From contig JAHDSF010000047.1 of assembly GCA_018432935.1 (NCBI GenBank), positions 4,463 to 68,462 on the forward strand: a stretch of DNA of 64,000 nucleotides. The letters run 5' to 3'. The stretch's first letter is position 1. Each line of letters starts with the position of its first letter. Made by a program: the position numbers and the translations under genes. The DNA is from Rhodospirillales bacterium (GTDB taxonomy: Bacteria > Pseudomonadota > Alphaproteobacteria > Rhodospirillales > Shumkoniaceae). Positions 1-64,000 of the stretch are shown here, piece by piece. The notes under the pieces were generated by a model. It saw only the letters and a list, made by a program, of their open reading frames with translations, had not been told where the DNA came from and did no database searches.

Positions 1-896
1 CCGGGCTCGGCATTGAAAGCCTTCTTGTGGGCCTCGACGGCCTCCTTGTGAAGCGGATTGCCCGAGATGTCCTTGGGGCCGCTGGCATAGACGCCCTCGG
101 CAAATTCGCCGGCCACCTTGATGAAGGTATCGTCCTTGACGCCGTCATCCGATACGAACGGGATCTTCATGTCCTTCTTGCGCATGGCCATGACGATCTT
201 GGACGCCTCGGGGTGATAGCCACCGAAGATCAGCGCATCGGCGCCCGAATCCTTGACCTTCTGCACGGCGGCCGAATAATCGATCGCGCCCGGCGTCACG
301 CCTTCGAACAGGACGACCTTGGCCTTCTTGGACTCTTCGACAACCTTCTGGGCCCACTCGGCGAAGCCTTTGCCGTAGTCGCCCTTGTCGTGAATGATGG
401 CGATCGTCTTGGCGCCCAGCTTGTCCATCGCGAAAGACGCAGCCAGACGGGCCTGGGCGTCGTCGCGGGCGATGGTTCGGAAGAAGTTCGGATAGCCGCC
501 GCCGAGGGTCAGTTCCGGATTGGTCGCCGACGGCGACATCAGGACGATCTTGGATTCCTTGTAGATCGGCAGCGCCGCCTTGGTGGCGCCCGAACAGATA
601 TGGCCCAGGGCCACCGTCACATTCTCGGAGACCAGCTTGAACGCCGCATTGGTGGCCAGCTCGGGCTTGCACTGGTCGTCCTGCGGGACGACCTTCACCT
701 TCATGCCCAGGACGCCGCCTTTGGCATTGTACTGCTCGGCCACCAGCTTGGCCGCATTCACGGTCGGCAGCCCATAGGACGCCAAATCGCCGCTCTGCGC
801 GCCCGGCACGCCGAGAATGATATCCTTCGCCTGCGCCGCCGTCCCCATCAAGGCCACGGCCGCCGCTACGGCGAACGCCGAACTGATCTTTCGCAT
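1..896 (-). CDS. Branched-chain amino acid ABC transporter substrate-binding protein (LivJ/LivK/BraC-like); C-terminus cut by window edge
   Basis: Absent from the ORF track because it runs off the edge. Reverse-strand translation from ATG 896-894 gives MRKISSAFAVAAAVALMGTAAQAKDIILGVPGAQSGDLASYGLPTVNAAKLVAEQYNAKGGVLGMKVKVVPQDDQCKPELATNAAFKLVSENV... This is a signal peptide followed by a Leu/Ile/Val-binding type-1 periplasmic binding fold. Confidence 0.85.
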   Translation of the reverse strand, partial: MRKISSAFAVAAAVALMGTAAQAKDIILGVPGAQSGDLASYGLPTVNAAKLVAEQYNAKGGVLGMKVKVVPQDDQCKPELATNAAFKLVSENVTVALGHICSGATKAALPIYKESKIVLMSPSATNPELTLGGGYPNFFRTIARDDAQARLAASFAMDKLGAKTIAIIHDKGDYGKGFAEWAQKVVEESKKAKVVLFEGVTPGAIDYSAAVQKVKDSGADALIFGGYHPEASKIVMAMRKKDMKIPFVSDDGVKDDTFIKVAGEFAEGVYASGPKDISGNPLHKEAVEAHKKAFNAEP

Positions 897-1239
897 CGCT
901 TTCACCTTTCCACTTCGGTGTGCCGCTGAACCAGAGGCGCCTTCCCTCAAGCCCTCCGTCCCCCACGTGGATCGACCACAGGCTCAGTGGAGTCGCAACA
1001 AACCTCACGAAAGTCAATATCAATCCGAAGGAATGTGGGCCTTCAGCGGCGCCCTGAATGCAATAAAGTTTCAACAAGCGGACTTTGCGCCGCCGGCTGA
1101 TCACGCACTCCAACGTGCGCCTGCCAAGCTTTTCAAGGCGTTGCCGATCGGGAGGTCATCTTCGCCCCCCTTCGGCCACGCCTTCATCGCGTCAGCGTCC
1201 GTGTGCTGGGGGGGTCGGCTCCGTTCGGGCCGGCATCGA

Positions 1240-2334
1240 TCACCGCAGCCGTTCGCCGCTTTCCGAGAAGAAGCGGAGGTGCTGGGGATCGCAGGTCAGC
1301 CGGATGGTCCCCTCCGACACGAGGTCGGCACTGCCGCGCAACTCGACCGTGATGCGCTCGCCGCTGTCCAGCATGCAGTGCAGATAGCGCATGCTGCCCA
1401 GGTTCTCCGAGAAGTCGATCCGCGCCGACAGCAAGCCATTCTCCCCGCCGGTCAGAACCAGGTGCTCGGGACGGATGCCCAGCTTGACCGGCGCGTTCTC
1501 GGTTGCGCTGGCGACCGGGGCATCGAGCTGTATGACGAAGCCGCCTACGCCCACCTTTTGTCCCGGCAGATAGACCGCATCGACGATGTTCATCCGCGGC
1601 GAGCCGATGAAGCCCGCGACGAACAGATTGTCCGGATCCTCGTAGATCTCGCCCGGCGTGCCGACCTGCTCAATGCGACCGTCGCGGAGAACGACGATGC
1701 GATCGGCCAGCGTCATTGCCTCCGTCTGGTCGTGCGTCACGAAGATCATGGTGTTGCCGAGTTCGCGGTGCAGGCGCGCGATCTCGATTCGCATGCTGAC
1801 GCGCAGTTCCGCATCGAGGTTGCTGAGCGGCTCGTCGAACAGGAAAGCGAGCGGCTTGCGCACGATCGCCCTGCCGATCGCCACGCGCTGGCGCTGGCCG
1901 CCCGACAACTGCCCCGGCCGCCGGTCCAGCAGCGGCCCGATCTTCAGGATCTCGGCGGCAGCGTCCACCTGACGGTCGATCTCGTCGCGGGCCACCTTGG
2001 CGATCTCGAGCCCGAAGGCAAGGTTCTCGCGCACGCTCATGTGCGGGTAGAGCGCATACGACTGGAACACCATGGCGATGCCGCGCTTGGCGGGATCGAG
2101 ATCGGTCACGTCCCGGCCGGCAATGATGATGTCGCCTGCCGTGACGTCCTCCAGCCCGGCGATCATCCTGAGCAGGGTCGACTTGCCGCAACCCGACGGG
2201 CCGACGAAGACGACGAATTCGCCGCCTTCGACCTTGAGGTTCAGGCCATGGATGACGTCGACGGAGCCGAAGCTCTTGCGGACATCGCGCAGCTCGATCG
2301 TCGCCTTTTCCGACGAGTACCGATGTGTGCTCAT
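1240..2334 (-). CDS. Sugar ABC transporter ATP-binding protein (MalK/UgpC type)
   Basis: Uses an internal ATG of ORF 1240..3213 ([23 protein letters not shown]...). Walker [10 protein letters not shown], signature LSGGQRQR, Walker B FLFDEPLS, and a MalK-like C-terminal domain. The start overlaps the upstream stop (ATGA, plus-strand tcat 2331-2334). Confidence 0.9.
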
Positions 2335-4265
2335 CAGTGTGCCCTTATCCAAACCAGCATCTCGCCGGGCGTCCGGTTGTCCCACAGATGATAAGGCACG
2401 AGGCGCACCGGTGCGTCCTCCAGCAGGGGCTGACTGGTGTCGTACAGCTTGTCGGTCCAGTCGGACCAGCGCTCGCGCCGGGCGGGAAGGTCGATGGCGA
2501 TCGCCCCGCCGAGCGATGCCATCGGATGCGTGCTGGCCTTTTCCATGCTGCCGAGGATCAGACCCGTGAGACCGGCCGCGTTGTCGACCTGTTCGACGCA
2601 GTAGATCAAGGGTCCTCGCGCCACGGCAATGCGCCCGACATCCGCCCTGACGAGGGGATGCGCCCGCAGGGAGCGGACGGTCATCGGCAGGTCCAGCTCG
2701 ACGGTGTCGCCGTCGCACCATTCCCGCCGGATCCGGTAATAGCCGTTGTCGAGGTCGTGGCGCACCGCTACGCCGTTGATCGACAGGGTGGCCGCCTCGC
2801 ACCAGGAGGGCACGCGCAACGCCAGCCCGAAGGTGGCCGGCCTGTCGACGCCGAGGGTGAATATCACCCCTCCGTTCCAGGGATAGTCGGTCTCCTGCGT
2901 CAACGTCACCGCCGTCTCGGCGACCTCCAGCCTCGCCACGTTCTCGCCGTAGAGATGGACGGCCACCTCGTCCTTCGACAGCCCGTACATGTAGCTGCCG
3001 ATCGAGGCAACGGTGCGGGCGATGTTCGGCGGGCAGCACGGGCAGCGGTGCCAAGTCCACCGATGATGCGCGCCGCAGCTCGCCAGGGGGTTGTCGTAGA
3101 AGAACTTGGCACCGTCGACGGCGAGGCCGGCCAGGGCCCCGTTGTAGAGCGCCTGCTCCATGATGTCGGCGTAGACCCTGTCGGGGCGGCGGCCGAGCAT
3201 CCGGCTCGCCCACATGGCCAGACCGATCGAGGCGCAGGTCTCCGCGTAGGCGGTCTCGTTCGGCAGATCGTAGTGGTCGGTGAACCCCTCGTTGCTCGCC
3301 GCCGGGCCGATGCCGCCGGTCACGTACATCTGCTTCGTCGTCAGGTCCTTCCAGAGCACCGCCAGGGCGTCGGTCAGAGTGTCGTCGCCGAACTCGGTGG
3401 CGACGTCGGCCATGCCGGAATAGAGGTACATCGCACGCACCGCATGGCCCGTGACCTTGCGCTGCTCGCGCACCGGCAGGTGGGACTGGCTGTACTCGTA
3501 GCTCTTATGGCGGAACCGCTTGGGGTCGGTGCCGCGGGCGACGGCTTCGGCATCGAAATAGTGCGGCTGCCGACCGCGTTCCTCCACGAAATAGCGGGCA
3601 AGATCGAGATAGCGCCGCTCGCCGGTGACCCGACCGAGGCGGACAAGCGCGAGTTCGATCTCCTCGTGGCCGCAATAGCCGCGCTTCTGGCCTGGGCGCG
3701 GCCCGAATGTCACGTCGATGTGGTCCGCATAGCGGCACATGATGTCGAGGAGCCTGCGCTTGCCGGTGGCCTGGAAGTACGCGACTGCGCCCTCGATGAG
3801 GTGTCCGGCGCAATAGAGCTCATGGCAGTCGCGCAGGTTGGTCCAGCGCTGGCCGGGCTGCATGCGGATGAACCAGGAGTTGAGGTACCCGTCCGGCTCC
3901 TGGAGCTTGCCGTACATGTCGATGATGCCGTCGATCTTGGCCTCGAGGTCCGGGTTCGGCTTGCGCCAGAGCGCGTAGGCCGCGGTCTCGATCACCTTGG
4001 CGACGTCAGAATCCCAGAACATCTGCACGTTCACGGAATCGGGCGAGCCGTCGGCCCAGGTGTGGAAGGCCATCCTCACCGCCGGCACCGGCCGGTCGGG
4101 ATCGATCTGGTCGAACATGCCTGCGGCGACGCAGCGCTCGTAAAGGATCATCGCCGTCCGATCGGCAACGGAATCGATGCGGCTGCCCCAGAAGCCGCGG
4201 ACGTCGACGTCGGGGACGGCGGGCGGGCGGAAGCCGTCGCCCTGTTCGGTGCGATGCGAGGTCAT
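2334..4265 (-). CDS. Glycoside hydrolase family 127 (DUF1680, HypBA1-type beta-L-arabinofuranosidase-like)
   Basis: 643-aa ORF. GH127/DUF1680-like blocks are present ([30 protein letters not shown]) together with the Cys cluster [13 protein letters not shown] typical of the Zn/Cys catalytic site. Confidence 0.85.
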
Positions 4266-4283
4266 GTCGGTCCCTTGATCCGG

Positions 4284-5144
4284 TTACTTGACGGCACCCG
4301 CGGTCAGCCCGCGGATGTAGTAGCGCTGCAGCAGAAGGAAGAGGGCGAGGCAGGGTGCCATCATCATCGTCACGCCCGACTGGACCGCTCCCCAGTCGAT
4401 GGTGCCGAACTGTCCGGACCGGATTGCCGCCATCAGGACCGGCAGAGTGTACTTCTTCTGGTCCGTAAGCAGGATCAACGCTGCCAGGAACTCGTTCCAC
4501 GAAGCCAGAAAGGCGAAGATCGCGACCGTCGCCACGCCCGGCAGCACCAGTGGGAGCATGATCCTGCGCAGCATGACGAAGACGGAGGCCCCGTCCGCGC
4601 GCGCGGCGTCCTCGATGTCTTTCGGCACCGAGTCGAACGCGTTGCGCATCATGAAGATCGAGAACGGCATCTGCAGGGTGACGTAGACGCAGACGATGCC
4701 GGCCAGCGTGTTCTGGAGCCCGAGCTTGGTCAGGATCAGGAACAGCGGCGTCAGGATGGATTGGAACGGGATCATCACCGTCGAGATGATGAGGACGAAG
4801 AGCACGTTCTTGAGCGGGAACTGGAACCGTGAGAAGCCGTAGCCGGCAAGCAGGCTGATGATCACCGTCCCCAGGACGGTCATCGCGGACACGGTGAGGC
4901 TGTTCCCGGAATAGGTCCAGATGCCGGCGCCGAACTTCGCGAGGTTCTCGTAGTTCTGGAAGCTGAAGCCCTCGACCGGCCACGGAGGCAGCGGCGGCTG
5001 GCGCGCTTCCAGCGAAGGTTTGAAGCTGACGAGGACGCTCCAGGCCAGCGGCGCCAGGAACAGGAGCGAGGCCGTCAGGCCGACCAGATGGTAGCGGGTC
5101 TCGCCGAGCCACCTGCGGCGCGCCGAACGGGCCGTACGCGACAT
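4284..5144 (-). CDS. Carbohydrate ABC transporter permease (MalG-like)
   Basis: Uses an internal ATG of ORF 4284..5933 (MSRTARSARRRWLGETRYHLVGL...). Six predicted TM helices and an EAA-type loop (DIEDAARADGAS). The start overlaps the upstream stop (ATGA at 5141-5144). Confidence 0.9.
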   Translation of the reverse strand: MSRTARSARRRWLGETRYHLVGLTASLLFLAPLAWSVLVSFKPSLEARQPPLPPWPVEGFSFQNYENLAKFGAGIWTYSGNSLTVSAMTVLGTVIISLLAGYGFSRFQFPLKNVLFVLIISTVMIPFQSILTPLFLILTKLGLQNTLAGIVCVYVTLQMPFSIFMMRNAFDSVPKDIEDAARADGASVFVMLRRIMLPLVLPGVATVAIFAFLASWNEFLAALILLTDQKKYTLPVLMAAIRSGQFGTIDWGAVQSGVTMMMAPCLALFLLLQRYYIRGLTAGAVK

Positions 5145-6085
5145 CACATACCCTCCGGTGTGCGCAGCAGACGCAGCTGGATGACGCTGATCGTGACCAG
5201 GATCAGCAGCAGAACCATGGACAGGGCAGCGCCGTAGCCGAGGCGGAACGAAACGAACGACTGGCTGAAGATCCAGTAGACCGCGGTAACCGTGCTGTTG
5301 CGCGGCCCGCCGTCGGCAATGATGTAGAACTGGTCGAACGCCAGGATGGAGCCGGCCACCGAGAGGATCAGCGCCAGCGCAATGGTACGGCGCATGAGCG
5401 GCAGCGTGATGCGCCGAAACCGAAGCCAGTTCGACGCCCCGTCCATGCGGGCCGCCTCCTGGACCTCGGCCGAGATCCCCTGCAGGCCGGTCAGCAGGAT
5501 GATCATGTTGAAGCCGGCGGTCTTCCAGACGACCATGATGACGATCGACCAGAAGGTGGTGTCGAACTCGGCCAGCAGGTTGACCGGCTTGTCGGTCAGG
5601 CCGAGGCGGAAGGCGGCCGGCGAGAACAGGCCGGCGTCGACGTTCATCAGCCAGGCCCAGAGCAGGCTGGCCGAACTGAAGCCGACGACCATCGGCAGGA
5701 AGAACGAGGTGCGATAGAACTTCGTCAGTGGCCGTCCCTTGTCGACGAACAGGGCGAGCGGGAAGGCCACTGCGAAGATCGCGATCGTCACGACCACCGT
5801 ATAGAGCGCCGTGAACTGCATCGCACCCCAGAAGCGTGCGTCGTCCAGCAGGCTGACGTAGTTGTCGAGCCCTATGAACCGCGGTTTCCCGAGCAGCGGC
5901 CAGTTGTGCAGCGACATCCAGAATGCCATGCACAGGGGAATCACGAAGAAGACCAGGACAAGCAAGACCGCAGGCACCACGAACAGAAACCCGGTCAGTT
6001 GCTTGCGCCGTTGGCGTGACCGGCGCGGCCGGATGGTGTCGGCGGCGGACGAGGTGTTCGGCATAACGGCGTGCTCACGGGGCAT
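5144..6085 (-). CDS. Carbohydrate ABC transporter permease (MalF-like)
   Basis: C-terminal part of ORF 5144..7279, with EAA loop EVQEAARMDGAS. Start chosen at MPREHAV (6085), which has AGGA about 11 nt upstream. An alternative ATG lies at 6064. Confidence 0.85.
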   Translation of the reverse strand: MPREHAVMPNTSSAADTIRPRRSRQRRKQLTGFLFVVPAVLLVLVFFVIPLCMAFWMSLHNWPLLGKPRFIGLDNYVSLLDDARFWGAMQFTALYTVVVTIAIFAVAFPLALFVDKGRPLTKFYRTSFFLPMVVGFSSASLLWAWLMNVDAGLFSPAAFRLGLTDKPVNLLAEFDTTFWSIVIMVVWKTAGFNMIILLTGLQGISAEVQEAARMDGASNWLRFRRITLPLMRRTIALALILSVAGSILAFDQFYIIADGGPRNSTVTAVYWIFSQSFVSFRLGYGAALSMVLLLILVTISVIQLRLLRTPEGM

Positions 6086-6120
6086 GGCTGACGTCGTCCT
6101 GAAGGAATCCTGCGACGGCG

Positions 6121-7365
6121 CTATTTCCCGGCCGAGTCCAGGATCGACTGCATCGTCTTTTGCGCGCGGGCCAAAGAGCCGCTGACGTCGTTGCCGAAGA
6201 AGACCTCGTTCAGCATCTGCTTCCACGGGCCGGTGCTGCTGTTGATGATGTCGTTGTAGACGGGCGAGGTCGGCGTCCGGCCGAGCGCCATGGCCTGGGT
6301 CGCCACCCGGTAGCGCTGGTCGAGCGCCTTCAGGGCCTCGTCGGCAACGTCGCTGCGGGTCGGCAGGCTGCCGAGCTTGGCGAGCAGGCTCTGGCCCTCG
6401 ACCGAGTAGATGAAGTCGAGGAACTCGCGCACCACGCCCATGTTCTTGCGGCCGGCCGTCACGACGAAGTTGTCGCCGCCCGCGAAGGAGGATTTGCCGC
6501 CGTCCTTGCCCGGGATGAAGGTGACGCCGAACTCGACGTGGGGATAGTTCCTGACCAGATTGCCGATGGCGAAGGCGCCGATCGGCGACATCCCGATCTT
6601 GTCGGTCGCGAAGCCGCCGTAGAAATTCGCCCCGGAGTCGGTCCTGGCGCCCTCGGGCACGTAGCCTTTGGCGACCAGGCCGCGATAGAGGTCGATGGCG
6701 CTGCGCATCTGGGGGGTGTCGAGCGTGGCGCGCTTGCCGCCGTCGACCAGGATGTCGCCGCCGGAGGCCCAGATCAGGGGCATGAAGGTGAAGGCGTTGC
6801 AGCCGCCACAGGCGCCCGAGAAGTAGAACCCCCTGATGTCGCCTCCCAGCGCATTGATCTTGCCGGCATAGGATTCGATCTCGGCCCAGTTCGTCGGCCC
6901 CTTCTCCGGGTCGAGGCCGGCCTGCCGGAAAAGCCTCTTGTTGTAGAGGAGCACCGACGCGTCGGCCGACATCGGCAGGCCGTAGATGCGATCCTGATAG
7001 GTGCCGGCGCCGACATGGGCTTTCGAAAGATTGGCGAAGAACGGCAGACTCTTGGCAAGGTCGGTCAGGTCCTCGAGCTGCCCGGCGGCGGCGAAAGCCG
7101 TCGTGTAGACGAGGTCGAGCGACAGGAGATCGGGTGCCGAGCCGCCTGCGGCGGCGATGGCGTATTTCTGCACCATTTCGGTATTGGGCACGATCTGCAG
7201 TTCGATCTGCGTCTTGTGCGAAGCGTTGAACGTCTTGATCAGGGTTGGCATGAAGGTCTCGCTCGACGAGCGGGACCACATCGTCACCTTGCTCTGCGCA
7301 AAGGCGGCACCTGGCGTGATGCCCAAAGCGATCGTCGCCAGTGCTACGATTTTCAGCATTCTCAT
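6121..7365 (-). CDS. Sugar ABC transporter substrate-binding protein (family 1)
   Basis: ORF 6121..7401. Start taken at MRMLKIVALATIALGITPGAAFAQ (signal peptide), preceded by GGGAGGAA 7 nt upstream. The rest has an extracellular solute-binding family 1 fold. Confidence 0.9.
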   Translation of the reverse strand: MRMLKIVALATIALGITPGAAFAQSKVTMWSRSSSETFMPTLIKTFNASHKTQIELQIVPNTEMVQKYAIAAAGGSAPDLLSLDLVYTTAFAAAGQLEDLTDLAKSLPFFANLSKAHVGAGTYQDRIYGLPMSADASVLLYNKRLFRQAGLDPEKGPTNWAEIESYAGKINALGGDIRGFYFSGACGGCNAFTFMPLIWASGGDILVDGGKRATLDTPQMRSAIDLYRGLVAKGYVPEGARTDSGANFYGGFATDKIGMSPIGAFAIGNLVRNYPHVEFGVTFIPGKDGGKSSFAGGDNFVVTAGRKNMGVVREFLDFIYSVEGQSLLAKLGSLPTRSDVADEALKALDQRYRVATQAMALGRTPTSPVYNDIINSSTGPWKQMLNEVFFGNDVSGSLARAQKTMQSILDSAGK

Positions 7366-7432
7366 GGTCTCGTTCCTCCCGTTGATCGTATCTGGTGTCA
7401 CCTGAGTTCGGCCAACCCGTCGGACGTGACGG

Positions 7433-8443
7433 CTAGGAGCCGCGGACGATCAAGCTGCACGGCAGCTTCCACAAACCTCCCGGCGCCCGTTCGCCGGTGA
7501 TGGAGCGGATGAGCGTCAACCCGGCCTGACGGCCGAGTTCCTTGAGATTCATGTCGATGGTCGTCAACGGAGGTCGCGTCTGCTCCGCCACGATCTCCCA
7601 ATTGTCGAAACCGACGATCGAGACATCGGCGGGCACTCGGACCCCGCGTTCGCGCAGGGCGTCGATGACGCCGCGGGCGATCTGGTCATTGCCGCAGAAG
7701 ATCCCGTCCGGGTGGTCGGGCCCCGACCACAGCCGCGCCACGGCCTCGTGTCCCCAGCGCTCCGACCAGGTGCCATAGAGGACGCACGGCTCTGCCGGCG
7801 CCGGTTCGGCGGATCGCAGCGCGTCAACGTAGGCGCGCGCGCGCTCGCGCGCGACTTCGAAGGTCTCCGGGCCGGTGACGTGCACGATGCGCCGGCGCTG
7901 CCGGGCGATAAGGTGTTGCACCGCCTGGATCGCCCCCTGCCTGTCGTCCGGCACGAGAGTGACGGCGTCGGCGGGACCGGCGGTCAGCGCGTAGACGACC
8001 GGCACCGGCAGGTTATGCAGGTCGACGGGCAGGGGTTTGTCGAGGCGCTTCCCCGTCGCGATGATGCCGTCGACCTGCTTGTCGAGCAGCGCGTCGAGGT
8101 GAATCCTGGTGAGATCGGGATTACCCTCGACGGCGCACAGGAACACGGACACGCCATGATCAATCAGCCCTTCCGACACGCCCGCCATGACCGGCAAGGT
8201 GAAGCGTCCGTAGGTGTCGTCCGTCAGCAGGCCGACGGTGAAGCTGCGCTTGCTGGTCAGGCTTCGGGCGAGTGCGTTGGGACGGAAGCCCAGTTGCTGG
8301 GCGACCCGCTTGATGCGGTCGCGCGTCTGCTCCGATATGCGGCCGGTCCCGTTCAACGCCTTCGAAGCCGTGGCGACGCTGACCTCCGCGATCCTGGCTA
8401 CGTCGTAGATAGTCACGCGTTCCGACGATGTCGGCCCGATCAT
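7433..8443 (-). CDS. LacI family transcriptional regulator
   Basis: N-terminal HTH VTIYDVARIAEVSVATASKALNG followed by a periplasmic-binding-like sugar domain. It is the first gene of the minus-strand operon. Confidence 0.9.
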   Translation of the reverse strand: MIGPTSSERVTIYDVARIAEVSVATASKALNGTGRISEQTRDRIKRVAQQLGFRPNALARSLTSKRSFTVGLLTDDTYGRFTLPVMAGVSEGLIDHGVSVFLCAVEGNPDLTRIHLDALLDKQVDGIIATGKRLDKPLPVDLHNLPVPVVYALTAGPADAVTLVPDDRQGAIQAVQHLIARQRRRIVHVTGPETFEVARERARAYVDALRSAEPAPAEPCVLYGTWSERWGHEAVARLWSGPDHPDGIFCGNDQIARGVIDALRERGVRVPADVSIVGFDNWEIVAEQTRPPLTTIDMNLKELGRQAGLTLIRSITGERAPGGLWKLPCSLIVRGS

Positions 8444-8455
8444 GATTTCACCATC

Positions 8456-8515
8456 TGGGAAACCGCTTTCCCAGAGTTTATAGCACGATTTTTTGCCTGG
8501 GAAAAGGGTTTCCCA
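8456..8515. promoter_or_regulatory. Two 18-bp palindromic LacI-type operators flanking a -10-like TATAAA
   Basis: O1 is TGGGAAACCGCTTTCCCA (8456-8473) and O2 is TGGGAAAAGGGTTTCCCA (8498-8515), with centres 42 bp apart. On the minus strand, TATAAA lies between them, just upstream of the lacI-type gene start at 8443. Confidence 0.5.
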
Positions 8516-8638
8516 CGACCATTTTTGGGATGGCTGTGAAGACCGGCCACCACACCTTCGGGTGCCTATGACCCGACGGCCGGGGCGGTACCGGGGGCTG
8601 TCCGCTGCCGAGCGGCAGCAACAGGTCGCGCGGCCGTC

Positions 8639-10066
8639 TCAGTGCTGGGGCGGCGAGAGGGCGCCCTCCACCCCGGCGGCGAGCGGCGTCGCCAGCGCGG
8701 GGAACGCCTCCCTGCAGACGCCGGCGATCCGGCGCAGCGCGTCGGGCGTCTCGCCCTCCAGGCGCATCGTGATCTTGGGCTCGGTGATCGAGCGGCGGGC
8801 GAGCAGCCAGCCGTCCGGCCACACCAGCCGCACGCCGTCGAGGCGCTCGGGAACGCCGCCGCCCAGCCCATCGGCACAGGTGGCGATGATGCGCTCGATC
8901 TCCGCCGCCGGAAGCGCCAGCCGCAGGTCCTCGGTCATGAACATCGGCGGCAGCGCATCGACCAGTTCGGCCAGGCCCGTATCCTGTCCCGCCAGCCAGG
9001 AGGCCAGCAGGAGCGACGTGTGGAGCGGGTCGTCGCGCGCCTCGATCTCGCCCAGGAATACGTGCCCCGAGAGCTCCACGCCGGCCAGGGCCTGCCGTTC
9101 CAGGACCGTACGCTTCATGAAGGCATGGCCGCTCTTGCAACGCACCGCCTGGCCGCCCAGTGCGGCGATCCGGCGGTCGAGGTGCATCGAGCATTTGATG
9201 TCGAGGATGACGTGCTGGCCGCGGTTCGGCCGCAGCGGGCCCTGGAACAGGACCATCGCCAGCCGTTCGGCCCCGAGAACCCGGCCCCGCCCATCGACCA
9301 CAGCGATGCGGTCGCCGTCGCCGTCGAAGGCGACGCCGAAATCCGCGCGCTCTTCGCGGCAGGCGGCGCGTAGCGCCTCGAGATGGCCGGGCACCGCGCA
9401 GTCGGGATGGCGCTCGCGGAACAGGCCGTCGACGGTGTCGTGGAGGGCGACGACCCGGGCGCCGAGGTGCCGGAACGCCTGCGACGCCACCCCTGACAGA
9501 CAGCCGTTGCCGGGGTCGACGGCGACCGTCAGCCGCTCGATGCCGCGGCCGCGGAAACCGGCCTCGACATCGGCAAGGTAGTCGTCGACGATGCCGTCCC
9601 ACCGGCGCAGCCGTGCCTTGGGAATCGGGCCCCCCGCGGGGAAAGAGGACGCGGCCTCGGCCAGGCCCAGGATGTCGCCCGGGGTCGGCGGAAGGGCCCC
9701 GGCCATCAGCTTGAGGCCGTTCCAGGAGGGCGGGTTGTGGGAGGCGGTGATGATCGCGCTGCCCTGCGCCTTCCGCCGGGCCTTGGCCCAGTAGATCGCG
9801 GGTGTCGGCACCCGCTCGCCGAGATCGATGACCGTCAGGGCATGCCGTTCGAGGCCGGACAGAAAGCTCTTGCGCAGCGCCGGCGTCGATGCCCTGGCGT
9901 CGCCGCCGACCACGACCAGACCCGGCGCCAGGTCGCCTGCCGCGGGTTGCGCCGCCAGCGCCCGCCCGTACGCCCAGCCGACCTTCTCGAACAGGGACTC
10001 GTCGAGCTCGTCCGGGTAAACGCCGCGAATGTCGCAGTCCTTGAAGGCGCGCGTGTCGACCGCCAT
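8639..10066 (-). CDS. Phosphomannomutase/phosphoglucomutase (alpha-D-phosphohexomutase)
   Basis: Uses an internal ATG of ORF 8639..11122 (MAVDTRAFKDCDIRGVY...). Active-site loop TASHNPPSWNG and Mg loop FDGDGDR. The start overlaps the FGGY kinase stop (ATGA at 10063-10066). Confidence 0.9.
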   Translation of the reverse strand: MAVDTRAFKDCDIRGVYPDELDESLFEKVGWAYGRALAAQPAAGDLAPGLVVVGGDARASTPALRKSFLSGLERHALTVIDLGERVPTPAIYWAKARRKAQGSAIITASHNPPSWNGLKLMAGALPPTPGDILGLAEAASSFPAGGPIPKARLRRWDGIVDDYLADVEAGFRGRGIERLTVAVDPGNGCLSGVASQAFRHLGARVVALHDTVDGLFRERHPDCAVPGHLEALRAACREERADFGVAFDGDGDRIAVVDGRGRVLGAERLAMVLFQGPLRPNRGQHVILDIKCSMHLDRRIAALGGQAVRCKSGHAFMKRTVLERQALAGVELSGHVFLGEIEARDDPLHTSLLLASWLAGQDTGLAELVDALPPMFMTEDLRLALPAAEIERIIATCADGLGGGVPERLDGVRLVWPDGWLLARRSITEPKITMRLEGETPDALRRIAGVCREAFPALATPLAAGVEGALSPPQH

Positions 10067-11550
10067 CAGCCATCCCTTCGCGTGGCAACCAGCGCCCTGA
10101 AGGCGCGGTAGTGATCGTCCCAGGCCTGACGGCCGCCGGCTTGCGGCTCGCGCCGCGCGACCTCGCGCACCATGGCCGCGGCGGTATCGCTCCAGGATCC
10201 GGCGAACCAGGCATTCATGGCCGCCACCATGGCCGAGCCGAACGCCGATTCGGGATGGGCGGCGCGGCAGACGGGACGGCCGAGGACGTCGGCGCGGATC
10301 TGCATCCAGACGTCCACCTCGGCGCCCTTGCCGGTGGTCCACACCGTGCCGCCACACGCCGCCCCCAGTTCGGCCGCCACCTCGTAGCCCCAGCGCTCGA
10401 TGCAGGCGAGCCCTTCGAGACAGGATCGGTAGAGCAGGACGGCATCGCCGCCCCTGACTGTCGTGAAGGGCTGGAACGCGCCATCGACGAAGGGGAATCG
10501 CTCTCCCGGCGCCGGCAGCGGATACGTGAAGGTCCCCGACGGCAGGCCGCTGGTGACGCCGGTCTCGAGGGCCGCCAGAACGGCGCCGGCATCGTTCGAG
10601 CCGGCGGCGCACAGCGCGGCGATGCCCGCGCCGCCCGCGTTGCCGGCCCCGCCGGGGAGGAACCCGCCGCCGGGGTGACGGTGGCAGTACATCCGCCCCT
10701 CGCGGTCGCATGCCAGGGCCGAGGCGATCACTTTCCAGACCATGGTGGTGCCCAGGGTCGTGTTCCCGTCCCCGATGGCGCCGGCGCCGGAGGCCGTGCA
10801 CCCGGCGGTGCCGTCGGACATCCCGGCGACGATCCGGCAATCCCGTGGCAGGCCCAGAGCCTCCGCGGCCGCGGCGCCCACGGTTCCGATCGTGGTGCCG
10901 ATCGGCGCCACCCCGGGCAGCCGCGTCGCGTCGATGCCGACGGCTCCCAGGTAGCCTGGCCAGCAGCGGTCCAGAATGTCGTAGCCGGTTTTCAGCGCGT
11001 TGGACTCGTCGCTGACGATCTCGGCGGGCGGCTGACCGGCAAGGCGGGCCGTCACCAGGTCGGATTGATGGGCGAAGCAGACCGCCTTGTCCATCAGCGC
11101 CGCCTCGTGGTTCACCAGCCACAGGATCTTGGCCAGCGCGAACGAGGCGTTGAAGCGGTAGCCGAGCCGGTTGAGAGTCGCCTCCGCGGCAGCATTGAGC
11201 CGCTCAGCCTCCGTCTTGGCGCGGCCGTCGTTGTACATCAGGCCGGGGCGGAGCGGTCGGCCGGCGCGGTCCAGCGGGACGATGGTCCCCGAGGTCGCGT
11301 CCACCGCCAGCGCGGCAATCCCTGCGGGGTCTCTGCCGGCCTGGCGGAGCGCCGACACCGCCTGGCCGATCGCCTTGCAGGCCGCCTGCCACCACAGGTC
11401 CGCATCCTGCTCGCGGCCCTGCCCCGCGGCGACCGGGGCGGGCAACGCTGCGGCGCCCCGCGCCGCCACGTTTCCTTGCGGGTCGACGGCGACAACCTTG
11501 ACGCCCGAGGTGCCGATGTCGACGCCGAGAACGAAGCCTTGCCGGGGCAT
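10066..11550 (-). CDS. FGGY-family carbohydrate kinase
   Basis: 494-aa ORF with N-terminus GVDIGTSGVKVVAVD (actin-like ATPase phosphate-1 motif) and an FGGY N- and C-domain layout. Confidence 0.85.
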   Translation of the reverse strand: MPRQGFVLGVDIGTSGVKVVAVDPQGNVAARGAAALPAPVAAGQGREQDADLWWQAACKAIGQAVSALRQAGRDPAGIAALAVDATSGTIVPLDRAGRPLRPGLMYNDGRAKTEAERLNAAAEATLNRLGYRFNASFALAKILWLVNHEAALMDKAVCFAHQSDLVTARLAGQPPAEIVSDESNALKTGYDILDRCWPGYLGAVGIDATRLPGVAPIGTTIGTVGAAAAEALGLPRDCRIVAGMSDGTAGCTASGAGAIGDGNTTLGTTMVWKVIASALACDREGRMYCHRHPGGGFLPGGAGNAGGAGIAALCAAGSNDAGAVLAALETGVTSGLPSGTFTYPLPAPGERFPFVDGAFQPFTTVRGGDAVLLYRSCLEGLACIERWGYEVAAELGAACGGTVWTTGKGAEVDVWMQIRADVLGRPVCRAAHPESAFGSAMVAAMNAWFAGSWSDTAAAMVREVARREPQAGGRQAWDDHYRAFRALVATRRDG

Positions 11551-11593
11551 AGGGCGTTCCTCCGTGGTTTCCTGCCCGCCGGTCTTGCTCCGG

Positions 11594-12205
11594 CTAGTCG
11601 GCCGCCGCCGCCGCGCCGACGCGGCCGCTCACCATTCGGGCGACTGCCGCCACCTGAGCGGTTTCCTCGATCAACTCCACCACGTGCTGGGCGGCGAGGA
11701 TGGTCTTGCCCACCCCCACCGAGCCGTGGTCTTCAAGAATCATCGCCCGCAGCTTGGGGTCGCGGTAGGCGGCCACGATCGCCTCCGGGTCCTGGTTGCC
11801 GCGACCCGGGCCGCATGGGATCACGGGGATGCGGGCGAGCTTGGCCCGTGCATGGACCGTCATGCACGGGATCTCCTGATTGGTCGAGGCCCACGCGGTC
11901 GCCCACGGGGAGTGCACGTGGACGATGCCGCCGACGTCCTCGCGGACGCGATAGATGCCGAGGTGGAACGGCATGTCCTTGCTGGGCTTGGCGGAGCCTT
12001 CCACGATGGTGCCGTCGAGTGCGACCACCAGCAGGTTGTCCTCGTCGCATTCGAAGAAGCCGACCCCGCTCGGCTTGATCACCACCAGGTTGCGGTCGGT
12101 ACAGCGGATGCTGAGGTTTCCGCCGGTGCCGGTCTGCAGGCCGCGCTCGAAGCACCGCTTGGCCACTGTCATCAGCTCGCGCTTCTTTGCGATCCGATCG
12201 TTCAA
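11594..12205 (-). CDS. Class II aldolase/adducin-family protein
   Basis: C-terminal part of ORF 11594..12742. Motifs GTGGNLS, IVHVHSPWA and LEDHGSVGVG (metal ligands retained). Preferred start is TTG at 12205, with AAGGAG 8 nt upstream, overlapping the upstream TGA (TTGA). An alternative ATG lies at 12172. Confidence 0.8.
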   Translation of the reverse strand: MNDRIAKKRELMTVAKRCFERGLQTGTGGNLSIRCTDRNLVVIKPSGVGFFECDEDNLLVVALDGTIVEGSAKPSKDMPFHLGIYRVREDVGGIVHVHSPWATAWASTNQEIPCMTVHARAKLARIPVIPCGPGRGNQDPEAIVAAYRDPKLRAMILEDHGSVGVGKTILAAQHVVELIEETAQVAAVARMVSGRVGAAAAAD

Positions 12206-13452
12206 GACTTCTTCTCCTTCGCAAGCATCATGTCCTTCAGCAGCGCGCAGCACGCGGCGACGAAAGGACGGTCGTTGACGTTGGCGTCGATTTCGATGAT
12301 CCGCACGTGCGGTCTCGCGGTGGCCTTCAAGGCCTCGGCGAAGGCTGCGTTCGCTTCGGGGTCCCAGATCCTGCCGCCCGGGCAGTCCTGGTCGGAAAAG
12401 CCCAGCCGGGGGATCATCACTGCGGTGGGGCCGGTCGCCAGGTTCAGCTTGCGCGCGAACACGGCGGCGACCTCGCGCATCCCCGCCACATCGACCCGGA
12501 CGTGGGTGAAGAAGGGGCTGTGCCGGTAGTGCAGCCGCTTCACTTCCGCGGCGGGAACGGTCTCGATCGGCCCCCGGCTGATCATGCTGACCCCGCCCGG
12601 CACCACCACCTGCGGCACCCCCAACCGCCCCGCCGTCTCCAGCCTTTCCGGCCCTGGCTTGCCGGTGCCGTCGAAGACGTCGTCGGTGATCTCGTGGGTG
12701 GTCAGGTCGAGCACGCCCGGGAACAGGCCGAGGCCGATCCACTCCTCGAAGGCGCGGCCTCCGGGGCCGGTGGCGTGGAAGCTTGCGACCTCGAAGCCGT
12801 CGGCCTCCAGGATCTCCCGGGCGGCGAGGAGAGCCGGTGTCGTGATGCCGAGGCCGGTGAGCCCGATCACCGGCTTGCCCGTCGGCGGGGGAGCCGGAGC
12901 CGCCGCCATGCCAAGGAGGGCCGCGGCAGCGCCGTTGAGGATGCCGCGCAGGATGGGATTCAAGCCGAGCACGTCGGCCACCGAGGGGATGACCACGATG
13001 TCCCTGGTGCCGAGGTGCGGCCGGATGTCGTAGGGCAGCGTCGAGACCAGGATTTTCGGAAGCCCCAAGGGCAACGCCCGCATCACGGTCGCTGCCACCC
13101 AGGTACCGACGCCGCCGCCGATCGAGATCACGCCCGAGACGCTTCCCTCCGCGAGCCAGGCGGACAGGACCGCGGTCGCGCCCTCGGCCATCGCCCGCAT
13201 GGGGGCGATCTTGTCCTCGGCCCTCGCCAGCAGCTCGCCGACGGTGGTGCCGAGGCGGGCGGCGATCTCCTCGCGGGTGACGTCGGCCGGAATCGTCGGG
13301 GTTCCCTTGACGCCGACGTCGACCACCCTGGCACGGGCGCCAAGGACGGCGAAGCGCTCCCTGAGGAAGGCGATCTCCGGCCCCTTGGTGTCGAGGGTAC
13401 CGATGATGACGGGGTGGCGCGTCACGGTCGCCGGCCCGAAAGAGTCCGCCAT
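12202..13452 (-). CDS. UPF0261 / Tm-1-like ATP-binding domain protein
   Basis: Uses an internal ATG of ORF 12202..13824 (MADSFGPATVTRHPVIIGTLDTKGPEIAFL...). The IGTLDTKG N-terminus and ISIGGGVGT block match my recollection of the UPF0261 (PF06792) family. Confidence 0.8.
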   Translation of the reverse strand: MADSFGPATVTRHPVIIGTLDTKGPEIAFLRERFAVLGARARVVDVGVKGTPTIPADVTREEIAARLGTTVGELLARAEDKIAPMRAMAEGATAVLSAWLAEGSVSGVISIGGGVGTWVAATVMRALPLGLPKILVSTLPYDIRPHLGTRDIVVIPSVADVLGLNPILRGILNGAAAALLGMAAAPAPPPTGKPVIGLTGLGITTPALLAAREILEADGFEVASFHATGPGGRAFEEWIGLGLFPGVLDLTTHEITDDVFDGTGKPGPERLETAGRLGVPQVVVPGGVSMISRGPIETVPAAEVKRLHYRHSPFFTHVRVDVAGMREVAAVFARKLNLATGPTAVMIPRLGFSDQDCPGGRIWDPEANAAFAEALKATARPHVRIIEIDANVNDRPFVAACCALLKDMMLAKEKKS

Positions 13453-13457
13453 CCTGT

Positions 13458-14297
13458 CTACCCCTTCACCGCGCCCGCCGTCAGGCCGGTGATGATCTGC
13501 TTCGAGGCGATGAAGGTGAAGATCAGCGGCGGGATGGCGATCAGGGTGCCGACCGCCATGATCTGGCCCCACTCGATGTTGTGCTCGGTGATGTACAGCG
13601 AGACCATCACCGGCATGGTGCGGGTGAAGCGGTTGGTCAGCACCAGGGCGAGGATGAATTCGTTCCAGGCGATGCGGAAGGTGAAGATGGCGGCCGCCGC
13701 CAGGCCGGGCCGGATCACCGGCAGCACGACCAGGAAGAAGGTCTGCAGCGGATTGGCCCCATCCATGCGCGCCGCCTCCTCGAGCTGGTTCGGCACCTGC
13801 TCGATGAAGCTTTGCAGGATCCACACCACGAACGGCAGGTTCAGTGCGATGTAGACGAGGATGACGCCGGAAAGGGTGTTCGAAAGGTCGAAGTCGTAGG
13901 TCCAGATCATGAAGACCGGGACCACCAGCACCGCCGGCGGCACCATGCGCAGGAGCAACGTGGCCACCGAGACGGTGTCGCGGCCCATGAAGCGGAAGCG
14001 CACCAGGGCGTAGGCGGCCATGCAGCCGACGACCAGGGTGACGGCGGTCGAGATCAAGCCGACCATGAGCGAGTTGGTGAGATAGCGCGCGAGGTGCTCC
14101 TGCTCGAACACGGCGACATAGTTCGACACCGTGGGCATGAACAGGAAATGCGCCTTGTCGTCGAAGATTTGGGTCTTGAGCTGCAGCGACGTCGTCAGCA
14201 TGAGGAGAATCGGCCCCAGGCAGACGAGCGACAGCGCGATCAGGAGCGCGTAATAGCCGATTAGGCCGAGGTCGCTGTTCTTGCGTCTTTTCGCCAC
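13458..14297 (-). CDS. Carbohydrate ABC transporter permease (MalG-like)
   Basis: 279-aa ORF with multiple TM helices and EAA loop QLEEAARMDGAN. Confidence 0.9.
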   Translation of the reverse strand: MAKRRKNSDLGLIGYYALLIALSLVCLGPILLMLTTSLQLKTQIFDDKAHFLFMPTVSNYVAVFEQEHLARYLTNSLMVGLISTAVTLVVGCMAAYALVRFRFMGRDTVSVATLLLRMVPPAVLVVPVFMIWTYDFDLSNTLSGVILVYIALNLPFVVWILQSFIEQVPNQLEEAARMDGANPLQTFFLVVLPVIRPGLAAAAIFTFRIAWNEFILALVLTNRFTRTMPVMVSLYITEHNIEWGQIMAVGTLIAIPPLIFTFIASKQIITGLTAGAVKG

Positions 14298-14307
14298 CGC
14301 CGTCCTC

Positions 14308-15309
14308 CTACATCGCCACTTTGCGCGCCTGCCGCTCGCGCGCCTTGCTGAAGACGAAGAGCGCGACCGACAGCGCGAGCACGATCAGGAGAAGCAGGTT
14401 CGACAGCGCCGACGCGCGTCCCAGCTGCTGGCTGACGAACGCGGTCTTGTAGATGTGCAGGGACAGGATCTCGGTGCTGAGCCCCGGTCCGCCGTCGGTC
14501 ATGATGTAGATGACCTCCAGCACCTTGAAGGCGTCGATCAGGCGCAGCAGCGTGGCGATGATGATGACCGGCATCATCAGCGGCAGCTTGACGTGCCAGA
14601 TCGTCTGCCAGGTGTTCGCCCCGTCGACGCGCGCCGCCTCGATCGCCGAGGCCGGCAGGCTCTGCAGCGCCGCCATGGCGAGGATGAAGATGAACGGCGT
14701 CCACTGCCAGACGTCGGCGATGATGACCGAGGTGAGCGCCATCTCCTGAGACGACAGCCAGGGCACGCCGCCGATGCCGACGGCCTTGGCAATCTTGTTC
14801 AGGATGCCGAACTGCTCGCTGTACATGAACCGCCAGATCAGGCCCACCACCACCGGCGCGACCATCATCGGCAGGATGAATACGGTGCGGAACAGCGACA
14901 TGCCGCGGATCGGCCGTTCCAGGAGCAGGGCGAGCGCCACTCCGAGAAGCACCTCGAGGACCACCACCGTGAAGGCGAAGGTGAGCGTCACCCCGGTGGA
15001 GGTGTAGACGTTGGGATCCCGGAGCAGGGACAGGTAGTTCTCCCACCCCGAGAAGACCGCGGATTCGGGCGCCATGCCCAGCTTCCAGTCCTGGAAGCTG
15101 AGCCAGACCGACCGGCAGACCGGATACAGCAGGCCAACCCCCATGAAGGCGAGGGCCGGCAGCAGGAACAGGTACGGGGTCGAGCGGTTGAGCAGACGCT
15201 TGCCCCGTCGCGCCCGCCGCCCGGTATGCGGGCGGGGACGGGAGGGGGCGTCCCCCAGGGCCGGGCCCTGGGGGACGTGCAGCGTCGTCTGGTCTGCCGT
15301 GGTCGGCAC
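14308..15309 (-). CDS. Carbohydrate ABC transporter permease (MalF-like)
   Basis: C-terminal part of ORF 14308..15459, with EAA loop AIEAARVDGAN. Start taken at GTG 15309, immediately after the SBP stop (15312), with GGAG 9 nt upstream. Confidence 0.85.
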   Translation of the reverse strand: MPTTADQTTLHVPQGPALGDAPSRPRPHTGRRARRGKRLLNRSTPYLFLLPALAFMGVGLLYPVCRSVWLSFQDWKLGMAPESAVFSGWENYLSLLRDPNVYTSTGVTLTFAFTVVVLEVLLGVALALLLERPIRGMSLFRTVFILPMMVAPVVVGLIWRFMYSEQFGILNKIAKAVGIGGVPWLSSQEMALTSVIIADVWQWTPFIFILAMAALQSLPASAIEAARVDGANTWQTIWHVKLPLMMPVIIIATLLRLIDAFKVLEVIYIMTDGGPGLSTEILSLHIYKTAFVSQQLGRASALSNLLLLIVLALSVALFVFSKARERQARKVAM

Positions 15310-15311
15310 GC

Positions 15312-16652
15312 TTACTTGCTCCAGCTGTAGTAGCCGGCCTTGGTCATGATCTCGACCACCCGCGGCTTGATGTCGGCGAACGCCTGCTCGATCGTCTTCT
15401 TGCCGGTCATCGCCTCGGAGAGCGCGACGCCCAGCGTGGGGGCGTTCAGCTCGCCCCACTCCGCGATCAGCGGGCGCCAGTCATAGGCGGCCGCCTTGAA
15501 GGCCTCGGCGAACATCGGATAGTACGGGAACTTCTTCTGCAGCTCGGGGTCGAGATAGGTCGACATCCGGCTCGGCGAGCCGCCGGCAAGCGCGATCTTC
15601 TTGTCGGTCGCCTTGCTGGTCAGCCATTGCAGGAGCAGGAACGCCGCCTCCTTGTTCTTCGAGTTGGCCGGGATGGCGATGCCGAAGCCGCCGGTCTGGG
15701 ACGCCTTGACCTTGCCCTTGGGGTGCGGCGCCCAGCCGATCTTGCCTACAATCTTGGACTTCTCGGGGTTCTCGGCCTCGCCGGCGACCGAGACGGAATC
15801 GAGATACATCGCCGCCTTGCCCTGCAGGAAGGCGTTCTTCATCTCGTCGAAGCCGAACGCGGTGCCGCCTTCCGGCCCGCAGTCGAGGATCTTCTTCAAG
15901 TACTGGGCCGCCTTGATGCCCTCGGGGCTGTCGTAGACCGGCTTCCAGTGATCGTCGAACACGGTGCCACCCAGCGGGTTCAGGTGCAGGAGCCACGCGT
16001 GGCCGACCTGGTGGCCGGCGGCGCCGCGGCTGGTGAGGCCGGACATGCCGGGCTCGAGGTCCTTGAACTTGCAGACGAGGTCCATCATCTCGTCGTAGGT
16101 TTCGGGAACCTTCAGGTTGTGCTTGGCGAAGATGTCCTTGCGGTAGCCGAGCACCGAGGTCTCGGAGCCGAACGGAACGCCGTAGAGCGCGCCGGTGACG
16201 CCGGTGAGATAACCCTTCTTGCCGCCGACGATGCCGACCGGCTCGATGTACGCCTTGAGGATGTCCTCGGGATCGTAGTCGGGGTCGGCGAGCGCCGCGT
16301 TGACGAAGAACGGCGCAAGCGGCGACAGCAGGTTCTTCGCCACGTACTCGGTCTTCCACATGATGACGTAGGAGATGAGGTCGTAGTCGCCCTGCGGCTT
16401 GCTCATCTCCAGCACCTGCTTGTCGTGCATGCGCATGTACTGGAGCTTGTCGACCTCGACCTTGATGCCGGTCTCCTTGGTGAAGTCGGGCAGCACCTTG
16501 GCGACCGCGTCGTAGTGCGGGTGGGCCGGGAAGTTCACGACCAGCGTGGTGCCCTTGTACTTGTCGTAGGGGCTGGCCAGCGCCGTCGTCAGCGCCAGCA
16601 GGCTTACCGCGGCTCCCAGGGCCACGCTCGTCAGCGCCTTTTGGATTCTCAT
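15312..16652 (-). CDS. Sugar ABC transporter substrate-binding protein (family 1)
   Basis: 446-aa ORF with signal peptide MRIQKALTSVALGAAVSLLALTTALA and a solute-binding family 1 fold. Confidence 0.9.
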   Translation of the reverse strand: MRIQKALTSVALGAAVSLLALTTALASPYDKYKGTTLVVNFPAHPHYDAVAKVLPDFTKETGIKVEVDKLQYMRMHDKQVLEMSKPQGDYDLISYVIMWKTEYVAKNLLSPLAPFFVNAALADPDYDPEDILKAYIEPVGIVGGKKGYLTGVTGALYGVPFGSETSVLGYRKDIFAKHNLKVPETYDEMMDLVCKFKDLEPGMSGLTSRGAAGHQVGHAWLLHLNPLGGTVFDDHWKPVYDSPEGIKAAQYLKKILDCGPEGGTAFGFDEMKNAFLQGKAAMYLDSVSVAGEAENPEKSKIVGKIGWAPHPKGKVKASQTGGFGIAIPANSKNKEAAFLLLQWLTSKATDKKIALAGGSPSRMSTYLDPELQKKFPYYPMFAEAFKAAAYDWRPLIAEWGELNAPTLGVALSEAMTGKKTIEQAFADIKPRVVEIMTKAGYYSWSK

Positions 16653-16715
16653 TCGTCTCCTCCTGTCAGTGGTGGAGGTTTCCCGGCAAGGTGCCGGAGC
16701 CTCCGTTTCACGCCG

Positions 16716-17807
16716 TCAAAGAACGCGCTCGGTTGCCGGATCGAACAGGTAGATCGCCTCCGGAGCGACCCGGACCTGCACGGACTCGCCGACCGCGATC
16801 GGCGCGTCCGAGCCGATGTCGATGGTGACCTGCGTGTGCCCGATCTCGGACATCACGATCGAATTGCTGCCGATGTACTCGGAGACCACGACCGGCGCCC
16901 GGATCGCGTTTTCGGCGGACTGGCCGTCGGCGACCACCTGAAAGGCGGTAGGTCGGATGCCGATGGTGATCGGCCGCCCGCGGTGGGCCTTGAGCCTGCC
17001 CGCAGCATCCAGCGGCAGGCCGAGCGAGAAACCGTCGCCCACCACCGCGAGAGGGCCGTCGTTCGAGGCGAGCTCGGCGTCGAAGAAGTTCATCGAGGGA
17101 CTGCCGATGAAGCCAGCGACGAACTTGTTCGCGGGGCGCTTGAACAGCTCTTCGGGCGTCCCCGCCTGCATGATCTTGCCCTTCGACATGACGATGATCC
17201 GGTCGCCCAGGGTCATCGCCTCGATCTGGTCGTGGGTGACGTAGATCATGTTCTTCCTGATGCGCTGCCGCATCAGCGCCAGCTCGGCCCGCATCTGGGT
17301 TCGCAGCTTGGCATCCAGGTTGGACAGCGGCTCGTCGAACAGGAAGGTGGAGGCGTCGCGTACCAGGGCCCGGCCCATCGCCACCCGTTGCCGCTGTCCG
17401 CCCGAAAGCTCGCGCGGCTTCCGTCCCAACAGCTCGCGGATGCCCAGCATGTCGGCGACCTGCTCGATCCGGCGGGCGATCTCGGCCCGGTCGTAATGGG
17501 CGAGGCGGAGCGCGAACGACATGTTGCGCGCCACGTTCATGTGCGGATAGAGCGCGTAGTCCTGGAACACCATCGCGATGTCGCGCTCTTTGGGTTCCAG
17601 GTGGCTGACCGGCTTGCCGTTGATGTAGATCTCGCCGTCCGAGACATCCTCGAGCCCGGCGATCATCCGCAGCGTGGTGGACTTGCCGCACCCCGAGGGG
17701 CCGACCAGGACCGTGAACTCGTTGTCCCGCATGGTCAGGTTCAGCCCCTCGATGACGCTGATCGGCCCGAACCGCTTGGCGACGTTCTCAAGGACGATCT
17801 CGACCAC
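16716..17807 (-). CDS. Sugar ABC transporter ATP-binding protein (MalK/UgpC type)
   Basis: 363-aa ORF with [25 protein letters not shown] and a MalK-type C-terminal domain. Confidence 0.9.
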   Translation of the reverse strand: MVEIVLENVAKRFGPISVIEGLNLTMRDNEFTVLVGPSGCGKSTTLRMIAGLEDVSDGEIYINGKPVSHLEPKERDIAMVFQDYALYPHMNVARNMSFALRLAHYDRAEIARRIEQVADMLGIRELLGRKPRELSGGQRQRVAMGRALVRDASTFLFDEPLSNLDAKLRTQMRAELALMRQRIRKNMIYVTHDQIEAMTLGDRIIVMSKGKIMQAGTPEELFKRPANKFVAGFIGSPSMNFFDAELASNDGPLAVVGDGFSLGLPLDAAGRLKAHRGRPITIGIRPTAFQVVADGQSAENAIRAPVVVSEYIGSNSIVMSEIGHTQVTIDIGSDAPIAVGESVQVRVAPEAIYLFDPATERVL

Positions 17808-17822
17808 CTCTCGCCCCTTTCT

Positions 17823-18467
17823 TCAGCGGGCCTGGCCGTAGGAACCGAAGTGCAGCAGCACATCGTCCATCTGGGTCGGCGACAGCAGGCGCGGCTCGCC
17901 CACCGCCTTCGCCTGCAGGTAGACTCGCGCCATCAGCTCGACGATCTCCGAGACGGTGAAGGCCGACGCCACGTCCTTGCCCACGGTCAACAGGCCGTGG
18001 TTCGCCATCAGCACGGCGTTGTGAGGGCCGATCGCAGCCGCCGTAAGGCGCGCCAGGTCGTCGCTGCCGTAGGTGGCGTAGGGAGCCAGCGGCACCTTGT
18101 GACCGGAAAAGCCGACCAGATAGTGCATGGCTGGGATTTCCCAGCCCAGGCAGGCGACGGTCGTCGAATAAGCGGGGTGGGTGTGCACGACCGCGCCGAT
18201 CTCCGGCTTCACCCGGTAGACGGCGAGGTGCAGCGGCGTCTCGGTCGACGGTTTGCGGCTGCCCTCGACGACCTTGCCATCGAGGTCGACCAGCACGACG
18301 TCCTCGGCCCCGATCCTCGCATAGTCCATCGCGCTGGGGCTGATCGCCACCACGCCGGAGGCGCGGTCGAGAACGCTGATATTGCCGCCGGTCCCCGTGG
18401 TAAGTCCCGCCGGGACCAGCTTCATACCGTACTCGACAACCGCTTCGCGCTCGCTCTTCATCCGCAT
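17823..18467 (-). CDS. Class II aldolase (L-fuculose-phosphate aldolase-like)
   Basis: 214-aa ORF with TGTGGNIS, PSTETPLH, VVHTHPAYS and MANHGLLTVG. All FucA-type metal/acid residues are present. Confidence 0.85.
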   Translation of the reverse strand: MRMKSEREAVVEYGMKLVPAGLTTGTGGNISVLDRASGVVAISPSAMDYARIGAEDVVLVDLDGKVVEGSRKPSTETPLHLAVYRVKPEIGAVVHTHPAYSTTVACLGWEIPAMHYLVGFSGHKVPLAPYATYGSDDLARLTAAAIGPHNAVLMANHGLLTVGKDVASAFTVSEIVELMARVYLQAKAVGEPRLLSPTQMDDVLLHFGSYGQAR

Positions 18468-18515
18468 CGCTTCAATCCTCCGGTTAGGCCGGTCTTGTCC
18501 GGGCCGTTCAATCCT

Positions 18516-19376
18516 TCACCACGCAAACGCCGGAACGGCGAAGTCGGGCGTGACGCCCACACGCCTGCACAGCCGGTCCACCGCAGATTCGTCAAAAGGT
18601 TCCCCGATCTCGCGCGCGTGGATGCCGCCCAGGACCAGCACGCTCTTCAGGCCGGCGCTGCGCGCGCCCGCCACGTCGTGGCGGAGCGAATCGCCGACCA
18701 TCAGCGTGCGGTCCCGCACCGCTCCCAGCTCTTCCAGCGCCGCCTCGAAGATCTCGCGCCCGGGCTTGCCGAACATGCGCACCTCGCAGCCCATCTCGCG
18801 GTAGCGCTCGGCCACTGCGCCCGCGCCGTAGAGCAGCTCGCCGCCGCTCGGCGTTTGCAGGTCCGGGTCGAGGCAGATCATCACCAGCCGGCGTTCCGCC
18901 GCGCGGCGCAGCAGGGCCTCGTAGTCGGAAAACGGGCGGCGCTCGGCCTCGACCCCGGCATTGAGGATGAAGTCGGCCTCTTCGGGGCGGTCGACCCGGA
19001 CCACCGGCAGGCCGTCGAGCACGCCGCCGCCGTCCTGACGCGCCATCAGGAGGCAGCGCCGGCCGAGATCCCCGGACCATGGGAAAGCCCCGTCGGCGTG
19101 GCGGCGCCACGCCACCTCGCCGGACGAGACAATGGCGTCGAAGAGCCCGGCCGCGAACCCGAGATCGCGCAGCCGGGCCTGGTTGGCCTGCGCGCGGCGG
19201 CCGGAGTTGGTGACGACGGCGATCTTCTTGGCCGCGGCGCGCAGCTCGCGGAGCGCCTTCAGCGCCGCCGGGAAGGCCGCACTTCCTTCGTGCAGAACGC
19301 CCCACTGGTCGACCAGGAAAGCGTCGTAGGCCCCGGCGAGGGGACCGATTCCCGGCAGGTATACGGCGCCGCTCAC
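18516..19376 (-). CDS. HAD-superfamily class IIA hydrolase (TIGR01459-like)
   Basis: ORF 18516..19472 with motifs FLVDQWGVLH, VVTNSGR, GKP and VGDSLRHD. Start taken at GTG 19376 (VSGAVYLPG), preceded by GGAGCGGAGG. The ATG at 19472 lies inside a palindromic operator. Confidence 0.75.
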   Translation of the reverse strand: MSGAVYLPGIGPLAGAYDAFLVDQWGVLHEGSAAFPAALKALRELRAAAKKIAVVTNSGRRAQANQARLRDLGFAAGLFDAIVSSGEVAWRRHADGAFPWSGDLGRRCLLMARQDGGGVLDGLPVVRVDRPEEADFILNAGVEAERRPFSDYEALLRRAAERRLVMICLDPDLQTPSGGELLYGAGAVAERYREMGCEVRMFGKPGREIFEAALEELGAVRDRTLMVGDSLRHDVAGARSAGLKSVLVLGGIHAREIGEPFDESAVDRLCRRVGVTPDFAVPAFAW

Positions 19377-19461
19377 GCTTCCTCCGCTCCGAGAGCGGCC
19401 GGCACGGTTTGAACCTTCCGGGCCTGGCCCGCTCGTCGCCTTCGACATACAGAGCATTGTG

Positions 19462-19492
19462 CATGTCGACATGAATGGTCTATTGTGTACAA
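19462..19492. promoter_or_regulatory. Bipartite GntR-type operator/promoter motif (copy 1)
   Basis: CATGTCGACATG (19462-19473, perfect palindrome) and TTGTGTACAA (19483-19492), with centres 20 bp apart. It lies in the 144-bp divergent region between the HAD gene and the aldolase-domain gene. Confidence 0.55.
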
Positions 19493-19520
19493 AAAAACGC
19501 GGCTTGAAAAGGAGCTTGTT

Positions 19521-20573
19521 GTGTCAGGTCATGAAAGGCGCCTCGATCCAGGGTCACCAGAGGTCGCCGCGTTCCTTTCGCTTTCGGCCAGGCTGGGGCG
19601 CAACCCCGCCCTGATCCAGGCGAGCGGCGGCAACACGTCGTGCAAGCTGGACGGCTGCCTGTGGATCAAGGCTTCCGGGAAGCTCCTTGCGGACGCCGAG
19701 ACGGGCGAGGTCTTCGTTCCCCTTCACCTTGACGGGGTGCGGCATGCGATCGTGCGAGACGAGCGGGACCCGGTCTCGGCGCACGTGGAGGCAGGCTGGA
19801 GCCTGCGCCCCTCGATCGAGACGACGCTGCATGCGCTGCTGCCGCACCGCTTCGTCTTCCACGTCCATTCGGTCAACGTGCTGGCCTGGGCGGTGCGGAC
19901 CGACGGCCGGGACAGGATAGCCGAGCGCCTGCAGGGCCTGAAATGGGCCTGGGTGCCCTATGCACGCCCGGGACTGCCCCTCACCCGGGCGGTCGAAAAG
20001 GCAGCCCGCGAAAACCCCGACATCCTCGTGCTCGCCAACCACGGCGTGGTCGTCGGGGGCGAATCGTGCGCCGAGGCCGAACGGCGGCTGGACGAGGTGG
20101 AACGCCGGGTCGCTTCGGCCCCGCGCCCGGTTGCCGACAGGCCCGGGGACGCGCTGCTCCCGCTTGCCGACGGCACCCGGTTCCGGCTGCCGGCCGATCC
20201 GGCCCTGCACTCGCTGGGCCTCGATGCCGCGATGCTCGAGGCTGCCCGGCGGGGCGCCCTTTACCCGGATCACGTCGTATTCCTGGGACCGGTCGCGCCG
20301 GTCGCACCGTCCGCCGACCAGGTCTGGTCCGTGGCCGACAGACATGCCCGCAGCACCGGCGAAGAGCCGCCCTATATGCTGGTCGCCGGGGTCGGTGTGC
20401 TGCTGCGGGCGAAGGCGCCGTTCGGGACGGACGAGATGTTGCGCTGCCAGGTCGACGTCCTGGCGCGTATCCCCCCGGACACATCGCTGCGCTATCTTGG
20501 CGACACCGACGTCGCCGAGCTTGTCGACTGGGACGCCGAGAAGTACCGCAAGGCCCTCAACCAGCAAGCTTGA
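19521..20573 (+). CDS. Class II aldolase/adducin-domain protein with C-terminal extension (resembles the aldolase half of bifunctional rhamnulose-1-phosphate aldolase/dehydrogenases)
   Basis: ORF 19485..20573 with motifs QASGGNTSCK, PSIETTLH, FHVHSVN and LANHGVVVGG. Start taken at GTG 19521, preceded by AAGGAG with a 6-nt spacer. Confidence 0.8.
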   Translation: MSGHERRLDPGSPEVAAFLSLSARLGRNPALIQASGGNTSCKLDGCLWIKASGKLLADAETGEVFVPLHLDGVRHAIVRDERDPVSAHVEAGWSLRPSIETTLHALLPHRFVFHVHSVNVLAWAVRTDGRDRIAERLQGLKWAWVPYARPGLPLTRAVEKAARENPDILVLANHGVVVGGESCAEAERRLDEVERRVASAPRPVADRPGDALLPLADGTRFRLPADPALHSLGLDAAMLEAARRGALYPDHVVFLGPVAPVAPSADQVWSVADRHARSTGEEPPYMLVAGVGVLLRAKAPFGTDEMLRCQVDVLARIPPDTSLRYLGDTDVAELVDWDAEKYRKALNQQA

Positions 20574-20595
20574 GAGAAAGGTCGCGAAAGCCGCC

Positions 20596-21276
20596 ATGCC
20601 AATCAGTGTGCCTGATCAGAGTCAGGTCTCGATCGCCGAGAAGATCGTCGAGGCCTTGACCCGCGACATCAGCGAAGGCGAGCTCATTCCCGGCACCAAG
20701 CTGGAGGAGCAGGCGCTCGCGAAGCGCTTCGGCGTGTCCCGCACGCCGGTGCGCGAGGCGATCCGCATGATGGCCGCCAACGGGTTACTCGACATCCGTG
20801 GCCGGCGCGGCGTCTACGTGACCCAGATCACGACCGAGGAACTCGCCGAGATGTTCGAGGCGATGACCGAGATCGAGGCGCTTTGCGCCATGCTGGCCGC
20901 CCATCGCATGAGCCTGTTCGAGCGCCTGCAGCTCGAGGAGGCGCACCGCCAGTGCGGGCTCGCCGCCGAAGCCAGGGACATCCGGACTTACATCCGCTGC
21001 AACGAGCAGTTCCACGAAATCATCTACCGCGGCACCCATAACCGCTATGTCGCCGATATCGCTCGCGGGTTCCGCTTCCGCACGGCGCCGTTCCGGAACA
21101 CCCGCTTCACCAGCGCGGAAAGCCTCGAGGCTTCCTACGAGGCCCACAAGCAGATCATCGAATCGATCAACAGCACCCAGTCCAAGGATGCGTACGCGAT
21201 CATGCGGTCCCATTCGTCGCGGTCCGGACAGAGCATCCTGAGATCGGGCCTGGCCGAGAGCGGGGCCAAGCCCTGA
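20596..21276 (+). CDS. GntR family transcriptional regulator (FadR/FCD subfamily)
   Basis: Uses an internal ATG of ORF 19960..21276 (MPISVPDQSQVSIAEKIVEAL...). Winged HTH LAKRFGVSRTPVREAIRMMAANGLL plus a helical FCD-like C-terminal domain. Confidence 0.9.
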   Translation: MPISVPDQSQVSIAEKIVEALTRDISEGELIPGTKLEEQALAKRFGVSRTPVREAIRMMAANGLLDIRGRRGVYVTQITTEELAEMFEAMTEIEALCAMLAAHRMSLFERLQLEEAHRQCGLAAEARDIRTYIRCNEQFHEIIYRGTHNRYVADIARGFRFRTAPFRNTRFTSAESLEASYEAHKQIIESINSTQSKDAYAIMRSHSSRSGQSILRSGLAESGAKP

Positions 21277-21295
21277 CCGGGCCTTCGAAGCCGTC

Positions 21296-21325
21296 TTGTC
21301 GACAAAAGCCGTCTCTAGTATACAA
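21296..21325. promoter_or_regulatory. Bipartite GntR-type operator/promoter motif (copy 2)
   Basis: TTGTCGACAA (21296-21305, perfect palindrome) and TAGTATACAA (21316-21325), with centres 20 bp apart. It lies 64-93 bp upstream of the MBL-fold gene. Core and spacing are the same as copy 1. Confidence 0.55.
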
Positions 21326-21388
21326 TAATTGCAGTCACGGTCCCCGCCGTTTTCGCCGCGCGCGACGTCGGGCTCAGAGGAGGAACGC

Positions 21389-22219
21389 ATGTCCGTCGAA
21401 AAGACCCGGATCTATCCCATCAATACCGGCTGGCTGGAAGGCGATCTCGGCACGTACATCTTCTGGAAGGGCAAGGCCGGAGAGAAGATCTGGAACCCGA
21501 CGCTGTGCTTCTACGTCGACACCGGCGAGCACAAGATCATGGTCGACACCGGCCTGTCGGACGAGGCGCGAGCCACCAAGTACCACCACAAGTGCCAGAA
21601 GCGCGGCTGCGTGGAGAGCCCCGAGGCGCTGCGGCGCCTGGGCGTCGACCCGGCGGAGATCGACATCGTGCTGTTCACGCACCTGCACTGGGACCACGTG
21701 CAGTGCATGAAGGAATTCAAGAACGCCCGCTACATCTGCACGCAGACCGAGCTGATGTGGGCGCACAATCCGCTGCCGCTCTATTACCGCTCCTACGAGT
21801 CGCCTGTCCTCGGCATCGAGGCGCCGTTCATCGGCTGCCATTTCGAACTGGTCGAAGGCGACACCGAGATCGTTCCCGGCGTCAGCGTCTTTCCGACCCC
21901 CGGCCATTGCCCGGGCCACCAGGCGGTGACGGTGAAGACCGTGGCCGGCGACATCGTGATCGCCGGCGACGCCATCTTCCAGTGGCGCAACATGGAACCC
22001 AACATGGAAGAGAAGTGGCGCTACTGGGTTCCCGCCCGCTTCGTCAGCTCGATCGACGGCTGGCGAAGCGTCGAGGAGATGGACAAGCGGGCGGACTTCA
22101 TCCTGCCCACTCACGAAGAGGGCGTGCTGGCCCACCCCGTCTATCCGTACGAGGGCATGCCGCTGCGCGAGCGCCGGAAGCCGATCCGCGGCGCCTCCTT
22201 CTTCTTCGGCGGGAACTGA
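21389..22219 (+). CDS. MBL-fold metallo-hydrolase (N-acyl-homoserine-lactonase-like / lactonase-like)
   Basis: ORF 21329..22219. Start taken at MSVEKTRIYPIN, preceded by GAGGAGGAA. The HxHxDH motif is present as LFTHLHWDHV, with a later GHCPGH. Confidence 0.85.
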   Translation: MSVEKTRIYPINTGWLEGDLGTYIFWKGKAGEKIWNPTLCFYVDTGEHKIMVDTGLSDEARATKYHHKCQKRGCVESPEALRRLGVDPAEIDIVLFTHLHWDHVQCMKEFKNARYICTQTELMWAHNPLPLYYRSYESPVLGIEAPFIGCHFELVEGDTEIVPGVSVFPTPGHCPGHQAVTVKTVAGDIVIAGDAIFQWRNMEPNMEEKWRYWVPARFVSSIDGWRSVEEMDKRADFILPTHEEGVLAHPVYPYEGMPLRERRKPIRGASFFFGGN

Positions 22220-22266
22220 CAGCACCGCCATACTCCGGACCCGCGACGAGAGTTGACCAGGAGCAG

Positions 22267-22283
22267 CTCGGCACGACGCCGAG
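22267..22283 (+). terminator. Possible intrinsic terminator after the MBL-fold gene
   Basis: CTCGGC-acgac-GCCGAG (6-bp stem) followed by the T-rich stretch tctgcttctgg. Confidence 0.35.
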
Positions 22284-22438
22284 TCTGCTTCTGGCGCCGC
22301 CCTGCCGATGGATCGGGGCGGGACGCCTCTGCTCCGTCACCGACGTCAGGTGTCCGCCAGCCCGGCCATGCGAGACTGTAGCCCGGCGCCCTCCTGATGG
22401 GCCTCAGCAGACGGGCGAATCGTCCCCACATTGGAGCA

Positions 22439-22861
22439 ATGCCGCTTCTCAGCATCGTGCTGATCGTGACCTTGCTTCCGCTCTGCGCCTATGCCGGCCT
22501 GGCTCTCGCCGTCGGCCGCGAGCGCGTCTGGGAAACCGTGTTCGGTTCAGTCGGGCCTCCCCCGTCGGATTCCGAGCGTTCGGCATGGATGCGTCTCCTC
22601 GAGCAAGAGGGCGCGCACCGCCTTGCCGAGACGGAAAACCAGATTGATGTGGAGGTCCGAACTCGATGGCTGCGGTTTCCCGACCACGTCACCATCAGGC
22701 TTCTGGCATTGCAGGATGGGTTCTCCACGGTCGTCGTCTACAGCCGGGCGGTGTACGGCCTCTACGATTTCGGCGTGAACCGAAAACGTGTTCGCTCCTG
22801 GCTGCAAGGACTGAAGGCCGAACTCGGATCGTTGCCGACCGACTCCGCTGGCCGCTCCTGA
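22439..22861 (+). CDS. DUF1499 domain-containing protein
   Basis: ORF 22397..22861 with an N-terminal TM helix (MPLLSIVLIVTLLPLCAYAGLALAV) and the block YSRAVYGLYDFGVNRKRV, reminiscent of DUF1499. Start at 22439 or 22397. Confidence 0.65.
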   Translation: MPLLSIVLIVTLLPLCAYAGLALAVGRERVWETVFGSVGPPPSDSERSAWMRLLEQEGAHRLAETENQIDVEVRTRWLRFPDHVTIRLLALQDGFSTVVVYSRAVYGLYDFGVNRKRVRSWLQGLKAELGSLPTDSAGRS

Positions 22862-22863
22862 TC

Positions 22864-23268
22864 GTGCTCGCGCTGGTCACCGCCAGACCAGCCGATGCGG
22901 CACAGCTGGCCGTCACCGTCCATAACGTCGCCAGTGATCTCGGGCGCGTCCTGGTCGCTGTCTGTACACCCGACAGTTTCCTGAAGGCGGGCTGCCCCTA
23001 CACGGCGGCGAAGCCTGCGCAGGCTGGCAGCGTGACCGTGATCGTCAGCGGAGTGCCGGCCGGCACCTACGCCGTCCAGGCCTTCCATGACGCGAACGAG
23101 AATTTGGATATCGATCGCAACTTCATCGGCTTGCCCACCGAGGGAATCGGCTTTGGCAACGATGCCCAGATGCGCTTCGGGCCGCCCCGCTATGCCGACG
23201 CGGCGGTCGCGATCGACGAACCGATCACGCGAACCGCCTTGAGCCTGCGCTACTTCACGGGCCACTGA
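22864..23268 (+). CDS. DUF2141 domain-containing protein (secreted)
   Basis: C-terminal part of ORF 22666..23268 with blocks FHDANENLDIDRNFIGLPTEGIGFGND. The only canonical in-frame start after the DUF1499 stop is GTG 22864. However, the in-frame upstream residues RLRWPLLIVLALVTARPADA look like the true signal peptide. Confidence 0.6.
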   Translation: MLALVTARPADAAQLAVTVHNVASDLGRVLVAVCTPDSFLKAGCPYTAAKPAQAGSVTVIVSGVPAGTYAVQAFHDANENLDIDRNFIGLPTEGIGFGNDAQMRFGPPRYADAAVAIDEPITRTALSLRYFTGH

Positions 23269-24737
23269 ACCCGATCCCGAAGAGCCCGCAGCAGCGCCAG
23301 AACGGCTGACCGCCGGACGGCGCCGCGGCCGTGGATTGCCCGCAATGCCGCCTGCATCAGAGCTTCGTCGCCCCTGCCCAGAGGATCGAAATGCACGTAC
23401 AGACGCCCGCGCCGGACGCTTACGGTCTTCACCCGGGTCATCTCCAGCAGTCCTTCGGCTCCCCGGGTCACCCCCCAGCCGCTGTTGTGCCGGCCACCGA
23501 ACGGCAGGCGCGGGTCGGCGGTCGGCACGATGAGATCGTTGATGGTCACGCTCCCCGCGTCGACCCGGCAGGCGAGACGCCTGGCGGCCGACTCGAGCCC
23601 GAAGATCGACGCGCCAAGGGCAAAGGGGCTTTGGGCGCAGACAGCCAGCGCCTCCTCCTCGTCCGCGACCGGAACCAGGCTCAATACCGGAGCGAAGAAT
23701 TCCTCGTGCAGCAACTCCATGCCGGGCCGAACATCCGCGACGACCAGTGGCGTCATCGTCGCCTCGCCAGGGTCGGGAGTGGTGCCGACCAGCCGCGCCC
23801 CCGACCCGATGGCGTCGTCGAGCAGCCGCTTGACTTTCCTTCGTGCGCCCTCCGACACCGGGACCGGCAGCGCCACGCGAAGGGCTTCAGCGAGCTTCTG
23901 CTCCAGCGCGAAGGCGTCCCTGCGTGATATGAACACCCTCCGCGGAGCAATGCACGTGGCCGATCCGTTCAGTCGCAAGCCAAACTGCAGGGCTCGGGAA
24001 ACCAGGTCGAGGTTGGCGCCGGGCAGAACGAAGACGGCATCGTTCCCCGACAACTCCATCGTCGCAGGAACAATCTGGCGCTTCAGGGCGGCCATCAGGC
24101 GCCGGCCTGTCTCGGCAGACCCCGTCAGCACCAGCTTGTCGACGCCGGCGGCAATGGCCGTCGTCGCGTCTTCGGGCCGGTCGCCGAGGAGCTGCAGCAG
24201 CCGGTTCGGCAAGCCCGCATCCTCCAGCCAGCCGGCCAGCGCGGCCACCGGCGCAGCATAGCCAGGCGCCGGCTTGACCAGCACCGCATTTCCGGCGGCC
24301 AACGCCTGCAACAGCTGCACGCCCGGCAGCAGCAAGGGGTAGTTGGAGGGGCCGATGACCAGAACAATACCGAAGGGTTCCCGCCTCACCTCTGCCGTGA
24401 CTCCCGGAAGCCACGCCGGCCGGCCGCGTCGGCCAACGCGGCGCGGCGCCAGCAGGCGGGCCGCCTCCCGTTCCAGAAAACGGCAGGCCTCCGCCAGCGG
24501 GATGATCTCGGCGGCCAGGCTTTCGGCCGGCTGGCGTCCCGGAACCGTCGCCAGACTGTCGACCAGCAGCTTGGCCTCGTCCGCAATCCGATGGCGCAAT
24601 GCGCGGATCACCTGAACCCGTTTCGCAACCGGGATTGCCGCCCAGTCAATTTGCGCTTGCCGCATTTCCACCATTGGTGGACGCATCGCCCCGCCAAAGG
24701 AGGTGAGCGTGTTGTTGTGCTCCATTTGCCGGTCCAT
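23250..24737 (-). CDS. aldH: Aldehyde dehydrogenase family protein (candidate diapocarotenoid aldehyde dehydrogenase)
   Basis: ORF 23250..24764 with ALDH blocks VLVKPAP, MELSGND (catalytic Glu region) and NGSATCIAPRR (catalytic Cys). The start is uncertain. MDRQ at 24737 has GAGG 6 nt upstream; other ATGs lie at 24764, 24725, 24686 and 24665. Confidence 0.8.
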   Translation of the reverse strand: MDRQMEHNNTLTSFGGAMRPPMVEMRQAQIDWAAIPVAKRVQVIRALRHRIADEAKLLVDSLATVPGRQPAESLAAEIIPLAEACRFLEREAARLLAPRRVGRRGRPAWLPGVTAEVRREPFGIVLVIGPSNYPLLLPGVQLLQALAAGNAVLVKPAPGYAAPVAALAGWLEDAGLPNRLLQLLGDRPEDATTAIAAGVDKLVLTGSAETGRRLMAALKRQIVPATMELSGNDAVFVLPGANLDLVSRALQFGLRLNGSATCIAPRRVFISRRDAFALEQKLAEALRVALPVPVSEGARRKVKRLLDDAIGSGARLVGTTPDPGEATMTPLVVADVRPGMELLHEEFFAPVLSLVPVADEEEALAVCAQSPFALGASIFGLESAARRLACRVDAGSVTINDLIVPTADPRLPFGGRHNSGWGVTRGAEGLLEMTRVKTVSVRRGRLYVHFDPLGRGDEALMQAALRAIHGRGAVRRSAVLALLRALRDRVQWPVK

Positions 24738-24784
24738 GTATCGCCTCGACCGGAACGTTTGCATGATCGAGGACTACGGCAAGA

Positions 24785-26332
24785 ATGCATCGACGCGTCG
24801 TGATCATAGGGGCGGGGCCCGGTGGTCTGGCCGCCGCCATGCTTCTCGCGTTGACCGGCGCCCAAGTCACGGTTCTGGAGAAGCGCAGCCGCGTCGGCGG
24901 ACGGACCGCCACACTGGAGATCGGGGGATTTCGCTTCGATGCAGGCCCCACCTTTTTCCTGTATCCCCGGGTTCTCGAGGAGATCTTCGCAGCTTGCGGG
25001 TGGCGCCTGGCGAACGAGGTGGAGCTGATCCGCCTCGACCCGCTCTACCGTCTGGTATTCGAGGGCGGCGAACACCTGCGCATGTATTCCGATCACCAAC
25101 GCCTTGCGGCAGAGCTGGGACGTCTCAGCCCGCCCGTTGCCCAGGAATTCCCCCGGTTCCTGGCCGACAACAATGCCAAGCTGGAGGCTTTCAGGCCGAT
25201 TCTCGGGTCCTCATTCGACGGCGTTCGGGATCTGCTCACAGGGCCGGTACTGAAGGCTCTGCGGCATCTCCGCCCGCACCTGTCGCTGGACGAGGATTTG
25301 TCTCGCTACTTCTCGGATCCTCGCATCCGGCTCGCCTTTTCGTTCCAGAGCAAGTACCTGGGAATGTCGCCCTATCGGTGCCCCAGCCTGTTCTCGATCC
25401 TGTCGTTCCTGGAGCACGGCCACGGGGTCTTTCACCCCCGCGGGGGGTGCGGCGCTGTCACGGAAACGATGGCACGGCTCGCACGTGCGATGGGGGTAGC
25501 GATCCGGACCGATGAAGCGGTGCGTCACATCAGGTTTGCAGAACGGCGGGCGGTGGAGGTGCGCACCGATCGCAGCGAATATCCGCTCGACGCCCTTGTC
25601 ATCAATGCCGATTTCGCAAAGGCGATGATGACGCTGGTCCCCGACGACCTGCGCCGGCGCTGGTCGGACTCGCAGATCGCCCGCAAGAAGTTCTCCTTCT
25701 CGACCTTCATGATGTATCTCGGCATCGAGGGGCGGGTCGATCAGCTCGACCACCATACCATCTACCTGGTCGGGGATTACGCGCGGAACCTTGCCGAGGT
25801 CGAAGCCGGACGGGAGTTGCCGCAAAGCCCCTCCTTCTACGTTCAGAATGCGTGCGTCACCGATCCGAAACAGGCGCCTGCGGGCTGCAGTACCCTCTAT
25901 GTCCTCGTCCCGGTCGGCCATCAAAGCGGCCATGTCGACTGGCTGGTCGAGAAGACCCGCTTCCGGGCGCTCGTCCTGAGGAGCCTGGAAAAGCTTGGGA
26001 TCGATAATCTGGAAGCCCGGATCAAGGTCGAGCGGATCGTCACCCCGGCCGATTGGGAACGCGACTTTGCCCTTTATCGTGGCGCTACGTTCAATCTCGC
26101 GCACAGCTTGGACCAGATGCTGCACCGGCGCCCGCACAACCGTTTCGAGGATCTGGACGGCGTTTACCTTGTCGGCGGCGGCACCCACCCCGGCAGCGGC
26201 CTGCCGGTGATTTTCGAGAGCGCCCGCATTACCGCCCGTCTGCTCGCCAACGACCTGGGCCTTGCGGCGCCCTGGCCCGAGCAGGCGGGGGCCGAGGCCG
26301 CACTGCCGAGTCTGGAGAGAAGCGCTTCATGA
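24785..26332 (+). CDS. crtN: CrtI-family desaturase, CrtN-like (4,4'-diapophytoene/dehydrosqualene desaturase)
   Basis: 515-aa ORF with FAD motif VVIIGAGPGGLAAA. The block FSFQSKYLGMSPYRCPSLFSILSFLEHGHGVFHPRGG parallels my recollection of S. aureus CrtN (FQTLYIGIDPKRGPSLYSIIPMIE...). The C-terminus has GGGTHPGSGLP. Confidence 0.8.
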   Translation: MHRRVVIIGAGPGGLAAAMLLALTGAQVTVLEKRSRVGGRTATLEIGGFRFDAGPTFFLYPRVLEEIFAACGWRLANEVELIRLDPLYRLVFEGGEHLRMYSDHQRLAAELGRLSPPVAQEFPRFLADNNAKLEAFRPILGSSFDGVRDLLTGPVLKALRHLRPHLSLDEDLSRYFSDPRIRLAFSFQSKYLGMSPYRCPSLFSILSFLEHGHGVFHPRGGCGAVTETMARLARAMGVAIRTDEAVRHIRFAERRAVEVRTDRSEYPLDALVINADFAKAMMTLVPDDLRRRWSDSQIARKKFSFSTFMMYLGIEGRVDQLDHHTIYLVGDYARNLAEVEAGRELPQSPSFYVQNACVTDPKQAPAGCSTLYVLVPVGHQSGHVDWLVEKTRFRALVLRSLEKLGIDNLEARIKVERIVTPADWERDFALYRGATFNLAHSLDQMLHRRPHNRFEDLDGVYLVGGGTHPGSGLPVIFESARITARLLANDLGLAAPWPEQAGAEAALPSLERSAS

Positions 26333-27846
26333 TTTCGGACCGGGTGGCCGTGATTGGCGGGGGGCTGGGAGGTCTCGCCGCGGCGGTCGTACTGGCGGCG
26401 CGCGGCCACCAGGTCGTGCTGTTTGAAAAAAACCCGTGGCTTGGCGGCAAGGCTGCGGTCCTGCGAGAGGGCGGCTATCGCTTCGACATGGGACCGACCA
26501 TTCTGACGGTTCCGCGCGTCCTGCGTCGGATCTTTCAGGAGGCCGGCCGCGACCTGGAACAGGAACTGCCGTTGGTGCGCCTCGATCCGCAATGGCGGTG
26601 CTTTTTCGACGACGGCGCGGTGCTGGATCTGGTTGAAGACCCGGACACGATGGCGGCCGCCTTCGACCGCTTTTCTCCCGGTCACGGGATCGGCGACGGC
26701 TATCGCCGGTTCCTGGCGCGATCCCAAAGGCTTCACGACATCTCGGAACGGTTCTTCTTCTGGAAGCCCGTCGGAGACATCAAGGACACCATCGATTTCC
26801 GGCGCAACTTGAACCCGGCCGTGCTGGCCGATGTGCTGGCTCTTGGCTTGGGCACCACCGTGGCCGAGACCATTCGCCGACATGTGCCCGAGGCGCGGGT
26901 CGCCCAGATGCTGGACCACTTCACCCAGTATGTCGGATCGTCCCCTTATGGCTCTCCTGCCGTGCTGTGCGCCATCGCCCACATGCAGACCAGCGAGGGC
27001 GTCTGGTATCCCGTCGGCGGTACTGGGGCCGTGCCTCTGGCGCTGGAAAAGCTGGCGCGAACCCTCGGCGTCGAATTTCGGCTGGGAAGCGGCGTCTCAC
27101 GCATCGTCCTCGAGAAGGGCCGGGCGCGGGCCGTGGAGATCGAAGGCCATGAACGGCTGCCGGTCTCTGCCGTCGTCTCCAACATGGATGCGATTCGCAC
27201 CTATCGGGATCTGGTCGGCGGCACGCCGGCGGCGCGGTTCCTCAGGCGTCGCCGCCAGGAGCCAGCCTGCTCCGGCGTGGTGTTCTACCTGGGTCTTTCG
27301 CGACGCTACGACCATCTGCTGCACCACGACTTCGTCTTTTCCCGCGACCCCAAGGAAGAGTTCGACTGGATCTACCGACGGGGCGAACCGGCTCCAGATC
27401 CCAGCTGCTATCTTGCGGCCCCGGCCCGCAGCGATCCCACCGTCGCTCCCCCGGACGGGGAGGCGTTGTATGTGCTTGTCCACACCCCCTACCTGCGCCC
27501 CCATCACGACTGGAAACGCCTGCTGCCCGAGTATCGCAGAACCGTCTTGGACAAGCTGAAACGAACGGCCGGTCTGGCCGATCTCGAGGATCGCATCCGC
27601 TTCGAGCGTGTGCTCACGCCGCTGGACATCCATCAGCGCTATCAGGTCCTCGATGGCGCCATCTACGGGTTGGCCAGCCATGGCCGTTTTGTCGGTGCCT
27701 TCAAGCCCGGCAATCGGTCCCGCGAGGTTCCGGGCTTGTATCTGGCCGGAGGCGCCGCCCACCCCGGCCCCGGAATGCCGATGGTGCTGATGTCCGGCTG
27801 GATCGCCGCCGATACGCTGGACAGGGATCTGACCCAGGGGGGATAG
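26329..27846 (+). CDS. crtP: CrtI-family oxidase, CrtP-like (4,4'-diaponeurosporene oxygenase)
   Basis: Uses an internal ATG of ORF 26053..27846 (MISDRVAVIGGGLGGLAAA). The blocks RLDPQWRCFFDDG and QYVGSSPYGSPAVLCAIAHMQTSEGVWYPVGG parallel my recollection of S. aureus CrtP. The start overlaps the crtN stop (ATGA at 26329-26332). Confidence 0.8.
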   Translation: MISDRVAVIGGGLGGLAAAVVLAARGHQVVLFEKNPWLGGKAAVLREGGYRFDMGPTILTVPRVLRRIFQEAGRDLEQELPLVRLDPQWRCFFDDGAVLDLVEDPDTMAAAFDRFSPGHGIGDGYRRFLARSQRLHDISERFFFWKPVGDIKDTIDFRRNLNPAVLADVLALGLGTTVAETIRRHVPEARVAQMLDHFTQYVGSSPYGSPAVLCAIAHMQTSEGVWYPVGGTGAVPLALEKLARTLGVEFRLGSGVSRIVLEKGRARAVEIEGHERLPVSAVVSNMDAIRTYRDLVGGTPAARFLRRRRQEPACSGVVFYLGLSRRYDHLLHHDFVFSRDPKEEFDWIYRRGEPAPDPSCYLAAPARSDPTVAPPDGEALYVLVHTPYLRPHHDWKRLLPEYRRTVLDKLKRTAGLADLEDRIRFERVLTPLDIHQRYQVLDGAIYGLASHGRFVGAFKPGNRSREVPGLYLAGGAAHPGPGMPMVLMSGWIAADTLDRDLTQGG

Positions 27847-27850
27847 GGCT

Positions 27851-28624
27851 ATGGTGCCCAGCCGTTCGCCGTCGCTGGTTCGCTTTTTCGGCGGCGTCAT
27901 GGCACGCGCAATGCGGCGAAGCTTCCATGCCGTGAGGCTTGCGCGTCCCGGGTGGCCCGATCTGCCGCCAGACCGACCGGTGATCTGCTACCTGAACCAT
28001 CCGTCCTGGTGGGATCCGGCTTTCGTGATCGTGCTCGCCACCACGCAGTTCGCCGACCGGCCCGGTTTTGGTCCCATCGATCTCGAGATGCTCCAGAAGT
28101 ACCGCTTCCTCGGCCGCATCGGCCTGTTCGGGATCGAGCCCGGCTCGCAACGCGGTGCCGCGGCGTTCCTGCGCACCGGTCTGGCCATTCTGCGGGATCC
28201 TCGTGCCATGTTGTGGATCACTGCCGAAGGTGCGTTCTCCGATAGCCGCGTCCGTCCGGTGCGGCTTCGCCCCGGACTCGCTCACCTGGTCCGTCGCGTG
28301 CCCGACGCGGTGACCGTGCCGCTGGCGCTGGAGTACACGTTCTGGGACGAGCGGACCCCCGAAGCGCTGGCTCTCTTTGGTCCCCCCAGGCCCGCATCGT
28401 GCTTCGCAGGAATGCACGCGCTGGAAATCACGGCGAGGCTTGCAGAGCGTCTCGAGGAGACGATGGACGCCTTGAAGGGGGAGGCGGTTCGGCGCGACCC
28501 GGCGGGTTTCCATCGGCTGTTGGAGGGGTCGGTGGGTGTCGGCGGCGTCTACGACCTGTGGCGTCGCGGCAGGGCATGGCTGGCCGGGCGGAGGTTTCAT
28601 CCTGGCCACGGAGCACGCGAGTGA
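27851..28624 (+). CDS. PlsC-type (lysophospholipid) acyltransferase
   Basis: 257-aa ORF with the HX4D motif NHPSWWD and the TAEGAFS block typical of 1-acyl-sn-glycerol-3-phosphate acyltransferase-like enzymes. It starts 4 nt after the crtP stop. Confidence 0.75.
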   Translation: MVPSRSPSLVRFFGGVMARAMRRSFHAVRLARPGWPDLPPDRPVICYLNHPSWWDPAFVIVLATTQFADRPGFGPIDLEMLQKYRFLGRIGLFGIEPGSQRGAAAFLRTGLAILRDPRAMLWITAEGAFSDSRVRPVRLRPGLAHLVRRVPDAVTVPLALEYTFWDERTPEALALFGPPRPASCFAGMHALEITARLAERLEETMDALKGEAVRRDPAGFHRLLEGSVGVGGVYDLWRRGRAWLAGRRFHPGHGARE

Positions 28625-29751
28625 CGAGCGGGGATTTCTGGACGCTCCTGGCAATGCTGTCCTTGGCTTTGGCGCTGCTGCCGCTCTTGCTCGGCTTGAG
28701 CAACCTCTACCTGTACCGTGCGCCGCGAGAGGTGGGCGCAACGGGACCCGTTGCAGTTTCGGTCCTGATTCCGGCGCGGAACGAGGCGGCGACGATCGGC
28801 ACCGCCGTCGAAGCGGCATTGGCCAGCCGCGGCCTCGACCTGGAGGTCATCGTCCTCGACGATCATTCGACGGACGGCACGGCCGCGGCTGTGGAGGCGA
28901 TCGCCCGGCGCGATCCCCGCCTCCGGCTCGAAAGCGCGCCGCCGCTGCCCCCCGGATGGGCGGGCAAGCAGCACGCCTGCCACGTCCTGGCGGGGCTGGC
29001 GCGGTTCCCGGTCCTGCTGTTCCAGGATGCGGACGTTCGGCTGGCTCCGCAGGCCGTCGAGCGCATTGCCGGATTCCTCCTGGCGGGCCGGGCCGGCCTC
29101 GTCAGCGGTTTTCCGAGACAGAGGACCGAAACCTTGGCCGAGGCGATGATCGTTCCACTGATCCAGTTCCTTCTGATCGGCTATCTGCCGATGCTGCTGA
29201 TGAGGTCGACGCTCAGCCCGGGTGCCTCCGCCGGCTGCGGCCAACTCATTGCCGTCCGTCGCGACGACTACGCGCTGGCGGGCGGCCATGCGTCGATCCG
29301 AGCATCCCTGCACGACGGCATCATGCTGCCGCGAGCGTTTCGCCGGGTCGGATTATGGACAGACCTGTTCGATGCCACCGAACTGGCCGACTGCCGCATG
29401 TATTCGCGTTGGTCTGATCTGTGGCAGGGCTTCTTGAAGAACGCCACGGAGGGGATGGCGACGCCGAGGGCGCTGCCTCTGTGGACGGTCCTGCTGTTCG
29501 GTGGCCATGTTCTTCCGTGGCTGCTGCTGCCGTTCCCCGGCGCGGCGCCCGCCGCTCTTGCGGCCGTGGCCGCCGGCATGGCTTTTCGTCTGCTTCTGGC
29601 CGTTCGCTTCCGACAAAGCCTTGCCGGGGCAATTCTTCACCCGATCGGGATTCTCCTACTGCTCGCGATCCAGTGGCATGCGCTGCTCCGCGCCGCCCGA
29701 AGACGGCCTGCGTACTGGAAGGGGCGCACCTATCCATCGGACACGCGGTAA
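28621..29751 (+). CDS. crtQ: Family 2 glycosyltransferase, CrtQ-like (diapocarotenoate glycosyltransferase)
   Basis: C-terminal part of ORF 28399..29751. The GTG start at 28621 overlaps the upstream TGA (GTGA). Motifs VLIPARNE, VLDDHSTDGT, GKQHAC and FQDADV, multiple TM helices, and a C-terminal YWKGRTY resembling the S. aureus CrtQ end. Confidence 0.75.
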   Translation: MTSGDFWTLLAMLSLALALLPLLLGLSNLYLYRAPREVGATGPVAVSVLIPARNEAATIGTAVEAALASRGLDLEVIVLDDHSTDGTAAAVEAIARRDPRLRLESAPPLPPGWAGKQHACHVLAGLARFPVLLFQDADVRLAPQAVERIAGFLLAGRAGLVSGFPRQRTETLAEAMIVPLIQFLLIGYLPMLLMRSTLSPGASAGCGQLIAVRRDDYALAGGHASIRASLHDGIMLPRAFRRVGLWTDLFDATELADCRMYSRWSDLWQGFLKNATEGMATPRALPLWTVLLFGGHVLPWLLLPFPGAAPAALAAVAAGMAFRLLLAVRFRQSLAGAILHPIGILLLLAIQWHALLRAARRRPAYWKGRTYPSDTR

Positions 29752-29829
29752 GGGGCTTCTGATGCTGGTATTCTTGTCGGGAGTATGGTCCCGCCCGGAG
29801 GCGTCTGGCTGGTGTGCCCGGCGAGCCTG

Positions 29830-29865
29830 AACCCAACGCACGAACAAAACCCAATGCACGAACAA
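29830..29865 (+). repeat. Tandem 18-bp direct repeat upstream of the aldo/keto reductase gene
   Basis: AACCCAACGCACGAACA-A followed by AACCCAATGCACGAACA-A (16/17 identical), ending 12 nt before the ATG at 29877. Confidence 0.7.
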
Positions 29866-29876
29866 TGGAGCAGCCC

Positions 29877-30743
29877 ATGAGCAATCCCGACGCCCGCGCC
29901 AGTGGCACCTTCAAGATCGCCGACGAGCGTGCCGTCGTCCGCCTCGGCTTCGGCGCCATGCGCGTGACCGGCCCCGGCATCTGGGGCGAGCCGCGGGACC
30001 GCGCCGAGTCGATCCGGGTCTTGAGGCGCGTGCCTGAACTGGGGATCGACTTCATCGACACGGCCGATTCCTACGGACCGTTCGTCAGCGAGGACCTGAT
30101 CGCCGAGGCGCTGCATCCGTACAAGGGCATCCTGGTCGCCACCAAGGGCGGGCTGACCCGCCACGGACCCGGAAAATGGGAGCCGGTCGGCCGCCCCGAG
30201 TACCTGCGCCAGTGCGTGCTGATGAGCCTGCGCCGCCTAAAGTTGGAGCGCATCGACCTGTGGCAGCTCCACCGCATCGACCCCAAGATACCGCGCGAGG
30301 AGCAGTTCGCTGTCATCGCCGAGATGCGCAAGGAAGGCCTGATCCGCTGGGTCGGCCTGAGCCAGGTCTCGGTGGAGGAGATCACCGCGGCGCAGAAGCA
30401 CTTCCCGGTCGCCACCGTGCAGAACCGCTACAACCTCGCCGACCGCGCGGACGAGGGCGTACTGGACCACTGCGCGAAGAACGGCATCGGCTTCATTCCC
30501 TGGTTCCCGCTCGCCTCCGGCGACCTCGCCAAGCCGGGCGGGGCGGCCGACAAGGTCGCCAGGGCGCACGGCGCCACCGCGGGCCAGGTCGCGCTGGCCT
30601 GGGTGCTGAAGCGCAGCCCGGTCATGCTGCCGATCCCCGGCACCAGCAAGGTCGAGCACCTGGAGGAGAACGTCGCCGGCGCCTCGCTCGAACTCTCGGA
30701 CGAGGAGTTCCATCAGCTCGACCGGGTGGCGAAGAAGGACTGA
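29877..30743 (+). CDS. Aldo/keto reductase
   Basis: ORF 29814..30743. Start taken at [10 protein letters not shown], with GGAG 6 nt upstream. AKR blocks [23 protein letters not shown] and [13 protein letters not shown]. Confidence 0.9.
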
Positions 30744-30749
30744 GCCGCG

Positions 30750-31115
30750 TCAGCGGATCGGATCCAGCCCAAGTTCGGCCCGCTTCGCCTTGGTCAGGCC
30801 GCGCGCAACCAGGCTGTGGGACCGCCGGATGTGGTCGCGCAGCTCGTCGTCGGAGAGCCCGGGGCTGGCGTAATGCTGGATCCACTTCAACCCGCGTGAC
30901 GCCAGGTAGGGGGCGGGGCGCAGGCCGGGCTGCTCCTTCAGCACCTCGAAAGCGACGTCGCTGGCCTTGAAGGTGACCGCTGCCTGGCCCCCCTCCCAGC
31001 CGCCGATGGCGAACACCTTGCCGCCGACCTTCCACACATGCGCCCCGCCCCACTGGCAAACGTAGGTCGTCGCCGGCAGGGCGCGGCAGAAGTCGTTGAA
31101 TTCCTCGTAGGTCAT
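30750..31115 (-). CDS. MmcQ/YjbR family DNA-binding protein
   Basis: ORF 30750..31175. Start taken at MTYEEFNDFCRALPATTY. The block WGGAHVWKVGGKVFA is typical of the YjbR/MmcQ (COG2315) fold. Confidence 0.7.
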   Translation of the reverse strand: MTYEEFNDFCRALPATTYVCQWGGAHVWKVGGKVFAIGGWEGGQAAVTFKASDVAFEVLKEQPGLRPAPYLASRGLKWIQHYASPGLSDDELRDHIRRSHSLVARGLTKAKRAELGLDPIR

Positions 31116-31210
31116 CCCGCCATCCCGGATCGCAGTGCAGATGCCAGGATAGCCGGTTGTGACGGCTCCGGCCATCGCACGGACAAAGCGCGCCCGACGA
31201 AGGCTTGGAC

Positions 31211-31237
31211 GGGATCCGGCCGGAACGGCCGGATCCC
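31211..31237. other. Perfect 12-bp GC-rich stem-loop between ilvE and the mmcQ-like gene
   Basis: GGGATCCGGCCG-gaa-CGGCCGGATCCC. There is no U-tract on the minus (transcribed) strand. Confidence 0.6.
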
Positions 31238-31244
31238 TTGGATT

Positions 31245-32363
31245 TCAGATCCCGTCGATGACCCGGACCCAACCGTGCCGGTCGGCAGTCTTGCCACGCT
31301 GGATATCGACCAGTGCCGTGCGCAGCCTGGTGGTTACCGGCCCGGTCTGACCGTCGCCGATCCGGAACTCGCCGCCGTTGTGCTTCACGGCTCCGATGCA
31401 GGCCACCACCGCGGCGGTGCCGCAGGCAAAGGCCTCCTTCAGCTTTCCGCTCACCGCGTCCGCCTGCCACTCGGCAAAGGTATAGTGACGCTCCTCGACC
31501 GTCATTCCGTCCTCGCGCGCAAGCTGGATCAGCGACTTGCGCGTAATGCCGGGAAGGATGGTGCCGGCGACCGGGGGCGTGACGATGGTTCCGTCGGTCA
31601 TGACGAAGAACACGTTCATGCCGCCGAGTTCCTCGACGCTCCGGCGTTCCGCTGCATCGAGGAAGACGACCTGGTCGCAGCCGTTGGCGTAGGCTTCCGC
31701 CTGCGCGACCAGGCTGCCGGCGTAGTTGCCGCCGCACTTGGTGGCGCCGGTGCCGCCGATCGCCGCCCGCGTATAGCCTTCGGAGACCCAGATCGTGATC
31801 GGCTTCTCGCCGCCCTTGAAATAGGGCCCGACGGCGGAGCAGATGACGCAGAAGATGTACTCCTTGGCCGGCCGGACGCCGAGGAAAGCCTCGTTGGCGA
31901 ACATGAAGGGGCGGACGTAGAGGCTGCCCTCGCCATCGGGGATCCACTTGGCATCGGTCCGGACAAGATTCTCCACCGCGGCAAGGAAATCCTGCTCGGG
32001 AAGCTCAGGCATCGCCAGTCGGCGCGCCGATGCATTGAAGCGGCGGGCGTTCTCCTCGGGGCGGAAGAGCACGGTGCGGCCATCGGCCGCATGGTAGGCC
32101 TTCAGGCCCTCGAAGATCTCCTGGGCATAATGCAGGACGGCGCTGGCCGGATCGATCGAGAACGGAGCCCGGGCGGTGATCTCCGCCGAATGCCAGCCCC
32201 GGTCCGCGCTCCAGCGGATGAGCGCCATATGATCGCTGAACAGGGTGCCGAAGCCGAGGTGCTCGAAAGCCTTGAGGCGTTCGGCCTCGGGAAGCGGATT
32301 GGCATTGGGCGTGATCTTGAATTGGAGAGCTGGCGACGACACGGTCTTCCCACCTTTCACCAT
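31245..32363 (-). CDS. ilvE: Branched-chain amino acid aminotransferase
   Basis: 372-aa ORF. The blocks FEGLKAY, LYVRPF, TKCGGNYA and PGITRKS match the roughly 365-aa class IV aminotransferase type. Confidence 0.9.
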   Translation of the reverse strand: MVKGGKTVSSPALQFKITPNANPLPEAERLKAFEHLGFGTLFSDHMALIRWSADRGWHSAEITARAPFSIDPASAVLHYAQEIFEGLKAYHAADGRTVLFRPEENARRFNASARRLAMPELPEQDFLAAVENLVRTDAKWIPDGEGSLYVRPFMFANEAFLGVRPAKEYIFCVICSAVGPYFKGGEKPITIWVSEGYTRAAIGGTGATKCGGNYAGSLVAQAEAYANGCDQVVFLDAAERRSVEELGGMNVFFVMTDGTIVTPPVAGTILPGITRKSLIQLAREDGMTVEERHYTFAEWQADAVSGKLKEAFACGTAAVVACIGAVKHNGGEFRIGDGQTGPVTTRLRTALVDIQRGKTADRHGWVRVIDGI

Positions 32364-32369
32364 GATGGA

Positions 32370-32412
32370 GTTCTGTTCGTTCGTTTTTCACCACGATAAG
32401 GTTCTGTTCGTT
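32370..32412. repeat. Exact 12-bp direct repeat GTTCTGTTCGTT (x2, period 31 bp) in the ilvE/tag divergent region
   Basis: Copies lie at 32370-32381 and 32401-32412. Confidence 0.7.
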
Positions 32413-32547
32413 ACCATGTTTCGGCCTCGCCCTGAAGACGGAAACAGCGCATGGCAGGCAGGCACGCCCGTCCGGCGATCCCGGCGGTCGACCCTTGATC
32501 TGCGGCCGACCATCGGCTAGTCCAGCCCCAGCAGTGGAGGGGAGCCA

Positions 32548-33153
32548 ATGATCACAACGATCCCGGGACCGGACGGCAGGCCGCGCTGCCGCTGGGGCAC
32601 TGCGACCCCGGAATACCTGGCCTACCACGACACCGAATGGGGTTTCCCGGTCGCCGACGACCGCCGCCTGTTCGAGAAGCTGAGCCTGGAGGGCTTCCAG
32701 TCGGGGCTGAGCTGGCGCACCATCCTGGCCAAGCGCGCCAACTTCCGCGCCGCCTTCTGCGACTTCGATTTCGACAGGGTCGCGGCGTTCGGCGAGGACG
32801 ACGTGGCGCGCCTGCTCCAGGACGCCGGCATCGTGCGTCACCGCGGCAAGATCGAGGCGGTGATCAACAACGCCCGCCGTGCCCGCGAACTGGTCGAGAA
32901 GGAGGCCTCGCTCGCCGCCTTCGTCTGGCGCTTCGAGGCTGCACCGGTTCCGGCCGGCGAAGCGCGTTCGACCTCGGCGGAGTCGGTCGCCCTGTCGAAG
33001 GAGTTGAAGAAGCGCGGCTGGACCTTCGTCGGCCCGACCACCGTCTACGCGTTCATGCAGGCGATGGGTCTGGTCAACGACCACGCGTCGGAATGCGTGA
33101 TCCGCGCCGAGGTCGAGCGCGCGAGAGCGGCCTTCGAGGTGCCGGGACGCTGA
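32548..33153 (+). CDS. tag: DNA-3-methyladenine glycosylase I
   Basis: 201-aa ORF with the blocks CRW, YHDTEWGFP, LEGFQSGLSW and VGPTTVYAFMQAMG. Confidence 0.9.
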   Translation: MITTIPGPDGRPRCRWGTATPEYLAYHDTEWGFPVADDRRLFEKLSLEGFQSGLSWRTILAKRANFRAAFCDFDFDRVAAFGEDDVARLLQDAGIVRHRGKIEAVINNARRARELVEKEASLAAFVWRFEAAPVPAGEARSTSAESVALSKELKKRGWTFVGPTTVYAFMQAMGLVNDHASECVIRAEVERARAAFEVPGR

Positions 33154-33211
33154 CGGCCGACGGCAGCGGCACGCCCGATATCCCCGCACCTCGGAGCGAC
33201 CCCCCAATGTC

Positions 33212-33736
33212 TTACGCGTCCGAGGGAGAGATCGTGCCGCTGGCTGCGATCTCGAATGCCTCATGGAAACGCACCGTTCCCTTCGGCACCTCGCCGCCGA
33301 ACGGGAGCACCAGGAACACCTCGGGCGGCACCCCAGGCAGGACCAGACCCGACGGGACGCGGAAGCCGAAGCGGCGGTAATAGGCGGGGTCGCCGACCAG
33401 CACGCAGCCGGCGGCGCCCGAGCCCTGCAGCCGCTCGAGCCCGGCACGCACCAGAGCCTGGCCGATACCGCGGCGCTGGCGGTCGGGCCGCACGGCGACC
33501 GGGCCGACGCCGTACCATCCTTCCGCCTCGGCGATGGCGACCGGGGAGAAGGCGATGTGGCCGACCACCTCGTTCCCCTCGATCACCACCAGCGACAGGC
33601 TCAGCGCTCCCGCCGCCCGCAGCCCTTCGAGAAGGCTGACTTCCGTCTGGTTGCTGTAGGGCATGCCCGCGAAGGCCGCCGCAATCAGCGCGTGGACGCC
33701 GACGCGGTCGCCAGACTGTTCGTTGCGAATGAACAT
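33212..33736 (-). CDS. GNAT family N-acetyltransferase (YhbS/YjhQ-like; candidate antitoxin partner of TopAI)
   Basis: 174-aa ORF with acetyl-CoA motif A RRGIGQALVRAGL. It starts 15 nt after the yjhX-like stop on the same strand. Confidence 0.75.
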   Translation of the reverse strand: MFIRNEQSGDRVGVHALIAAAFAGMPYSNQTEVSLLEGLRAAGALSLSLVVIEGNEVVGHIAFSPVAIAEAEGWYGVGPVAVRPDRQRRGIGQALVRAGLERLQGSGAAGCVLVGDPAYYRRFGFRVPSGLVLPGVPPEVFLVLPFGGEVPKGTVRFHEAFEIAASGTISPSDA

Positions 33737-33751
33737 GGCTTCTCCTGTTCT

Positions 33752-34009
33752 TTACCGGTTGTCCGCCTGCGGCCGCACCGCTTCGCGCCCTCGGCGCGAT
33801 ATGCGGTAGGGCAGGCCGTCGCGTGATTCGATCAGCCGCTTGCCGCGCAGCCGTTTGAAGACGGCCAGCGTGCAGTCGCCGAGCACCCAGCCCTCGCGGG
33901 TGAAGCACTCGACCTTGCAGATTCGGAAGTCGTCGTCGCGCTGATGGCGGATGAGGCCGCCCTGAGCGAGCACGTGCAGGACGCGCTGCTCGATCCTGGA
34001 AAGGTTCAT
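33752..34009 (-). CDS. topAI: UPF0386/YjhX family protein (TopAI-like topoisomerase I inhibitor toxin)
   Basis: The 85-aa [29 protein letters not shown]...ECFTREG...[10 protein letters not shown]...PYRIS...RPQADNR has the same length and conserved blocks as my recollection of E. coli YjhX. Confidence 0.8.
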
Positions 34010-34188
34010 GGCTGGAAGACCTGTGACTGTAACCCACGACAGACGCCCCCCGGAACCGGCGCCTCACGGGCGGTTCCAGGTCAGCGCCGCATCCGGTCCC
34101 GCACGCGGCGGGACGTCAGCGGGTTCCCACAGTCTCCGGCATCCAAGCTCCATCGAACGGGCAGGCGGGCGCCTGCCGCAGCGGGCGC

Positions 34189-34217
34189 TCTATAGGCCGC
34201 TGCCCGAACGGTGTCAA
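34189..34217 (-). promoter_or_regulatory. Near-consensus sigma-70-type promoter facing the topAI-like gene
   Basis: The minus strand reads TTGACA-ccgttcgggcagcggcc(17 nt)-TATAGA. The predicted leader to the ATG at 34009 is about 170 nt. Confidence 0.45.
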
Positions 34218-34565
34218 GGACAGCCGGTCTTGATAGTGTCTGGACCACGCCGGTGCTTGAGGGCGTCGATCACGATCTCGCAAGGTCTGCGCAAGGCATC
34301 CTGCCCATCCCGGCGAGGGTGACCGAGGTTGCGCTGATGGACAACCTGCTCGGCCCCTGGAGAGTCGTCACGACGTTCCCGTTGGATGGGTCGTGACGTT
34401 CCTCGATGCGGGCGGGATCGTCGCCTGGCTGGAAGCGGGTGATATCAGCGTGCGCACCGGCCATGATGAAGAGAACTGCGGAAGGGGTCTGCTTGTATTC
34501 CTGCCTCTTCTTCTGTACCCTCGCGAATAACTTCCTGAACGGAGCGACATTTTAATCAACCGCTC

Positions 34566-35105
34566 ATGAGCGTTCCCTGGGATATTCGCGATTACCCCCT
34601 GACCTCCCCGCCCGAAGCTTTTGGGCGGTTTGAGGATTTCGTCCGGCTGTGGCAATCCAAAAGGGACGTCGCTCAGAAGAATGGCCGGATCCTGCCCGCC
34701 TGGAAGGACTTCGATCTGATAGAGCTTCGCCCCTGGTGGGGCTGCCTGGCGCTTCTGAAGCGGGAATACAGCACGGGGGAATTTTACGTTCAGCTTTGGG
34801 GAACCAAGGTGTCGGACTGGTTTGGAAAAGATGTAACAAATAAATCTCTGGACGACCTGTTTGCCTCTGATCCGGAGAGGAAAAAGAAAGGTATGGATCA
34901 TTTAGACTTGTTTTTCAAAGGAGAAGTCATAGCATTCTGGAAGGAAGTGCCGACCCATTTTCTTATTGATTACGCGTTCATCGAAGGCCTATCGGTTCCG
35001 CTTTCCCGGGATGGTACGACGACGACCCACATGATGAGCATCAAGAACCGGGTGACCGCGGAAGACGACTTCTGGCCTCCCATCCCCCACGTCGCCGAGT
35101 TCTGA
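34566..35105 (+). CDS. PAS_5-type PAS domain protein
   Basis: 179-aa ORF. The pattern W..KR....GRILPAWKDFDLIELRPWWGCLALL...F.VQLWGTKV.DWFGKDVT resembles the small alphaproteobacterial PAS_5 (PF07310) proteins. It is visibly A/T-richer than its surroundings. Confidence 0.65.
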   Translation: MSVPWDIRDYPLTSPPEAFGRFEDFVRLWQSKRDVAQKNGRILPAWKDFDLIELRPWWGCLALLKREYSTGEFYVQLWGTKVSDWFGKDVTNKSLDDLFASDPERKKKGMDHLDLFFKGEVIAFWKEVPTHFLIDYAFIEGLSVPLSRDGTTTTHMMSIKNRVTAEDDFWPPIPHVAEF

Positions 35106-35219
35106 GCCGAAGCGCCGCCCTCTATCGATCCGACCGGTCTGCGACCGGGAAGGAATGGGCACGGGGGTTGCCGGGGTTCGTGCGCGTGTTATAGTTCCTT
35201 TTTTGTTCCGCAAGAGGCG

Positions 35220-36479
35220 GTGGCGTTGGCGACCCGATCCGGCAGCGCGGATCTTCCCCTCCACGGCGGCCGGGTGCCGGCGTGGCTGGCCGGGCGCATG
35301 GCGCGGCTGGGCGCGGTGATCGCCGAGGCGATCGTGCGCACCTACGGCCGCGACGAGTTCCTGCGCCGCCTCGCCCATCCCTTCTGGTTCCAGTCGTTCG
35401 GCGCCGTGATGGGGATGGACTGGCATTCCTCGGGCATCACCACCAGCGTGATCGGGGCGCTGAAGCGCGGGCTGGCGCCGCTTGAAGGCGAGCTGGGGCT
35501 GCACGTCTGCGGCGGCCGCGGCCGGCACTCGCGCAAGACTCCCGATGAACTGCTGGGCCTGGGCGAGCGGGTCGGCTTCGACGCCGCCGCCCTGGTACGG
35601 GCGAGCCGACTGGTCGCCAAGGTCGACAGCGCCGCGGTGCAGGACGGCTTCGAGCTCTACCTGCACGGCTTCATCGTCGCCGACGACGGCCGCTGGGTGG
35701 TGGTGCAGCAGGGCATGAACGGGGCGAAGCGGCAGGCGCGTCGCTACCACTGGCTTTCCGAGGGTCTGACCAGCTTCGTCGAAGAGCCGCATGCGGCGAT
35801 CGAGGGGCCGTCGCGCGGCGAAATCGTCAACCTCACCGACCGTCGCGCCACCGCCTCCCGCGAAGGCCAGCTTGCCCTGCTGCGCGACCTCGGCCCCGAC
35901 CGCCTGGTGCGCGAAGCAGCGGCCATCGAAGCCGCCCCGGCGCCCGTCCTGCCGCTGCTGCCGCACCTGGTCATGCCCGCCCGCCACGAGGTGCAGGCCG
36001 GGGACGTGATGCTGCGGCGCCTGCACGGGGCGCTCGCCGCGGCGGCCGACCGGGCGCCGGCGGACTTCGCGGAGCTGCTGCTCACACCCGGGGTCGGGGC
36101 GCGCACCGTGCGCTCGCTCGCCATGGTCGCCGAGGTGGTGCACGGCGCCCCCTGCCGCTTCGCCGACCCGGCGCGCTTCTCGCTTGCCCACGGCGGCAAG
36201 GACGGCCATCCCTTCCCGGTTCCGCTCGCGGTCTACGACCGCACCATCGCCGTGCTCAAGGCAGCGGTCGAGAACGCCAGGCTCGGCAACGACGAGCGGC
36301 TGGCGGCGATCCGCCGTCTCGACGAGCAGGCGCGGGTGCTGGAACGCAGCACATCCGGCCCCTCGTTCGACGCCTTCGTCGCCGCCGAACGGGCGCAGTC
36401 CCCGGCCTACGGCGGGCAGACGGTCGGCGGACCGGCACCCGTCGGCACCGCGGCGGCGGGCAAGCCGGGCCGAACCTAG
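35220..36479 (+). CDS. DUF763 domain-containing protein
   Basis: 419-aa ORF with a GTG start. The N-terminal block SADLPLHGGRVPAWL...PFWFQSFGAVMGMDWHSSGITTSVIGALKRGL matches my recollection of DUF763. Confidence 0.7.
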   Translation: MALATRSGSADLPLHGGRVPAWLAGRMARLGAVIAEAIVRTYGRDEFLRRLAHPFWFQSFGAVMGMDWHSSGITTSVIGALKRGLAPLEGELGLHVCGGRGRHSRKTPDELLGLGERVGFDAAALVRASRLVAKVDSAAVQDGFELYLHGFIVADDGRWVVVQQGMNGAKRQARRYHWLSEGLTSFVEEPHAAIEGPSRGEIVNLTDRRATASREGQLALLRDLGPDRLVREAAAIEAAPAPVLPLLPHLVMPARHEVQAGDVMLRRLHGALAAAADRAPADFAELLLTPGVGARTVRSLAMVAEVVHGAPCRFADPARFSLAHGGKDGHPFPVPLAVYDRTIAVLKAAVENARLGNDERLAAIRRLDEQARVLERSTSGPSFDAFVAAERAQSPAYGGQTVGGPAPVGTAAAGKPGRT

Positions 36480-37396
36480 CCGGCGTTCCCCCGGGCCGCC
36501 TCCCGGATGCCGCAGTCCAGGGCGTCGAGCAGGGTGAGGACAGCCCGGTTGAGAGGCGCCGCCACGCCGTGGGCATCGGCGGTCCGTACGACCGCGCCGT
36601 TCAGATACTGGTGCTCCAGCGGGGCTCCGCGCAGGCGGTCGTAGAGCATCGAGGTGCCGCTGGCGGTGCCGAACCCGGTCATCCGCGAGAGGGTGTGCTC
36701 GACATCCGCATCGGACAGCTTGGCGCCGGCGGCGCGGCCCGCCGCCGCGGCTTCGAGAAGCAGGCCGCGGGCAAGATCCCGGATCGCCGGCTCGGCCAGC
36801 ACGTCGACCCGCCGCATCGTGAGAGCAGTGATCGGGTTGGCGGCAACGTTGCCCAGCAACTTGCGCCAGGACTCGGTCGTGAAGTCGTCGACCTGCTCGA
36901 CCTCGATCAGGCCGTTGCCGGCCAGCAGGCGGGCCAGGGCCGCGCCCTGAGGACCGGCCGGAACGACGACGCGGCGGCCGCGGTGATGAACGATGCGCCC
37001 CGCCTCGATCCGCTCGACCGCGGCGTAGACCAGAGCCTGGATCACCGGCGTCGCGGCGTCGACCAGGGGACGGATCCGCTGCTCCGGCTCGATCCCGTTC
37101 TGGGCGGCGACCACGACGGAGGCCGGACCGACGAGGCGTTCCAGCCATGGCGCGGCGCCGGCCGTGTCCTGGACCTTGGTCGCCACCACCACCCAGTCCG
37201 TCGGATCCTGAGACGCGGGATCGGTGGCGATCTCCGCCGGCACGGTCCGCCACGATCCGCCGGTCGCGACCTGCAGCGCCCGGATCGGCGTCCGCACGCA
37301 GAGCGTCACCGGCACCCCCGCCGCCTGGGCGGCCGCCGCGAACAAGGCTCCCACCGCGCCGCCGCCGACCACCGCGAACCTGGCCGTACCCGTCAT
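36476..37396 (-). CDS. panE: 2-dehydropantoate 2-reductase (ApbA/PanE family)
   Basis: ORF 36476..37486. Start taken at MTGTARFAVVGGGAVGALFAA (Rossmann GxGxxG), preceded by GGAGGCAAGGA. It has a ketopantoate-reductase C-terminal helical domain. Its stop overlaps the DUF763 stop (CTAG). Confidence 0.75.
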   Translation of the reverse strand: MTGTARFAVVGGGAVGALFAAAAQAAGVPVTLCVRTPIRALQVATGGSWRTVPAEIATDPASQDPTDWVVVATKVQDTAGAAPWLERLVGPASVVVAAQNGIEPEQRIRPLVDAATPVIQALVYAAVERIEAGRIVHHRGRRVVVPAGPQGAALARLLAGNGLIEVEQVDDFTTESWRKLLGNVAANPITALTMRRVDVLAEPAIRDLARGLLLEAAAAGRAAGAKLSDADVEHTLSRMTGFGTASGTSMLYDRLRGAPLEHQYLNGAVVRTADAHGVAAPLNRAVLTLLDALDCGIREAARGNAG

Positions 37397-37576
37397 CGTT
37401 CCTTGCCTCCTCTTGCCGCCGGCGCCGCACCATAGCCGACGGCACCAGCCGCGGCGACCCCCGAAGGAATTCCCGCAATGCGGCACGCTATGGGAACCGG
37501 AGGTTGCGAGGGAGGCGCTATCCTGGAAAAGCCGGCCCGTGCCGCCCCTGCCAAGGCCGTTGCAGTCGCGCCCTCG

Positions 37577-38605
37577 CTATTGCGGGGCCGGAGCACGCTC
37601 CTCGATATCGCGGCTGAACTGCTCCCAGAAGCCGGGCGCCACATCGACCGCCCGGGTCTGTTGCTGCAGCGGCGGGGGAGCCGCCTCGCCCGGCGGGGTG
37701 TCGCCGGCCGGCGCCTCGCCGGCTGCCGGGGGCGGATCGGGCGTGGTCGCCGGCTCCGGCGGGGGAGCCGGAGGCTCGCTCAGGACCGGAGGGGGCGGCG
37801 GGGCCCCGGTCGGCACCTCCGGGACGGAGGGCGCATTTTCCGGCGCCGCGGCAGGCGCCGCGGACGGCACGGCATCCGGCTCCGCGGCGGGGGCCGGGTT
37901 CGGCTCCACGGCAGGGACGGGCTCGGGAGCGGGGGTCGGCGGCAGCACGATCGGTTTCGGCGCCGGCTGCGCCGGCGGCGGCTCCGTCCCCCGGAGGTCG
38001 GCCGGCAGTGTCGCGGGCCGGCTCTCCGGAGCCGGCTGGGCGGCCGGGGCCGGTTCCTTTGCCGCCTCCTTGGCAGCGGGCTCGGCCGGCTGCGAATAGT
38101 CTGGGATGATGCGGGCCTGATTGCCGGTGATGACCAGCACCCTCTGGCCGATCGGCAGCGGCGCCGGCTCGCGTTGCGTCACCGACAGCAGGTCGCCGTT
38201 GGACTTGCGGACGATGTACTCCCACCCGGTGGTGTCGCCGGTGACGTGCTCGATCGCGGTGCCGACGATGCTGCCGGCGGCCGAGCCACCGACTGCGCCC
38301 AGCGCTGATTGGAGGTTGGTCGGGCCCGCCTGGGCGCCGAGGATGCCGCCGGCGGCACCGCCGGTGACCGCGCCTACGGTGCCGTTGGCGCTGATCGCCA
38401 CCTCGCGGTAGCCGATGACGACCGCGGTCTCGACCTTGTTCGCCTGCTGGACGGCGTTGGCGGAATAAGTGTTCGGCGAATAGTCCGGGCTGCACCCTGC
38501 GAGGGCGATCAGCACGGCGGCCCACAGGCCTGATCTGGCAGATCGCAACGCGACGACCCCATCGATGGGAAAGCGGGAGTGTCCAAACACGGGATCCGTC
38601 CTCAT
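37577..38605 (-). CDS. SlyB-like (glycine-zipper) outer-membrane lipoprotein with long Pro/Ala-rich C-terminal tail
   Basis: 342-aa ORF with lipobox LIALAGC and glycine zipper GAVTGGAAGGILGAQAG...GAVGGSAAGSIVG. About 170 aa of PAPEP-type low complexity follows. An alternative TTG start at 38548 gives a classical lipoprotein signal. Confidence 0.75.
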   Translation of the reverse strand: MRTDPVFGHSRFPIDGVVALRSARSGLWAAVLIALAGCSPDYSPNTYSANAVQQANKVETAVVIGYREVAISANGTVGAVTGGAAGGILGAQAGPTNLQSALGAVGGSAAGSIVGTAIEHVTGDTTGWEYIVRKSNGDLLSVTQREPAPLPIGQRVLVITGNQARIIPDYSQPAEPAAKEAAKEPAPAAQPAPESRPATLPADLRGTEPPPAQPAPKPIVLPPTPAPEPVPAVEPNPAPAAEPDAVPSAAPAAAPENAPSVPEVPTGAPPPPPVLSEPPAPPPEPATTPDPPPAAGEAPAGDTPPGEAAPPPLQQQTRAVDVAPGFWEQFSRDIEERAPAPQ

Positions 38606-38771
38606 CCGGCATCTTTGTGGTCAAATTAGGGCGGAGCCGCTCCTTGGGCGCGGCGCCCGCACGGGGAACCCCGAGCAACCAGGACGCCGGTCATGGAATA
38701 CGCCTCGATCCCCTGATGACCTGGCAAACACGGACCTCCCCATTCCGCCCCAGCCCTGCTAGGTTCCCGCC

Positions 38772-39314
38772 ATGACGAACGCGGGGCTGCACTGGCGGGC
38801 GATGGCGGCACGCGATCTGCCTGCCGTGAACCGGGTGGCGGATGCGGTGCATCCTCTGTACCCCGAGGACGATGCGGTGTTTGCCGAGCGGCTCGCGCTC
38901 TATCCCGCGGGTTGCCTGGTGCTTGAGGGAAACGCCGGCGTGCAGGGCTATGCGGTGGCACATCCCTGGATCCTCGGGCGGCCACCGGCATTGAACACCC
39001 TCCTCGGGCATTTGCCGGAGGAGGCCGACACCTTCTACATCCACGATGTCGCGGTACTGCCCGCAGCCCGCGGCGCCAGGCATGCGGCTGCCGGCGTCGC
39101 CCTCCTCCTCGAGACGGCCGCCCGCGACGGCTTCGGCAACGTCTCGCTGGTGGCCATCAGGGGCGCGGCCGGGTTCTGGGAGAAGCTCGGCTTCTCCGTC
39201 GAGGACGCCCCGGCGCTGCATGACAAGCTGGCCGCCTACGACGACGCTGCGCGGCTGATGGTGCGGCGAAGCACGCGCGGGGAAGTTTCCTCCCCGCGCA
39301 GCGACCTCGCCTAG
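38772..39314 (+). CDS. GNAT family N-acetyltransferase
   Basis: 180-aa ORF with IHDVAVLPAARGARHAAAGVALL (motif A-like) and FWEKLGF. Confidence 0.7.
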   Translation: MTNAGLHWRAMAARDLPAVNRVADAVHPLYPEDDAVFAERLALYPAGCLVLEGNAGVQGYAVAHPWILGRPPALNTLLGHLPEEADTFYIHDVAVLPAARGARHAAAGVALLLETAARDGFGNVSLVAIRGAAGFWEKLGFSVEDAPALHDKLAAYDDAARLMVRRSTRGEVSSPRSDLA

Positions 39315-39814
39315 CTGCCCAGGTTCTTCTGCAGGCTCTGCGCCGTCTCCAGGTGCTTCCTGAGGACCGGGAGGACCTCCTTGGCATGGGCGGCGACCTG
39401 CGCGTTTTCCGACTTTGCTGCCGTCGTGTACTTGTCGATCGTCTTTTTGTGCCCCTCGACCATGTGCTGGACGAACTGCTTGTCGAACTGCTGCCCGGAC
39501 ATCCCGGACAGCTTCTTGAACTCCTGCCGGGCCTCGGCGGTGGGCTTGGCCGGAACCTCGACGCCAAGGGATTCAGCAACCTTCTGTGCCTCGTCCATCG
39601 CCTTGGAATGGTCCTCGGCCAGAGTGCGGCCATATTCCTTCACGGTCTCGTTCTGCGCCTTCTCCTGGGCGAGTTCGCCCATCCTGGTCTCGGCGGCGTC
39701 GCCGTGGATTGCGTCCTGAAGGAACGCCTTCGGGCCCTGATCGGCGGCCGCCGCCGGGCCTGCCAAGGCGAGGACGGTGACGAAGACGAAAGCGGTGCTG
39801 AGTCGTGCCGTCAT
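39311..39814 (-). CDS. DUF4142 domain-containing protein (secreted)
   Basis: Uses an internal ATG of ORF 39311..40117. Signal peptide MTARLSTAFVFVTVLALAGPAAAA, then two ferritin-like helical repeats (ETRMGELAQEKA...EDHSKA / QFVQHMVEGHKKT). Confidence 0.75.
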   Translation of the reverse strand: MTARLSTAFVFVTVLALAGPAAAADQGPKAFLQDAIHGDAAETRMGELAQEKAQNETVKEYGRTLAEDHSKAMDEAQKVAESLGVEVPAKPTAEARQEFKKLSGMSGQQFDKQFVQHMVEGHKKTIDKYTTAAKSENAQVAAHAKEVLPVLRKHLETAQSLQKNLGS

Positions 39815-39930
39815 GGGGATCTCCCTTCCGTTGTGCTGCCTGAAGGACGGCCCGGCGTCCCGGTTGTTCCTCGCTTGCTGCCGCCTCGGCCTGCCCGCTA
39901 CAGTTTCGGGCAGGCATTGCGGAGGACGAC

Positions 39931-40374
39931 ATGGGCAATACTGGCGCGCTGAGCATCGGAACCCTCGGGACCGAAGACATTGAAGACGCGGTCGCCCTGT
40001 GGGGGGACGCGGGCCTGATCCGCCCCTGGAACGATCCCCGGGCGGACATCCGCTGCGCCCTCGGCCGCGCCGACGCCACCGTGCTGGCCGGGCGCATCGC
40101 GGGCCGGCTGGGGGCAACGGCCATGGTGGGCTGCGACGGCCACCGCGGCTGGGTCTACTATCTGGCGGTCGCTGCGGACTACCGCGGTCGGGGCTTCGGC
40201 CGGGCGATGATGGATGCGGCCGAGGCGTTCACCGCGGCGCGCGGCATTGCGAAGATCCAGGTCATGGTGCGGGGCGACAACACCGCCGTGGTCGGGTTCT
40301 ACAGGGCGCTCGGCTACGAGACCGGCGACGTCGTCGTACTGGGGCGCCGTCTCGACGCACGCCTTGCCGCTTGA
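39931..40374 (+). CDS. GNAT family N-acetyltransferase (YpeA-like)
   Basis: 147-aa ORF with YYLAVAADYRGRGFGRAMMDAAE (motif A) and FYRALGY. Confidence 0.8.
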   Translation: MGNTGALSIGTLGTEDIEDAVALWGDAGLIRPWNDPRADIRCALGRADATVLAGRIAGRLGATAMVGCDGHRGWVYYLAVAADYRGRGFGRAMMDAAEAFTAARGIAKIQVMVRGDNTAVVGFYRALGYETGDVVVLGRRLDARLAA

Positions 40375-40440
40375 GGATCGCCGCATGCGAGGTTATTACC
40401 ATCCGGGTTCGCATGCGGGTTTTGATCGGAGGCTGCGGGC

Positions 40441-40839
40441 GTGCAGAAGAGCATCCAATGGCGAAGCTGCTACGAGGTCGGTGACAAGCGCATCGACACC
40501 GAGCATCGGATCTTCCTCGGCCTGATTGCACAGCTCGCCGACGACATCGGCCGCGGCCGCGAGCGGGAGCGCATCGAGCGGACCTTCGCCGAGATCGTCA
40601 AGTACGGCGAGTTCCACTTCCTCAGCGAAGAGAACCTGATGATCGAGTCCGGCTACCCGGAGTACAGCCGGCACAAGGCGATCCACGACCGGCTGCTGGC
40701 CGATCTGCGCGGCATCCAGGCCGAACGCCGGGACGGCGACGCGCTGATCGAGTTCGTTGTCGACTGGTTCACCAAGCACACCGTATCCGAGGACACAAGG
40801 ATCGCGAACCACCTCGCCTTGTGGCGGGCCTCCGCCTGA
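40441..40839 (+). CDS. Bacteriohemerythrin (hemerythrin-like metal-binding protein)
   Basis: 132-aa ORF with a GTG start. Contains W...YEVGDKRIDTEHRIFLGL, HFLSEE, H..IHD and WF..H (His/Glu/Asp di-iron ligand pattern). Confidence 0.85.
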   Translation: MQKSIQWRSCYEVGDKRIDTEHRIFLGLIAQLADDIGRGRERERIERTFAEIVKYGEFHFLSEENLMIESGYPEYSRHKAIHDRLLADLRGIQAERRDGDALIEFVVDWFTKHTVSEDTRIANHLALWRASA

Positions 40840-40996
40840 ATTCTTGCCCGGCATCGGGGATACCCTCTTCGAAACGGCGACCGGCCGCTTTTCCGCGACG
40901 TTGCCCGGAGACGCTTGAGCCGTAGGCGCTTTTCGCTCTCTGGCGCCCGTTGCCCGCGGGAGAGACTCTCACACAACCGTGATTCCTGCTTCTCTT

Positions 40997-41062
40997 GTCG
41001 GGTTTTTCCCGACCTCCCACGTCGGGAATATGAGAAGACGAAAATCCGACTGTGGAGGGTCG
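40997..41062 (+). promoter_or_regulatory. Candidate 5'-leader RNA structure with mutually exclusive hairpins
   Basis: GTCGGG(40997)-TTTTT-CCCGAC(41008)-ctcccac-GTCGGG(41021). In addition, a 16-bp imperfect stem spans 41010-41025/41046-41062 around an A-rich 20-nt loop. It lies 45 nt upstream of the ATG at 41107. Confidence 0.3.
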
Positions 41063-41106
41063 TTCGGATACCGCGGGCATGCCGCCCGAGAAGAAGGAGC
41101 CAGCAC

Positions 41107-41424
41107 ATGACACGGTATCGCATCCCTCTGGGAATCCTGGCAGCCGCCAGCCTGGGCATGGCCCCGCTGGCTTACGCCGCCGATCCGGCCCCTGGCCCGG
41201 TGTGCGGCGAGCACAGCGCCATCAAGGACGCCCTGTCGAAGACGTACTCCGAGAAGCCGGTCGCGATGGGCCTCGCCAGCAACGGCACGGTGGTCGAGAT
41301 ATTCGCGTCTCGGACCGGAAGCTTCACCATCATCATGACCGAGCCGACCGGCCGCAGCTGCATGCTGACGGCGGGCGAGGGCTACGAGAGCATTCCGCGC
41401 CAGCTGACGGATCTTCACATCTGA
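41107..41424 (+). CDS. Hypothetical secreted protein (105 aa, two Cys)
   Basis: Uses an internal ATG of ORF 40915..41424, with AAGGAG 8 nt upstream. Signal peptide MTRYRIPLGILAAASLGMAPLAYA. No family recognised. Confidence 0.6.
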   Translation: MTRYRIPLGILAAASLGMAPLAYAADPAPGPVCGEHSAIKDALSKTYSEKPVAMGLASNGTVVEIFASRTGSFTIIMTEPTGRSCMLTAGEGYESIPRQLTDLHI

Positions 41425-41594
41425 TCGCAGCCGGCGCCGGAGGAGGACTGCAGCCCTGGCGGCCCCGGTTACCCCTTCCGGCGTGGCCGCCCTGACGAAG
41501 ATGGAGAGCGGCGTCGATTCCTCTTTTGTGTATGATCCGCATTCGCAATATTGAGGATGGCGGAATGGCGTCAGAAAGACTTTGGAGATTGGAT

Positions 41595-41762
41595 ATGCGG
41601 AAGTTCGTCAGCGGGGCTCTCATCGTTGCGGCATCCCTCGCCTTTGCCGGCGCTGCAGCCGCTCAGTGCAAGCCCAAGCCGGAGGCGTCGATCGCCCCCG
41701 CTCAGACCCAGGGCTCCTCCACGCAGGTCGCCCTGATCGCGCCGGCGTCCCAGCCGAGTTAG
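41595..41762 (+). CDS. Hypothetical small secreted protein (55 aa)
   Basis: Uses an internal ATG of ORF 41526..41762, with GGAG 7 nt upstream. Signal peptide MRKFVSGALIVAASLAFAGAAAA. Confidence 0.45.
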   Translation: MRKFVSGALIVAASLAFAGAAAAQCKPKPEASIAPAQTQGSSTQVALIAPASQPS

Positions 41763-41779
41763 CGGGCCGCCGCAACCGG

Positions 41780-42484
41780 TCAGTGGATGTCCCGGGCGCG
41801 GCCCAGCGCCTCGCGGATGGTAGCGACGCCGAAGCCGGGTTGCCGGCAGGCGTCGAGCAACAGCTTTTCGCGCCGGGCGATGCGGTCGATTGCCGCCGGA
41901 AGCTCGGCCGCTACCGCGACCGGGATCACCGCCGCCCCGTGGCGATCTGCGTGAATGAGGTCTCCGGGCGAGACCACCATCCCATGAACCTCGACCCGGC
42001 ACGCGGTTTCCACCACATGCACGAAGCCGTGACTGGGGCTGGTGCCGCCCGCGATCATCTGGAATCCGGCAGCTACCATATCGAGGTCTCGTACCGAACC
42101 GTCGGTGACGACCCCAAGGCTGCCGAGCGCCTTGTGCACGGCCGTATGAACCTCGCCCCACCAGGCGCCTTGACCGGGCGGCTGGTCTAGGTCCTGGATC
42201 ACCGTCACTGTCGGATGGGGTGCTGCCGCGACGTGCTCGTAGTAGGCAAGCCGCGCCTCGAGCGCGGTTTCGCGGTCGCGCTCGGTCGGAACGCGGGCGC
42301 GAATGGTGGCGGTCCGGGCGTAGCCGACCAGCGGCGGCAGATCCGGATGCACGCACATCAACGGCCGCACCGTGCAGTTGAGCGGGGCGCTCCCGAGCAG
42401 CTCCTCGAGCCCGTTGCAGATGGTCGGGGTATCGAAACCCCGCAGATGTTCCAGCAGATCGGCAGGCAGCGCAGTGTCGGACAT
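41780..42484 (-). CDS. RraA family protein (RraA / 4-hydroxy-4-methyl-2-oxoglutarate aldolase-like)
   Basis: ORF 41780..42559 with blocks TPTICNGLE, GQGAWWGEV, GVVTDGSVRD and GDLIHADRHG. Start at MSDTALP (42484) or MAGFDL (42502). Confidence 0.75.
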   Translation of the reverse strand: MSDTALPADLLEHLRGFDTPTICNGLEELLGSAPLNCTVRPLMCVHPDLPPLVGYARTATIRARVPTERDRETALEARLAYYEHVAAAPHPTVTVIQDLDQPPGQGAWWGEVHTAVHKALGSLGVVTDGSVRDLDMVAAGFQMIAGGTSPSHGFVHVVETACRVEVHGMVVSPGDLIHADRHGAAVIPVAVAAELPAAIDRIARREKLLLDACRQPGFGVATIREALGRARDIH

Positions 42485-42636
42485 GAGATCGAACCCCGCC
42501 ATTGGGCTGTTTGATGGCAAATGGGGAACGACAATACAAGGCGCTATACGCACGTACAACCTACGTCAAACCGGCTTCACACGAAGGGAGCCGACGGTTA
42601 CAACAGATCTTGGCATTGGCAACCGCTCAAGCGTTC

Positions 42637-43686
42637 ATGAAGAAACGGCAGGTCACGTCTCTGGACGTCGCCCGCATGGCCGGGGTCTCCCAGTCCGCGG
42701 TCTCGCGGACCTTCACGCCCGGCGCCTGCGTGTCCGAGAAGACCCGCCTGAAGGTAATGACGGCGGCGCGGCTGCTCGGCTACAAGCCGAACGCCATCGC
42801 CCGCAGCCTGATCACCCAACGCACCAACATGATCGGCGTCGTCATCGGCGACACCATCAACCCGTTCTACTCCGAGGTTCTGGAGGAGACGACGCAGCGC
42901 CTTCAAGCAACCGGACGGCAGGTCATGCTGTTCGTCGCCGCCGCCAACCTCGACCCTGGCGAGGCCCTGCCCCAGGCCCTGCAGTACCAGGTCGACGGGG
43001 TGATCGTTTCGACGGCGGCCCTGTCGCCCCAGATGGCCCTGGAGTGCGCCAACGTCGGCACCCCGATGGTGCTCGTCAACCGCACCATCGAAGGTCTCGA
43101 CATCCCCTCGGTCAACGTCGATCACGAGAGCGGCGCGCGGGCGGCCGCTGACGTTCTGGCCGACGCCGGCTACCGCCGCCTGGCCTTCGTCAACGGCATC
43201 CAGACTTCCAGCGGCAACGAAGCGCGCCGCCGTGCCTTCCAGCGGAGAATTGCCGAGCGCGGCCTGCCGCCAGCGCTGGAAGACGTGGGCTCGTACACCT
43301 ACAACGGCGGTTTCGCTGCCGTGATCCGACTGATGACGATGACCCGGGAGCACCGTCCCGAAGCGATCTTCTGCGCCAATGACGTGATGGCGCTGGGCGG
43401 CCTCCACGCCGTTCGCCATCACCTCGGCCTGCGGGTGCCCGAGGACGTCTCGATCATCGGCTTCGACGACATCCCGGAAGCTTCCTGGCCTTCTGTCGAC
43501 CTGACGACCATCCGGGTGTGGCCGCGTGAACTGGCAGCCCGCGCGGTCTCGATGGTGCTGGGCATGGTCGAGTCCCGGACGACGACCTGCGACAGCCAGA
43601 TCCTCCCGGTCGAGCTGGTGGTGCGGGCGAGCACGAGGCCGGCCGGGTCGAAGGCTTCCGCAACGGCGGAGCGGGTGGCGACATGA
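42637..43686 (+). CDS. LacI family transcriptional regulator
   Basis: Uses an internal ATG of ORF 42502..43686. HTH MKKRQVTSLDVARMAGVSQSAVSRTF plus a sugar-binding-like domain. Confidence 0.9.
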   Translation: MKKRQVTSLDVARMAGVSQSAVSRTFTPGACVSEKTRLKVMTAARLLGYKPNAIARSLITQRTNMIGVVIGDTINPFYSEVLEETTQRLQATGRQVMLFVAAANLDPGEALPQALQYQVDGVIVSTAALSPQMALECANVGTPMVLVNRTIEGLDIPSVNVDHESGARAAADVLADAGYRRLAFVNGIQTSSGNEARRRAFQRRIAERGLPPALEDVGSYTYNGGFAAVIRLMTMTREHRPEAIFCANDVMALGGLHAVRHHLGLRVPEDVSIIGFDDIPEASWPSVDLTTIRVWPRELAARAVSMVLGMVESRTTTCDSQILPVELVVRASTRPAGSKASATAERVAT

Positions 43687-44411
43687 AGGGCATGGTGATC
43701 CTGGTGACGGGCGGCGCGGGCGGGGTCGGGAGCGGCATCTGCTCGGTCGTTGCGGCCGCCGGCGCCCACGTGGTCCTGACCGGCAGCCGCGACGAGGCGG
43801 AACTGCGCGAGGTTGCCGACAGCCTGCCCGGGCAGGGGCACATGGCCGCCCGGGTGCCGATGGACGACACGCCGGCGATCGAGCGGCTTGCCCGCACCGT
43901 CGCCGGCCGCTATGGCCGGCTTGACGTCCTGGTCAACAACGCGGCCACCACCCGGCTGGTTCCGATCGAGGAACTCGCAGAACTCGACGACGCCCTGATC
44001 GACGAGATCTTCCGCATCAACTGGCGGGGCGCCTTCGCCTGCGTGCGGGCGTTTCGCGACCTGCTGGCGGCGAGCGGCCGGGGCCTGGTGATCAACATCT
44101 CGTCCAACGCGGCGCTCACCGGGGTCGGCAGCAACATCGCCTACTGCGCATCCAAGGCGGCGATCGATTCGATGACCCGGTCGCTGGCCCGCGCCCTCGC
44201 ACCGAAGGTCCGCGTGCTGTCCCTCGCACCCGGCTTCGTCGACACCGGGTTCGTCACCGACGACCCCGCCTGGCGGGCCCGCGCATCCAGGCAATCGCTG
44301 TTCCAGGTCCCGATCGACCCGACCGAGGTCGGCCAGGCGGTTCTGGCGCTCGCGACTTCGTTCCCGAAGACCACCGGCGTGATCATCCCGGTCGACGGCG
44401 GCCGCCTGTAG
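43683..44411 (+). CDS. SDR family oxidoreductase
   Basis: 242-aa ORF with VTGGAGGVG, NNAA and YCASKAA (YxxxK). The start overlaps the LacI stop (ATGA). Confidence 0.9.
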   Translation: MKGMVILVTGGAGGVGSGICSVVAAAGAHVVLTGSRDEAELREVADSLPGQGHMAARVPMDDTPAIERLARTVAGRYGRLDVLVNNAATTRLVPIEELAELDDALIDEIFRINWRGAFACVRAFRDLLAASGRGLVINISSNAALTGVGSNIAYCASKAAIDSMTRSLARALAPKVRVLSLAPGFVDTGFVTDDPAWRARASRQSLFQVPIDPTEVGQAVLALATSFPKTTGVIIPVDGGRL

Positions 44412-44533
44412 CAGGCCTCGCTCCGGATCCCTTCGGTCGGCGGCGGCTTCCCGCCCGCGGCGCTGCATGGCATGATGCAGACTTGGCTCTGATCCGGACG
44501 TCCGGCCGCCGGAGGTGGATAACGGTTGTTGTC

Positions 44534-45421
44534 ATGACAGGCGCCTTCGAGTCCCTCGCCCGCGGGGAGGCATCCGGTGACGACTGGCTGGACGGTTTCG
44601 CCGACCTGCAGGCCCTGCGCAGCGATCTGCGGCGCCAGCGAGCGAACGGCGAGCTCGATCTTGCCCGCATGCGCGAAATGGAGACCTTGCGCCGCTGGAG
44701 CGACGCTCTGGCTGGGCTCGAGAAGGAGGCGCTGGAGCGCTTCGTCGAGGAGACCTTCGTCGGCCTCGGGCTGATGACCGCGGAAGACGCCGAAGCGCTG
44801 CTGATCGGACTGCGGCTCTTCCGCCGCCGCGAATGGCACGCCCTGCCGGCCCACGTCCGCGCCCAGCTCGCCCGCCACGAGGCCCTGACCGACGGCATCG
44901 TCGAGGCGTTCCGCGCCCGCCTCGACAGGATCCGCGCCATCACCGCCCGGCGCGACGGCCGCGATCTCGCCGCCGAGCTGGGTGAGACGCGTTCGGACCG
45001 CACCCAGCTGATCGAGATCCGGGGCGCCCTCGAGTTCATGGACGAGGTGGCTGCCAACGATCCGCTGTTGCGCCTCCGACTGCGGGAAGTTCTGGCTGCC
45101 CTACCCGACGGACTGCGCGGATTGGACCGGGCGATCGACGAGCAGGCGATCCCGGTGGGCCGCATCGCCACCCTGATCTGCCGCGCCGTCCGCGGCATCC
45201 TCGACACCGTGATCAAGCTTGAGACGAGCAACCTCAAGGCCCGCCAGCCGCGGCTGTTCGAGGCGCGGCGCGAGCGGGCGATGCGGGCGCTGGCGGGCCA
45301 CCTGCGGCGAGCCCGCGAGCTCGGCTGCGCTGCCGCGGTCCGGGGCGAGATCGTCCGCCGCCTGATGCCCCATCCGGGCATCTTCGAAGCCTACTTCCGC
45401 ATTCCCCACCCCTTGCGGTGA
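44534..45421 (+). CDS. Hypothetical protein (295 aa, helical, Arg/Glu/Leu-rich)
   Basis: ORF 44483..45421. Start taken at MTGAFESLARG. The frame has high GC3 and a protein-like composition. The longer antisense ORF 44383..45381 is Arg/Ser junk. No family recognised. Confidence 0.6.
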   Translation: MTGAFESLARGEASGDDWLDGFADLQALRSDLRRQRANGELDLARMREMETLRRWSDALAGLEKEALERFVEETFVGLGLMTAEDAEALLIGLRLFRRREWHALPAHVRAQLARHEALTDGIVEAFRARLDRIRAITARRDGRDLAAELGETRSDRTQLIEIRGALEFMDEVAANDPLLRLRLREVLAALPDGLRGLDRAIDEQAIPVGRIATLICRAVRGILDTVIKLETSNLKARQPRLFEARRERAMRALAGHLRRARELGCAAAVRGEIVRRLMPHPGIFEAYFRIPHPLR

Positions 45422-45578
45422 GGGCGCTGCCCCACATGCTCGTTCCGTTATCGCAATGGATTGATCGCGCGTCCAATCAGCGACCGACCATGGTTCGGGC
45501 CCCATTGGTTAACGAGAGGTTGCTTGCGCGCAACGGAGATCGTCCGTATAACCGACCTGAGAGCACGAGGAGAAATGG

Positions 45579-45761
45579 ATGAAAGAGAGCGCAACACGCC
45601 AGGGGGCGGCCGCGCGGCACCACGGCAGGGATCGTGTCGATCCCCGGGACGATTTCTGGGCCGGAATCATTCGCCACCGCGACCGGCTGCGAACCTTCAC
45701 CCGCCCCGTCAAGGCGGCCGCCGCCAAGGGGCCCGAAAAGCAACGCCGAATGACCGCCTGA
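45579..45761 (+). CDS. Hypothetical small basic protein (60 aa)
   Basis: GAGGAGAA lies about 5 nt upstream of the ATG, and the frame has high GC3. Its stop codon sits in the stem of a clear intrinsic terminator. Confidence 0.4.
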   Translation: MKESATRQGAAARHHGRDRVDPRDDFWAGIIRHRDRLRTFTRPVKAAAAKGPEKQRRMTA

Positions 45762-45775
45762 CAGGCGGTTTTTTG
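45753..45775 (+). terminator. Rho-independent terminator
   Basis: ACCGCC-tgaca-GGCGGT followed by TTTTTTG. Confidence 0.7.
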
Positions 45776-45794
45776 TTGCCTGCCACAAGGCTTC

Positions 45795-46373
45795 TCAGAA
45801 GGGATCGAGTTCGGAATCCCAGTACAGGAAGTCGCGCCAGCTTTCGTGCAGATAGTTGGGCGGAAAGGCGCGCCCGTTCTGCTGCAGTTGATGGTTGCTG
45901 GGCTCGGCCGGGCGGCGGATCGGGAACATCCTGATTTCGTGCGGCAGGCGGTGCCCCTTGCGCAGGTTGCACGGCTCGCAGGCGGTGACGACGTTGCCCC
46001 ACTCGGTCCGGCCGCCGCGCGAGCGGGGCACCACGTGGTCGAAGGTCAGCCGCTCGGTCGGCATGTGGCTGCCGCAGTACTGGCAGGCGAAGCGGTCACG
46101 CAGGAAGACGTTGAATCGAGTGAACGCCGGCCGCCGTGACATCGGCACGTAATCCTTGAGCGAAATCACGCTGGGAAGCCGGATGCGGACGGTGGGGGAG
46201 GACACGGCGCGATCGTATTCCGAGATCACGTTGACGCGGCCCATGAAGACCGCCTTTATGGCCTCTTGCCAGGGCCATAGCGACAACGGGAAGTAGCTCA
46301 ACGGCCGGAAGTCCGCGTTGAGAACCAGGGCCGGGAAGCTGTTCAATGCAACCACCACGGGCGTCCTCACCAT
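45795..46373 (-). CDS. HNH endonuclease
   Basis: Uses an internal ATG of ORF 45795..46958 (MVRTPVVVALNS...). HNH core CQYCG...LTFDHVVPRSRGGRTEWGNVVTACEPCNLRKG. Confidence 0.85.
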   Translation of the reverse strand: MVRTPVVVALNSFPALVLNADFRPLSYFPLSLWPWQEAIKAVFMGRVNVISEYDRAVSSPTVRIRLPSVISLKDYVPMSRRPAFTRFNVFLRDRFACQYCGSHMPTERLTFDHVVPRSRGGRTEWGNVVTACEPCNLRKGHRLPHEIRMFPIRRPAEPSNHQLQQNGRAFPPNYLHESWRDFLYWDSELDPF

Positions 46374-46465
46374 CACGCGGCGCCAGCATACTACATGTGG
46401 GGGCGAATGCCAAACGCGCCCAGATGAACTTTCCTTGAACGACCCCAAGCTGTTGCGCCTCGGTA

Positions 46466-47095
46466 TCAGAGGTTGGGCCGCATATGGGCTATGCCCTGGA
46501 CAAGGAACATCAGGGCGAGCACCCACAAGGCGGCGCCGAGGGCCTTCATGACCACCCCGTAGACCCGGCCCCCGAGCAGCTTCCGGAAGCGGGCGGCGGC
46601 GATCGCCACCGTCACCTTCGAACCGACCAGGCAGAAATAGAAGCCGGCCAGGAACATGCCCGGGGCAAGCAGTCCGCCAGTTGCCGCCTGGATCAGCAGC
46701 GGTGCGCCCACCGTCATCCAGAACAGGTAGGGATGCGGGCTCAAGACGTTGACCAGGATGCCCCGCCACCACGTTGCCGGAGCATCGCCCGGATCGACGT
46801 CGAGGGACGCCGTGCGAACGGTTTCCCAGCCGAGGTGCACCAGGAACGCCGCCCCGGCCAGGCTGATGACACCCAGCACGACCTCGAATGCCGCCAGCGT
46901 CTCCAGCATGAAGACGGCGCCGACGACGATCGGGAGGTCGGTGGCAAGGGGCGAGCACGCAGCCCGGATTCCCGCCGCCGCCGAGCGCGACAGGCTTTCG
47001 CGCAGCAGGAACGCCATCAGCGGTCCCGGCGACAGGCCGGCGCTGAGGCCCAGCACGATGCCGGACGCCAGGTACTGAAGCGCACCCTCCGTCAT
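46466..47095 (-). CDS. LysE family translocator
   Basis: Uses an internal ATG of ORF 46466..47377 (MTEGALQYLASGIVLGLSAGLSPGPL...). Six TM helices with a LysE/RhtB-type N-terminal motif. Confidence 0.85.
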   Translation of the reverse strand: MTEGALQYLASGIVLGLSAGLSPGPLMAFLLRESLSRSAAAGIRAACSPLATDLPIVVGAVFMLETLAAFEVVLGVISLAGAAFLVHLGWETVRTASLDVDPGDAPATWWRGILVNVLSPHPYLFWMTVGAPLLIQAATGGLLAPGMFLAGFYFCLVGSKVTVAIAAARFRKLLGGRVYGVVMKALGAALWVLALMFLVQGIAHMRPNL

Positions 47096-47150
47096 GTCAG
47101 CCTCCCCCCGGGGCTCATGCGCGACCCAGGCGGTTGTATCCTTTCGTCGC

Positions 47151-47194
47151 GCGGCAATGCCAGGACAAACCCCACCCGCTTCGCGCCCGGGCCC
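47151..47194 (+). repeat. Direct repeat copy A: degenerate duplicate of the gluQ 5' end
   Basis: GCGGCAATGCCAGGACAAACCCCACCCGCTTCGCGCCCGGGCCC aligns at about 39/45 positions with 48150-48193, which contains the gluQ start codon. Confidence 0.75.
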
Positions 47195-47342
47195 TGTCGC
47201 CCCCGATCCCGGCGCAGACTGCAACCGGTGATTTGCAGCGCTGTTGCCCCTGCAAGCGAATGCACTATGATGGAAGGCGTCGTGTCGAGGCATGACGCCG
47301 CACAACCGCACCAAAGAACGTGGTGCCGATGAGGAGCGCACG

Positions 47343-48026
47343 ATGCAAGTCAACACCCAGGAGGCGAGAATCGCCAACGGAATGGCGGCTGCTGGACCGA
47401 AGGCCGGTCAGGCCAGCTACCGCTCGCTCGCCGAGATGCAGAGTTCCCTGATTTCCCAGGGACGCCAGTTCACCAAGGAATACACGGCCAAGTTCGCCGG
47501 GACCGGCAGGATCTCGGTCGACGAGGTGAAGGCGCAATTGCAGCAGGAGTTCCCCCGCTACGCGTTCACCACCTCCAACCCGCGGGACGTGGTGCAAGGG
47601 CAGAACCTGCTTCATATCGACCAGAACAATCTCCAGAAGATGGCCGATGACCCGTCCTACCGGGCCAGGGTGATGGGTCTGATCAAGCGCGAAGCGTCAA
47701 GCCTGGACGGTGCGAACGTGCAGTTTCAGGGGAAGACCGTGCAGCTGCAGCTGACCGGAACGGTCGTCTCGATCAGCGACGACAACCCGGTCGTGGATGG
47801 CATACCCTATGCCGGTTCGGCAACCAGCGCGAGCACCAGCACGAGCACCAGCACCGGTTCGTCAGCCAGGACCAGCAGCGGCAACACGAGCCGGCCGACC
47901 CTGCGGGAGTTGCTGGAGGAGATCGCGGAAAAACGGGCGGAAGAGAGGCGCGAACAGGAGCGCCGGGAACAAGCGACAGAACAGAAGCAGGCAGCCGCTT
48001 CCGATCGCGTGGACGTGCTGGCCTGA
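47343..48026 (+). CDS. Hypothetical protein (227 aa; Ser/Thr run and charged C-terminus)
   Basis: ORF 47292..48026. Start taken at MQVNTQEARI, preceded by GAGGAG. It contains SATSASTSTSTSTGSS and an EERREQERREQ tail. It is visibly less GC-rich than its neighbours. No family recognised. Confidence 0.6.
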   Translation: MQVNTQEARIANGMAAAGPKAGQASYRSLAEMQSSLISQGRQFTKEYTAKFAGTGRISVDEVKAQLQQEFPRYAFTTSNPRDVVQGQNLLHIDQNNLQKMADDPSYRARVMGLIKREASSLDGANVQFQGKTVQLQLTGTVVSISDDNPVVDGIPYAGSATSASTSTSTSTGSSARTSSGNTSRPTLRELLEEIAEKRAEERREQERREQATEQKQAAASDRVDVLA

Positions 48027-48035
48027 GCGCCGCAC

Positions 48036-48070
48036 CGCCGCCGGGGAGGAGTCTTCGCCTCCCGGCGGCG
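48036..48070 (+). other. GC-rich hairpin directly after the orphan gene
   Basis: CGCCGCCGGGGAGG-agtcttcg-CCTCCCGGCGGCG (13-bp stem with a one-base bulge), with no U-tract. Confidence 0.5.
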
Positions 48071-48149
48071 CGTCCCCGCCAAGTCCAAGCTTCCGGGCGT
48101 CCCCGCCACGCGGCGACCGGTGACGAATCCGGTCCGATCCTCTAGTGTT

Positions 48150-48193
48150 GCCGCAATGCCAGGACAAACCGTCACCCGCTTCGCTCCCAGCCC
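48150..48193 (+). repeat. Direct repeat copy B (authentic gluQ start region)
   Basis: GCCGCAATGCCAGGACAAACCGTCACCCGCTTCGCTCCCAGCCC, lying 999 bp downstream of copy A. Confidence 0.75.
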
Positions 48194-48998
48194 GACCGGG
48201 CATCTGCATCTCGGCCACGCCTATTCGGCCCTGTTCGCCGACGCCTGCGCGCTTAAGGACGGCGGGCGGTTCCTGCTGCGCATCGAGGACATCGACCGCA
48301 CCCGCTGCCGCCCCGAGTTCGTCGACGCCATCCTCGAGGACCTCACCTGGCTGGGCCTGCGCTGGGAGGAGCCGGTGCGCCGCCAGTCGGAACATTTCGC
48401 CGACTACCGGGCCGCCCTCGACCGGCTCGAGCGGCAGGAGTTGCTCTATCCCTGCTTCTGCACCCGCGCCGACATCCAGCGCGAGATCGCGGCCGCCGGC
48501 GGCGCCCCGCACGGCCCGGAGGGCGTGCTCTACCCCGGCACCTGCCGCGGCCTCGACGCCGCCGAGCGGGCCCGCCGCATCGCCGCCGGCGCACCGTACG
48601 CGCTGCGGCTCGACGTCGCCAGGGCAGCCGCTCGCACCGGACGGCTCAGCTGGCGCGATCTCGACCGCGGCACGATCGAAGCGGCGCCCCGGGCGTTCGG
48701 CGACGTCGTGCTGGCGCGCAAGGACGTCCCCGCCAGCTACCATCTTGCGGTTACCCTCGACGACCACCTGCAGGGAGTCTCCCTCATCACCCGCGGCGAG
48801 GACCTGTTCGCCGCCACCGATGTCCAGCGCCTGCTGCAGGCGCTTCTCGGCCTCGCAACGCCGCTCTACCGCCACCACCGGCTGCTGACGGACGAATCGG
48901 GGCGCCGCTTCGCCAAGCGCGACCGGTCGCTGACCCTGCGCTCGCTGCGCGAGGCGGGGAGGACACCGGACGAGGTGCGGCGGATGGCAGGGTTTTAG
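48156..48998 (+). CDS. gluQ: tRNA glutamyl-Q(34) synthetase (GluQRS)
   Basis: ORF 48120..48998. Start taken at MPGQTVTRFAPSPTGHLHLGH (class I HIGH motif). It is a truncated GluRS catalytic domain of about 280 aa with the Zn-type CFC...YPGTC. Confidence 0.85.
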   Translation: MPGQTVTRFAPSPTGHLHLGHAYSALFADACALKDGGRFLLRIEDIDRTRCRPEFVDAILEDLTWLGLRWEEPVRRQSEHFADYRAALDRLERQELLYPCFCTRADIQREIAAAGGAPHGPEGVLYPGTCRGLDAAERARRIAAGAPYALRLDVARAAARTGRLSWRDLDRGTIEAAPRAFGDVVLARKDVPASYHLAVTLDDHLQGVSLITRGEDLFAATDVQRLLQALLGLATPLYRHHRLLTDESGRRFAKRDRSLTLRSLREAGRTPDEVRRMAGF

Positions 48999-49011
48999 GA
49001 AGAGAGCGAAG

Positions 49012-49064
49012 AAAAAAGGGGTCGGAGTCATTTTTCGAAGAAAAATGACTCCGACCCCTTTTTT
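49012..49064. terminator. Bidirectional intrinsic terminator (25-bp perfect hairpin) between convergent gluQ and gatB
   Basis: AAAAAAGGGGTCGGAGTCATTTTTC-gaa-GAAAAATGACTCCGACCCCTTTTTT. A/T tracts on both sides give U-tracts on either strand. Confidence 0.8.
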
Positions 49065-49083
49065 CCGACCACCTTTTCTTCCT

Positions 49084-50541
49084 TCACCCCTTCAGCTTCG
49101 TCACCAGCAGCTCGTTGACCACTGCCGGGTTGGCCTTTCCTTGCGTGGCGCGCATGATCTGGCCGACGAACCAGCCCTTGACCTTCTCGTTGCCGGCGCG
49201 GAACTGCTCCACCTGCTTGGCGTTGCCGGCGATGAGGTCGTCGATGATCTTCTCGATGGCGCCGGTATCGCTGACCTGGCGCATCCCCTTCTCCTCGACG
49301 ATCGCGGCCGGGTCCTTGCCGGTGTCGACCATCAGGAAGAACACGTCCTTGGCCAGCCGGTTCGAGATCGTTCCGTCCGCGATCAGATCCAGGAGCCGAC
49401 CCAGGTTCTCGGCCGAGACGGGGCTCTGGTCGATCTCCAGTCCCTTGTCGTTGAGGACGGCGTAAAGAGTGGTGGTGATCCAGCTGGCGGCCTGCTTGGG
49501 ATCGCGGCCCCGCGCCACGGTCTCGAAGTACTCCGACGCCCGCTTCGAGGCGACCAGAACGCCGGCGTCGTAGGGCGTGAGGCCGAACTCGGCAATGAAG
49601 CGCTCCTTCTTCTCGTCCGGCAGCTCGGGCAGCCCGCAGCGGATCTTCTCGACGTACTCCTGCGTCAGTTCGACCGGCAAGAGGTCGGGGTCGGGGAAGT
49701 AGCGGTAGTCGTGGGCGAATTCCTTGCGCCGCATCGGCCGCGTCTCGCCGCGCGCGGAATCGAACAGGCGCGTCTCCTGCACCACCGTGCCGCCGCTCTC
49801 GTAGAGGTCGACCTGGCGGTTGGCCTCGACCTCGATCGCCTGCATGACGAAGCGCACCGAGTTCAGGTTCTTGAGCTCGGCACGGGTGCGGTATCCCTGC
49901 TCGCCCACCTTGCGCACCGACACGTTGACGTCGGCGCGCATCGAGCCCTCCTCCATGTTGCCGTCGCAGGTGCCGAGATAGCGGAAGATCGAGCGCAGCT
50001 TGCGCAGGTAGAGGCCGGCCTCCTCGGGGCTGCGGATGTCGGGCTTGCCGACGATCTCCATCAGGCACACGCCGGAGCGGTTGAGATCGATGAACGAACG
50101 CCGCGGATCCTGGTCGTGCATCGACTTGCCGGCGTCCTGCTCCATGTGCAGGCGCTCGATGCCGATGTCCTTCGAGGTGCCGTCGGGAAGGTCGATGGTG
50201 ACCGCTCCCTCGCCGACGATCGGGTGGTAGAGCTGCGAGATCTGATAGCCCTGGGGCAGGTCGGCGTAGAAGTAGTTCTTGCGGTCGAACACCGAAAACA
50301 GGTTGATCTTCGCCTTCAGCCCCAGCCCGGTGCGCACCGCCTGCTCGATGCAATAGGCGTTGATCACCGGCAGCATGCCCGGCATCGCCGCGTCGACCAG
50401 CGAAACCTGGGTGTTCGGCTCGGCCCCGAAGGCGGTCGAGGAACCGGAGAACAGTTTCGCCTGCGAGACGACCTGGGCATGGACCTCGAGGCCGCACACC
50501 ACTTCCCACTTCCCCGTCTCGCCTTCGATCACATAGGCCAT
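49084..50541 (-). CDS. gatB: Asp-tRNA(Asn)/Glu-tRNA(Gln) amidotransferase subunit B
   Basis: Uses an internal ATG of ORF 49084..50664 ([23 protein letters not shown]...). Full-length GatB blocks are present, including [11 protein letters not shown] and [10 protein letters not shown]. Confidence 0.95.
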
Positions 50542-50587
50542 CAAAGCACTCCCCGATCGATCGTTCTGAACTACCGTGGCCCGCCCC

Positions 50588-50655
50588 ATCCTTCGACAGG
50601 CCCAGGATGAGGCTACTGTTTCGGTCTCGTCCTCATCCTGAGCTTGTCGAAGGAT
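50588..50655. repeat. Palindromic repeat element, copy 1 (25-bp arms, 2 mismatches)
   Basis: ATCCTTCGACAGGCCCAGGATGAGG-18 nt-CCTCATCCTGAGCTTGTCGAAGGAT. It contains the stop codon and last codons of the GIY-YIG gene. Confidence 0.8.
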
Positions 50656-50953
50656 GAGGGCCACGCCCGCGGTTCTTGGCGAGCGCAGGCAGACTCGCGA
50701 AATCGCCTCTGACCAACGCTTCCTTCTTGTCCCGACGCCATCCCTTCAGCCGCCGTTCCATCGCGATCGCGTCGGTGATGTTCGCGAAATGCTGCGACCA
50801 CACCAGGACCACCGGCCGGCGCGCCCTCGTGTAACCGCCGAACGCACCTGCATTGTGCTCGGCCACGCGTCGCTCGAGCGTGGCTCGGGTCGTGCCGACG
50901 TAGTAGTGCCCGTCGGCGCATCTGAGCATGTACAGGTAGGCACCGTCGAACAT
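50633..50953 (-). CDS. GIY-YIG nuclease family protein
   Basis: ORF 50633..51022. Start taken at [22 protein letters not shown] (GIY-YIG beta-hairpin), followed by RVAEHN and [12 protein letters not shown]. It lies between gatA and gatB on the same strand. Confidence 0.8.
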
Positions 50954-50974
50954 CGTCCGTCCCGTGTCCGCCCC

Positions 50975-51041
50975 ATCCTTCGACAGGCTCAGGATGAGGC
51001 TACTTCTTTGCCCGGTCCTCATCCTGAGCCTGTCGAAGGAT
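50975..51041. repeat. Palindromic repeat element, copy 2 (perfect 25-bp arms)
   Basis: ATCCTTCGACAGGCTCAGGATGAGG-17 nt-CCTCATCCTGAGCCTGTCGAAGGAT. It is in the same orientation as copy 1. Confidence 0.8.
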
Positions 51042-51057
51042 GAGGTTCGTTGCTGCC

Positions 51058-52539
51058 TCAGCCCTCCGTCACGAATTCGGGCAGGGCGGAGAAGCCGGCT
51101 GCCTGTTCGAGGACCTCGCCGACCCGCAGGACGGTCTCCTCGTCGAACGGGCGGCCGATCACCTGCAGGCCGAGCGGCAGCCCCTGCGCGCCCAGGCCCG
51201 CGGGCACCGATAGGCCCGGCAGGCCGGCCAGGCTGGTCGGCACCGTGAACACGTCATTGAGGTACATCGTGATCGGATCGTCGCTCTTCTCGCCGATGCC
51301 GAAGGCCGGGGTCGGCGCGGTCGGCGTCAGCAGGGCGTCGACCGCCTCGAACGCCTTCTCGAAGTCGCGGGCGATCAGCGCCCGGACCCGCTGCGCCTTC
51401 TTGTAGTAGGCGTCGTAGTAGCCCGCCGACAGCACGTAGGTGCCGATCAGGATGCGGCGCCGCACCTCGGCCCCGAAACCCTGTCCTCGCGTGTTCTCGT
51501 ACATCTCGTCCAGCGATTCGCCGGGCACCCGAAGCCCGTAGCGCACGCCGTCGTAGCGAGCGAGGTTCGAGGACGCCTCGGCGGGGGCGATGATGTAGTA
51601 GGTGGCGAGCGCGTACCTGGTGTGCGGCAGGCTGACCTCGACGATCTCGGCGCCGGCCTCGCGCAGCCATTGCGCCCCCTGCTCCCACAGGGCGGCGATC
51701 TCGCCCGACATGCCGTCCATGCGATACTCGGCGGGGATGCCGATCTTCAGGCCCTTGACGCTGCCGCCCGGCGCGGCGGCGAAGTCCGGCGTCTCGATCG
51801 GGGCCGAGGTGGAATCCCTGGGATCGTGGCCGCACATCGGCGTCAGCATCAGCGCGCAGTCGCGCACCGTGCGGGCCATCGGCCCCGCCTGGTCGAGGGA
51901 CGAGGCGAAGGCGACGATGCCCCAGCGCGAGCAGCGGCCGTAGGTCGGCTTGATGCCGGCGATGCCGCAGAAGGCGGCCGGCTGGCGGATCGAGCCGCCG
52001 GTGTCGGTGCCGGTGGCGCCCATGACGATGCGCGCCGCCACCGCCGCCGCCGAGCCGCCCGACGAGCCGCCCGGCACCAGATCCTTGCCGGCGCTGCCGC
52101 GCCACGGGTTCTTCACCGGCCCGTAGTGGCTGGTGGTGTTCGAGGACCCCATCGCGAACTGGTCGAGGTTGGCCTTGCCGAGCATCACCGCGCCGGCGTC
52201 GCGCAGCTTCGCCGAAACCGTCGATTCGTAGGGCGGCTTGAAGCCGTCGAGGATATGGGATGCGGCGGTGGTCAGCACGCCCTCGGTGCAGAACAGGTCC
52301 TTGACCGCGATCGGGATGCCGTCCAGGGGGCCCCGGGTTTCGCCCTTGGCGCGGCGGCCGTCGGAGGCCCTGGCGCGCTCGCGGGCAATGTCCGGGGTCT
52401 CGGTGATGAAGCAGTTGAGGGCGCGCGCCTTCTCGATGGCGGCGATGTGCGCCTCGGTCAGCTCGAGCGCTGAGAAGTCGCCGCGGCCGAGCCCGGCGGC
52501 CGCCTCGGCGATGGTCATGCGGGTGAGATCGGTCGTCAT
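51058..52539 (-). CDS. gatA: Glutamyl-tRNA(Gln) amidotransferase subunit A
   Basis: Uses an internal ATG of ORF 51058..52611 ([14 protein letters not shown]...). Amidase signature [13 protein letters not shown]...[12 protein letters not shown]. The start overlaps the gatC stop (ATGA). Confidence 0.95.
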
Positions 52540-52823
52540 TCCACCACCTTCGGCACCGCAAAGAAGCCGCCGACCCGATCGGGGGCGTTGGCCAGCACCT
52601 TGCCCCGGCAATCGCCGTCCGTGACCTTGTCCTCACGCTGGTAGAGGGTCATTTCGGAGACGCTGTAGATCGGCTGTACGCCTTCGGTTTCGACCTCGTT
52701 GAGCTGCTCGACCCAGCCGATGATATGGCTGAGCTCCTTGGCCAGGCTTTCCAGCTCGGCGTCGGGAACCTTGATCCGGGCCAGGAAGGCGATCTGCCTG
52801 ACGGCGGCGATGTCCAAAGCCAT
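52536..52823 (-). CDS. gatC: Glutamyl-tRNA(Gln) amidotransferase subunit C
   Basis: C-terminal 95 aa of ORF 52536..52991 ([25 protein letters not shown]...REDKV...). Typical GatC size and motifs. Confidence 0.9.
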
Positions 52824-53009
52824 GACGGGCCTTTCCGCTGTTCGGGCCTGCGGGGATGCGGGAATCTCTACGGAACGGGGCGCGAAGGTAACATCCGACT
52901 CCGGGGCTGGCAAGGCGCGGTGGCGGCGGTCGTGCGCGGGAAACGCTTTGTCCGTCCCTCGGCAGCGTGTACTGTCAATCAGGAAATGCAACCGTTCGGG
53001 GAGGAAGCC

Positions 53010-54146
53010 TTGTCAACCGGCATGGAACCAGCGGTCGGGCGGATTGCCGCGCTCGACGTCGCCCGCCTGTACGGCATCGTCCTCGTCTACTACGGCCACG
53101 TGATCGAGCGGCTGATGTACCTCGGCAACCCCGCGGCGGCGCTCCAGTACAAATTCATCTATTCCTTCCACATGCCGCTGTTCTTCGTGCTTGCCGGCTG
53201 CGTCGCCAGGGACTGGGGCGCCACCATGACGCCGGCGGCGTTCGCCCGCTCGCGGCTGATGTCGCGGATCGTTCCGCTGCTCGCCTTCAACGCCCTGCTG
53301 GCGGCCCTCAGCCTGGTCGCGCCGCGCGACTTCCCGCCGGTCCCGCTCGCCACCGCCGCCGACTACGGCAACGCCGCCGTCGGTACGCTGATAGGGCTGC
53401 CGGTGTTCAATATTCCGACCTGGTTCCTGATGTGCCTGGTCTCGGTCGAGGTTGTTCACTACGCGGTGTTCCGATTCCTGCGCGCTTCGGATGTCAGGAT
53501 CGTCGCCGCCATCGTCGGCTTCTACGTCGCAGGCTACCTGCTGAACCGCGAGATCGAACTGTTCGCCGGCGGCGACTTCGGCCGTCCCAGCTGGTGGTTC
53601 ATGAACGAGGCGATCGTCGTCTACGCCTTCTACCTGCTGGGGGTCATGATCCGCAGGCGGAACGTTCTCGCACGGCCTGCGACACCGCTCGCCGTGACGG
53701 CGGTGGCGGCCGCCGCGATCGCACTGGTCGCCCTCACCTACGACCTCAACACCGGCCCGTTCCGCCTGATTCCGGCGGTCGTCATCCTGGTTTCCGGGCA
53801 CGGCCACATGCTGTGGTTCCCGTTGACCGCCGCGGCGGGCAGTATCGCGGTGCTGGCCCTGGCGAGGCTGTCGCCGCCCGCCGCCTGGATGATCTGGATG
53901 GGCCGCAACGCCCTGATCCTGTTCTGCCTGAACGGGATCGTCTACCACCACCTAAATGGGCCGCTGGCCCAGGCCTTCGCGTCGGCCGCGCCGGCAAGCG
54001 GCTGGGTGGTGCTGCTCTACGGGGTTGCGGTGACCGCGGCCAGCCTGGCTGTCGCTGCGCCGCTGGTCCTGCTGCTCAACCGCTGGGTTCCCCAACTGGT
54101 CGGCCGCCCCTCGGTCGAGGGACCGCTCATGCCCCGACTGCTGTGA
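53010..54146 (+). CDS. Acyltransferase family 3 (membrane O-acyltransferase)
   Basis: ORF 52725..54146 with about 10 TM helices and N-terminal RIAALDVARLYGIVLVYYGHV. Preferred start is TTG 53010, preceded by GGAGGAAG. Alternative ATGs lie at 52986 and 53022. Confidence 0.75.
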   Translation: MSTGMEPAVGRIAALDVARLYGIVLVYYGHVIERLMYLGNPAAALQYKFIYSFHMPLFFVLAGCVARDWGATMTPAAFARSRLMSRIVPLLAFNALLAALSLVAPRDFPPVPLATAADYGNAAVGTLIGLPVFNIPTWFLMCLVSVEVVHYAVFRFLRASDVRIVAAIVGFYVAGYLLNREIELFAGGDFGRPSWWFMNEAIVVYAFYLLGVMIRRRNVLARPATPLAVTAVAAAAIALVALTYDLNTGPFRLIPAVVILVSGHGHMLWFPLTAAAGSIAVLALARLSPPAAWMIWMGRNALILFCLNGIVYHHLNGPLAQAFASAAPASGWVVLLYGVAVTAASLAVAAPLVLLLNRWVPQLVGRPSVEGPLMPRLL

Positions 54147-54169
54147 ACCAGGACACCCCGGACGGCAAA

Positions 54170-54189
54170 GGCCCGCTCGGCGGCGGGCC
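54170..54189 (-). terminator. Likely trxA terminator
   Basis: GGCCCGC-6 nt-GCGGGCC, followed on the minus strand by TTTGCC. Confidence 0.45.
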
Positions 54190-54219
54190 TCCGCAAATCC
54201 CAGAAAGGGGACGCCGCCT

Positions 54220-54537
54220 CTACAGCGACGATTCGACCCACTCGTACAGCTTGCTCTTGGGCAGGGCGCCGATCTTGGTCGCCTTGACCTCGCCGTCCTT
54301 GAACAGCATCAGGGTGGGGATGCCGCGCACGCCGTACTTCGAGGGAGTTGCCGGGTTGTTGTCGATGTTGACCTTGGCCACGGTTACGCGGTCGCCCATG
54401 TCGGCGGCCAGATCCTCGAGCGCAGGGGCGATCTGCTTGCAGGGTCCGCACCACTCGGCCCAGAAATCGACCAGGACCGGCTTCGTCGACTTGAGAACCT
54501 GGGTCTCGAAGGAGTCGTCGCTGACCTGTATCGGCAT
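54220..54537 (-). CDS. trxA: Thioredoxin
   Basis: 105-aa ORF with WAEWCGPCK active site and GIPTLMLFK. Confidence 0.95.
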
Positions 54538-54615
54538 CGTTGCTTTCCGCTTCTGTGGTCGATCGGGCGCCCGGGAGCCGGGGTCAGCAAAAGGTAGGCC
54601 GGCGCCGTCGGGGCG

Positions 54616-57600
54616 TCAAGGCACGTGGGAATCGAGCAGGGAATCCGCCAGTTCCATCAATCTCGGCCCATCGGTCCACAGCAGCAGGCAGCGCACCCGC
54701 CGGCCCGGATAGATCGCTCTCAGCGCCGCCCGATAGGCGGCCATCTGGCGCAGGTAGACCGGCGGCACCCGGGCCGCGTCGCGGGGCGGCGGCCGGTTGG
54801 TCTTGTAGTCGATCACCATCACCTCGGCCTCGTCCGCCAGCAGGCGGTCGACCCGCGCCGACAACGCCTTGCCGCCGACAAGGCCGGCGATCGCCGCCTC
54901 GGCGCGACTGCCCGGCCCGAACAAAGCCGCGTACTCGGGGTGCTCGAGCACCGCCAGGGTCTCGTTCGCCAGCGCCGCCTGCTCGAGCGGCAGCAGGCCG
55001 TGGGCCGGCCGTGCGAGGTAGGCGCTCGCGGCGGCGCGGCGACGCTCCGCCGGCAGCTCGGGCAGGGTCTGCAGCAGGCGATGGACCAGCGCGCCACGGC
55101 GGAACCGGGCGCCGTCGCCGCCGTCCAGCGGCGACACCACCGGCGGCTCGCCGTCGCCGGGCCGCGACGGTGCGAGCGGTCGCGGCGGGTCGGGCTCCGA
55201 CGGCGGCGGCCGGAACGCCCACTCCGGCAGCGCCGGCGAAGCCTCTCCAGCCGGCTCGGCCTTCGTTCCGGATGCGGCACGGTCTCCCAGGCGCAGGCGC
55301 AGCACGCGCGCCCCCTCGGCCTCGGGCGCGGCGGCGAGGAACGGATCCTCGAGCGTTTCGGCGATCCCGGCCAGGCCGTCGCGCAGCAGGTGGTACCAGC
55401 AGCCTTCCGGCGCCTGCTTCCTGGTTTCCCACCCGCACGCGTAGAGGCGATCCTCAGCCCGCGTCATGGCGACGTACAGCAGGCGGCGGTACTCGTCGTC
55501 GGCCGCGCGCTTCAGCCGCTCGCGCTCGGCCAGCGCGCGCTCCTCGCAGAAGGCCCGGCGCGGTGGCCACAGCAGCACCTCGCGTCCCCCGGCGTCGCGC
55601 GGCCACAACAGGCCGCCCGGCGGCCGCGGCGCCTGCAGCGTGTCGGGCAGGATGACGATCGGCGCCTGCAGCCCCTTGGCGCCGTGCACCGTCAGGATGC
55701 GCACCGCATCGCCGGCGCCCTGCTCGAGGTCGCGCTTGATCTCGACGTCGCCCGCCTGCAGCCAGCGCAGGAAACCCTGCAGCGAGGCGACGTGGCCGCG
55801 CTCGTAGGCCAGCGCCAGGTCCATGAACACGGCCAGCGGGTCGGCGGCGTCCGGGCCCAGCCTGGCGAGCAGCCGCTCGCGCCCGCGCAACGGCCCCAGC
55901 ACGTGCGAGAACAGCTCGAACGGCGGCACCTGGTCGACCCGGGCCAGCAGCCCCGACAGCAGCGTCGCCGCGCGTTCCCAGCCCGGCGCCTCGCCGGCGC
56001 GGCGGCGCAGCTCGGCCCACAGGCTGCCGGAACGGCCGTTGGCAAGGCGGAACAGATCGTCCTCGTCCAGCCCCGCCAAAGGCCCCTTGAGCACCGTCGC
56101 CAGCGTCAGGTCGTCCTCGGGCAGCAGCAGGAAGCCGGCCAGCGCCATCAGGTCCATCACCGCAAGCTGCTCGGTCAGCGCCATGCGGTCGACCCCGGCC
56201 ACCGGCACCTCGAACTCCTTGAGCGCCCGCACCAGCGCGGCGACGAAGGCTGTGCGGCGGCGGACCAGCACCATGACGTCGCCGGCGCGCACCGTGCGGG
56301 CTCGCGCTTCCAGCCTTTCGACGCCAAGCCAGGAGTGGATGCGGCGGGCCACCAGGCGGGCGAGGCGGAGCTGCGGCGAATCCCCGGGCACCCGCTCGAC
56401 CGGCGGCTTCCAGGGCGGCGGCGCGTCGGTCTCGCGCGGCGCCACCGCGGGCCAGATCTCGACCAGTCCCGGCTGGCCGCGGCGCTGTGCGCGATGCCGG
56501 ATCGCCGCCCCGTCGAGGTCGACCCCGCGCGCCGCGGCGGCACTGCCGAACACCGCGTCGACGGCCGCCAGCACCGCCTCGGTGGAACGGAACGACACGT
56601 CGAGCGCGACCTGGCGCCATTCCAGCCCGGCGGCAGGCACCGCCTTGGCGAAATGGTCGCGCATGCGGCGGAAGGCTTCCGGGTCGGCACGCTGGAAACT
56701 GTAGATCGACTGCTTGACGTCGCCGACCGCGAACACCGTGCGCACGACCTCGCGGGCCCCCTCCCCGGCGAAGAACTCGCCGGCCAGCGCTTCGACGATG
56801 CGCCACTGCTCTGGGTTGGTGTCCTGGGCCTCGTCGATCAGGATGTGGTCGATGCCGCCGTCGAGCTTGAACAGCACCCAGGCGGCGACGTCGCGCCGGG
56901 TCAACAGCCGCAGCGTCTCCAGGATCAGATCGTCGTAGTCGAGGCGGGCGAGAGCCGCCTTCTCCGCCGCATATTCGGCGAGCAGCGCCTCGCCCAGCGC
57001 CAGCAGTCCGGCGGTGGCGCTCGCGGTGACGGCGGCGCGGCAACGGGAATCCAGCGCCTTCAGCCGCTCCGCCTCGCGCTGCAGGACCTCCTGGGCGCCG
57101 GGCATCGCCGCCGCCAGCGCCTTGGTGACGAGCCGCTTGCGCACCTCGCCATCGGCGGTGAGGAAGCATTGCCGGTAAGACCCGATGGTCGCCGCCCGCG
57201 CCGCCGGCGCCGCCGCCAGCCAGCCGGCAAGGGTGACGGCGCGGGCGCCCTCGCCGTCGCCGGTGGCCTCCAAGGCGCGCACCACCGCCCGCAGCCCGGC
57301 GCCGTCGAAGGCGTCTTCTTCGCAAGCGGCGGCGGTCAGGCCTGCGGGATCGGCCCCCGAAGGCAGACCTAGGCAGGCCTCGACCGCGGCCACGGCCCCG
57401 GCGACGCCACGATGGCTCTCGATGAAGCGGCGCAGGCGGCCGCGGTCGGCGGCCAGCGCGGCCACCACCTCGGCAAAACCGGATTCGCCGATGTGAGCGG
57501 TGATTCTCTCCAGCGCCACCGCCAGCGGGCCGCCACCCGCGCGATCGCCCTGGGCGCGGGCGAGCACGCGCCGCCGCGCCACGTCCAGGAGGTCGGCCGC

Positions 57601-58062
57601 GTCGCGCTCGTCGAGCACCGCGAAGTGGGGTGCCACCCCGGCCTCCAGCGGAAAGCGGCCGAGCAGGGACTGGCAGAAGCTGTGGATGGTCTGAATGTGC
57701 ATGCCGCCCGGCGCATCCAGCACGGAGGCGAACAGCCGGCGGGCGCGGCCGCGTTCCTCGGCGGTGGCGGGCCGGCCGAGCAACCCCGCCAGAGCCGCCT
57801 CCAGGGCGTCGTCCTCGGCCGTGGCCCAGCCGCCCAGGGTGGCAGCGATCCGGTTCGCCATTTCGGCGGCGGCGGCCTTGGTGAAGGTCAGGCACAGGAT
57901 GCGCGACGGCGCGGTGCCCCCCAGCATCAGACGCAACGTGCGGTCCGTCAGCACCTTGGTCTTGCCGGTGCCGGCCGACGCCGCCACCCACACCGAGGCG
58001 GCGGGATCGGACGCCTGCCGCTGCAGCTCCTCGGGGCCGGGGAGGAGGACAAGGTCGTTCAT
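54616..58062 (-). CDS. addA: Double-strand break repair helicase AddA (alphaproteobacterial type)
   Basis: Uses an internal ATG of ORF 54616..58476 (MNDLVLLPGPEELQRQASDP...). UvrD-like Walker A AASAGTGKTKVL and C-terminal PD-(D/E)XK nuclease block VMVIDYKT. Confidence 0.9.
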   Translation of the reverse strand: MNDLVLLPGPEELQRQASDPAASVWVAASAGTGKTKVLTDRTLRLMLGGTAPSRILCLTFTKAAAAEMANRIAATLGGWATAEDDALEAALAGLLGRPATAEERGRARRLFASVLDAPGGMHIQTIHSFCQSLLGRFPLEAGVAPHFAVLDERDAADLLDVARRRVLARAQGDRAGGGPLAVALERITAHIGESGFAEVVAALAADRGRLRRFIESHRGVAGAVAAVEACLGLPSGADPAGLTAAACEEDAFDGAGLRAVVRALEATGDGEGARAVTLAGWLAAAPAARAATIGSYRQCFLTADGEVRKRLVTKALAAAMPGAQEVLQREAERLKALDSRCRAAVTASATAGLLALGEALLAEYAAEKAALARLDYDDLILETLRLLTRRDVAAWVLFKLDGGIDHILIDEAQDTNPEQWRIVEALAGEFFAGEGAREVVRTVFAVGDVKQSIYSFQRADPEAFRRMRDHFAKAVPAAGLEWRQVALDVSFRSTEAVLAAVDAVFGSAAAARGVDLDGAAIRHRAQRRGQPGLVEIWPAVAPRETDAPPPWKPPVERVPGDSPQLRLARLVARRIHSWLGVERLEARARTVRAGDVMVLVRRRTAFVAALVRALKEFEVPVAGVDRMALTEQLAVMDLMALAGFLLLPEDDLTLATVLKGPLAGLDEDDLFRLANGRSGSLWAELRRRAGEAPGWERAATLLSGLLARVDQVPPFELFSHVLGPLRGRERLLARLGPDAADPLAVFMDLALAYERGHVASLQGFLRWLQAGDVEIKRDLEQGAGDAVRILTVHGAKGLQAPIVILPDTLQAPRPPGGLLWPRDAGGREVLLWPPRRAFCEERALAERERLKRAADDEYRRLLYVAMTRAEDRLYACGWETRKQAPEGCWYHLLRDGLAGIAETLEDPFLAAAPEAEGARVLRLRLGDRAASGTKAEPAGEASPALPEWAFRPPPSEPDPPRPLAPSRPGDGEPPVVSPLDGGDGARFRRGALVHRLLQTLPELPAERRRAAASAYLARPAHGLLPLEQAALANETLAVLEHPEYAALFGPGSRAEAAIAGLVGGKALSARVDRLLADEAEVMVIDYKTNRPPPRDAARVPPVYLRQMAAYRAALRAIYPGRRVRCLLLWTDGPRLMELADSLLDSHVP

Positions 58063-58084
58063 CGGCGGCGCTTCCCTTCGTCCC

Positions 58085-61030
58085 TCATCCGTCGCCTTCC
58101 TCGCCGGCGGCCCATTCCTTGATGCGCGCCAGATGCTCGTAATCGCTGTAACGGGGAGCCATGGCGGGCCGCGGCCGAGCCTCGTAGGGGGTGTCCGGGA
58201 AATCGAACCGCGCGACCAGCTCCTTGAGCCCGGCGAGCGCCTGGTCCGCGAGCCCGTTGGGGTCCTCGCCCGCCGGCCTCGCCTCGCCCGCCGGGTCGCC
58301 GCCCTTGAGGCGCCAGAACTCCAGCGCCGCGACCGGGCTGCGCGGCACGCCAGGGAAGCCGCCGGCGGCGGCGATCGCCGCCTCCAGCGGCAGCTGCGGC
58401 GCGAACCCGGCGGCGATCTCGATGGCTGAGGGCGGGATGCCCGTTTTGTAGTCGAGGATGGCGATCGAGCCGTCATCGCGCACGTCGATGCGGTCGGCCT
58501 TGGCGGTCAGCGTGAACGACCCCGCCGGCGCGGCGAAGCTAGTCTCGCCCCTGATCTCGGTCAGGATACGCGCCACGCCCTGCCGCCGGCTGCGCTCGGC
58601 CTCGATCACCCAGGCGGCAATGCGCCGGAAGCGCGGCCACCAGAAGCACCAGATCTCGGGCCGGTCACGGATCTCGGCGAAGCGGGCCTCGCCGCAGGCC
58701 AGCAGGCGCGCCTCGGCGTCCTCGGGCAGCCGGTCCGGGCAGGCGCGCATGAAGTCTTCCAGCGCTCCATGGATGAGGCTGCCGTAGTCGGCCGCGCCGG
58801 GGTCCTGATCGAGCGGGTCGAGGACCGTCAGGCCGAGGATGTGGCGGGCGTAGATGCCGTAGGGGTCCCGCATCCAGGTCTCGACCTGGGTCACCGAAAG
58901 CCGGCGCGGCCGCACCGCGACCGGCGGCCGCGGCGCCGGCCGCAGCGGACGCAGCGACTGCAACGGCGCATCCAGCTTGGCCGCCCACGCCGTCCACGCC
59001 GGATCGGGGCGGAACGCAGCCTCCAGCGGGGTTCCGCGCACCAGGTTCTCGATCCGGGTCAGCCATCGCGACGGCACCGTCGGCGCACCCTCGACCCGGA
59101 CCGCGCGGGTCACCACCACCCGCGGCGCGCAGAACGCCTGCACGAAGTCGTGCGCGGTGAGGCCGATGCGCCGTTCCGGCCGGGTCAGGCCGAAATCGTC
59201 CATCATCGGCCGGCTCATCCACGGGCTCGCCACTGCCTCGGGCGGCCAGGTGCCCTCGTTGAGGCCGCCCAGCACCATCACGTCCGCCTGCTGCAGCCGC
59301 GCCTCCAACAGGCCCCAGACGTGCAGGCGCGGGTGCGTGCCGTAGCGCGGCCGTACCACCCGCCCGGCCGCCAACGCATCCCACAGCGCGGCGTAGCGGC
59401 CCGGCTCGACCTCGGGAAGGAGATCCGCGGCGGCCAGCAGCTCGGCGATGAAGCGCGCCGCCTCCTCGCCGCCGTCCCCCGCCCACAAACGAGCCGGCCC
59501 GTCTTCGGCGTCGCTGGCCGCCAGGGCCTCGGCTGCCGCGACGTGGGCGCGGACCAGCGCGGCAAGCGGCGCCGTCCGCCTGTCGAACGCGGCGGTCAGG
59601 GGCGCCAGCGCCGCCAGCACCCTCTCGACGATGGCCGTCTCGCCGCGAGCTTCGGCCTCTTGGCGCAGGCCCGTTACGCCCGGTCGCGGCCGGCAGCCCC
59701 GCAGCACTCGGGTCTCGAGCTGCCGCACGGCGGCGCGGAAGCGCGCCGGAGCCAGCCCGCACGCCGCCAGCGGATGCTTGAGGCAGGACAGCAGCGGGAC
59801 CGGGGCGAGTGCCAACGCCACCGCGTCGGCCACCAGGCGCAGGAAGCCGCCGGCCGGGGTGCGGGCGAGCGGGCAGCCGGCCGAGTCGTCCACCGCCACG
59901 CCCCAGCGCTCCAGCTCGGCGGCGACGCGGCGGGCAAGGTCGCGGTCGGGGGTCACCAGGGCGGCGGTGCGCCCGGGGTGCTCCAGCGTCTCGCGCAGGA
60001 TCAGCGCGATCGCCGCCGCCTCCTCGTGCGGCCCTTCGCAGTCAAGCCGCGTCAGCCCGCTCGTCGCCGCGTGGTCGACCGCCATTCCCTGCCGCCAGGC
60101 GCCGGTCGCCTCGGCCGGCCGGAGGGCGCGGTGGACCAGGGCGGCGCGCGCCCGCGGCCCGCCGGAGACGCCCGGCGACGGCCACTCGGCAACCGCCGTG
60201 CGATCCACCTCGAGATGCTCCAGCAGGCGCGCCATGCCGTACTGGGGATGACCGGGATCGAGGGTCTGCCACGCCGCGTCGTCCGCCTCGCGATCGAGGC
60301 CCGGCAGCACCACGGCGCCGCGCGGCAGCCGCGCCACCGTCGCCAGCAGATCGGCGGTGGCGGGAATGCTGCCGGTCGAGCCGGCGGCGATAACCGGCGC
60401 CGGCGGCGGATGCTCGCGCCACAGCCGCGCCTGCGCCTCGAGCAGGCGGTTGCGCCGCTCGGCGGCGTCGATGCAGCCCTGCTCGGCCAGGATCTTCGGC
60501 CAGTGTTGGGTGAGGATGGCGAGGAAGGCGAGGGTACGCCGCCAGTGCTCGGCATAGCGATCGGGCACCAGTCCGCGCAGACGGTCGAACGAAAGCCGTT
60601 CGGTGACCACCTGGTCGAGCAGCCGGCCCAGCTCGGCGGCCAGGCGGACCGCCTGGTCGTGCGACACCTCGCGGTCCAGCGCGCGAACCGCCCGGGCCAG
60701 CAGGAGCTGCCGTTGCAGACCCGGAACGGTCGCCGGGAGATCGCCGCCGACCAGACCCTCGAGGGCGGGGTCCGCGGCCGCTTGCAACGTCAGCTCGTCC
60801 TCGTCGACGTCGCCCAGCGGCACCATGCGCGGCAGCAGCAGGGGAGAGCCGCCCGAGCGCCTGAGGAAAGCCTCGGCCAGCGCGCGGGCGGCGCGCCGCG
60901 TCGGCAGCAGGACGGTGTAGGCCGCCAGGGCGTCCGCCCCCTCTCCCGCCTCGGCCCGCAGGCCGGCCGCGAGCGCGTCCACGAACGGGACGCCGGGAGG
61001 GATGGTGAAGACCTTGGCGGCCCCGGTCAT
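58085..61030 (-). CDS. addB: Double-strand break repair protein AddB (alphaproteobacterial type)
   Basis: Uses an internal ATG of ORF 58085..61426 (MTGAAKVFTIPPGVPFVDALA...). C-terminal nuclease block IAILDYKTG. The start overlaps the upstream stop (ATGA at 61027-61030). Confidence 0.9.
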   Translation of the reverse strand: MTGAAKVFTIPPGVPFVDALAAGLRAEAGEGADALAAYTVLLPTRRAARALAEAFLRRSGGSPLLLPRMVPLGDVDEDELTLQAAADPALEGLVGGDLPATVPGLQRQLLLARAVRALDREVSHDQAVRLAAELGRLLDQVVTERLSFDRLRGLVPDRYAEHWRRTLAFLAILTQHWPKILAEQGCIDAAERRNRLLEAQARLWREHPPPAPVIAAGSTGSIPATADLLATVARLPRGAVVLPGLDREADDAAWQTLDPGHPQYGMARLLEHLEVDRTAVAEWPSPGVSGGPRARAALVHRALRPAEATGAWRQGMAVDHAATSGLTRLDCEGPHEEAAAIALILRETLEHPGRTAALVTPDRDLARRVAAELERWGVAVDDSAGCPLARTPAGGFLRLVADAVALALAPVPLLSCLKHPLAACGLAPARFRAAVRQLETRVLRGCRPRPGVTGLRQEAEARGETAIVERVLAALAPLTAAFDRRTAPLAALVRAHVAAAEALAASDAEDGPARLWAGDGGEEAARFIAELLAAADLLPEVEPGRYAALWDALAAGRVVRPRYGTHPRLHVWGLLEARLQQADVMVLGGLNEGTWPPEAVASPWMSRPMMDDFGLTRPERRIGLTAHDFVQAFCAPRVVVTRAVRVEGAPTVPSRWLTRIENLVRGTPLEAAFRPDPAWTAWAAKLDAPLQSLRPLRPAPRPPVAVRPRRLSVTQVETWMRDPYGIYARHILGLTVLDPLDQDPGAADYGSLIHGALEDFMRACPDRLPEDAEARLLACGEARFAEIRDRPEIWCFWWPRFRRIAAWVIEAERSRRQGVARILTEIRGETSFAAPAGSFTLTAKADRIDVRDDGSIAILDYKTGIPPSAIEIAAGFAPQLPLEAAIAAAGGFPGVPRSPVAALEFWRLKGGDPAGEARPAGEDPNGLADQALAGLKELVARFDFPDTPYEARPRPAMAPRYSDYEHLARIKEWAAGEEGDG

Positions 61031-61797
61031 CTCCGCTTCACGCCGGGGTAGTTGACCGACATGTATTCCTCCGCCGTACTCAGGTGCTCGGGAGTGCCGA
61101 CATGGAACCACTCGCCGTCGTGGACGATTCCAAACAGCCGTCCCCGCGCGATCGCCCGGTCGTACATCAGGTTGAGCGAGAAGAAGCCTTCGGTGACGCC
61201 TTCGAAGAGGCGTGGGTGGAGAAGCTGGATGCCGGTGAAAAGATAGGGCGAGACTTCGGCCTCCGGCCGCCGCGACAGCCGTCCGACGGGATCGAGCAGG
61301 AAGTCGCCGAGCCCCTCGTAGCCGTAGGCTTCGACCGTCGAGTGGAGCAGCAGCAGGCCGTCCATCGCCGTGTCGTCCCACATGCCGGCCATGCGCCGCA
61401 GGGTGTCTTCGCGGCCGTTCAGCCACAGGGCGTCACCATTGACGACGTAGAACGGCTCTTCGCCCAGTACCGGCAGGGCCTTGAGCACGCCGCCGCCGGT
61501 CTCGAGAAGCGATTCCTCCTTCGAAACGATCGTCTTCGGAGAGGGGCGGTCCTTCAGGTGGGCCTCGATCATGTCGCCGAGATAGTGGACGTTGACCACC
61601 GCCAGCTCGACGCCGGCATCGTCGAGACGGTCGAGCGCGCGGTCGAGCAGCGAGCGCCCGGCGATCTCGACCAGAGGCTTGGGCCGCTTCTCGGTGATCG
61701 GGCGAAGGCGCAGGCCAAGCCCTGCAGCGAGCACCATCGCCTTTTTCGGATGACAGCCGGCGGAGCGGCCTGCCGTCGCGACGTTTACCTGGGACAA
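61027..61797 (-). CDS. murU: Nucleotidyltransferase family protein (MurU-like N-acetylmuramate-1-phosphate uridylyltransferase)
   Basis: C-terminal part of ORF 61027..62355, with MVLAAGLGLRLRPITEKRPKPLV (GxGxR motif). Preferred start is TTG 61797, preceded by GAGGGGGA. An alternative ATG lies at 61737. Confidence 0.75.
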   Translation of the reverse strand: MSQVNVATAGRSAGCHPKKAMVLAAGLGLRLRPITEKRPKPLVEIAGRSLLDRALDRLDDAGVELAVVNVHYLGDMIEAHLKDRPSPKTIVSKEESLLETGGGVLKALPVLGEEPFYVVNGDALWLNGREDTLRRMAGMWDDTAMDGLLLLHSTVEAYGYEGLGDFLLDPVGRLSRRPEAEVSPYLFTGIQLLHPRLFEGVTEGFFSLNLMYDRAIARGRLFGIVHDGEWFHVGTPEHLSTAEEYMSVNYPGVKRR

Positions 61798-62798
61798 GAT
61801 GGGATCCCCCTCAGCGTTTCCGGAACATGATGCGAGAACCAGGCGGCGACCGGCCGCAGCGCCGAATCCGCGAGCGCGTTCTCGAGCAGCCGCCAGACGC
61901 GCGGGATGTGCTTCAGATAGATCGGCTTGCCGTCCCGCACGCACAGCCGGGTGAAGATGCCGATCACCTTGGCGTGGCGCTGCGCCGCCAGCACCGCGTA
62001 GGCGGCGGCGAAACCGGGGGCGAGCGACCCCACGGCGGCGGCGTAGCGCGCCTTCATCTCCGCCTGCAGGCCGGGGTCCACGTCGCGCCGCGCGTCTTCC
62101 AGCAGCGACATCAGGTCGTAGGGGGCGGCTCCCGCGACGGCGTCCTGGAAGTCGAGCAGGCCGCACCGGGCGACCCCGTCGCGATCGCCCAGCCAGATCA
62201 GATTGTCGACGTGGTAGTCCCGCAGCACCAGCGTGACGGGCTGGCCAAGTACGACCGGCAGCGCCGATCGCCAGGCTGCGAGGTAGTCGGCCCGCGCCTC
62301 GGCCGGGGTCGGCCGCCCCGTCATCGCCGGCAGGTACCAGTCGGTGAGCAGGCACGCCTCGTCGAGCAGACGGCGCTCGTCATAGGCCGGCAGCCCGGAC
62401 GGGATCTGCTGGTCCGCCGGCAGCCGGTGCAGGTGGGCCAGCACGTCGATCGCCAGCGCGTACAAGCTGCGGGCGTTGCCGCCGTTGTCCAGCATCCGGG
62501 TATAGGTCTCGTCGCCGAGATCCTCGATCAGCAGGAAGCCGGCGTCTTCGTCCGCGGCCATGACCCGTGGCGCGGACAGGCCCAGCGCGACCAGATGGCG
62601 GGCCAGCAGGGCGAACGGGCGGACGTCCTCGTGCGGCGGCGGCGCGTCCATCAGGACGGCACGCTCCCCCGGTCTGGTCACCCGCTCATAACGGCGGAAC
62701 GACGCATCGCCCGCGAGGGGAGCGCGCCGCGCGTCTGCCCATCCGTGGCGGGTGAGAAAGGCGGTGATCTGCGCATCGCGCACGGCACGATCAGTCAA
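61785..62798 (-). CDS. amgK: Aminoglycoside-phosphotransferase-fold kinase (AmgK-like anomeric MurNAc/GlcNAc kinase)
   Basis: 337-aa ORF with GDASFRRYERV, catalytic loop LRDYHVDNLIW and LLDFQDA. Confidence 0.75.
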   Translation of the reverse strand: MTDRAVRDAQITAFLTRHGWADARRAPLAGDASFRRYERVTRPGERAVLMDAPPPHEDVRPFALLARHLVALGLSAPRVMAADEDAGFLLIEDLGDETYTRMLDNGGNARSLYALAIDVLAHLHRLPADQQIPSGLPAYDERRLLDEACLLTDWYLPAMTGRPTPAEARADYLAAWRSALPVVLGQPVTLVLRDYHVDNLIWLGDRDGVARCGLLDFQDAVAGAAPYDLMSLLEDARRDVDPGLQAEMKARYAAAVGSLAPGFAAAYAVLAAQRHAKVIGIFTRLCVRDGKPIYLKHIPRVWRLLENALADSALRPVAAWFSHHVPETLRGIPSCPR

Positions 62799-63267
62799 AC
62801 GCGTACTCCAACTCTTCCAGACGGGAACTCCAGTCGCCGCGCCCGGTCAGGACGATGCGACGCCACTCCGCCGCCGCGCCTTGCGAAAGCGCGACGTCGA
62901 GCCGCTCGGCGGGCAGCAGCGAACCCAGCCGATCCGGCCATTCGATGAGCGACACGCCGTCGGCGAATGCGTCCTCGATGCCGAGTTCGTAGGCCTCTTC
63001 GGGGTCTTCGAGCCGGTAGAGATCGAAGTGGTAGATGGTGAACGCCGGCGTGTCGTAGGCCTGGACCAGGGTGAAGGTCGGGCTCGGCACCTCTTCGCCG
63101 CCGAGGAAGGCGCGTACGAACGCGCGGGCGAACACCGTCTTGCCGGCGCCCAGGGTGCCCTCCAGCGCGATCACGTCGCGCCGCCGCGCCGCCCGTGCGA
63201 TCGCAGCGGCGAGCGCAGCCGTCGCCGCCTCGTCCTCGACCAATCGCGCGAGAGAGAACTCCTGCAA
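62791..63267 (-). CDS. tsaE: tRNA t6A37 biosynthesis ATPase TsaE
   Basis: 158-aa ORF with P-loop GTLGAGKTVFAR, SPTFTLV and HFDLYRL. There is an 8-nt overlap with the downstream kinase gene. Confidence 0.9.
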   Translation of the reverse strand: MQEFSLARLVEDEAATAALAAAIARAARRRDVIALEGTLGAGKTVFARAFVRAFLGGEEVPSPTFTLVQAYDTPAFTIYHFDLYRLEDPEEAYELGIEDAFADGVSLIEWPDRLGSLLPAERLDVALSQGAAAEWRRIVLTGRGDWSSRLEELEYAFD

Positions 63268-63381
63268 ACCCGGGCTCTTCCGTTATTCCCCACCCGCCGT
63301 CCGACAATGGGGTTGAAGACGCATTGGGGGACGGCCACTCTAATGGGGCGAAATAATAAACCTTCAACTCCCGGAGTTTCC

Positions 63382-64000
63382 ATGTCGAATGAGGTTCAGA
63401 AGACCGACGTCACCATCGTCGGGGCGGGACCGGTGGGGCTGTTCGCGGTTTTCGAATGCGGCATGCTGAAGATGCGTTGCCATGTGGTCGACGCCCTGCC
63501 GGCGATCGGCGGACAGTGCTCGACCCTCTACCCGGAGAAGCCGATCTACGACATCCCCGGCCATCCGGCGATCACCGGCCAGGAGCTGGTCGACAACCTC
63601 GAACGCCAGATCGCCCCGTTCCAGCCCACTTTCCATCTCGGCCAGCAGGCGGTGTCGCTGCGGCAGAGCGGTGACGGCGGCTGGATGCTGGAAACCTCGG
63701 ACGGCACCCGAATCGAGTCCAAGGCGGTGATCGTCGCCGCCGGAGTCGGCGCATTCGGTCCGAATCGGCCGCCGCTGGCAGGAATCGAGCTCTATGAGCA
63801 GCAGCCTCCCGGCAGCGGCGTGCAGTACATGGTCCGGCGCAAGGAGGACTTCCGCGGCCGCCATGTGGTGATCGCCGGCGGCGGCGACTCGGCGGTCGAC
63901 TGGGCGATCGCCCTCAGCGACGTCGCCCATTCGCTGCACGTCATCCACCGCCGGCCCAAGTTCCGCGCCGCCCCGGAAAGCGCGTCGCGGCTGCAGGCGC
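63382..64000 (+). CDS. Thioredoxin-reductase-like ferredoxin-NADP(+) reductase; C-terminus cut by window edge
   Basis: Absent from the ORF track because it runs off the edge. GGAG lies 5 nt upstream of ATG 63382. Translation gives MSNEVQKTDVTIVGAGPVGLFAVFECGMLKM...GGQCSTLYPEKPIYDIPG...VVIAGGGDSAVDWA. Confidence 0.85.
   Translation, partial: MSNEVQKTDVTIVGAGPVGLFAVFECGMLKMRCHVVDALPAIGGQCSTLYPEKPIYDIPGHPAITGQELVDNLERQIAPFQPTFHLGQQAVSLRQSGDGGWMLETSDGTRIESKAVIVAAGVGAFGPNRPPLAGIELYEQQPPGSGVQYMVRRKEDFRGRHVVIAGGGDSAVDWAIALSDVAHSLHVIHRRPKFRAAPESASRLQA

Follow-up and report, generated by a model that had tools for sequence, protein, structure and literature searches.

The locus spans positions 8639-22219 of the window (the window being the whole 64-kb stretch of DNA that was analyzed) and comprises 13 genes. 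Ten tightly packed genes on the minus strand face three divergent genes on the plus strand:

18516-19376, minus strand: HAD-IIA hydrolase (TIGR01459 family) that opens the operon (alternative start 19472)
17823-18467, minus strand: Ald1, a FucA/DrdA-like class II aldolase (PF00596)
16716-17807, minus strand: ABC ATPase of the MalK/UgpC type (Walker A, signature motif)
15312-16652, minus strand: SBP, a CUT1-class periplasmic solute-binding protein (SBP_bac_1)
14308-15309, minus strand: ABC permease 1 (Pfam BPD_transp_1 on the identical public contig)
13458-14297, minus strand: ABC permease 2 (Pfam BPD_transp_1 on the identical public contig)
12202-13452, minus strand: UPF0261 (Tm-1-like) ATP-binding protein (PF06792, PF23189)
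11594-12205, minus strand: Ald2, a short protein of the class II aldolase fold that carries the motif KPSKD (PF00596)
10066-11550, minus strand: FGGY-family sugar kinase (FGGY_N, FGGY_C)
8639-10066, minus strand: alpha-D-phosphohexomutase of the PMM/PGM family (PGM_PMM domains)
19521-20573, plus strand: Ald3, a 350-aa, stand-alone RhaE-type class II aldolase domain (PF00596; alternative start 19485)
20596-21276, plus strand: GntR/FCD transcriptional regulator (GntR and FCD domains)
21389-22219, plus strand: MBL-fold hydrolase of the AiiA/4-pyridoxolactonase type (Lactamase_B)

Open reading frame calls agree on all genes with the calls made independently for the identical public contig, and every domain call in the Pfam profile search exceeds its gathering score. 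Gaps between the minus-strand genes, in operon order, are 48, 15, 63, 2, 10, 5, -4, 43 and -1 nt; the -4 nt gap is a TTGA overlap and the -1 nt gap a TGATG overlap. A first-pass annotation of this DNA had described a ten-gene operon whose spacings lie between -4 and 63 nt, a range that is recovered on re-measurement, and all of its domain identities agree with Pfam scores above the gathering thresholds. It had also remarked on the lack of an isomerase or dehydrogenase, and none is found inside 8639-22219.

Two copies of a two-part palindromic motif are present in the locus:

19464-19492, no strand assigned: TGTCGACA-N11-TTGTGTACAA, where the promoters of the HAD operon and of Ald3 diverge
21297-21326, no strand assigned: TGTCGACA-N11-TAGTATACAA, upstream of the MBL gene

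Each half of the motif occurs only twice in the 64 kb, both times at a plus-strand promoter region, and co-regulation is therefore likely. Chance alone would produce the second half 0.00 times, and the halves are offset by 19 nt at both sites. The second copy coincides with the only sigma-70-like promoter that a promoter scan found in the locus (TCGACA-16-TACAAT at 21299-21326, matching at 10 of 12 positions), and the motif is kept in three related loci (L002, L003 and L008). The copy at 19464-19492 is a candidate GntR operator predicted to overlap promoter elements. The GntR/FCD protein, orthologues of which occur in type A, type B and type C relatives of the locus, is the predicted repressor of the locus, and we infer that it acts through the bipartite motif. 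Carboxylates are the usual signals of FCD-type GntR regulators.

About 15 loci from at least four phyla, with sources in the Alpha- and Betaproteobacteria, Desulfobacterota and Nitrospinaceae, repeat this gene set with its order preserved, and this recurrence indicates that the set is more than a chance assembly. Common to these loci is a core of transporter, UPF0261, MBL, Ald2, FGGY kinase, mutase, RhaE-type aldolase and GntR regulator. Thus, the earlier view of the whole set as one system holds for the MBL, Ald3 and GntR genes, which are part of the core, but not for HAD-IIA and the FucA-like Ald1, which lie outside it as lineage-specific accessories. UPF0261, Ald2 and MBL form the most conserved enzyme triad. 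Ald2 adjoins UPF0261 and/or MBL in all full-length related loci except L005 and L080, the latter an Anaerolineae locus with MBL, two UPF0261 genes and RLP that lacks Ald2. The triad is also found alone, without FGGY or mutase, in marine Gammaproteobacteria and Rhodobacteraceae, where aldolase and transporter are missing as well. Core or triad without a transporter occurs elsewhere too, for example in a Nitrospinaceae metagenome-assembled genome (MAG), a point against ascorbate as the substrate. Because L005 retains just the transporter and UPF0261, its sole enzyme, the UPF0261 kinase is placed at the pathway entry. RpiB, TIM, Hyi/OtnI-like and RLP genes recur as accessories near the related loci.

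The transporter provides the main link to a substrate. Its ATPase has the Walker A sequence GPSGCGKST and the signature LSGGQRQR; orthologues, which are 50-75% identical across related loci, carry Pfam ABC_tran and OB_MalK. The SBP (SBP_bac_1, 141.7 bits) has the polyol binders 5IAI and 4RYA as its best PDB relatives. In all five plasmid records with an SBP orthologue (E <= 1e-80, 53-59% identity), cytochrome b561 adjoins the transporter genes and an SMP-30/gluconolactonase is adjacent or within about 7 kb. These two proteins are said to be the opening enzymes of a published ascorbate pathway. Inspection covered four of these five records, those of Tateyamaria, of Ensifer, of Variovorax PBL-E5 and of Thalassococcus; the fifth is a second Variovorax record. 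The Variovorax locus also encodes YncE (a beta-propeller), PdxA-family, enolase-superfamily dehydratase and DHDPS-family proteins, a content that reportedly matches the ascorbate pathway gene set of Stack et al. 2020. Four loci of the betaproteobacterial type carry b561 (34-48% identity) and SMP-30 (42-53%) between the transporter and UPF0261. In the metagenomic locus L033, the orthologous transporter (SBP 67% identical), MBL (76%), UPF0261 (44%) and an Ald2-like gene lie beside ulaGDEF, whose products exceed their NCBIfam cut-offs:

UlaG: 641 bits, cut-off 306
UlaD: 314 bits, cut-off 294
UlaE: 426 bits, cut-off 200
UlaF: 376 bits, cut-off 257

This genome context of the related loci points to L-ascorbate, or an oxidized or hydrolyzed derivative, as the substrate family, so the initial verdict that no pathway could be assigned was too pessimistic. 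The SBP is predicted to be the receptor for L-ascorbate or dehydroascorbate/2,3-diketogulonate, although its ligand may have switched at 53-59% identity. Given b561 and SMP-30 in the type-B loci, the substrate of the core may be 2,3-diketogulonate and not ascorbate; loci of the anaerobe type lack b561. The presence of ula genes and triad together in L033 is a redundancy that counts against an ascorbate pathway.

The same enzymes might instead serve another enediol-lactone or sugar acid, the candidates being D-erythorbate, D-erythroascorbate, a C4 hydroxytetronate/3-oxo-tetronate lactone, 2-keto-L-gulonate and L-gulono- or L-galactono-1,4-lactone. The triad would then turn a generic aci-reductone lactone into a ketose phosphate, yielding DHAP directly from a C4 substrate, or from a C5 substrate a tetrulose phosphate that TIM and RpiB would carry to erythrose-4-phosphate. 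The recurring accessory genes and the OtnC motif of Ald2 (see below) favor such a substrate, and a lone triad without aldolase or transporter is what would be expected if the product were already a central metabolite. However, the identity of MBL stays at 71-76% whatever the context, and this speaks for one substrate only; ulaGDEF and cytochrome b561, whose family of oxidases is specific for ascorbate, are linked to the transporter; and the gulono- and galactonolactones would require a dehydrogenase that is not present. Even taken together, these substrates are unlikely.

UPF0261 (PF06792, 163.9 bits; PF23189, 222.3 bits) had been annotated as a putative kinase, a call that now has an experimental precedent in MarK, the only characterized member of the family, which transfers phosphate from ATP to a phenolic hydroxyl and releases ADP (PMC12624787). 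The two proteins are 34% identical (PDB 9MPY), and UPF0261 keeps the D-T-K of the MarK ATP site (K23) as well as the catalytic-site residues His226 and His311. It is predicted to be an ATP-dependent kinase acting at or near the pathway entry. The MBL protein (Lactamase_B, 84 bits) finds its best PDB match in 4-pyridoxolactonase (3AJ3), followed by AHL lactonases; it reaches only 78 bits against characterized lactonases and is a predicted gamma-lactonase. Its orthologues, which adjoin UPF0261 in most cases, are 92-93% identical in L002 and L003, 76% in L033 and 71-72% in distant phyla.

Together, MarK as the sole characterized UPF0261 enzyme and 4-pyridoxolactonase as the top MBL match could indicate aromatic catabolism by MarK-like phenol phosphorylation. 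Class II aldolase-fold aromatic decarboxylases do exist (compare PhtC and HMPDdc), and the aldolase-fold proteins would act in this capacity beside a 4-pyridoxolactonase-like MBL. Such a pathway is hardly credible here. Where MarK contacts its substrate through Thr196, Phe283, Ile285 and His348, the UPF0261 protein has Ile, Met, Ser and Gln; matches to aromatic-pathway models all fall far below their cut-offs; and the locus encodes an ABC transporter of the sugar type together with an FGGY kinase and a phosphohexomutase, and contains no gene for a carboxylase, an oxygenase or a CoA ligase.

Alignment with E. coli FucA, SgbE and OtnC shows that metal ligands are kept in Ald1 (PSTE, HTH, NHG), Ald2 (PSKD, HVH, DHG) and Ald3 (PSIE, HVH, NHG). 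Three distinct aldolase-fold reactions had been proposed on this basis; the three active sites are indeed intact, but Ald2 resembles a decarboxylase rather than a third aldolase. Ald1 (PF00596, 184 bits) is 34% identical to FucA and falls just short of the PRK06833 model (262.4 bits, cut-off 264) and well short of the Ru1P aldolase model (198 bits, cut-off 300). It is probably a FucA/DrdA-like enzyme of the type acting on D-erythro ketose-1-phosphates, and in L002 a Hyi/OtnI-like TIM barrel takes its place. Ald3 (PF00596, 81 bits) best matches NCBIfam models of bifunctional aldolase/SDR (RhaEW) proteins at 89 bits and shares the motif PS[IV]E..LHA.LPHR with a fused 702-aa form in L009; its orthologues elsewhere are fused to an SDR or adjoin an AFOR. 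RhaEW is a proven L-rhamnulose-1-phosphate aldolase/lactaldehyde dehydrogenase (PMC3870299). Ald3 is predicted to cleave L-threo ketose-1-phosphates to DHAP and an aldehyde.

Ald2 (PF00596, 150 bits) shares with OtnC the Lys of the PSK motif (KPSKE in OtnC, KPSKD in Ald2), and it lacks the insertion and C-terminal YYGQ tail of AraD. It is a predicted OtnC-like decarboxylase of a beta-keto-acid phosphate. Its distance from OtnC (32% identity) equals that from the epimerase SgbE (34%), which counts against a decarboxylase-based model. The KPSK(D/E) motif and a score of 104 bits on the OtnC model also permit an Otn-like pathway for the C4 acid sugars L-threonate or D-erythronate, in which UPF0261 would stand in for the DUF1537 kinase OtnK and Ald2 would take the part of OtnC, so that the locus would feed on breakdown products of ascorbate and not on ascorbate itself. 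OtnI/Hyi-like isomerases in L002 (307 bits) and L008 (319.5 bits), both slightly short of the cut-off of 325, fit this idea. Nevertheless, it is very unlikely, since Ald2 fails OtnC membership (cut-off 250), hhalign detects no homology between UPF0261 and OtnK (probability 0.1), no locus contains a tetronate dehydrogenase (LtnD, DenD), and the mutase, FGGY kinase and RhaE-type aldolase are given no role.

The FGGY kinase has XylB as its best equivalog (163 bits, cut-off 380), SePSK and AtXK-1 as its best PDB matches, and 23% identity to E. coli LyxK. The phosphohexomutase exceeds the cut-off for PGM_PMM domains I-III (domain IV scores 20.3 bits versus 23.1), and its translation contains TASHNP, DGDGDR, ELSGH and RRSITEP. 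It is translationally coupled to FGGY and always adjacent to it in the related loci. The simplest ascorbate scheme does not need this conserved pair, which counts against the scheme. A pathway for a pentulose, pentose or polyol (L-xylulose, D-ribulose or a pentitol) would put the pair to work with a ribose-5-phosphate isomerase and two stereo-complementary DHAP aldolases, leaving MBL and UPF0261 in a side role. It would accommodate the polyol-binding relatives of the SBP, the D-ribulokinase-like structures nearest to FGGY, the canonical aldose-phosphate motifs of the mutase, the resemblance of Ald1 to D-ribulose-1-phosphate and 5-deoxyribulose-1-phosphate aldolases, and the RpiA or RpiB gene that adjoins many related loci. 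However, the type-B RpiA gene also adjoins housekeeping proA and nadD, and its presence may be mere synteny. The core has no polyol dehydrogenase or aldose isomerase, its most conserved members are UPF0261, MBL and Ald2, which exist as a triad without FGGY or mutase, and the association with b561, SMP-30 and ula is left without explanation. A pentulose pathway is thus distinctly unlikely.

The HAD-IIA protein (TIGR01459, 205.5 bits, cut-off 103.75; Pfam Hydrolase_6 and Hydrolase_like) is found only in the window, L002, L003 and L004. Its earlier description as phosphatase-like is right as to the HAD-IIA domain, but a plain phosphatase is uncertain, given that motif I in the translation reads D-Q-W and not D-x-D, so that the Asp+2 general acid is missing.

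We consider the chances about even that the locus directs GntR-controlled uptake and breakdown of L-ascorbate, dehydroascorbate or 2,3-diketo-L-gulonate by an undescribed route. The ABC system would bring the lactone into the cell, where UPF0261 would phosphorylate it with ATP. Since the substrates of MarK are phenols, O2, one of the acidic enediol hydroxyls, is favored by analogy, with the 6-OH as an alternative. Opening of the gamma-lactone by MBL would give phosphorylated 3-keto-L-gulonate, and Ald2 would take CO2 off this beta-keto acid to yield L-xylulose-1-phosphate (if O2 is phosphorylated) or L-xylulose-5-phosphate (if O6). Ald3, whose predicted L-threo stereochemistry matches L-xylulose, would split L-xylulose-1-phosphate into DHAP and glycolaldehyde. 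Oxidation of the aldehyde would occur elsewhere, in other lineages by the fused SDR or adjacent AFOR; the operator is found on no aldehyde-oxidizing gene within the 64-kb window, which counts against the model. Ascorbate already has the oxidation level of a 3-keto compound, and a locus without a redox enzyme is consistent with it. FGGY and the phosphohexomutase would most likely recapture free L-xylulose or 3-keto-gulonate and/or shift phosphate between C5 and C1. We know of no precedent for a pentulose 5-to-1 mutase, and it is in the role of this pair that the model is weakest. HAD-IIA and Ald1 could recondense DHAP and glycolaldehyde to D-ribulose-1-phosphate and then dephosphorylate it.

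No paper describing the 13-gene set was found in the literature. The first-pass annotation could not fit the set to the fucose/rhamnose, erythritol, tetronate or DHAP-shunt schemes, and this judgment stands: the equivalog models of all of these score below cut-off, and their defining partner enzymes are absent from the locus. The proposed ascorbate route likewise differs from the Ula PTS route, from the YiaK-S route and from the cytochrome-b561/benzilic-rearrangement route. If correct, it would be centered on UPF0261, a kinase family with almost no known functions.

The locus spans positions 8639-22219 of the window and contains 13 genes on which ORF calls, inspection of start codons and independent gene calls for the identical public contig agree. 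These calls bear out the tight minus-strand operon described in the first-pass annotation, with gaps of -4 to 63 nt, and stop and start codons overlap at the UPF0261/Ald2 and FGGY/mutase junctions. Every domain identity proposed there is confirmed by Pfam, and alignment upholds the claim that the three class II aldolase-fold proteins (Ald1, Ald2 and Ald3) all retain their metal ligands.

Genes of the locus, in window coordinates, with identities from Pfam
8639-10066, minus strand, phosphohexomutase (mutase)
10066-11550, minus strand, FGGY kinase
11594-12205, minus strand, Ald2
12202-13452, minus strand, UPF0261 (Tm-1-like ATP-binding protein)
13458-14297, minus strand, permease 2
14308-15309, minus strand, permease 1
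15312-16652, minus strand, solute-binding protein (SBP)
16716-17807, minus strand, ABC ATPase
17823-18467, minus strand, Ald1
18516-19376, minus strand, HAD-IIA protein (HAD)
19521-20573, plus strand, Ald3
20596-21276, plus strand, GntR/FCD protein
21389-22219, plus strand, MBL-fold hydrolase (MBL)

The only NCBIfam models passed by locus proteins are the TIGR01459 HAD model and a UPF0261 subfamily model, both of which are uninformative. Scores for the XylB, FucA, AraD, OtnC, Ru1P aldolase, RhaEW, GlmM/ManB and 4-pyridoxolactonase equivalogs are all below cut-off among the locus proteins. No published description of this gene set was found in the literature on UPF0261 and ascorbate catabolism. 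A plasmid nucleotide search with the locus matched the transporter genes alone, so there is no annotated copy of the whole locus among plasmids.

A separate sugar locus lies directly downstream, at 2334-8443. Elsewhere in the window, G+C content is 73-75% at 36000-38000 and 54000-61500, and the minus strand carries very long ORFs (about 1100-1290 aa) at 54616-61426.

Features of the neighbouring sugar locus
7433-8443, LacI regulator
6121-7401, SBP, with two permeases also present
2334-4265, GH127-family (beta-L-arabinofuranosidase-like) enzyme

Relatives of the locus were gathered by scans of genome and metagenome contigs, by protein searches with UPF0261 and MBL, and by contig look-ups. The same genes recur in about 15 loci, whose core consists of the ABC transporter, UPF0261, MBL, Ald2, FGGY, the mutase, an Ald3-type aldolase and GntR. 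The product of this last aldolase gene is 343-350, 253 or 436 aa long, or carries a fused SDR domain as in RhaEW. Carriers of the core are Rhodospirillales and other Alphaproteobacteria (type A, the window's own type), Betaproteobacteria (type B), Desulfobacterota-like MAGs (type C) and one Nitrospinaceae MAG, which has the core without a transporter within the 13 kb retrieved. FGGY and mutase genes are always adjacent in these loci. HAD-IIA and Ald1 are confined to the window's own lineage, and in the related locus L002 a Hyi/OtnI-like TIM barrel takes the place of Ald1.

Smaller combinations of these genes also occur. In marine Gammaproteobacteria and Rhodobacteraceae, UPF0261, Ald2 (always with KPSKD) and MBL (71-72% identical), referred to below as the triad, are found by themselves. 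An Anaerolineae locus combines MBL, two UPF0261 genes and a RuBisCO-like protein (RLP) without Ald2, and on a Desulfobacterales chromosome the transporter and UPF0261 are all that remains. In Thermomicrobium and haloarchaea, the partner of the UPF0261 homologues is a PEP-hydrolase-like TIM barrel; this context belongs to a different subfamily and is uninformative for the present locus.

Conservation of MBL is unusually strong. The window protein (21389-22219) is 92-93% identical to its counterparts in the related loci L002 (747-1652) and L003 (1067-1987), compared with 46-89% for the other cluster proteins, and identity is still 71-76% in other phyla. Anaerobe-type loci (L009 1726-5768, L011 1-5667 and L080 9265-16287) add an LsrF-like thiolase (346 bits; cut-off 297) together with MtnW-like or OiaX-like RLPs, TIM and RpiB. 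L011 has a second UPF0261-MBL pair, and in L080 genes of the URO-D family are interleaved with two UPF0261 genes.

The two-part motif TGTCGACA-N11-TWGTRTACAA is present in exactly two copies in the 64-kb window, with identical spacing; the chance expectation for the second half-site (TWGTRTACAA) is 0.00 occurrences.

Copies of the promoter motif
19464-19492, motif copy 1, divergent promoter region
21297-21326, motif copy 2, upstream of MBL

A single sigma-70-like promoter was found in 8300-22700, and copy 2 overlaps both its -35 and its -10 box. Equivalent positions in L002, L003 and L008 carry the same motifs, and type-B loci carry a different palindrome that is common to their two promoter regions. 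Judged by sequence, these motifs have the GT-N-AC form that is typical of operators for GntR-family regulators. Because putative operators of this type are found at both promoters, the locus is likely to form a single regulon. The GntR/FCD protein belongs to the FadR/FCD subfamily of the GntR family (N-terminal winged helix-turn-helix domain, PF00392, 72.6 bits; C-terminal FCD domain, PF07729, 79.1 bits). FCD-type regulators usually sense carboxylates, which fits ascorbate as the substrate. Two type-A loci also encode a LuxR/GerE-type response regulator, whose gene separates those of the first enzymes from that of the transporter ATPase (L004 4611-5240 and L008 4770-5399); this gene is absent from the window.

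Ascorbate or one of its direct derivatives is the probable substrate, although this is far from certain. Three lines of genomic context point to L-ascorbate. The first comes from plasmids, among which only five records contain an SBP orthologue at E <= 1e-80. In all four of the records examined, a cytochrome b561 gene lies beside the transporter genes and an SMP-30/gluconolactonase gene either belongs to the same operon or follows at a distance of a few kb. According to Stack et al. 2020, members of these two families reportedly carry out the first two steps of a catabolic pathway, from ascorbate to dehydroascorbate and then to 2,3-diketogulonate. The Variovorax locus also encodes a YncE beta-propeller, PdxA-family, enolase-superfamily dehydratase and DHDPS-family proteins, which we take to be the remaining families of that pathway. 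L-idonate 5-dehydrogenase is found in the Ensifer and Thalassococcus plasmid loci, gluconokinase also in Ensifer, and gndA near the transporter locus in Ensifer and Tateyamaria, which suggests yet another downstream route.

The second line of context is provided by type-B loci, where homologous b561 (34-48% identity) and SMP-30 (42-53%) genes sit between the transporter and UPF0261. The third is a single related locus, L033, which has an orthologous transporter (SBP 67% identical), MBL (76%), UPF0261 (44%) and an Ald2-like gene. Adjoining these transporter and triad genes are UlaG, UlaD, UlaE and UlaF, all above NCBIfam cut-offs, and an FGGY kinase. The coexistence of ula genes and the triad in L033 does not yet fit our model; nor do the constant pairing of FGGY with the mutase, the b561 and SMP-30 genes of type B, the transporter-less Nitrospinaceae core and the incomplete motif I of HAD.

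Ascorbate is already at the oxidation level of a 3-keto compound, which explains a core without a dehydrogenase. Because b561 and SMP-30 accompany the core in type B and not in the other types, the entry compound could be ascorbate, dehydroascorbate or diketogulonate. One SBP/transporter family precedes four different downstream gene sets (L071, L072, L073, L077, L033 and this locus): Stack-type in Variovorax, L-idonate/gluconate-type in Ensifer, Thalassococcus and Tateyamaria, ula-type in L033 and UPF0261-type here. The transporter is therefore a useful marker for further ascorbate pathways, and the idonate-type variant also looks undescribed.

UPF0261 proteins occur in bacteria, archaea and plants (Tm-1). 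The protein encoded here matches PF06792 in its N-terminal part (163.9 bits) and PF23189 in its C-terminal part (222.3 bits; cut-off 27 each), and scores 412 bits against NF002674 (cut-off 335). MarK of Novosphingobium aromaticivorans (PDB 9MPY) belongs to the same two-domain family, with 34% identity to the locus protein, and is the only member with a demonstrated activity, the phosphorylation of phenolic hydroxyls with conversion of ATP to ADP (PMC12624787). This sole catalytic activity reported for UPF0261 came from an evolved mutant (PMC12624787).

MarK and the locus protein have in common an ATP-site Asp-Thr-Lys and a His that hydrogen-bonds the acceptor oxygen. The ATP-site Lys (MarK K16, Tm-1 K20) is K23 here and the His contacting the acceptor oxygen (MarK His219) is His226, and both are invariant in 25 orthologues. 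The MarK aromatic pocket is replaced, with Thr196, Phe283, Ile285 and His348 corresponding to Ile203, Met290, Ser292 and Gln355; His304 is retained, but is conserved family-wide. MarK has an acetovanillone carboxylase, a phosphatase and a CoA-ligase as neighbours, whereas the present context is of the carbohydrate type, and the acetovanillone genes (biotin carboxylase AcvCDE/HpeCBA, phosphatase, CoA ligase) are missing from the window locus and from the related loci. In view of its pocket residues and its genomic context, we rejected MarK-like aromatic catabolism. The predicted chemistry would still be that of MarK, with transfer of phosphate to an acidic hydroxyl. Ascorbate has enediol hydroxyls whose acidity is close to that of phenols. 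A remote homology between UPF0261 and the DUF1537 acid-sugar kinases (OtnK) was considered and rejected (hhalign probability 0.1).

In the scheme we propose, UPF0261 would use ATP to phosphorylate an enol oxygen of ascorbate, yielding ascorbate 2-phosphate. MBL would open the lactone to give 2-phospho-3-keto-L-gulonate, Ald2 would decarboxylate this product to L-xylulose-1-phosphate, and Ald3 would split the latter into DHAP and glycolaldehyde. We regard the overall scheme, with its ending in DHAP-aldolase cleavage, as having about an even chance of being correct. The specific enol-phosphate mechanism is the variant we favour, yet it is a tentative suggestion and less likely than not to hold in this form. 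It is similarly doubtful that the triad constitutes a previously unknown module converting enediol gamma-lactones such as ascorbate to ketose-1-phosphates in three steps.

The main alternative is a Ula-like variant in which phosphorylation takes place at O6 and L-xylulose-5-phosphate is produced. This variant would give the mutase a role, the transfer of phosphate from C5 to C1. The mutase is a member of the alpha-D-phosphohexomutase superfamily that reaches no specific equivalog; PGM_PMM domains I-III are above cut-off and domain IV scores 20.3 bits versus 23.1. Its phosphoserine, metal, sugar and phosphate loops are present in the translation as TASHNP, DGDGDR, ELSGH and RRSITEP, motifs that are fully canonical for aldose phosphates, and we know of no pentulose mutase. 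In type-C loci the mutase gene also overlaps the gene that follows it, which encodes a short RhaE-type aldolase; this arrangement suggests that kinase, mutase and aldolase act in that order.

In the proposed ascorbate 2-phosphate scheme, the candidate for ring opening, MBL, is closest to the gamma-lactonases AiiA and 4-pyridoxolactonase. The candidate decarboxylase, Ald2, has the Lys of KPSK in common with the beta-keto-acid decarboxylase OtnC. A reading of Ald2 as an AraD-type 4-epimerase, converting L-xylulose-5-phosphate to D-ribulose-5-phosphate, would explain the Rpi genes; it was down-weighted because two features of AraD-type epimerases, an insertion and the catalytic C-terminal tail, are missing from Ald2. 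RpiA genes beside type-B loci (L010 17483-18154 and L012 17510-19481) are followed by proA, nadD and rsfS, and their presence may reflect housekeeping synteny rather than a pathway role. The 'aldehyde dehydrogenase' adjoining RpiA was rejected as a pathway enzyme, since it is the housekeeping protein ProA; it thus lends the pathway no support and weakens the RpiA link.

The best RhaEW-type score of Ald3 is 89 bits, against cut-offs of 567-1240, and it has no SDR domain. It has a RhaE subfamily motif in common with a fused homologue, which makes a RhaE-like function plausible, although Ald3 is not a RhaEW equivalog. RhaEW is a proven L-rhamnulose-1-phosphate aldolase/lactaldehyde dehydrogenase (PMC3870299). 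L-xylulose derived from L-ascorbate has the same L-threo configuration as L-rhamnulose, which we count as support for the Ald3 step. The type-C counterpart of Ald3 is either fused to an SDR domain or encoded beside an aldehyde:ferredoxin oxidoreductase, an arrangement that fits the release of an aldehyde. In the window, the strand opposite to MBL encodes an SSADH-like aldehyde dehydrogenase of 504 aa (236 bits) at 23250-24764, 1 kb farther on. Its gene is without the operator motif, so this enzyme is at most a possible sink for the predicted glycolaldehyde.

HAD scores 205 bits against TIGR01459 (cut-off 104) and has motifs II-IV, but its motif I reads D-Q-W-G-V rather than D-x-D-G in the window (18516-19376), L002 (3656-4552) and L003 (4057-4941). 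The Asp+2 general acid is therefore missing in all three orthologues. These proteins may act on compounds with a good leaving group (enol phosphates or acyl phosphates, for instance), or they may not be simple phosphatases.

Ascorbate is abundant around plants, algae and animals, and to our knowledge only a few bacterial routes for its catabolism are known. The gene set is found in soil, wastewater, sediment and marine metagenomes and in at least four phyla, so that a new route would change the annotation of vitamin C turnover in many genomes. If the proposal is correct, it would give the widespread UPF0261 family its first physiological role and would probably add to the activities known from the class II aldolase, FGGY and phosphohexomutase superfamilies. 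If the triad operates as suggested, bacteria would have a fourth route for vitamin C, and one of wide distribution; the class II aldolase fold would gain a new decarboxylase activity, and the phosphohexomutase might prove to move phosphate between positions C5 and C1 of a pentulose.

The Ula system of E. coli (UlaABC PTS, UlaG lactonase, UlaD decarboxylase, UlaE/UlaF epimerases) follows the same redox-neutral logic. Both routes would proceed through a phosphorylated lactone, ring opening by an MBL-fold enzyme and formation of an L-xylulose phosphate through loss of CO2 from a 3-keto acid, with participation of a class II aldolase-fold protein, and the two gene sets are physically joined in L033. 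The differences are extensive. Ula relies on a PTS for uptake, whereas an ABC transporter and soluble kinases would serve here; the MBL protein is AiiA-type rather than UlaG-type; and in place of an OMPDC-fold UlaD, which is absent, there is a candidate decarboxylase with the aldolase fold. UlaE is absent, and the predicted end products are DHAP and a C2 aldehyde instead of D-xylulose-5-phosphate. NCBIfam models for the UlaG, UlaD, UlaE, UlaF and UlaABC equivalogs find no match among the scanned locus proteins; tblastn with UlaG of L033 finds nothing in the window, and tblastn of the whole window with E. coli SgbH, SgbU, SgbE and LyxK yields only weak aldolase-fold and FGGY matches. Among the related loci, all four ula genes (UlaG/D/E/F) are found only in L033.

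Stack et al. 2020 are said to describe a pathway of ascorbate catabolism in Cupriavidus necator that uses b561, a gluconolactonase and a benzilic rearrangement. Stack-type clusters have an orthologous transporter (the Variovorax SBP is 58% identical) and the same substrate family, and their b561 and SMP-30 genes also appear in betaproteobacterial versions of the present locus. Searches of the window by tblastn with b561 and SMP-30 find nothing, and it contains none of the beta-propeller, amidohydrolase, PdxA-family or L-lyxonate-pathway genes of that route. Unlike the oxidative Stack-type route, the present one has no oxidation step and employs two kinases, a mutase and aldolase-fold enzymes instead.

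The 3-oxo-tetronate (Otn) and 3-oxo-isoapionate (Oia) systems also apply the same logic, in which a 3-keto acid sugar is phosphorylated and decarboxylated to a ketose phosphate. Ald2 has the KPSK motif and short architecture of OtnC, and the decarboxylase-like RLP, TIM and RpiB genes that accompany some related loci add to the likeness. However, the Otn/Oia kinase is a DUF1537 protein, to which UPF0261 is non-homologous, and no dehydrogenase or oxidoisomerase is needed here. The substrate is probably C6, and the present gene set is larger by a lactonase, an FGGY kinase, a mutase and an aldolase. That the locus does not fit the tetronate scheme, as the first-pass annotation held, is borne out by OtnC scores of 104 bits for Ald2 and 110 bits for Ald1 against a cut-off of 250, and by the lack of a DUF1537 kinase, OtnI isomerase or tetronate dehydrogenase in the window.

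The L-lyxose/L-xylulose branch of the rhamnose pathway resembles the predicted last step, since Ald3 belongs to the RhaE aldolase subfamily. L-xylulose-1-phosphate shares the 3R,4S configuration of L-rhamnulose-1-phosphate, and rhamnulose-1-phosphate aldolase cleaves it to DHAP and glycolaldehyde. The SDR fusion of RhaEW is kept in type-C loci, whereas the dehydrogenase domain is missing from window Ald3, and the rhamnose isomerase and rhamnulokinase of the rhamnose pathway are absent. For the DHAP shunt or 5-deoxyribose salvage (DrdK, DrdI, DrdA), the PRK06833 score of Ald1 is 262.4 bits (cut-off 264); Pfam finds no MtnA/e2b2-family or MtnK-family gene at the locus, and the shunt as a whole is consequently not present. 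In the haloarchaeal non-carboxylating pentose bisphosphate route, the Ru1P aldolase model scores 198 bits versus 300 and the RuBP 5-phosphatase model 42 versus 330, with no isomerase at the locus. These two schemes and those for erythritol and apiose were rejected because each is without its defining partner enzymes here; the earlier view that the DHAP shunt and erythritol schemes do not fit therefore stands. In spite of its likeness in outline to Ula, Otn and Oia, the locus belongs to none of these systems, and it probably encodes a new route of bacterial ascorbate catabolism that is built from known superfamilies and includes several new enzyme specificities.

Follow-up and report, generated by a model that had tools for sequence, protein, structure and literature searches.

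The locus described here very likely encodes the tailoring half of a squalene route to C30 carotenoids, carried on a probably laterally acquired block and supplied with squalene by HpnC, HpnD and HpnE. It lies within a window of 64,000 nucleotides (the whole stretch of Rhodospirillales DNA that was analysed) and had been read in an earlier note as a late-pathway C30 carotenoid cluster. That reading is supported by the tree clades of the two CrtI-family proteins, by the precursor genes of the genome and by collinearity with the locus of Azospirillum brasilense Sp7. The squalene route has been described in Planctopirus, Methylobacterium extorquens and A. brasilense (PMC9907078; PMC10448405; PMC13274349), and the same gene arrangement is already published. 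Because it matches the experimentally tested A. brasilense cluster gene for gene, the cluster is ordinary save for its probable arrival by gene transfer.

Gene arrangement

The cluster consists of five intact ORFs, in which aldH on the minus strand faces crtN, crtP, an acyltransferase gene and a GT2 gene on the plus strand (Table 1). Read from the DNA, the crtN/crtP junction is TTCATGATT, with an ATGA overlap at 26329-26332; the crtP/acyltransferase junction is TAG-GGCT-ATG, with a 4-nt gap ahead of 27851; and the acyltransferase/GT2 junction is GAGTGACG, with a GTGA overlap at 28621-28624. Coordinates and junctions alike are as the earlier note gave them. The four plus-strand genes would be translationally coupled and form a single operon. 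No sigma-70-like promoter was found across 22.2-30 kb. The window also holds no SQS/PSY-family gene, in agreement with the note's statement that a CrtM- or HpnCDE-type synthase is missing from it.

Table 1. Features of the carotenoid locus and its immediate neighbours (positions in the window)
Feature	Position	Strand	Basis
aldH, cluster-type aldehyde dehydrogenase	23250..24764	-	longest ORF; Pfam Aldedh 264 bits
crtN, FAD-dependent C30 desaturase (predicted)	24785..26332	+	crtI_fam TIGR02734 518 bits
crtP, CrtP-type diapocarotenoid oxidase (predicted)	26329..27846	+	crtI_fam TIGR02734 412 bits
PlsC/LPLAT-family acyltransferase	27851..28624	+	PF01553 28.9 bits
crtQ-type membrane GT2 glycosyltransferase	28621..29751	+	PF00535 64 bits
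DUF2141 beta-sandwich protein, predicted secreted	22666..23268 (longest ORF)	+	PF09912 93 bits
small membrane protein	22397..22861	+	within block without counterpart in congener

If the longest aldH ORF is used, the spacer between aldH and crtN is only 20 bp. Comparison with Azospirillum indicates that the true start is likely Met10 (24737) or Met14 (24725). The protein carries GSAETG at residue 215, ELSGN at 237 and TCIA, with the catalytic Cys, at 270. Its A. brasilense Sp7 counterpart, AMK58_RS25225 (62% identity), is encoded by a gene likewise divergent from crtN, and in ~30 of 80 related loci an orthologue is either divergent from crtN or located between crtN and crtP.

Desaturase clades and squalene supply

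Phylogenetic placement, a check named in the earlier note, puts both CrtI-family proteins outside C40 CrtI and CrtD and inside the clades of squalene-route CrtN and CrtP (maximum-likelihood tree, IQ-TREE, 38 sequences, with a basal polytomy). CrtN, which has GAGPGG at residue 9 and is 69% identical to its Sp7 counterpart, groups with the CrtN of Methylorubrum, Planctomycetes and Azospirillum (97/96), and C40 CrtI forms its own clade (99/100) apart from it. CrtP is 77% identical to Sp7 CrtP and 32% to that of Staphylococcus equorum, and falls inside the CrtP clade, to which Staphylococcus CrtP also belongs (95/92); the CrtD clade (100/100) is sister to this clade and lies outside it. The relationship of the window CrtN to Staphylococcus CrtN falls in the basal polytomy, and its BLAST score against Pantoea CrtI (270 bits) is slightly above that against S. 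equorum CrtN (251 bits). CrtN is assigned to the C30 route because it shares a clade with characterised squalene-route enzymes and because any phytoene synthase is absent.

The residue patterns that the earlier note regarded as shared with Staphylococcus do occur in the proteins encoded here: CrtP has QWRCFFDDG (residue 88) and YVGSSPYGSPAVLCAIAHMQTSEGVWYPVGG (residue 201), and CrtN has FQSKYLGMSPYRCPSLFSIL (residue 187). The CrtN pattern also occurs in S. equorum and S. warneri CrtN, but the two CrtP patterns, as written, have no literal match in CrtP of either species. They do match squalene-route CrtP from many phyla.

The genome, which is 99% complete, contains exactly two crtI_fam genes above cut-off. 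Its three SQS/PSY-family genes are all located on one contig, separate from that of the window, which also carries a complete hopanoid cluster (hpnC-hpnB-hpnD-hpnE-shc). The NCBIfam matches of HpnC (278 bits), HpnD (308), HpnE (387) and SHC (780) all exceed their cut-offs. In the third SQS/PSY paralogue the DDxxD and DxxED motifs of the synthases are replaced by NQEIARIPE and GFARSVPHH. The family is made up of HpnC, HpnD and an inactive-looking paralogue, with no active CrtM-like synthase in the genome. The earlier note had suggested an outside source of the backbone, possibly squalene, and had proposed a genome search for crtM or hpnCDE; hpnC, hpnD and hpnE above equivalog cut-offs on another contig, with no functional CrtB or CrtM, bear this out.

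These data also speak to a very unlikely alternative, in which the two proteins form a C40 CrtI/CrtD pair and the cluster turns phytoene into a C40 carotenoid glycoside ester. The NCBIfam CrtID and CrtD models do match, at 334 and 301 bits, below cut-offs of 640 and 580, and the PDB entries that match best by sequence are Pantoea CrtI (4dgk) for CrtN and a gamma-carotene desaturase (4rep) for CrtP. However, the tree sets both proteins apart from the C40 CrtI clade and from CrtD at 95-100% support, no CrtB model match in the genome reaches cut-off, and the SQS/PSY trio offers no phytoene synthase. Moreover, the orthologous clusters of Azospirillum and Methylobacterium give C30 pigments from squalene (PMC13274349; bioRxiv 10.1101/2020.12.21.423902).

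Proposed pathway and known systems

In the squalene route proposed here, HpnC, HpnD and HpnE would make squalene and, since their genes lie within the hopanoid cluster, would feed one precursor pool for hopanoids and carotenoid. CrtN would desaturate squalene stepwise to 4,4'-diapolycopene-type polyenes, CrtP would convert the terminal methyl groups to aldehydes, and the divergently transcribed AldH (23250-~24737) is predicted to oxidize the resulting 4,4'-diapolycopene(di)al to the (di)oic acid. The membrane GT2 may then esterify the carboxyl with a hexose, which the acyltransferase may acylate. This would give an acyl-glycosyl 4,4'-diapolycopene(di)oate, comparable to the pink pigments of M. 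extorquens AM1 and A. brasilense. The order of reactions, as well as the esterification and acylation of the sugar, is proposed from characterised orthologues. In M. extorquens, a crtP mutant is colourless, not coloured (PMC10448405), so the order in which CrtN and CrtP act is not fixed even in model strains. Strain PA1 has both the glycosyltransferase and the acyltransferase, yet unglycosylated products are reported (PMC10448405); gene presence is therefore no guarantee of the final structure.

The acyltransferase contains an HX4D motif (HPSWWD) at residue 50 and AEGA at residue 125. It is 70% identical to Sp7 AMK58_RS25210 and 45-48% identical to the product of the Methylorubrum gene between crtP and the glycosyltransferase gene, which is the position of META1p3664. 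In M. extorquens AM1 the roles of glycosyltransferase (META1p3663) and acyltransferase (META1p3664) have been proven, the latter acylating the glucoside as judged by deletion and complementation (PMC10448405). BLASTP against S. equorum CrtO gave no match at E<=1e-3, and by analogy the enzyme may be a functional counterpart of CrtO that esterifies the sugar. The GT2 protein, whose gene occupies the position of META1p3663 (PMC10448405), has the motifs DDHSTD and DAD and hydrophobic segments at residues 4-32, 171-195 and 285-356. It is 73% identical to the Sp7 glycosyltransferase and, over its full length, 27% identical to S. equorum CrtQ (E 5e-25).

Among NCBIfam models this glycosyltransferase matches HpnB best, although its 118 bits fall short of the cut-off of 379; its identity to the HpnB paralogue of the same genome is 34%. 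This likeness could indicate a non-pigment role on squalene or a hopanoid-pathway intermediate, for example in partly desaturated or oxidised, glycosylated triterpenoid membrane lipids with the glycosyltransferase acting like HpnB, and such roles are conceivable in lineages with CrtN alone (PMC9907078). This is nevertheless extremely unlikely: pigment producers are marked by the complete combination of CrtN, CrtP, AldH, glycosyltransferase and acyltransferase. In Azospirillum, genetic evidence links orthologues of 62-77% identity to pigment (PMC13274349), and in Methylobacterium syntenic orthologues, though more distant, are likewise linked to it (PMC10448405).

In A. brasilense Sp7, AMK58_RS25225-25205 on plasmid p3 show the same order and orientation, with aldH divergent from crtN, crtP, LPLAT and GT2. 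Including the adjoining DUF2141 gene (AMK58_RS25200), the proteins are 62, 69, 77, 70, 73 and 68% identical to those of the window. The account in PMC13274349 (with Tiwari & Tripathi 2024, cited therein) describes aldH/crtNPOQ in Sp7 with hpnCDE at a second locus. Pigment is lost when either crtNPOQ or hpnCDE is deleted, and squalene builds up in the crtNPOQ mutant (PMC13274349). As in the present genome, the squalene genes are unlinked to the crt locus and a DUF2141 gene adjoins the cluster. However, in Sp7 this gene follows the glycosyltransferase gene within the operon, while here it lies beyond aldH and is convergent with it. The Sp7 hpnCDE genes are beside SOD and a motif-less SQS/PSY paralogue, with no shc match in the 15-kb locus examined, whereas here they form part of a hopanoid cluster that also contains hpnB and shc, 155 kb from the SOD/paralogue pair. 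The host itself is not an Azospirillum, its SecD being only 54-56% identical.

In Methylorubrum extorquens the enzymes come from the same families and the crtP-acyltransferase-GT block is shared, including an LPLAT-type acyltransferase in place of CrtO; identity to the window proteins is 45-68%. As here, squalene comes from HpnCDE adjoining shc (in AM1/PA1, CrtN is META1p3670, CrtP META1p3665 and HpnCDE META1p1815-1817; PMC10448405; bioRxiv 10.1101/2020.12.21.423902). Its crtN and crtP are separated by ~4 kb that holds other genes, whereas here the two adjoin. The cluster-type AldH, which here belongs to the cluster, has no Methylorubrum orthologue (none in M. rhodesianum at E<=1e-30). Planctopirus limnophila belongs to another phylum (57-70% identity) and follows the same pathway logic. 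There, mutants made by transposon insertion or by deletion, together with reconstitution in E. coli, established the route (hpnCDE, crtN, crtP, aldH, crtQ, crtO; PMC9907078), and Planctomycete CrtN and CrtP share clades with the window proteins. Unlike here, aldH does not adjoin the cluster in the loci of Gemmata and Fimbriiglobus that were examined.

The term 'staphyloxanthin-like' used in the earlier note fits the chemistry but not the membership. The Staphylococcus crtOPQMN operon (reference: S. equorum plasmid pC2014-2) encodes the same post-backbone steps, with desaturase, oxidase, AldH, GT2 and acyltransferase. Full-length identities are 32% for CrtP, 30% for CrtN and 27% for CrtQ, and the gene order differs. 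The locus does not belong to this operon type: Staphylococcus uses the dehydrosqualene synthase CrtM, which is absent here, and its CrtO (~157 aa) has no detectable similarity to the PF01553/LPLAT acyltransferase.

Distribution and probable lateral acquisition

Most of the 80 related loci, which span Alphaproteobacteria, Planctomycetota, Verrucomicrobiota, Acidobacteriota and Ignavibacteriota, have the crtN-crtP-acyltransferase-GT order, in agreement with the distribution in PMC9907078. Closer to the host, a block of ~7.6 kb (22,221-29,875) has no counterpart in a congener, where its flanks are on different contigs. Of the 41 genomes sampled, this is the only one with CrtP, and 40 have HpnE. 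Because the block is missing from the congener and from five further relatives of the same family, lateral acquisition is probable. Azospirillum orthologues share 62-78% identity for the crt genes; the values are 54-56% (SecD), 48-52% (HpnC and HpnE) and 61% (SOD). The argument covers one housekeeping protein (SecD) and a genome sample that, at the order level, has one genome per family. The GC3 of the island (0.78-0.81) is at the 8th-15th percentile of the genome. The donor was most likely Azospirillum-like, and the recipient lineage most likely already made squalene for hopanoids.

A recent arrival might also be a silent or decaying passenger that yields no pigment under normal conditions. 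The absence of the cluster from each of the six sampled relatives in the genus and family, its low GC3 and the lack of a recognizable sigma-70-like promoter are compatible with this, and Sp7 makes only basal pigment if no ECF sigma factor has been activated (PMC13274349). However, every frame is open, the catalytic motifs are whole, translational coupling is kept, and the 62-78% identity to Azospirillum orthologues extends without frameshifts or stops, so that an inert cluster is unlikely.

Two further genes lie on the far side of aldH from crtN. The small membrane protein has homologues in only 2 of 90 loci searched for neighbours (the 80 related loci and 10 reference loci from public plasmid records), and so is not generally linked to the cluster. 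The DUF2141 domain occupies residues 83-185 of the longest ORF of the other. An alignment-based structure model of this protein (pLDDT 93.6) has no significant PDB match. In 49 of the 90 loci a DUF2141 homologue adjoins the cluster, directly after the glycosyltransferase gene, as in Sp7, or after crtN, and the secreted protein is a recurrent neighbour of the C30 carotenoid cluster.

Gene content and relation to the squalene route

The cluster comprises five intact genes (see table), and the ORF list and translations bear out the coordinates that an earlier note had assigned to them. By Pfam and NCBIfam, they encode an aldehyde dehydrogenase (AldH), two crtI_fam proteins, a PF01553 acyltransferase and a GT2 glycosyltransferase. 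The CrtN-like and CrtP-like proteins score 518 and 412 bits, respectively, against the NCBIfam crtI_fam cut-off of 238, and the GxGxxG cofactor motif is kept in both. The motifs of AldH (ELSGN, TCIA and GSAETG), the acyltransferase (HPSWWD and AEGA) and the glycosyltransferase (catalytic DDHSTD and DAD) are also kept. The tight junctions read from the sequence are present as claimed: an ATGA overlap at 26329–26332, a 4-nt gap before 27851 and a GTGA overlap at 28621–28624.

Features of the carotenoid cluster in the window and of squalene-related genes on contig C40 of the same genome (L012 and L013 are stretches of that contig)
Feature	Position	Strand	Remarks
DUF2141 gene	22666–23268	+	convergent with aldH
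aldH	23250–24764	−	
crtN	24785–26332	+	
crtP	26329–27846	+	
acyltransferase	27851–28624	+	LPLAT type
GT2	28621–29751	+	
hpnC-hpnB-hpnD-hpnE-shc (hopanoid cluster)	contig C40 ~119.8–126.1 kb (L012:5834–12056)	−	HpnB 514, HpnE 387, SHC 780 bits
Third SQS/PSY-family protein, 320 aa	contig C40:281169–282131 (L013:9170–10132)	−	adjoins superoxide dismutase gene and yajC-secDF

At least 574 genomic stretches encode a relative of the CrtP-like protein. The 80 best matches, which were examined, come from Azospirillum (75–78% identity), many Acetobacteraceae, Methylobacterium/Methylorubrum, Microvirga, Planctomycetota, Verrucomicrobiota, Acidobacteriota and others. A tblastn synteny table of these 80 loci shows the order crtN-crtP-acyltransferase-GT in most of them. 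The cluster-type AldH is divergent from crtN in Azospirillum and some Acetobacteraceae, and sits between crtN and crtP in Verrucomicrobiota, Acidobacteriota and Ignavibacteriota. Gemmata carries a 41%-identical AldH copy elsewhere in its genome.

The system in the window is the already published squalene route to C30 carotenoids. This route was established in Planctopirus limnophila with mutants and reconstitution in E. coli (PMC9907078). In Methylorubrum extorquens PA1, hpnE, crtN and crtP mutants are colourless, but a crtB mutant is not (bioRxiv 10.1101/2020.12.21.423902). The product in strain AM1 is 4-[2-O-11Z-octadecenoyl-beta-glucopyranosyl]-4,4'-diapolycopenedioic acid; deletion and complementation proved the roles of the glycosyltransferase META1p3663 and the LPLAT acyltransferase META1p3664 (PMC10448405). 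Azospirillum brasilense Sp7 has separate loci for hpnCDE and for crtNPOQ with aldH; pigment is lost on deletion of either, and squalene accumulates in the crtNPOQ mutant (PMC13274349). The annotated order of the Sp7 crt locus is DUF4126(−), aldH(−), crtN, crtP, LPLAT, GT, DUF2141, and the window is collinear with it from aldH to GT. BLASTP identities to Sp7 are 62% for AldH, 69% for CrtN, 77% for CrtP, 70% for the acyltransferase, 73% for the glycosyltransferase and 68% for DUF2141. The reading of the block as a late C30 carotenoid pathway is thus supported by a genetically validated, orthologous cluster of the same order at 62–77% identity, and the small remaining doubt concerns expression and the exact end product, not gene identity. 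The value of this result lies mainly in annotation: the two genes that pipelines label "phytoene desaturase family protein / crtI" encode the CrtN and CrtP enzymes of the squalene route.

The resemblance to the Staphylococcus operon is partial. Staphylococcus CrtQ is a real homologue of the window glycosyltransferase (27% identity over the full length, E 5e-25), whereas the window acyltransferase has no similarity to Staphylococcus CrtO and belongs to the LPLAT type, as does the enzyme characterised in M. extorquens. The residue blocks quoted in the earlier note all occur literally in the window proteins, and the CrtN block is also found in two Staphylococcus CrtN sequences. However, the CrtP blocks as written have no match in CrtP of S. 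equorum or S. warneri; they match squalene-route CrtP from many phyla.

Deletion of META1p3652 in AM1 gave no phenotype. Had this gene been the orthologue of the window aldH, that result would have counted against the AldH assignment. The gene is rejected as orthologue, as a search of Methylorubrum rhodesianum at E<=1e-30 returned no match to the window AldH. Because Methylorubrum has no orthologue of the cluster-type AldH, the AM1 result has no bearing on the window gene. This AldH clade is absent from Methylobacterium.

With the longest aldH ORF, the divergent start codons of aldH and crtN would lie just 20 bp apart. Alignment with Azospirillum places the probable aldH start at Met10 (24737) or Met14 (24725), which would give a spacer of ~50–60 bp; related divergent loci have spacers of about 26 to 99 bp. 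The window spacer (24738–24784) contains the element GGAACGTTTG, resembling GGAGCGTTTG of the equivalent spacer in four Azospirillum loci, with the common form GGA(A/G)CGTTTG. No operator is claimed for this element, since its distance to the crtN ATG differs (27 nt in the window, 9 nt in Azospirillum) and it is missing from the Acetobacteraceae spacers. A scan of 22.2–30 kb found no sigma-70-like promoter, and its six terminator-like hairpins, all within genes, are at chance level (4.3 expected). In Sp7, the RefSeq start of crtN (AMK58_RS25220, L094:9001–10554 on plasmid p3) at locus position 9055 leaves out the FAD-binding GxGxxG motif at the N-terminus. Residue 1 of the window CrtN lines up with an in-frame ATG at 9001 (MERQVVI...), which is likely the true start of the Sp7 protein.

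Placement of the desaturases and source of the backbone

The proposed phylogenetic placement of both desaturases was carried out with IQ-TREE (LG+C20+F+G4). References from annotated plasmid records comprised the crtOPQMN operons of S. equorum and S. warneri, CrtI of Pantoea, Thermus, Thiodictyon, Halobaculum, Sulfitobacter and Roseobacter, and CrtD of the last two. To these were added the Sp7 pair and the squalene-route pairs from ten related loci, with HpnE of this genome serving as outgroup. The CrtP-like protein groups with all CrtP, including those of Staphylococcus (support 95/92), and CrtD is the sister of this clade. The CrtN-like protein is the sister of the Azospirillum pair (100/99) within a clade (97/96) that contains Methylorubrum, Azospirillum, Planctomycete and other squalene-route CrtN. 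Five bacterial CrtI sequences of the C40 carotenoid pathway form their own clade (99/100), and Halobaculum CrtI is a long branch within the polytomy at the base. The tree does not settle in which order squalene-route CrtN, Staphylococcus CrtN and CrtI diverged. By this placement, both window enzymes lie outside the C40 clades, which argues against their being C40 desaturases; a position of both inside those clades would have refuted the reading of the earlier note.

The only crtI_fam proteins above the cut-off in the genome assembly (5.05 Mb, 59 contigs, 99% complete) are the two of the window, and its three SQS_PSY proteins are all encoded on contig C40 (a contig name, unrelated to C40 carotenoids). 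HpnC (278 bits vs 250) and HpnD (308 vs 279) account for two of these. Between their genes in the hopanoid cluster lies that for the glycosyltransferase HpnB. Downstream of this cluster are HpnH-like (radical-SAM), IspH-like and HpnA-like ORFs, names that are provisional and based only on ORF starts and sizes.

The third SQS_PSY protein was considered as a hidden CrtM or CrtB. It scores just 98 bits to HpnD, and in an alignment with HpnC, HpnD, CrtM and CrtB both Asp-rich motifs are replaced, by NQEIARIPE and GFARSVPHH. Because these motifs are missing, it cannot be CrtM or CrtB. A 39%-identical homologue adjoins hpnCDE and the superoxide dismutase (SOD) gene in Sp7 (L104:7001–7924), where it is drawn as a 'hypothetical' flanking gene, and the protein may be a paralogue without catalytic activity whose association with squalene genes is conserved. 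With HpnC, HpnD and this motif-less protein as the full SQS_PSY set, squalene from HpnCDE is therefore the sole available C30 (or C40) backbone. The suggestion that the backbone comes from elsewhere, possibly as squalene, thus finds its source in hpnC, hpnD and hpnE on contig C40. The squalene pool is common to carotenoid and hopanoid synthesis, and the organism should owe a pink or orange colour to a C30 acyl-glycosyl diapocarotenoate made in competition with hopanoids for squalene.

Distribution and probable lateral acquisition

The whole block looks laterally acquired. Among 41 sampled genomes (this one, one congener, five further members of its family and 34 genomes that represent 33 other families in the order), CrtP is found in this genome alone, while HpnE is found in 40. 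The congener (G004) has no counterpart of window positions 22,221–29,875. Its copies of the flanking genes, at 76–85% DNA identity, are split over two contigs: the left flank (aldolase, GntR and MBL genes) on C1 and the right flank (AKR, YjbR, aminotransferase and tag) on C8, with different neighbours at each. This shows that the block is absent but does not reveal a clean, empty insertion site.

Identity to Azospirillum is 62–78% for the crt genes, compared with 54–56% for SecD, 48–52% for HpnC and HpnE, and 61% for SOD, a clean example of pigment genes far closer to Azospirillum than the host's own squalene genes are. The GC3 of all five carotenoid genes (0.78–0.81) ranks in the 8th–15th percentile when set against 2,368 long coding-like ORFs from the same genome, whose median is 0.877. 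The gain looks recent, adding a pigment branch to a squalene supply that already served hopanoids. It fits the transfer-driven history proposed for the squalene route (PMC9907078) and extends by one lineage the patchy distribution, driven by transfer, that Santana-Molina et al. 2022 described.

The DUF2141 neighbour

Homologues of the DUF2141 gene lie directly beside the cluster, after GT or after crtN, in 49 of the 90 loci searched (80 related and 10 reference loci). Almost all of these 49 are from Alphaproteobacteria, with two from Acidobacteriota. DUF1499 was rejected as a part of the system, being near the cluster in just 2 of the 90. The only mention of DUF2141 in the literature is as a crtG neighbour in Sphingomonadales (PMC5989583). 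The secreted DUF2141 protein may be a genuine sixth component of squalene-route carotenoid clusters, a reading that is tentative and rather doubtful.

The protein has two near-invariant cysteines. Modelled with AlphaFold from an alignment, it is a confidently predicted beta-sandwich (pLDDT 93.6), whereas the single-sequence model (pLDDT 49) is unusable. A Foldseek search of the PDB found no solved relative (best E 0.02, TM below 0.5). As the matches are weak and generic beta-sandwiches only, such as CBM20, pilins and DUF4876, no function is deduced from them. The carotenoids of M. extorquens are kept in the outer membrane, and a possible role for DUF2141 is that of a periplasmic binder or chaperone helping to bring the acyl-glycosyl carotenoid there. 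The DUF2141 reading frame contains no ATG, GTG or TTG from 22666 up to a GTG at 22864, and a start at this GTG would cut into the predicted signal peptide (RLRWPLLIVLALVTARPADA). Near-cognate in-frame codons are present at 22798 (CTG) and 22828 (ATC).

Follow-up and report, generated by a model that had tools for sequence, protein, structure and literature searches.

A toiL-like leader, a TopAI homologue and a YhbS-like acetyltransferase gene in a putative operon of a Rhodospirillales bacterium

The topAI-GNAT locus and its two proteins

The window analysed here, a 64,000-nucleotide stretch of a Rhodospirillales contig, carries two adjoining genes and an upstream leader on its minus strand. 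The features recognized at the locus are as follows.

33752-34009, minus strand: topAI/yjhX homologue, 85 aa, putative topoisomerase I inhibitor (PF09857, NF010240, E. coli TopAI alignment)
33212-33736, minus strand: YhbS/HqbA-like GNAT acetyltransferase, 174 aa (Pfam GNAT families, PDB 4zbg_A/4rs2_A, YhbS)
33737-33751, minus strand: intercistronic spacer of 15 nt, with AGGAGA at 33746-33741, 4 nt ahead of the GNAT ATG
34116-34142, minus strand: toiL-like uORF, ATG CCG GAG ACT GTG GGA ACC CGC TGA, encoding MPETVGTR*
34004-34151, minus strand: leader RNA fold (MFE fold, duplex energy, family covariation, covariance model)
34189-34217, minus strand: predicted sigma-70-like promoter, TTGACA at 34217-34212, 17-nt spacer and TATAGA at 34194-34189, read from the sequence

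Both protein-coding reading frames are intact at these coordinates, and the identity of their products as TopAI and GNAT proteins is far beyond chance. The initial annotation had described a 174-aa GNAT gene following on the same strand after a 15-nt gap; its coordinates are confirmed, and the gene has an AGGAGA of its own. Judged from its sequence, the spacer between topAI and the GNAT gene suggests that on a single transcript their translation is coupled or else starts independently. The neighbouring genes (tag, ilvE, a DUF763 gene and panE) are all ordinary, and the convergent tag gene (32548-33153, plus strand) lies 58 nt from the end of the GNAT gene. The proteins most similar to the DUF763 gene product are alphaproteobacterial and only 70–81% identical, so that no close relative was available for comparison. 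When synteny was followed through this DUF763 neighbour the cassette was present in 0 of 75 related alphaproteobacterial loci, and an empty site was likewise not found among them. The source contig is also present in a wastewater-metagenome assembly, for which all sequencing runs found are of DNA.

By its sequence the 85-aa protein is a genuine full-length member of the TopAI/YjhX family, the assignment made in the initial annotation from its length and conserved blocks. Pfam PF09857 (YjhX_toxin) covers residues 1–85 of 85 (141.1 bits, E 1.1e-41, cut-off 27), NCBIfam NF010240 matches with 139 bits (cut-off 99) and E. coli K-12 TopAI aligns gap-free over 85/85 residues with 58% identity. The conserved blocks quoted earlier are real and occupy columns that are invariant or nearly so when the window protein is aligned with 28 relatives; this alignment of 29 sequences contains no gaps and has a mean column identity of 73%. 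All 22–24 family-invariant residues, including C35, C46, Y68 and N84, are kept in the window protein, and the TopAI of locus L004 is 72% identical to it. An AlphaFold2 model, for which the input was 28 sequences with the E. coli row left out, gave a pLDDT of 90 and a pTM of 0.78, with the elements predicted in the order helix, two strands, helix, strand, helix. A Foldseek search of this model against the PDB returned nothing significant (best E 0.08; winged-helix regulators at a TM of about 0.5), and a PDB sequence search found no relative of TopAI. Like its 58%-identical E. coli homologue, the window protein probably binds the topoisomerase I–DNA complex and slows growth. Inhibition of topoisomerase I and growth arrest on overproduction are known for the E. 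coli protein only.

The 174-aa protein matched the Pfam families PF13508 (41 bits), PF00583 (41 bits) and PF13527 (37 bits), and its acetyl-CoA motif Q-R-R-G-I-G is intact. It also matched PDB entries 4zbg_A over residues 1–162 (E 7e-50) and 4rs2_A (E 5e-17). E. coli YhbS/HqbA aligned with 77.8 bits (35% identity over 170 aa) and E. coli YjhQ with 49.3 bits (37% over 100 aa). When 90 GNATs were placed in a maximum-likelihood tree, the enteric YjhQ proteins formed a long-branch clade of their own (100/100), and the window GNAT fell among free-standing GNATs. On this sequence evidence the window GNAT is not a YjhQ orthologue, hence the neutralization ascribed to YjhQ is not simply transferable to it. 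The topAI-yjhQ architecture proposed earlier is matched in gene order and tight spacing (a gap of 15 nt in the window against 11 nt in E. coli, with the GNAT gene directly downstream of an 85-aa TopAI in both), but the GNAT is closer to YhbS/HqbA than to YjhQ and belongs to a different, YhbS/4ZBG-like branch. The window also lacks the yjhP methyltransferase gene of the E. coli operon.

Within the GNAT subfamily that the window protein shares with E. coli YhbS/HqbA and PDB 4ZBG, the acetyl-CoA motif being intact, YhbS/HqbA needs no catalytic activity to bind Hfq and provides a precedent for a member regulating a small protein partner by binding without catalysis (PMC10710024). The comparison extends only so far: E. 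coli yhbS does not adjoin a TopAI gene and has no toiL leader, the partner of YhbS is Hfq, and D98 and E102 of HqbA, which are needed for Hfq binding, read as E and G at the aligned places in the window GNAT. Identity as an aminoglycoside acetyltransferase or Eis was rejected (E 0.002–0.009, far below the NCBIfam cut-offs).

The toiL-type leader

An 8-codon uORF named toiL governs the topAI-yjhQ-yjhP transcript of E. coli, and its RNA pairs with the topAI ribosome-binding site; at least five antibiotic classes stall ribosomes on toiL, whereupon the hairpin opens, and when topAI is untranslated the transcript is terminated by Rho (Baniulyte and Wade 2025, PMC12121999). A leader of this type, absent from the initial annotation, is probably the key to how the window operon works. 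The 8-codon MPETVGTR uORF starts 133 nt ahead of the topAI ATG and is preceded by a GGAG Shine-Dalgarno sequence at 34151-34148, 5 nt ahead of its own ATG. E. coli toiL encodes MLENVIIR* and starts 139 nt ahead of topAI (PMC12121999), and the two operons have in common the uORF length of eight codons and an M-x-E-x-V-x-x-R frame. Four of the eight residues are shared, the window peptide having Pro2, Thr4 and Gly-Thr where E. coli ToiL has Leu2, Asn4 and Ile-Ile; among the relatives compared, proline at codon 2 was otherwise seen only in L004.

When 80 TopAI loci from species-representative genomes were scanned, a uORF of the class M-[LSP]-[ED]-x-[VA], 7–8 codons long and 117–140 nt upstream, was present in about 74 of them. 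These loci span Enterobacterales, Lysobacteraceae, Moraxellaceae, Saezia, a Rhodospirillaceae MAG, a Bdellovibrionales MAG and Parvularculaceae. The uORFs of the nearest TopAI relatives of the window read MLELVSRH, MLELVQTA, MSELVRHH, MSELV and MSELA. With transcription starting near 34182, as the predicted promoter would imply, the leader would measure about 173 nt; a TTGAC(A/G) or TTGAAT hexamer is comparably placed upstream of the uORF in L004, L095, L100, L122 and L141. A consensus promoter scan listed no site, and it passed over TTGACA-17-TATAGA because the scan rule demands T at the last -10 position.

The window topAI has no strong Shine-Dalgarno sequence of its own, and the region around its start is complementary to the uORF RNA, a complementarity also present in the E. 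coli toiL operon. In the MFE fold of 34170-33990 (-87.6 kcal/mol, z -2.2) a long-range helix is predicted with the uORF and its Shine-Dalgarno sequence as the 5' arm (34151-34116) and the topAI start codon with the 40 nt preceding it as the 3' arm (34048-34004), enclosing two G+C-rich hairpins (34110-34085 and 34080-34049). The duplex between uORF and start region reached -31.0 kcal/mol against -22.4 +/- 3.6 kcal/mol in shuffled sequences (4/200). For a G+C-rich RNA both the z value and the shuffle result are modest.

The same helix architecture was found in at least 18 lineages, E. coli among them, with letters differing on both arms in a compensatory manner, examples of such arm pairs being GUAAUCAUC/GAUGAUUA, GUAGCAAUC/GAUUGCUGC and GCAGUAAUC/GAUUACUGC, and in most members of the window's own clade. 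Structure was tested with single-sequence folds projected onto an alignment of 28 leaders and with explicit pair counts. A named 32-pair structure was 89% paired against 32–48% with partners slid, a control flattered by the derivation of the structure from members of the alignment; the double changes stand, with 14 pairs changed on both sides and 74 double-change cells against 22.6 +/- 5.3 in shuffles (0/500). RNAalifold applied to the full 28-leader alignment, in which MAFFT misaligns the divergent middle, gave one small hairpin only.

A covariance model, R1, for which 24 leaders were used and the window and its clade left out, matched the window at 33997-34167 (minus strand) over its full length with 25.3 bits and an E value of about 7e-6, a score owed in part to conserved coding letters in toiL and in the opening codons of topAI; this was the only match in the window. 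The inner helices of R1 were unmatched, which indicates that the window leader has inner hairpins of its own. Leaders of gamma- and betaproteobacterial type contain an inner hairpin with a conserved GATAAYC/GRTTATC stem, whereas the window has other, G+C-rich hairpins. No Rfam family was found in 33700-34700 at E values up to 1, and toiL-type leaders are therefore currently unannotated. In silico there is good support for regulation through the leader, in which the uORF RNA is complementary to the start of topAI.

These data bear on the reading that the two genes are adjacent by chance or belong to a decaying module, with the uORF a chance reading frame. Nothing specific favours it beyond the modest fold statistics. 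Both reading frames are intact and highly conserved, the leader is matched by the covariance model, and the M-x-E-x-V pattern of 7–8 codons occurs once in the 64-kb window (both strands, 128 kb) against 0.07 expected from simulated sequence, at the distance typical of the family. The three-part order of uORF, TopAI and GNAT moreover recurs in six other alphaproteobacteria. Fortuitous adjacency is considered extremely improbable.

Partners of TopAI and of the GNAT across genomes

The pair was proposed in the initial annotation as a toxin-antitoxin module, and in the classical type II form TopAI would be the toxin and the GNAT its dedicated antitoxin, serving addiction, persistence or defence. 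In E. coli, co-expressed YjhQ relieves the toxicity of TopAI and the two are recovered together in pull-downs (Yamaguchi and Inouye 2015, PMC4666372), and the gene order and spacing of the window are those of E. coli. The window TopAI grouped with six alphaproteobacterial proteins in a TopAI tree (SH-aLRT 92), and a GNAT of window type adjoins TopAI in 7/7 members of this clade, a retention that suggests a functional tie between the two proteins. The family membership of TopAI and the adjoining GNAT stand from the earlier proposal, but the pairing is not fixed beyond the clade. Eighty nearest relatives of the GNAT (37–58% identity) were collected, 76 of which had enough upstream DNA to be judged; TopAI was in front of 5 and absent within 2.5 kb of the other 71. 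Among the 90 GNATs of the tree the TopAI-linked members were scattered, requiring 11 label changes of which at least 4 are forced by well-supported branches.

The partner is equally variable when viewed from TopAI. The gene after topAI at the 80 loci was a methyltransferase in 42, a GNAT in 18 and a beta-lactamase-fold protein in 3, with nothing coupled in the remaining 17, so that 62 loci have no GNAT next. The methyltransferases are SAM-dependent and of several unrelated-looking kinds, and the beta-lactamase-fold proteins are 663–668 aa long. Identical enteric TopAI proteins are followed by yjhQ in some genomes and by a methyltransferase in others (e.g. L064 and L065). Because the next gene varies across these loci, the conserved core is, as far as sequence comparison goes, toiL plus topAI, with a changeable enzyme cargo. 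No cargo enzyme of the TopAI loci scored above a curated NCBIfam cut-off, those for resistance families included, and for this reason no substrate is named for them. The initial annotation had valued the window pair as a second divergent example; such examples are not rare, the same TopAI and YhbS-like GNAT arrangement occurring in at least 13 species representatives.

Further features also argue against a dedicated type II pair. Only GNAT domains were found by Pfam in the window protein, with no DNA-binding domain, and neither E. coli YjhQ nor its complex bound promoter DNA (PMC4666372); a DNA-binding, autoregulating antitoxin of the type II kind was not found, and control of the operon appears to sit in the leader RNA rather than in such a protein. 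PADLOC gave no match at the locus, and the G+C content of the pair equals that of its housekeeping surroundings (0.67–0.72). In the TacT/TacA, AtaT/AtaR and KacT/KacA systems the GNAT is the toxin, acetylating aminoacyl-tRNA, and the role of antitoxin falls to a DNA-binding RHH protein. The window resembles these in being a two-gene module with a GNAT, but its GNAT would be the antidote, has no RHH partner and belongs to another GNAT subfamily.

A toiL-like uORF was also found 124–153 nt before the GNAT start in at least four relatives with no TopAI within 2.5 kb, as listed here.

L097, Phenylobacterium terrae: uORF MLETVGTL, GNAT without adjacent TopAI
L083, Phenylobacterium MAG: uORF MSETVGQV, GNAT without adjacent TopAI
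L084, Phenylobacterium MAG: uORF MSETV, GNAT without adjacent TopAI
L133, Xinfangfangia pollutisoli: uORF MSELV, GNAT without adjacent TopAI

The uORFs of L097 and the window have 17 consecutive letters in common (GGAGACTGTGGGAACCC), and the letters just before the L097 GNAT start resemble those before the window topAI start. In the GNAT tree L133 is a well-supported sister of the TopAI-linked L128, which has the same uORF. It would appear from these sequences that in some genomes the GNAT by itself is driven by this sensor, and since a toiL-like leader there serves a GNAT without adjacent TopAI, an antidote-only GNAT is hard to reconcile with the comparison. Taken with the variable pairing, these four operons leave the classical type II reading distinctly unlikely. 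A literature search found no description of leader conservation across classes, of interchangeable cargo or of a leader-GNAT arrangement without TopAI; the figure supplements of PMC12121999, which lay outside that search, may show part of the uORF conservation.

The same observations lend themselves to a reading in which one stress sensor has TopAI and the GNAT as separate, independent outputs, the GNAT being the real cargo that modifies the natural inducer or a stress-related target and TopAI an optional growth brake, with no neutralization in this lineage. It is consistent with a cargo that varies while toiL and topAI are constant, with the existence of toiL-GNAT operons lacking an adjacent TopAI and with the intact acetyl-CoA motif, and the authors of the toiL study themselves speculate that the functions of the operon genes are linked to the molecule sensed by toiL (PMC12121999). 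However, the sole experiments, on E. coli YjhQ, show binding and rescue, the GNAT is strictly kept throughout the window's TopAI clade, and no partner lies above the curated cut-off for a resistance enzyme family. Complete independence of the two proteins is on balance unlikely, if somewhat less so than a dedicated pair.

Proposed operation of the operon and its significance

The reading preferred here, and judged fairly probable, takes the locus as a homologue of the E. coli toiL-topAI-yjhQ operon, consisting of three parts and operated by a corresponding switch. It builds on the identity of the three parts, the RNA complementarity and the comparative pattern observed above; sensing by the uORF, termination by Rho, inhibition of TopA and neutralization would follow by homology. 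From the predicted sigma-70-type promoter a leader of the length given above would be transcribed with topAI and the GNAT gene on one transcript. At rest the uORF RNA would pair with the 40 nt before the topAI start and with the start codon itself, hiding a start poor in Shine-Dalgarno sequence, and the message, topAI being untranslated, would be cut short, probably by Rho, which acts in this way in E. coli; for an alphaproteobacterium a dependence on Rho is assumed. Ribosomes stalled on the uORF by ribosome-targeting compounds or other translation stress would hold the helix open, topAI would be translated and the GNAT, 15 nt downstream, would be expressed along with it. TopAI would then bind the topoisomerase I–DNA complex and growth would slow.

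The GNAT of this three-part operon most likely has a double role. It probably restrains TopAI by binding, comparable with YjhQ and TopAI and with the action of YhbS/HqbA on Hfq without catalysis, and probably also acetylates a substrate of its own, a role suggested by the intact acetyl-CoA motif and by the close relatives found behind the same leader without an adjacent TopAI. More generally the enzymes do not seem to be mere antidotes, because the partner varies and the nearest relatives of the GNAT lack TopAI, some of them standing behind the same leader.

The proposed switch resembles ermCL-ermC attenuation, in which a ribosome stalled on a short uORF opens a hairpin hiding the start of the next gene, and a likeness of toiL to the ermCL-ermC type has been drawn in the eLife paper. 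The cargo classes of the toiL family (acetyltransferase, methyltransferase and beta-lactamase-fold hydrolase) are typical of small-molecule modification, again comparable with the ermC type. That type, however, regulates a resistance enzyme, whereas the first gene after the toiL leader encodes a small topoisomerase inhibitor and the cargos fall below the resistance-family cut-offs.

With this locus the known toiL-topAI-GNAT operon type gains a further, ordinary member, and more interest attaches to the family-wide pattern than to the locus itself, the leader being conserved across Proteobacteria classes and beyond and the cargo interchangeable. The locus is useful for its distance from E. coli. 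Across about 40% protein divergence and a 20-point G+C shift the uORF has kept its length, its M-x-E-x-V core and its distance to topAI, and the masking helix has persisted; the tail of the uORF peptide and the inner hairpins have not survived, and this pattern of survival in the window leader narrows what the sensor needs. The comparison also bears on what purpose the operon serves, which the toiL study itself asks (PMC12121999).

A broader reading, put forward tentatively as a possibility, is that toiL is a portable translation-stress sensor for which the real cargo is an enzyme (YhbS-like GNAT, SAM methyltransferase or beta-lactamase-fold hydrolase), TopAI being an optional brake inserted between them. 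If so, the name 'TopAI-YjhQ toxin-antitoxin system' would misdescribe the family, the window GNAT would act on the natural inducer or on a translation-related target, and the toiL-GNAT operons of Phenylobacterium that lack TopAI would represent the simplest form of the system.

Genes adjoining topAI

The gene following topAI encoded a methyltransferase rather than a GNAT protein in 42 of the 80 TopAI loci. Enteric loci with identical TopAI proteins, among them L064 and L065 (Citrobacter amalonaticus), differed in what comes next: in some, yjhP stands immediately after topAI, and in others yjhQ lies between the two. Two methyltransferase domains were observed within a single 543-545-aa ORF at loci L061 and L066-L068. 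A beta-lactamase-fold protein of 663-668 aa (PF00144 at 213 bits), and not a GNAT, was encoded 7-20 nt after topAI in the Hyphococcus and Parvularcula loci and in that of a related MAG:

L029:4279-6270, beta-lactamase-fold gene, next after topAI
L031:4279-6270, beta-lactamase-fold gene, next after topAI
L034:4266-6272, beta-lactamase-fold gene, next after topAI

By sequence this partner appears similar to AmpH or class C proteins, scoring under every curated cut-off, and the uORF at these loci is MSEIVTR or MSELVTR.

In the window, a PAS_5-type gene (34566-35105, + strand) is oriented divergently from the topAI operon. The G+C content of this stretch is 0.51-0.60, compared with 0.66-0.75 in its flanks, and it looks either foreign or subject to an unusual codon constraint.

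Leader variants with and without topAI

In the Caulobacter TopAI loci (L037:~3816, Caulobacter sp. AP07, and L040) the uORF is either longer (MSEIVCEARA, 185 nt upstream), or a uORF of the usual type is lacking. Their topAI genes start with TTG or GTG and no coupled gene lies downstream; they form a divergent branch of the leader.

At four loci that lack a TopAI gene, a toiL-like uORF directly precedes the gene for a YhbS-like GNAT, at a distance of 124-153 nt:

L097:2369-2495 (Phenylobacterium terrae), uORF MLETVGTL
L083:~915-1040, uORF MSETVGQV
L084:~2377-2501, uORF MSETV
L133:~2342-2495, uORF MSELV

The P. terrae and window uORFs have 17 consecutive letters in common. This arrangement indicates that the toiL-type leader is not restricted to topAI loci and also occurs without topAI.

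A candidate RNA family

No Rfam family was detected for the window toiL leader (33997-34182, - strand) at E values up to 1. The leader covariance model R1 (178 positions, 32 pairs) retrieves distant leaders, which makes the toiL leader, as represented in the window and in the TopAI loci L002-L081, a candidate for a new family of cis-regulatory RNAs.
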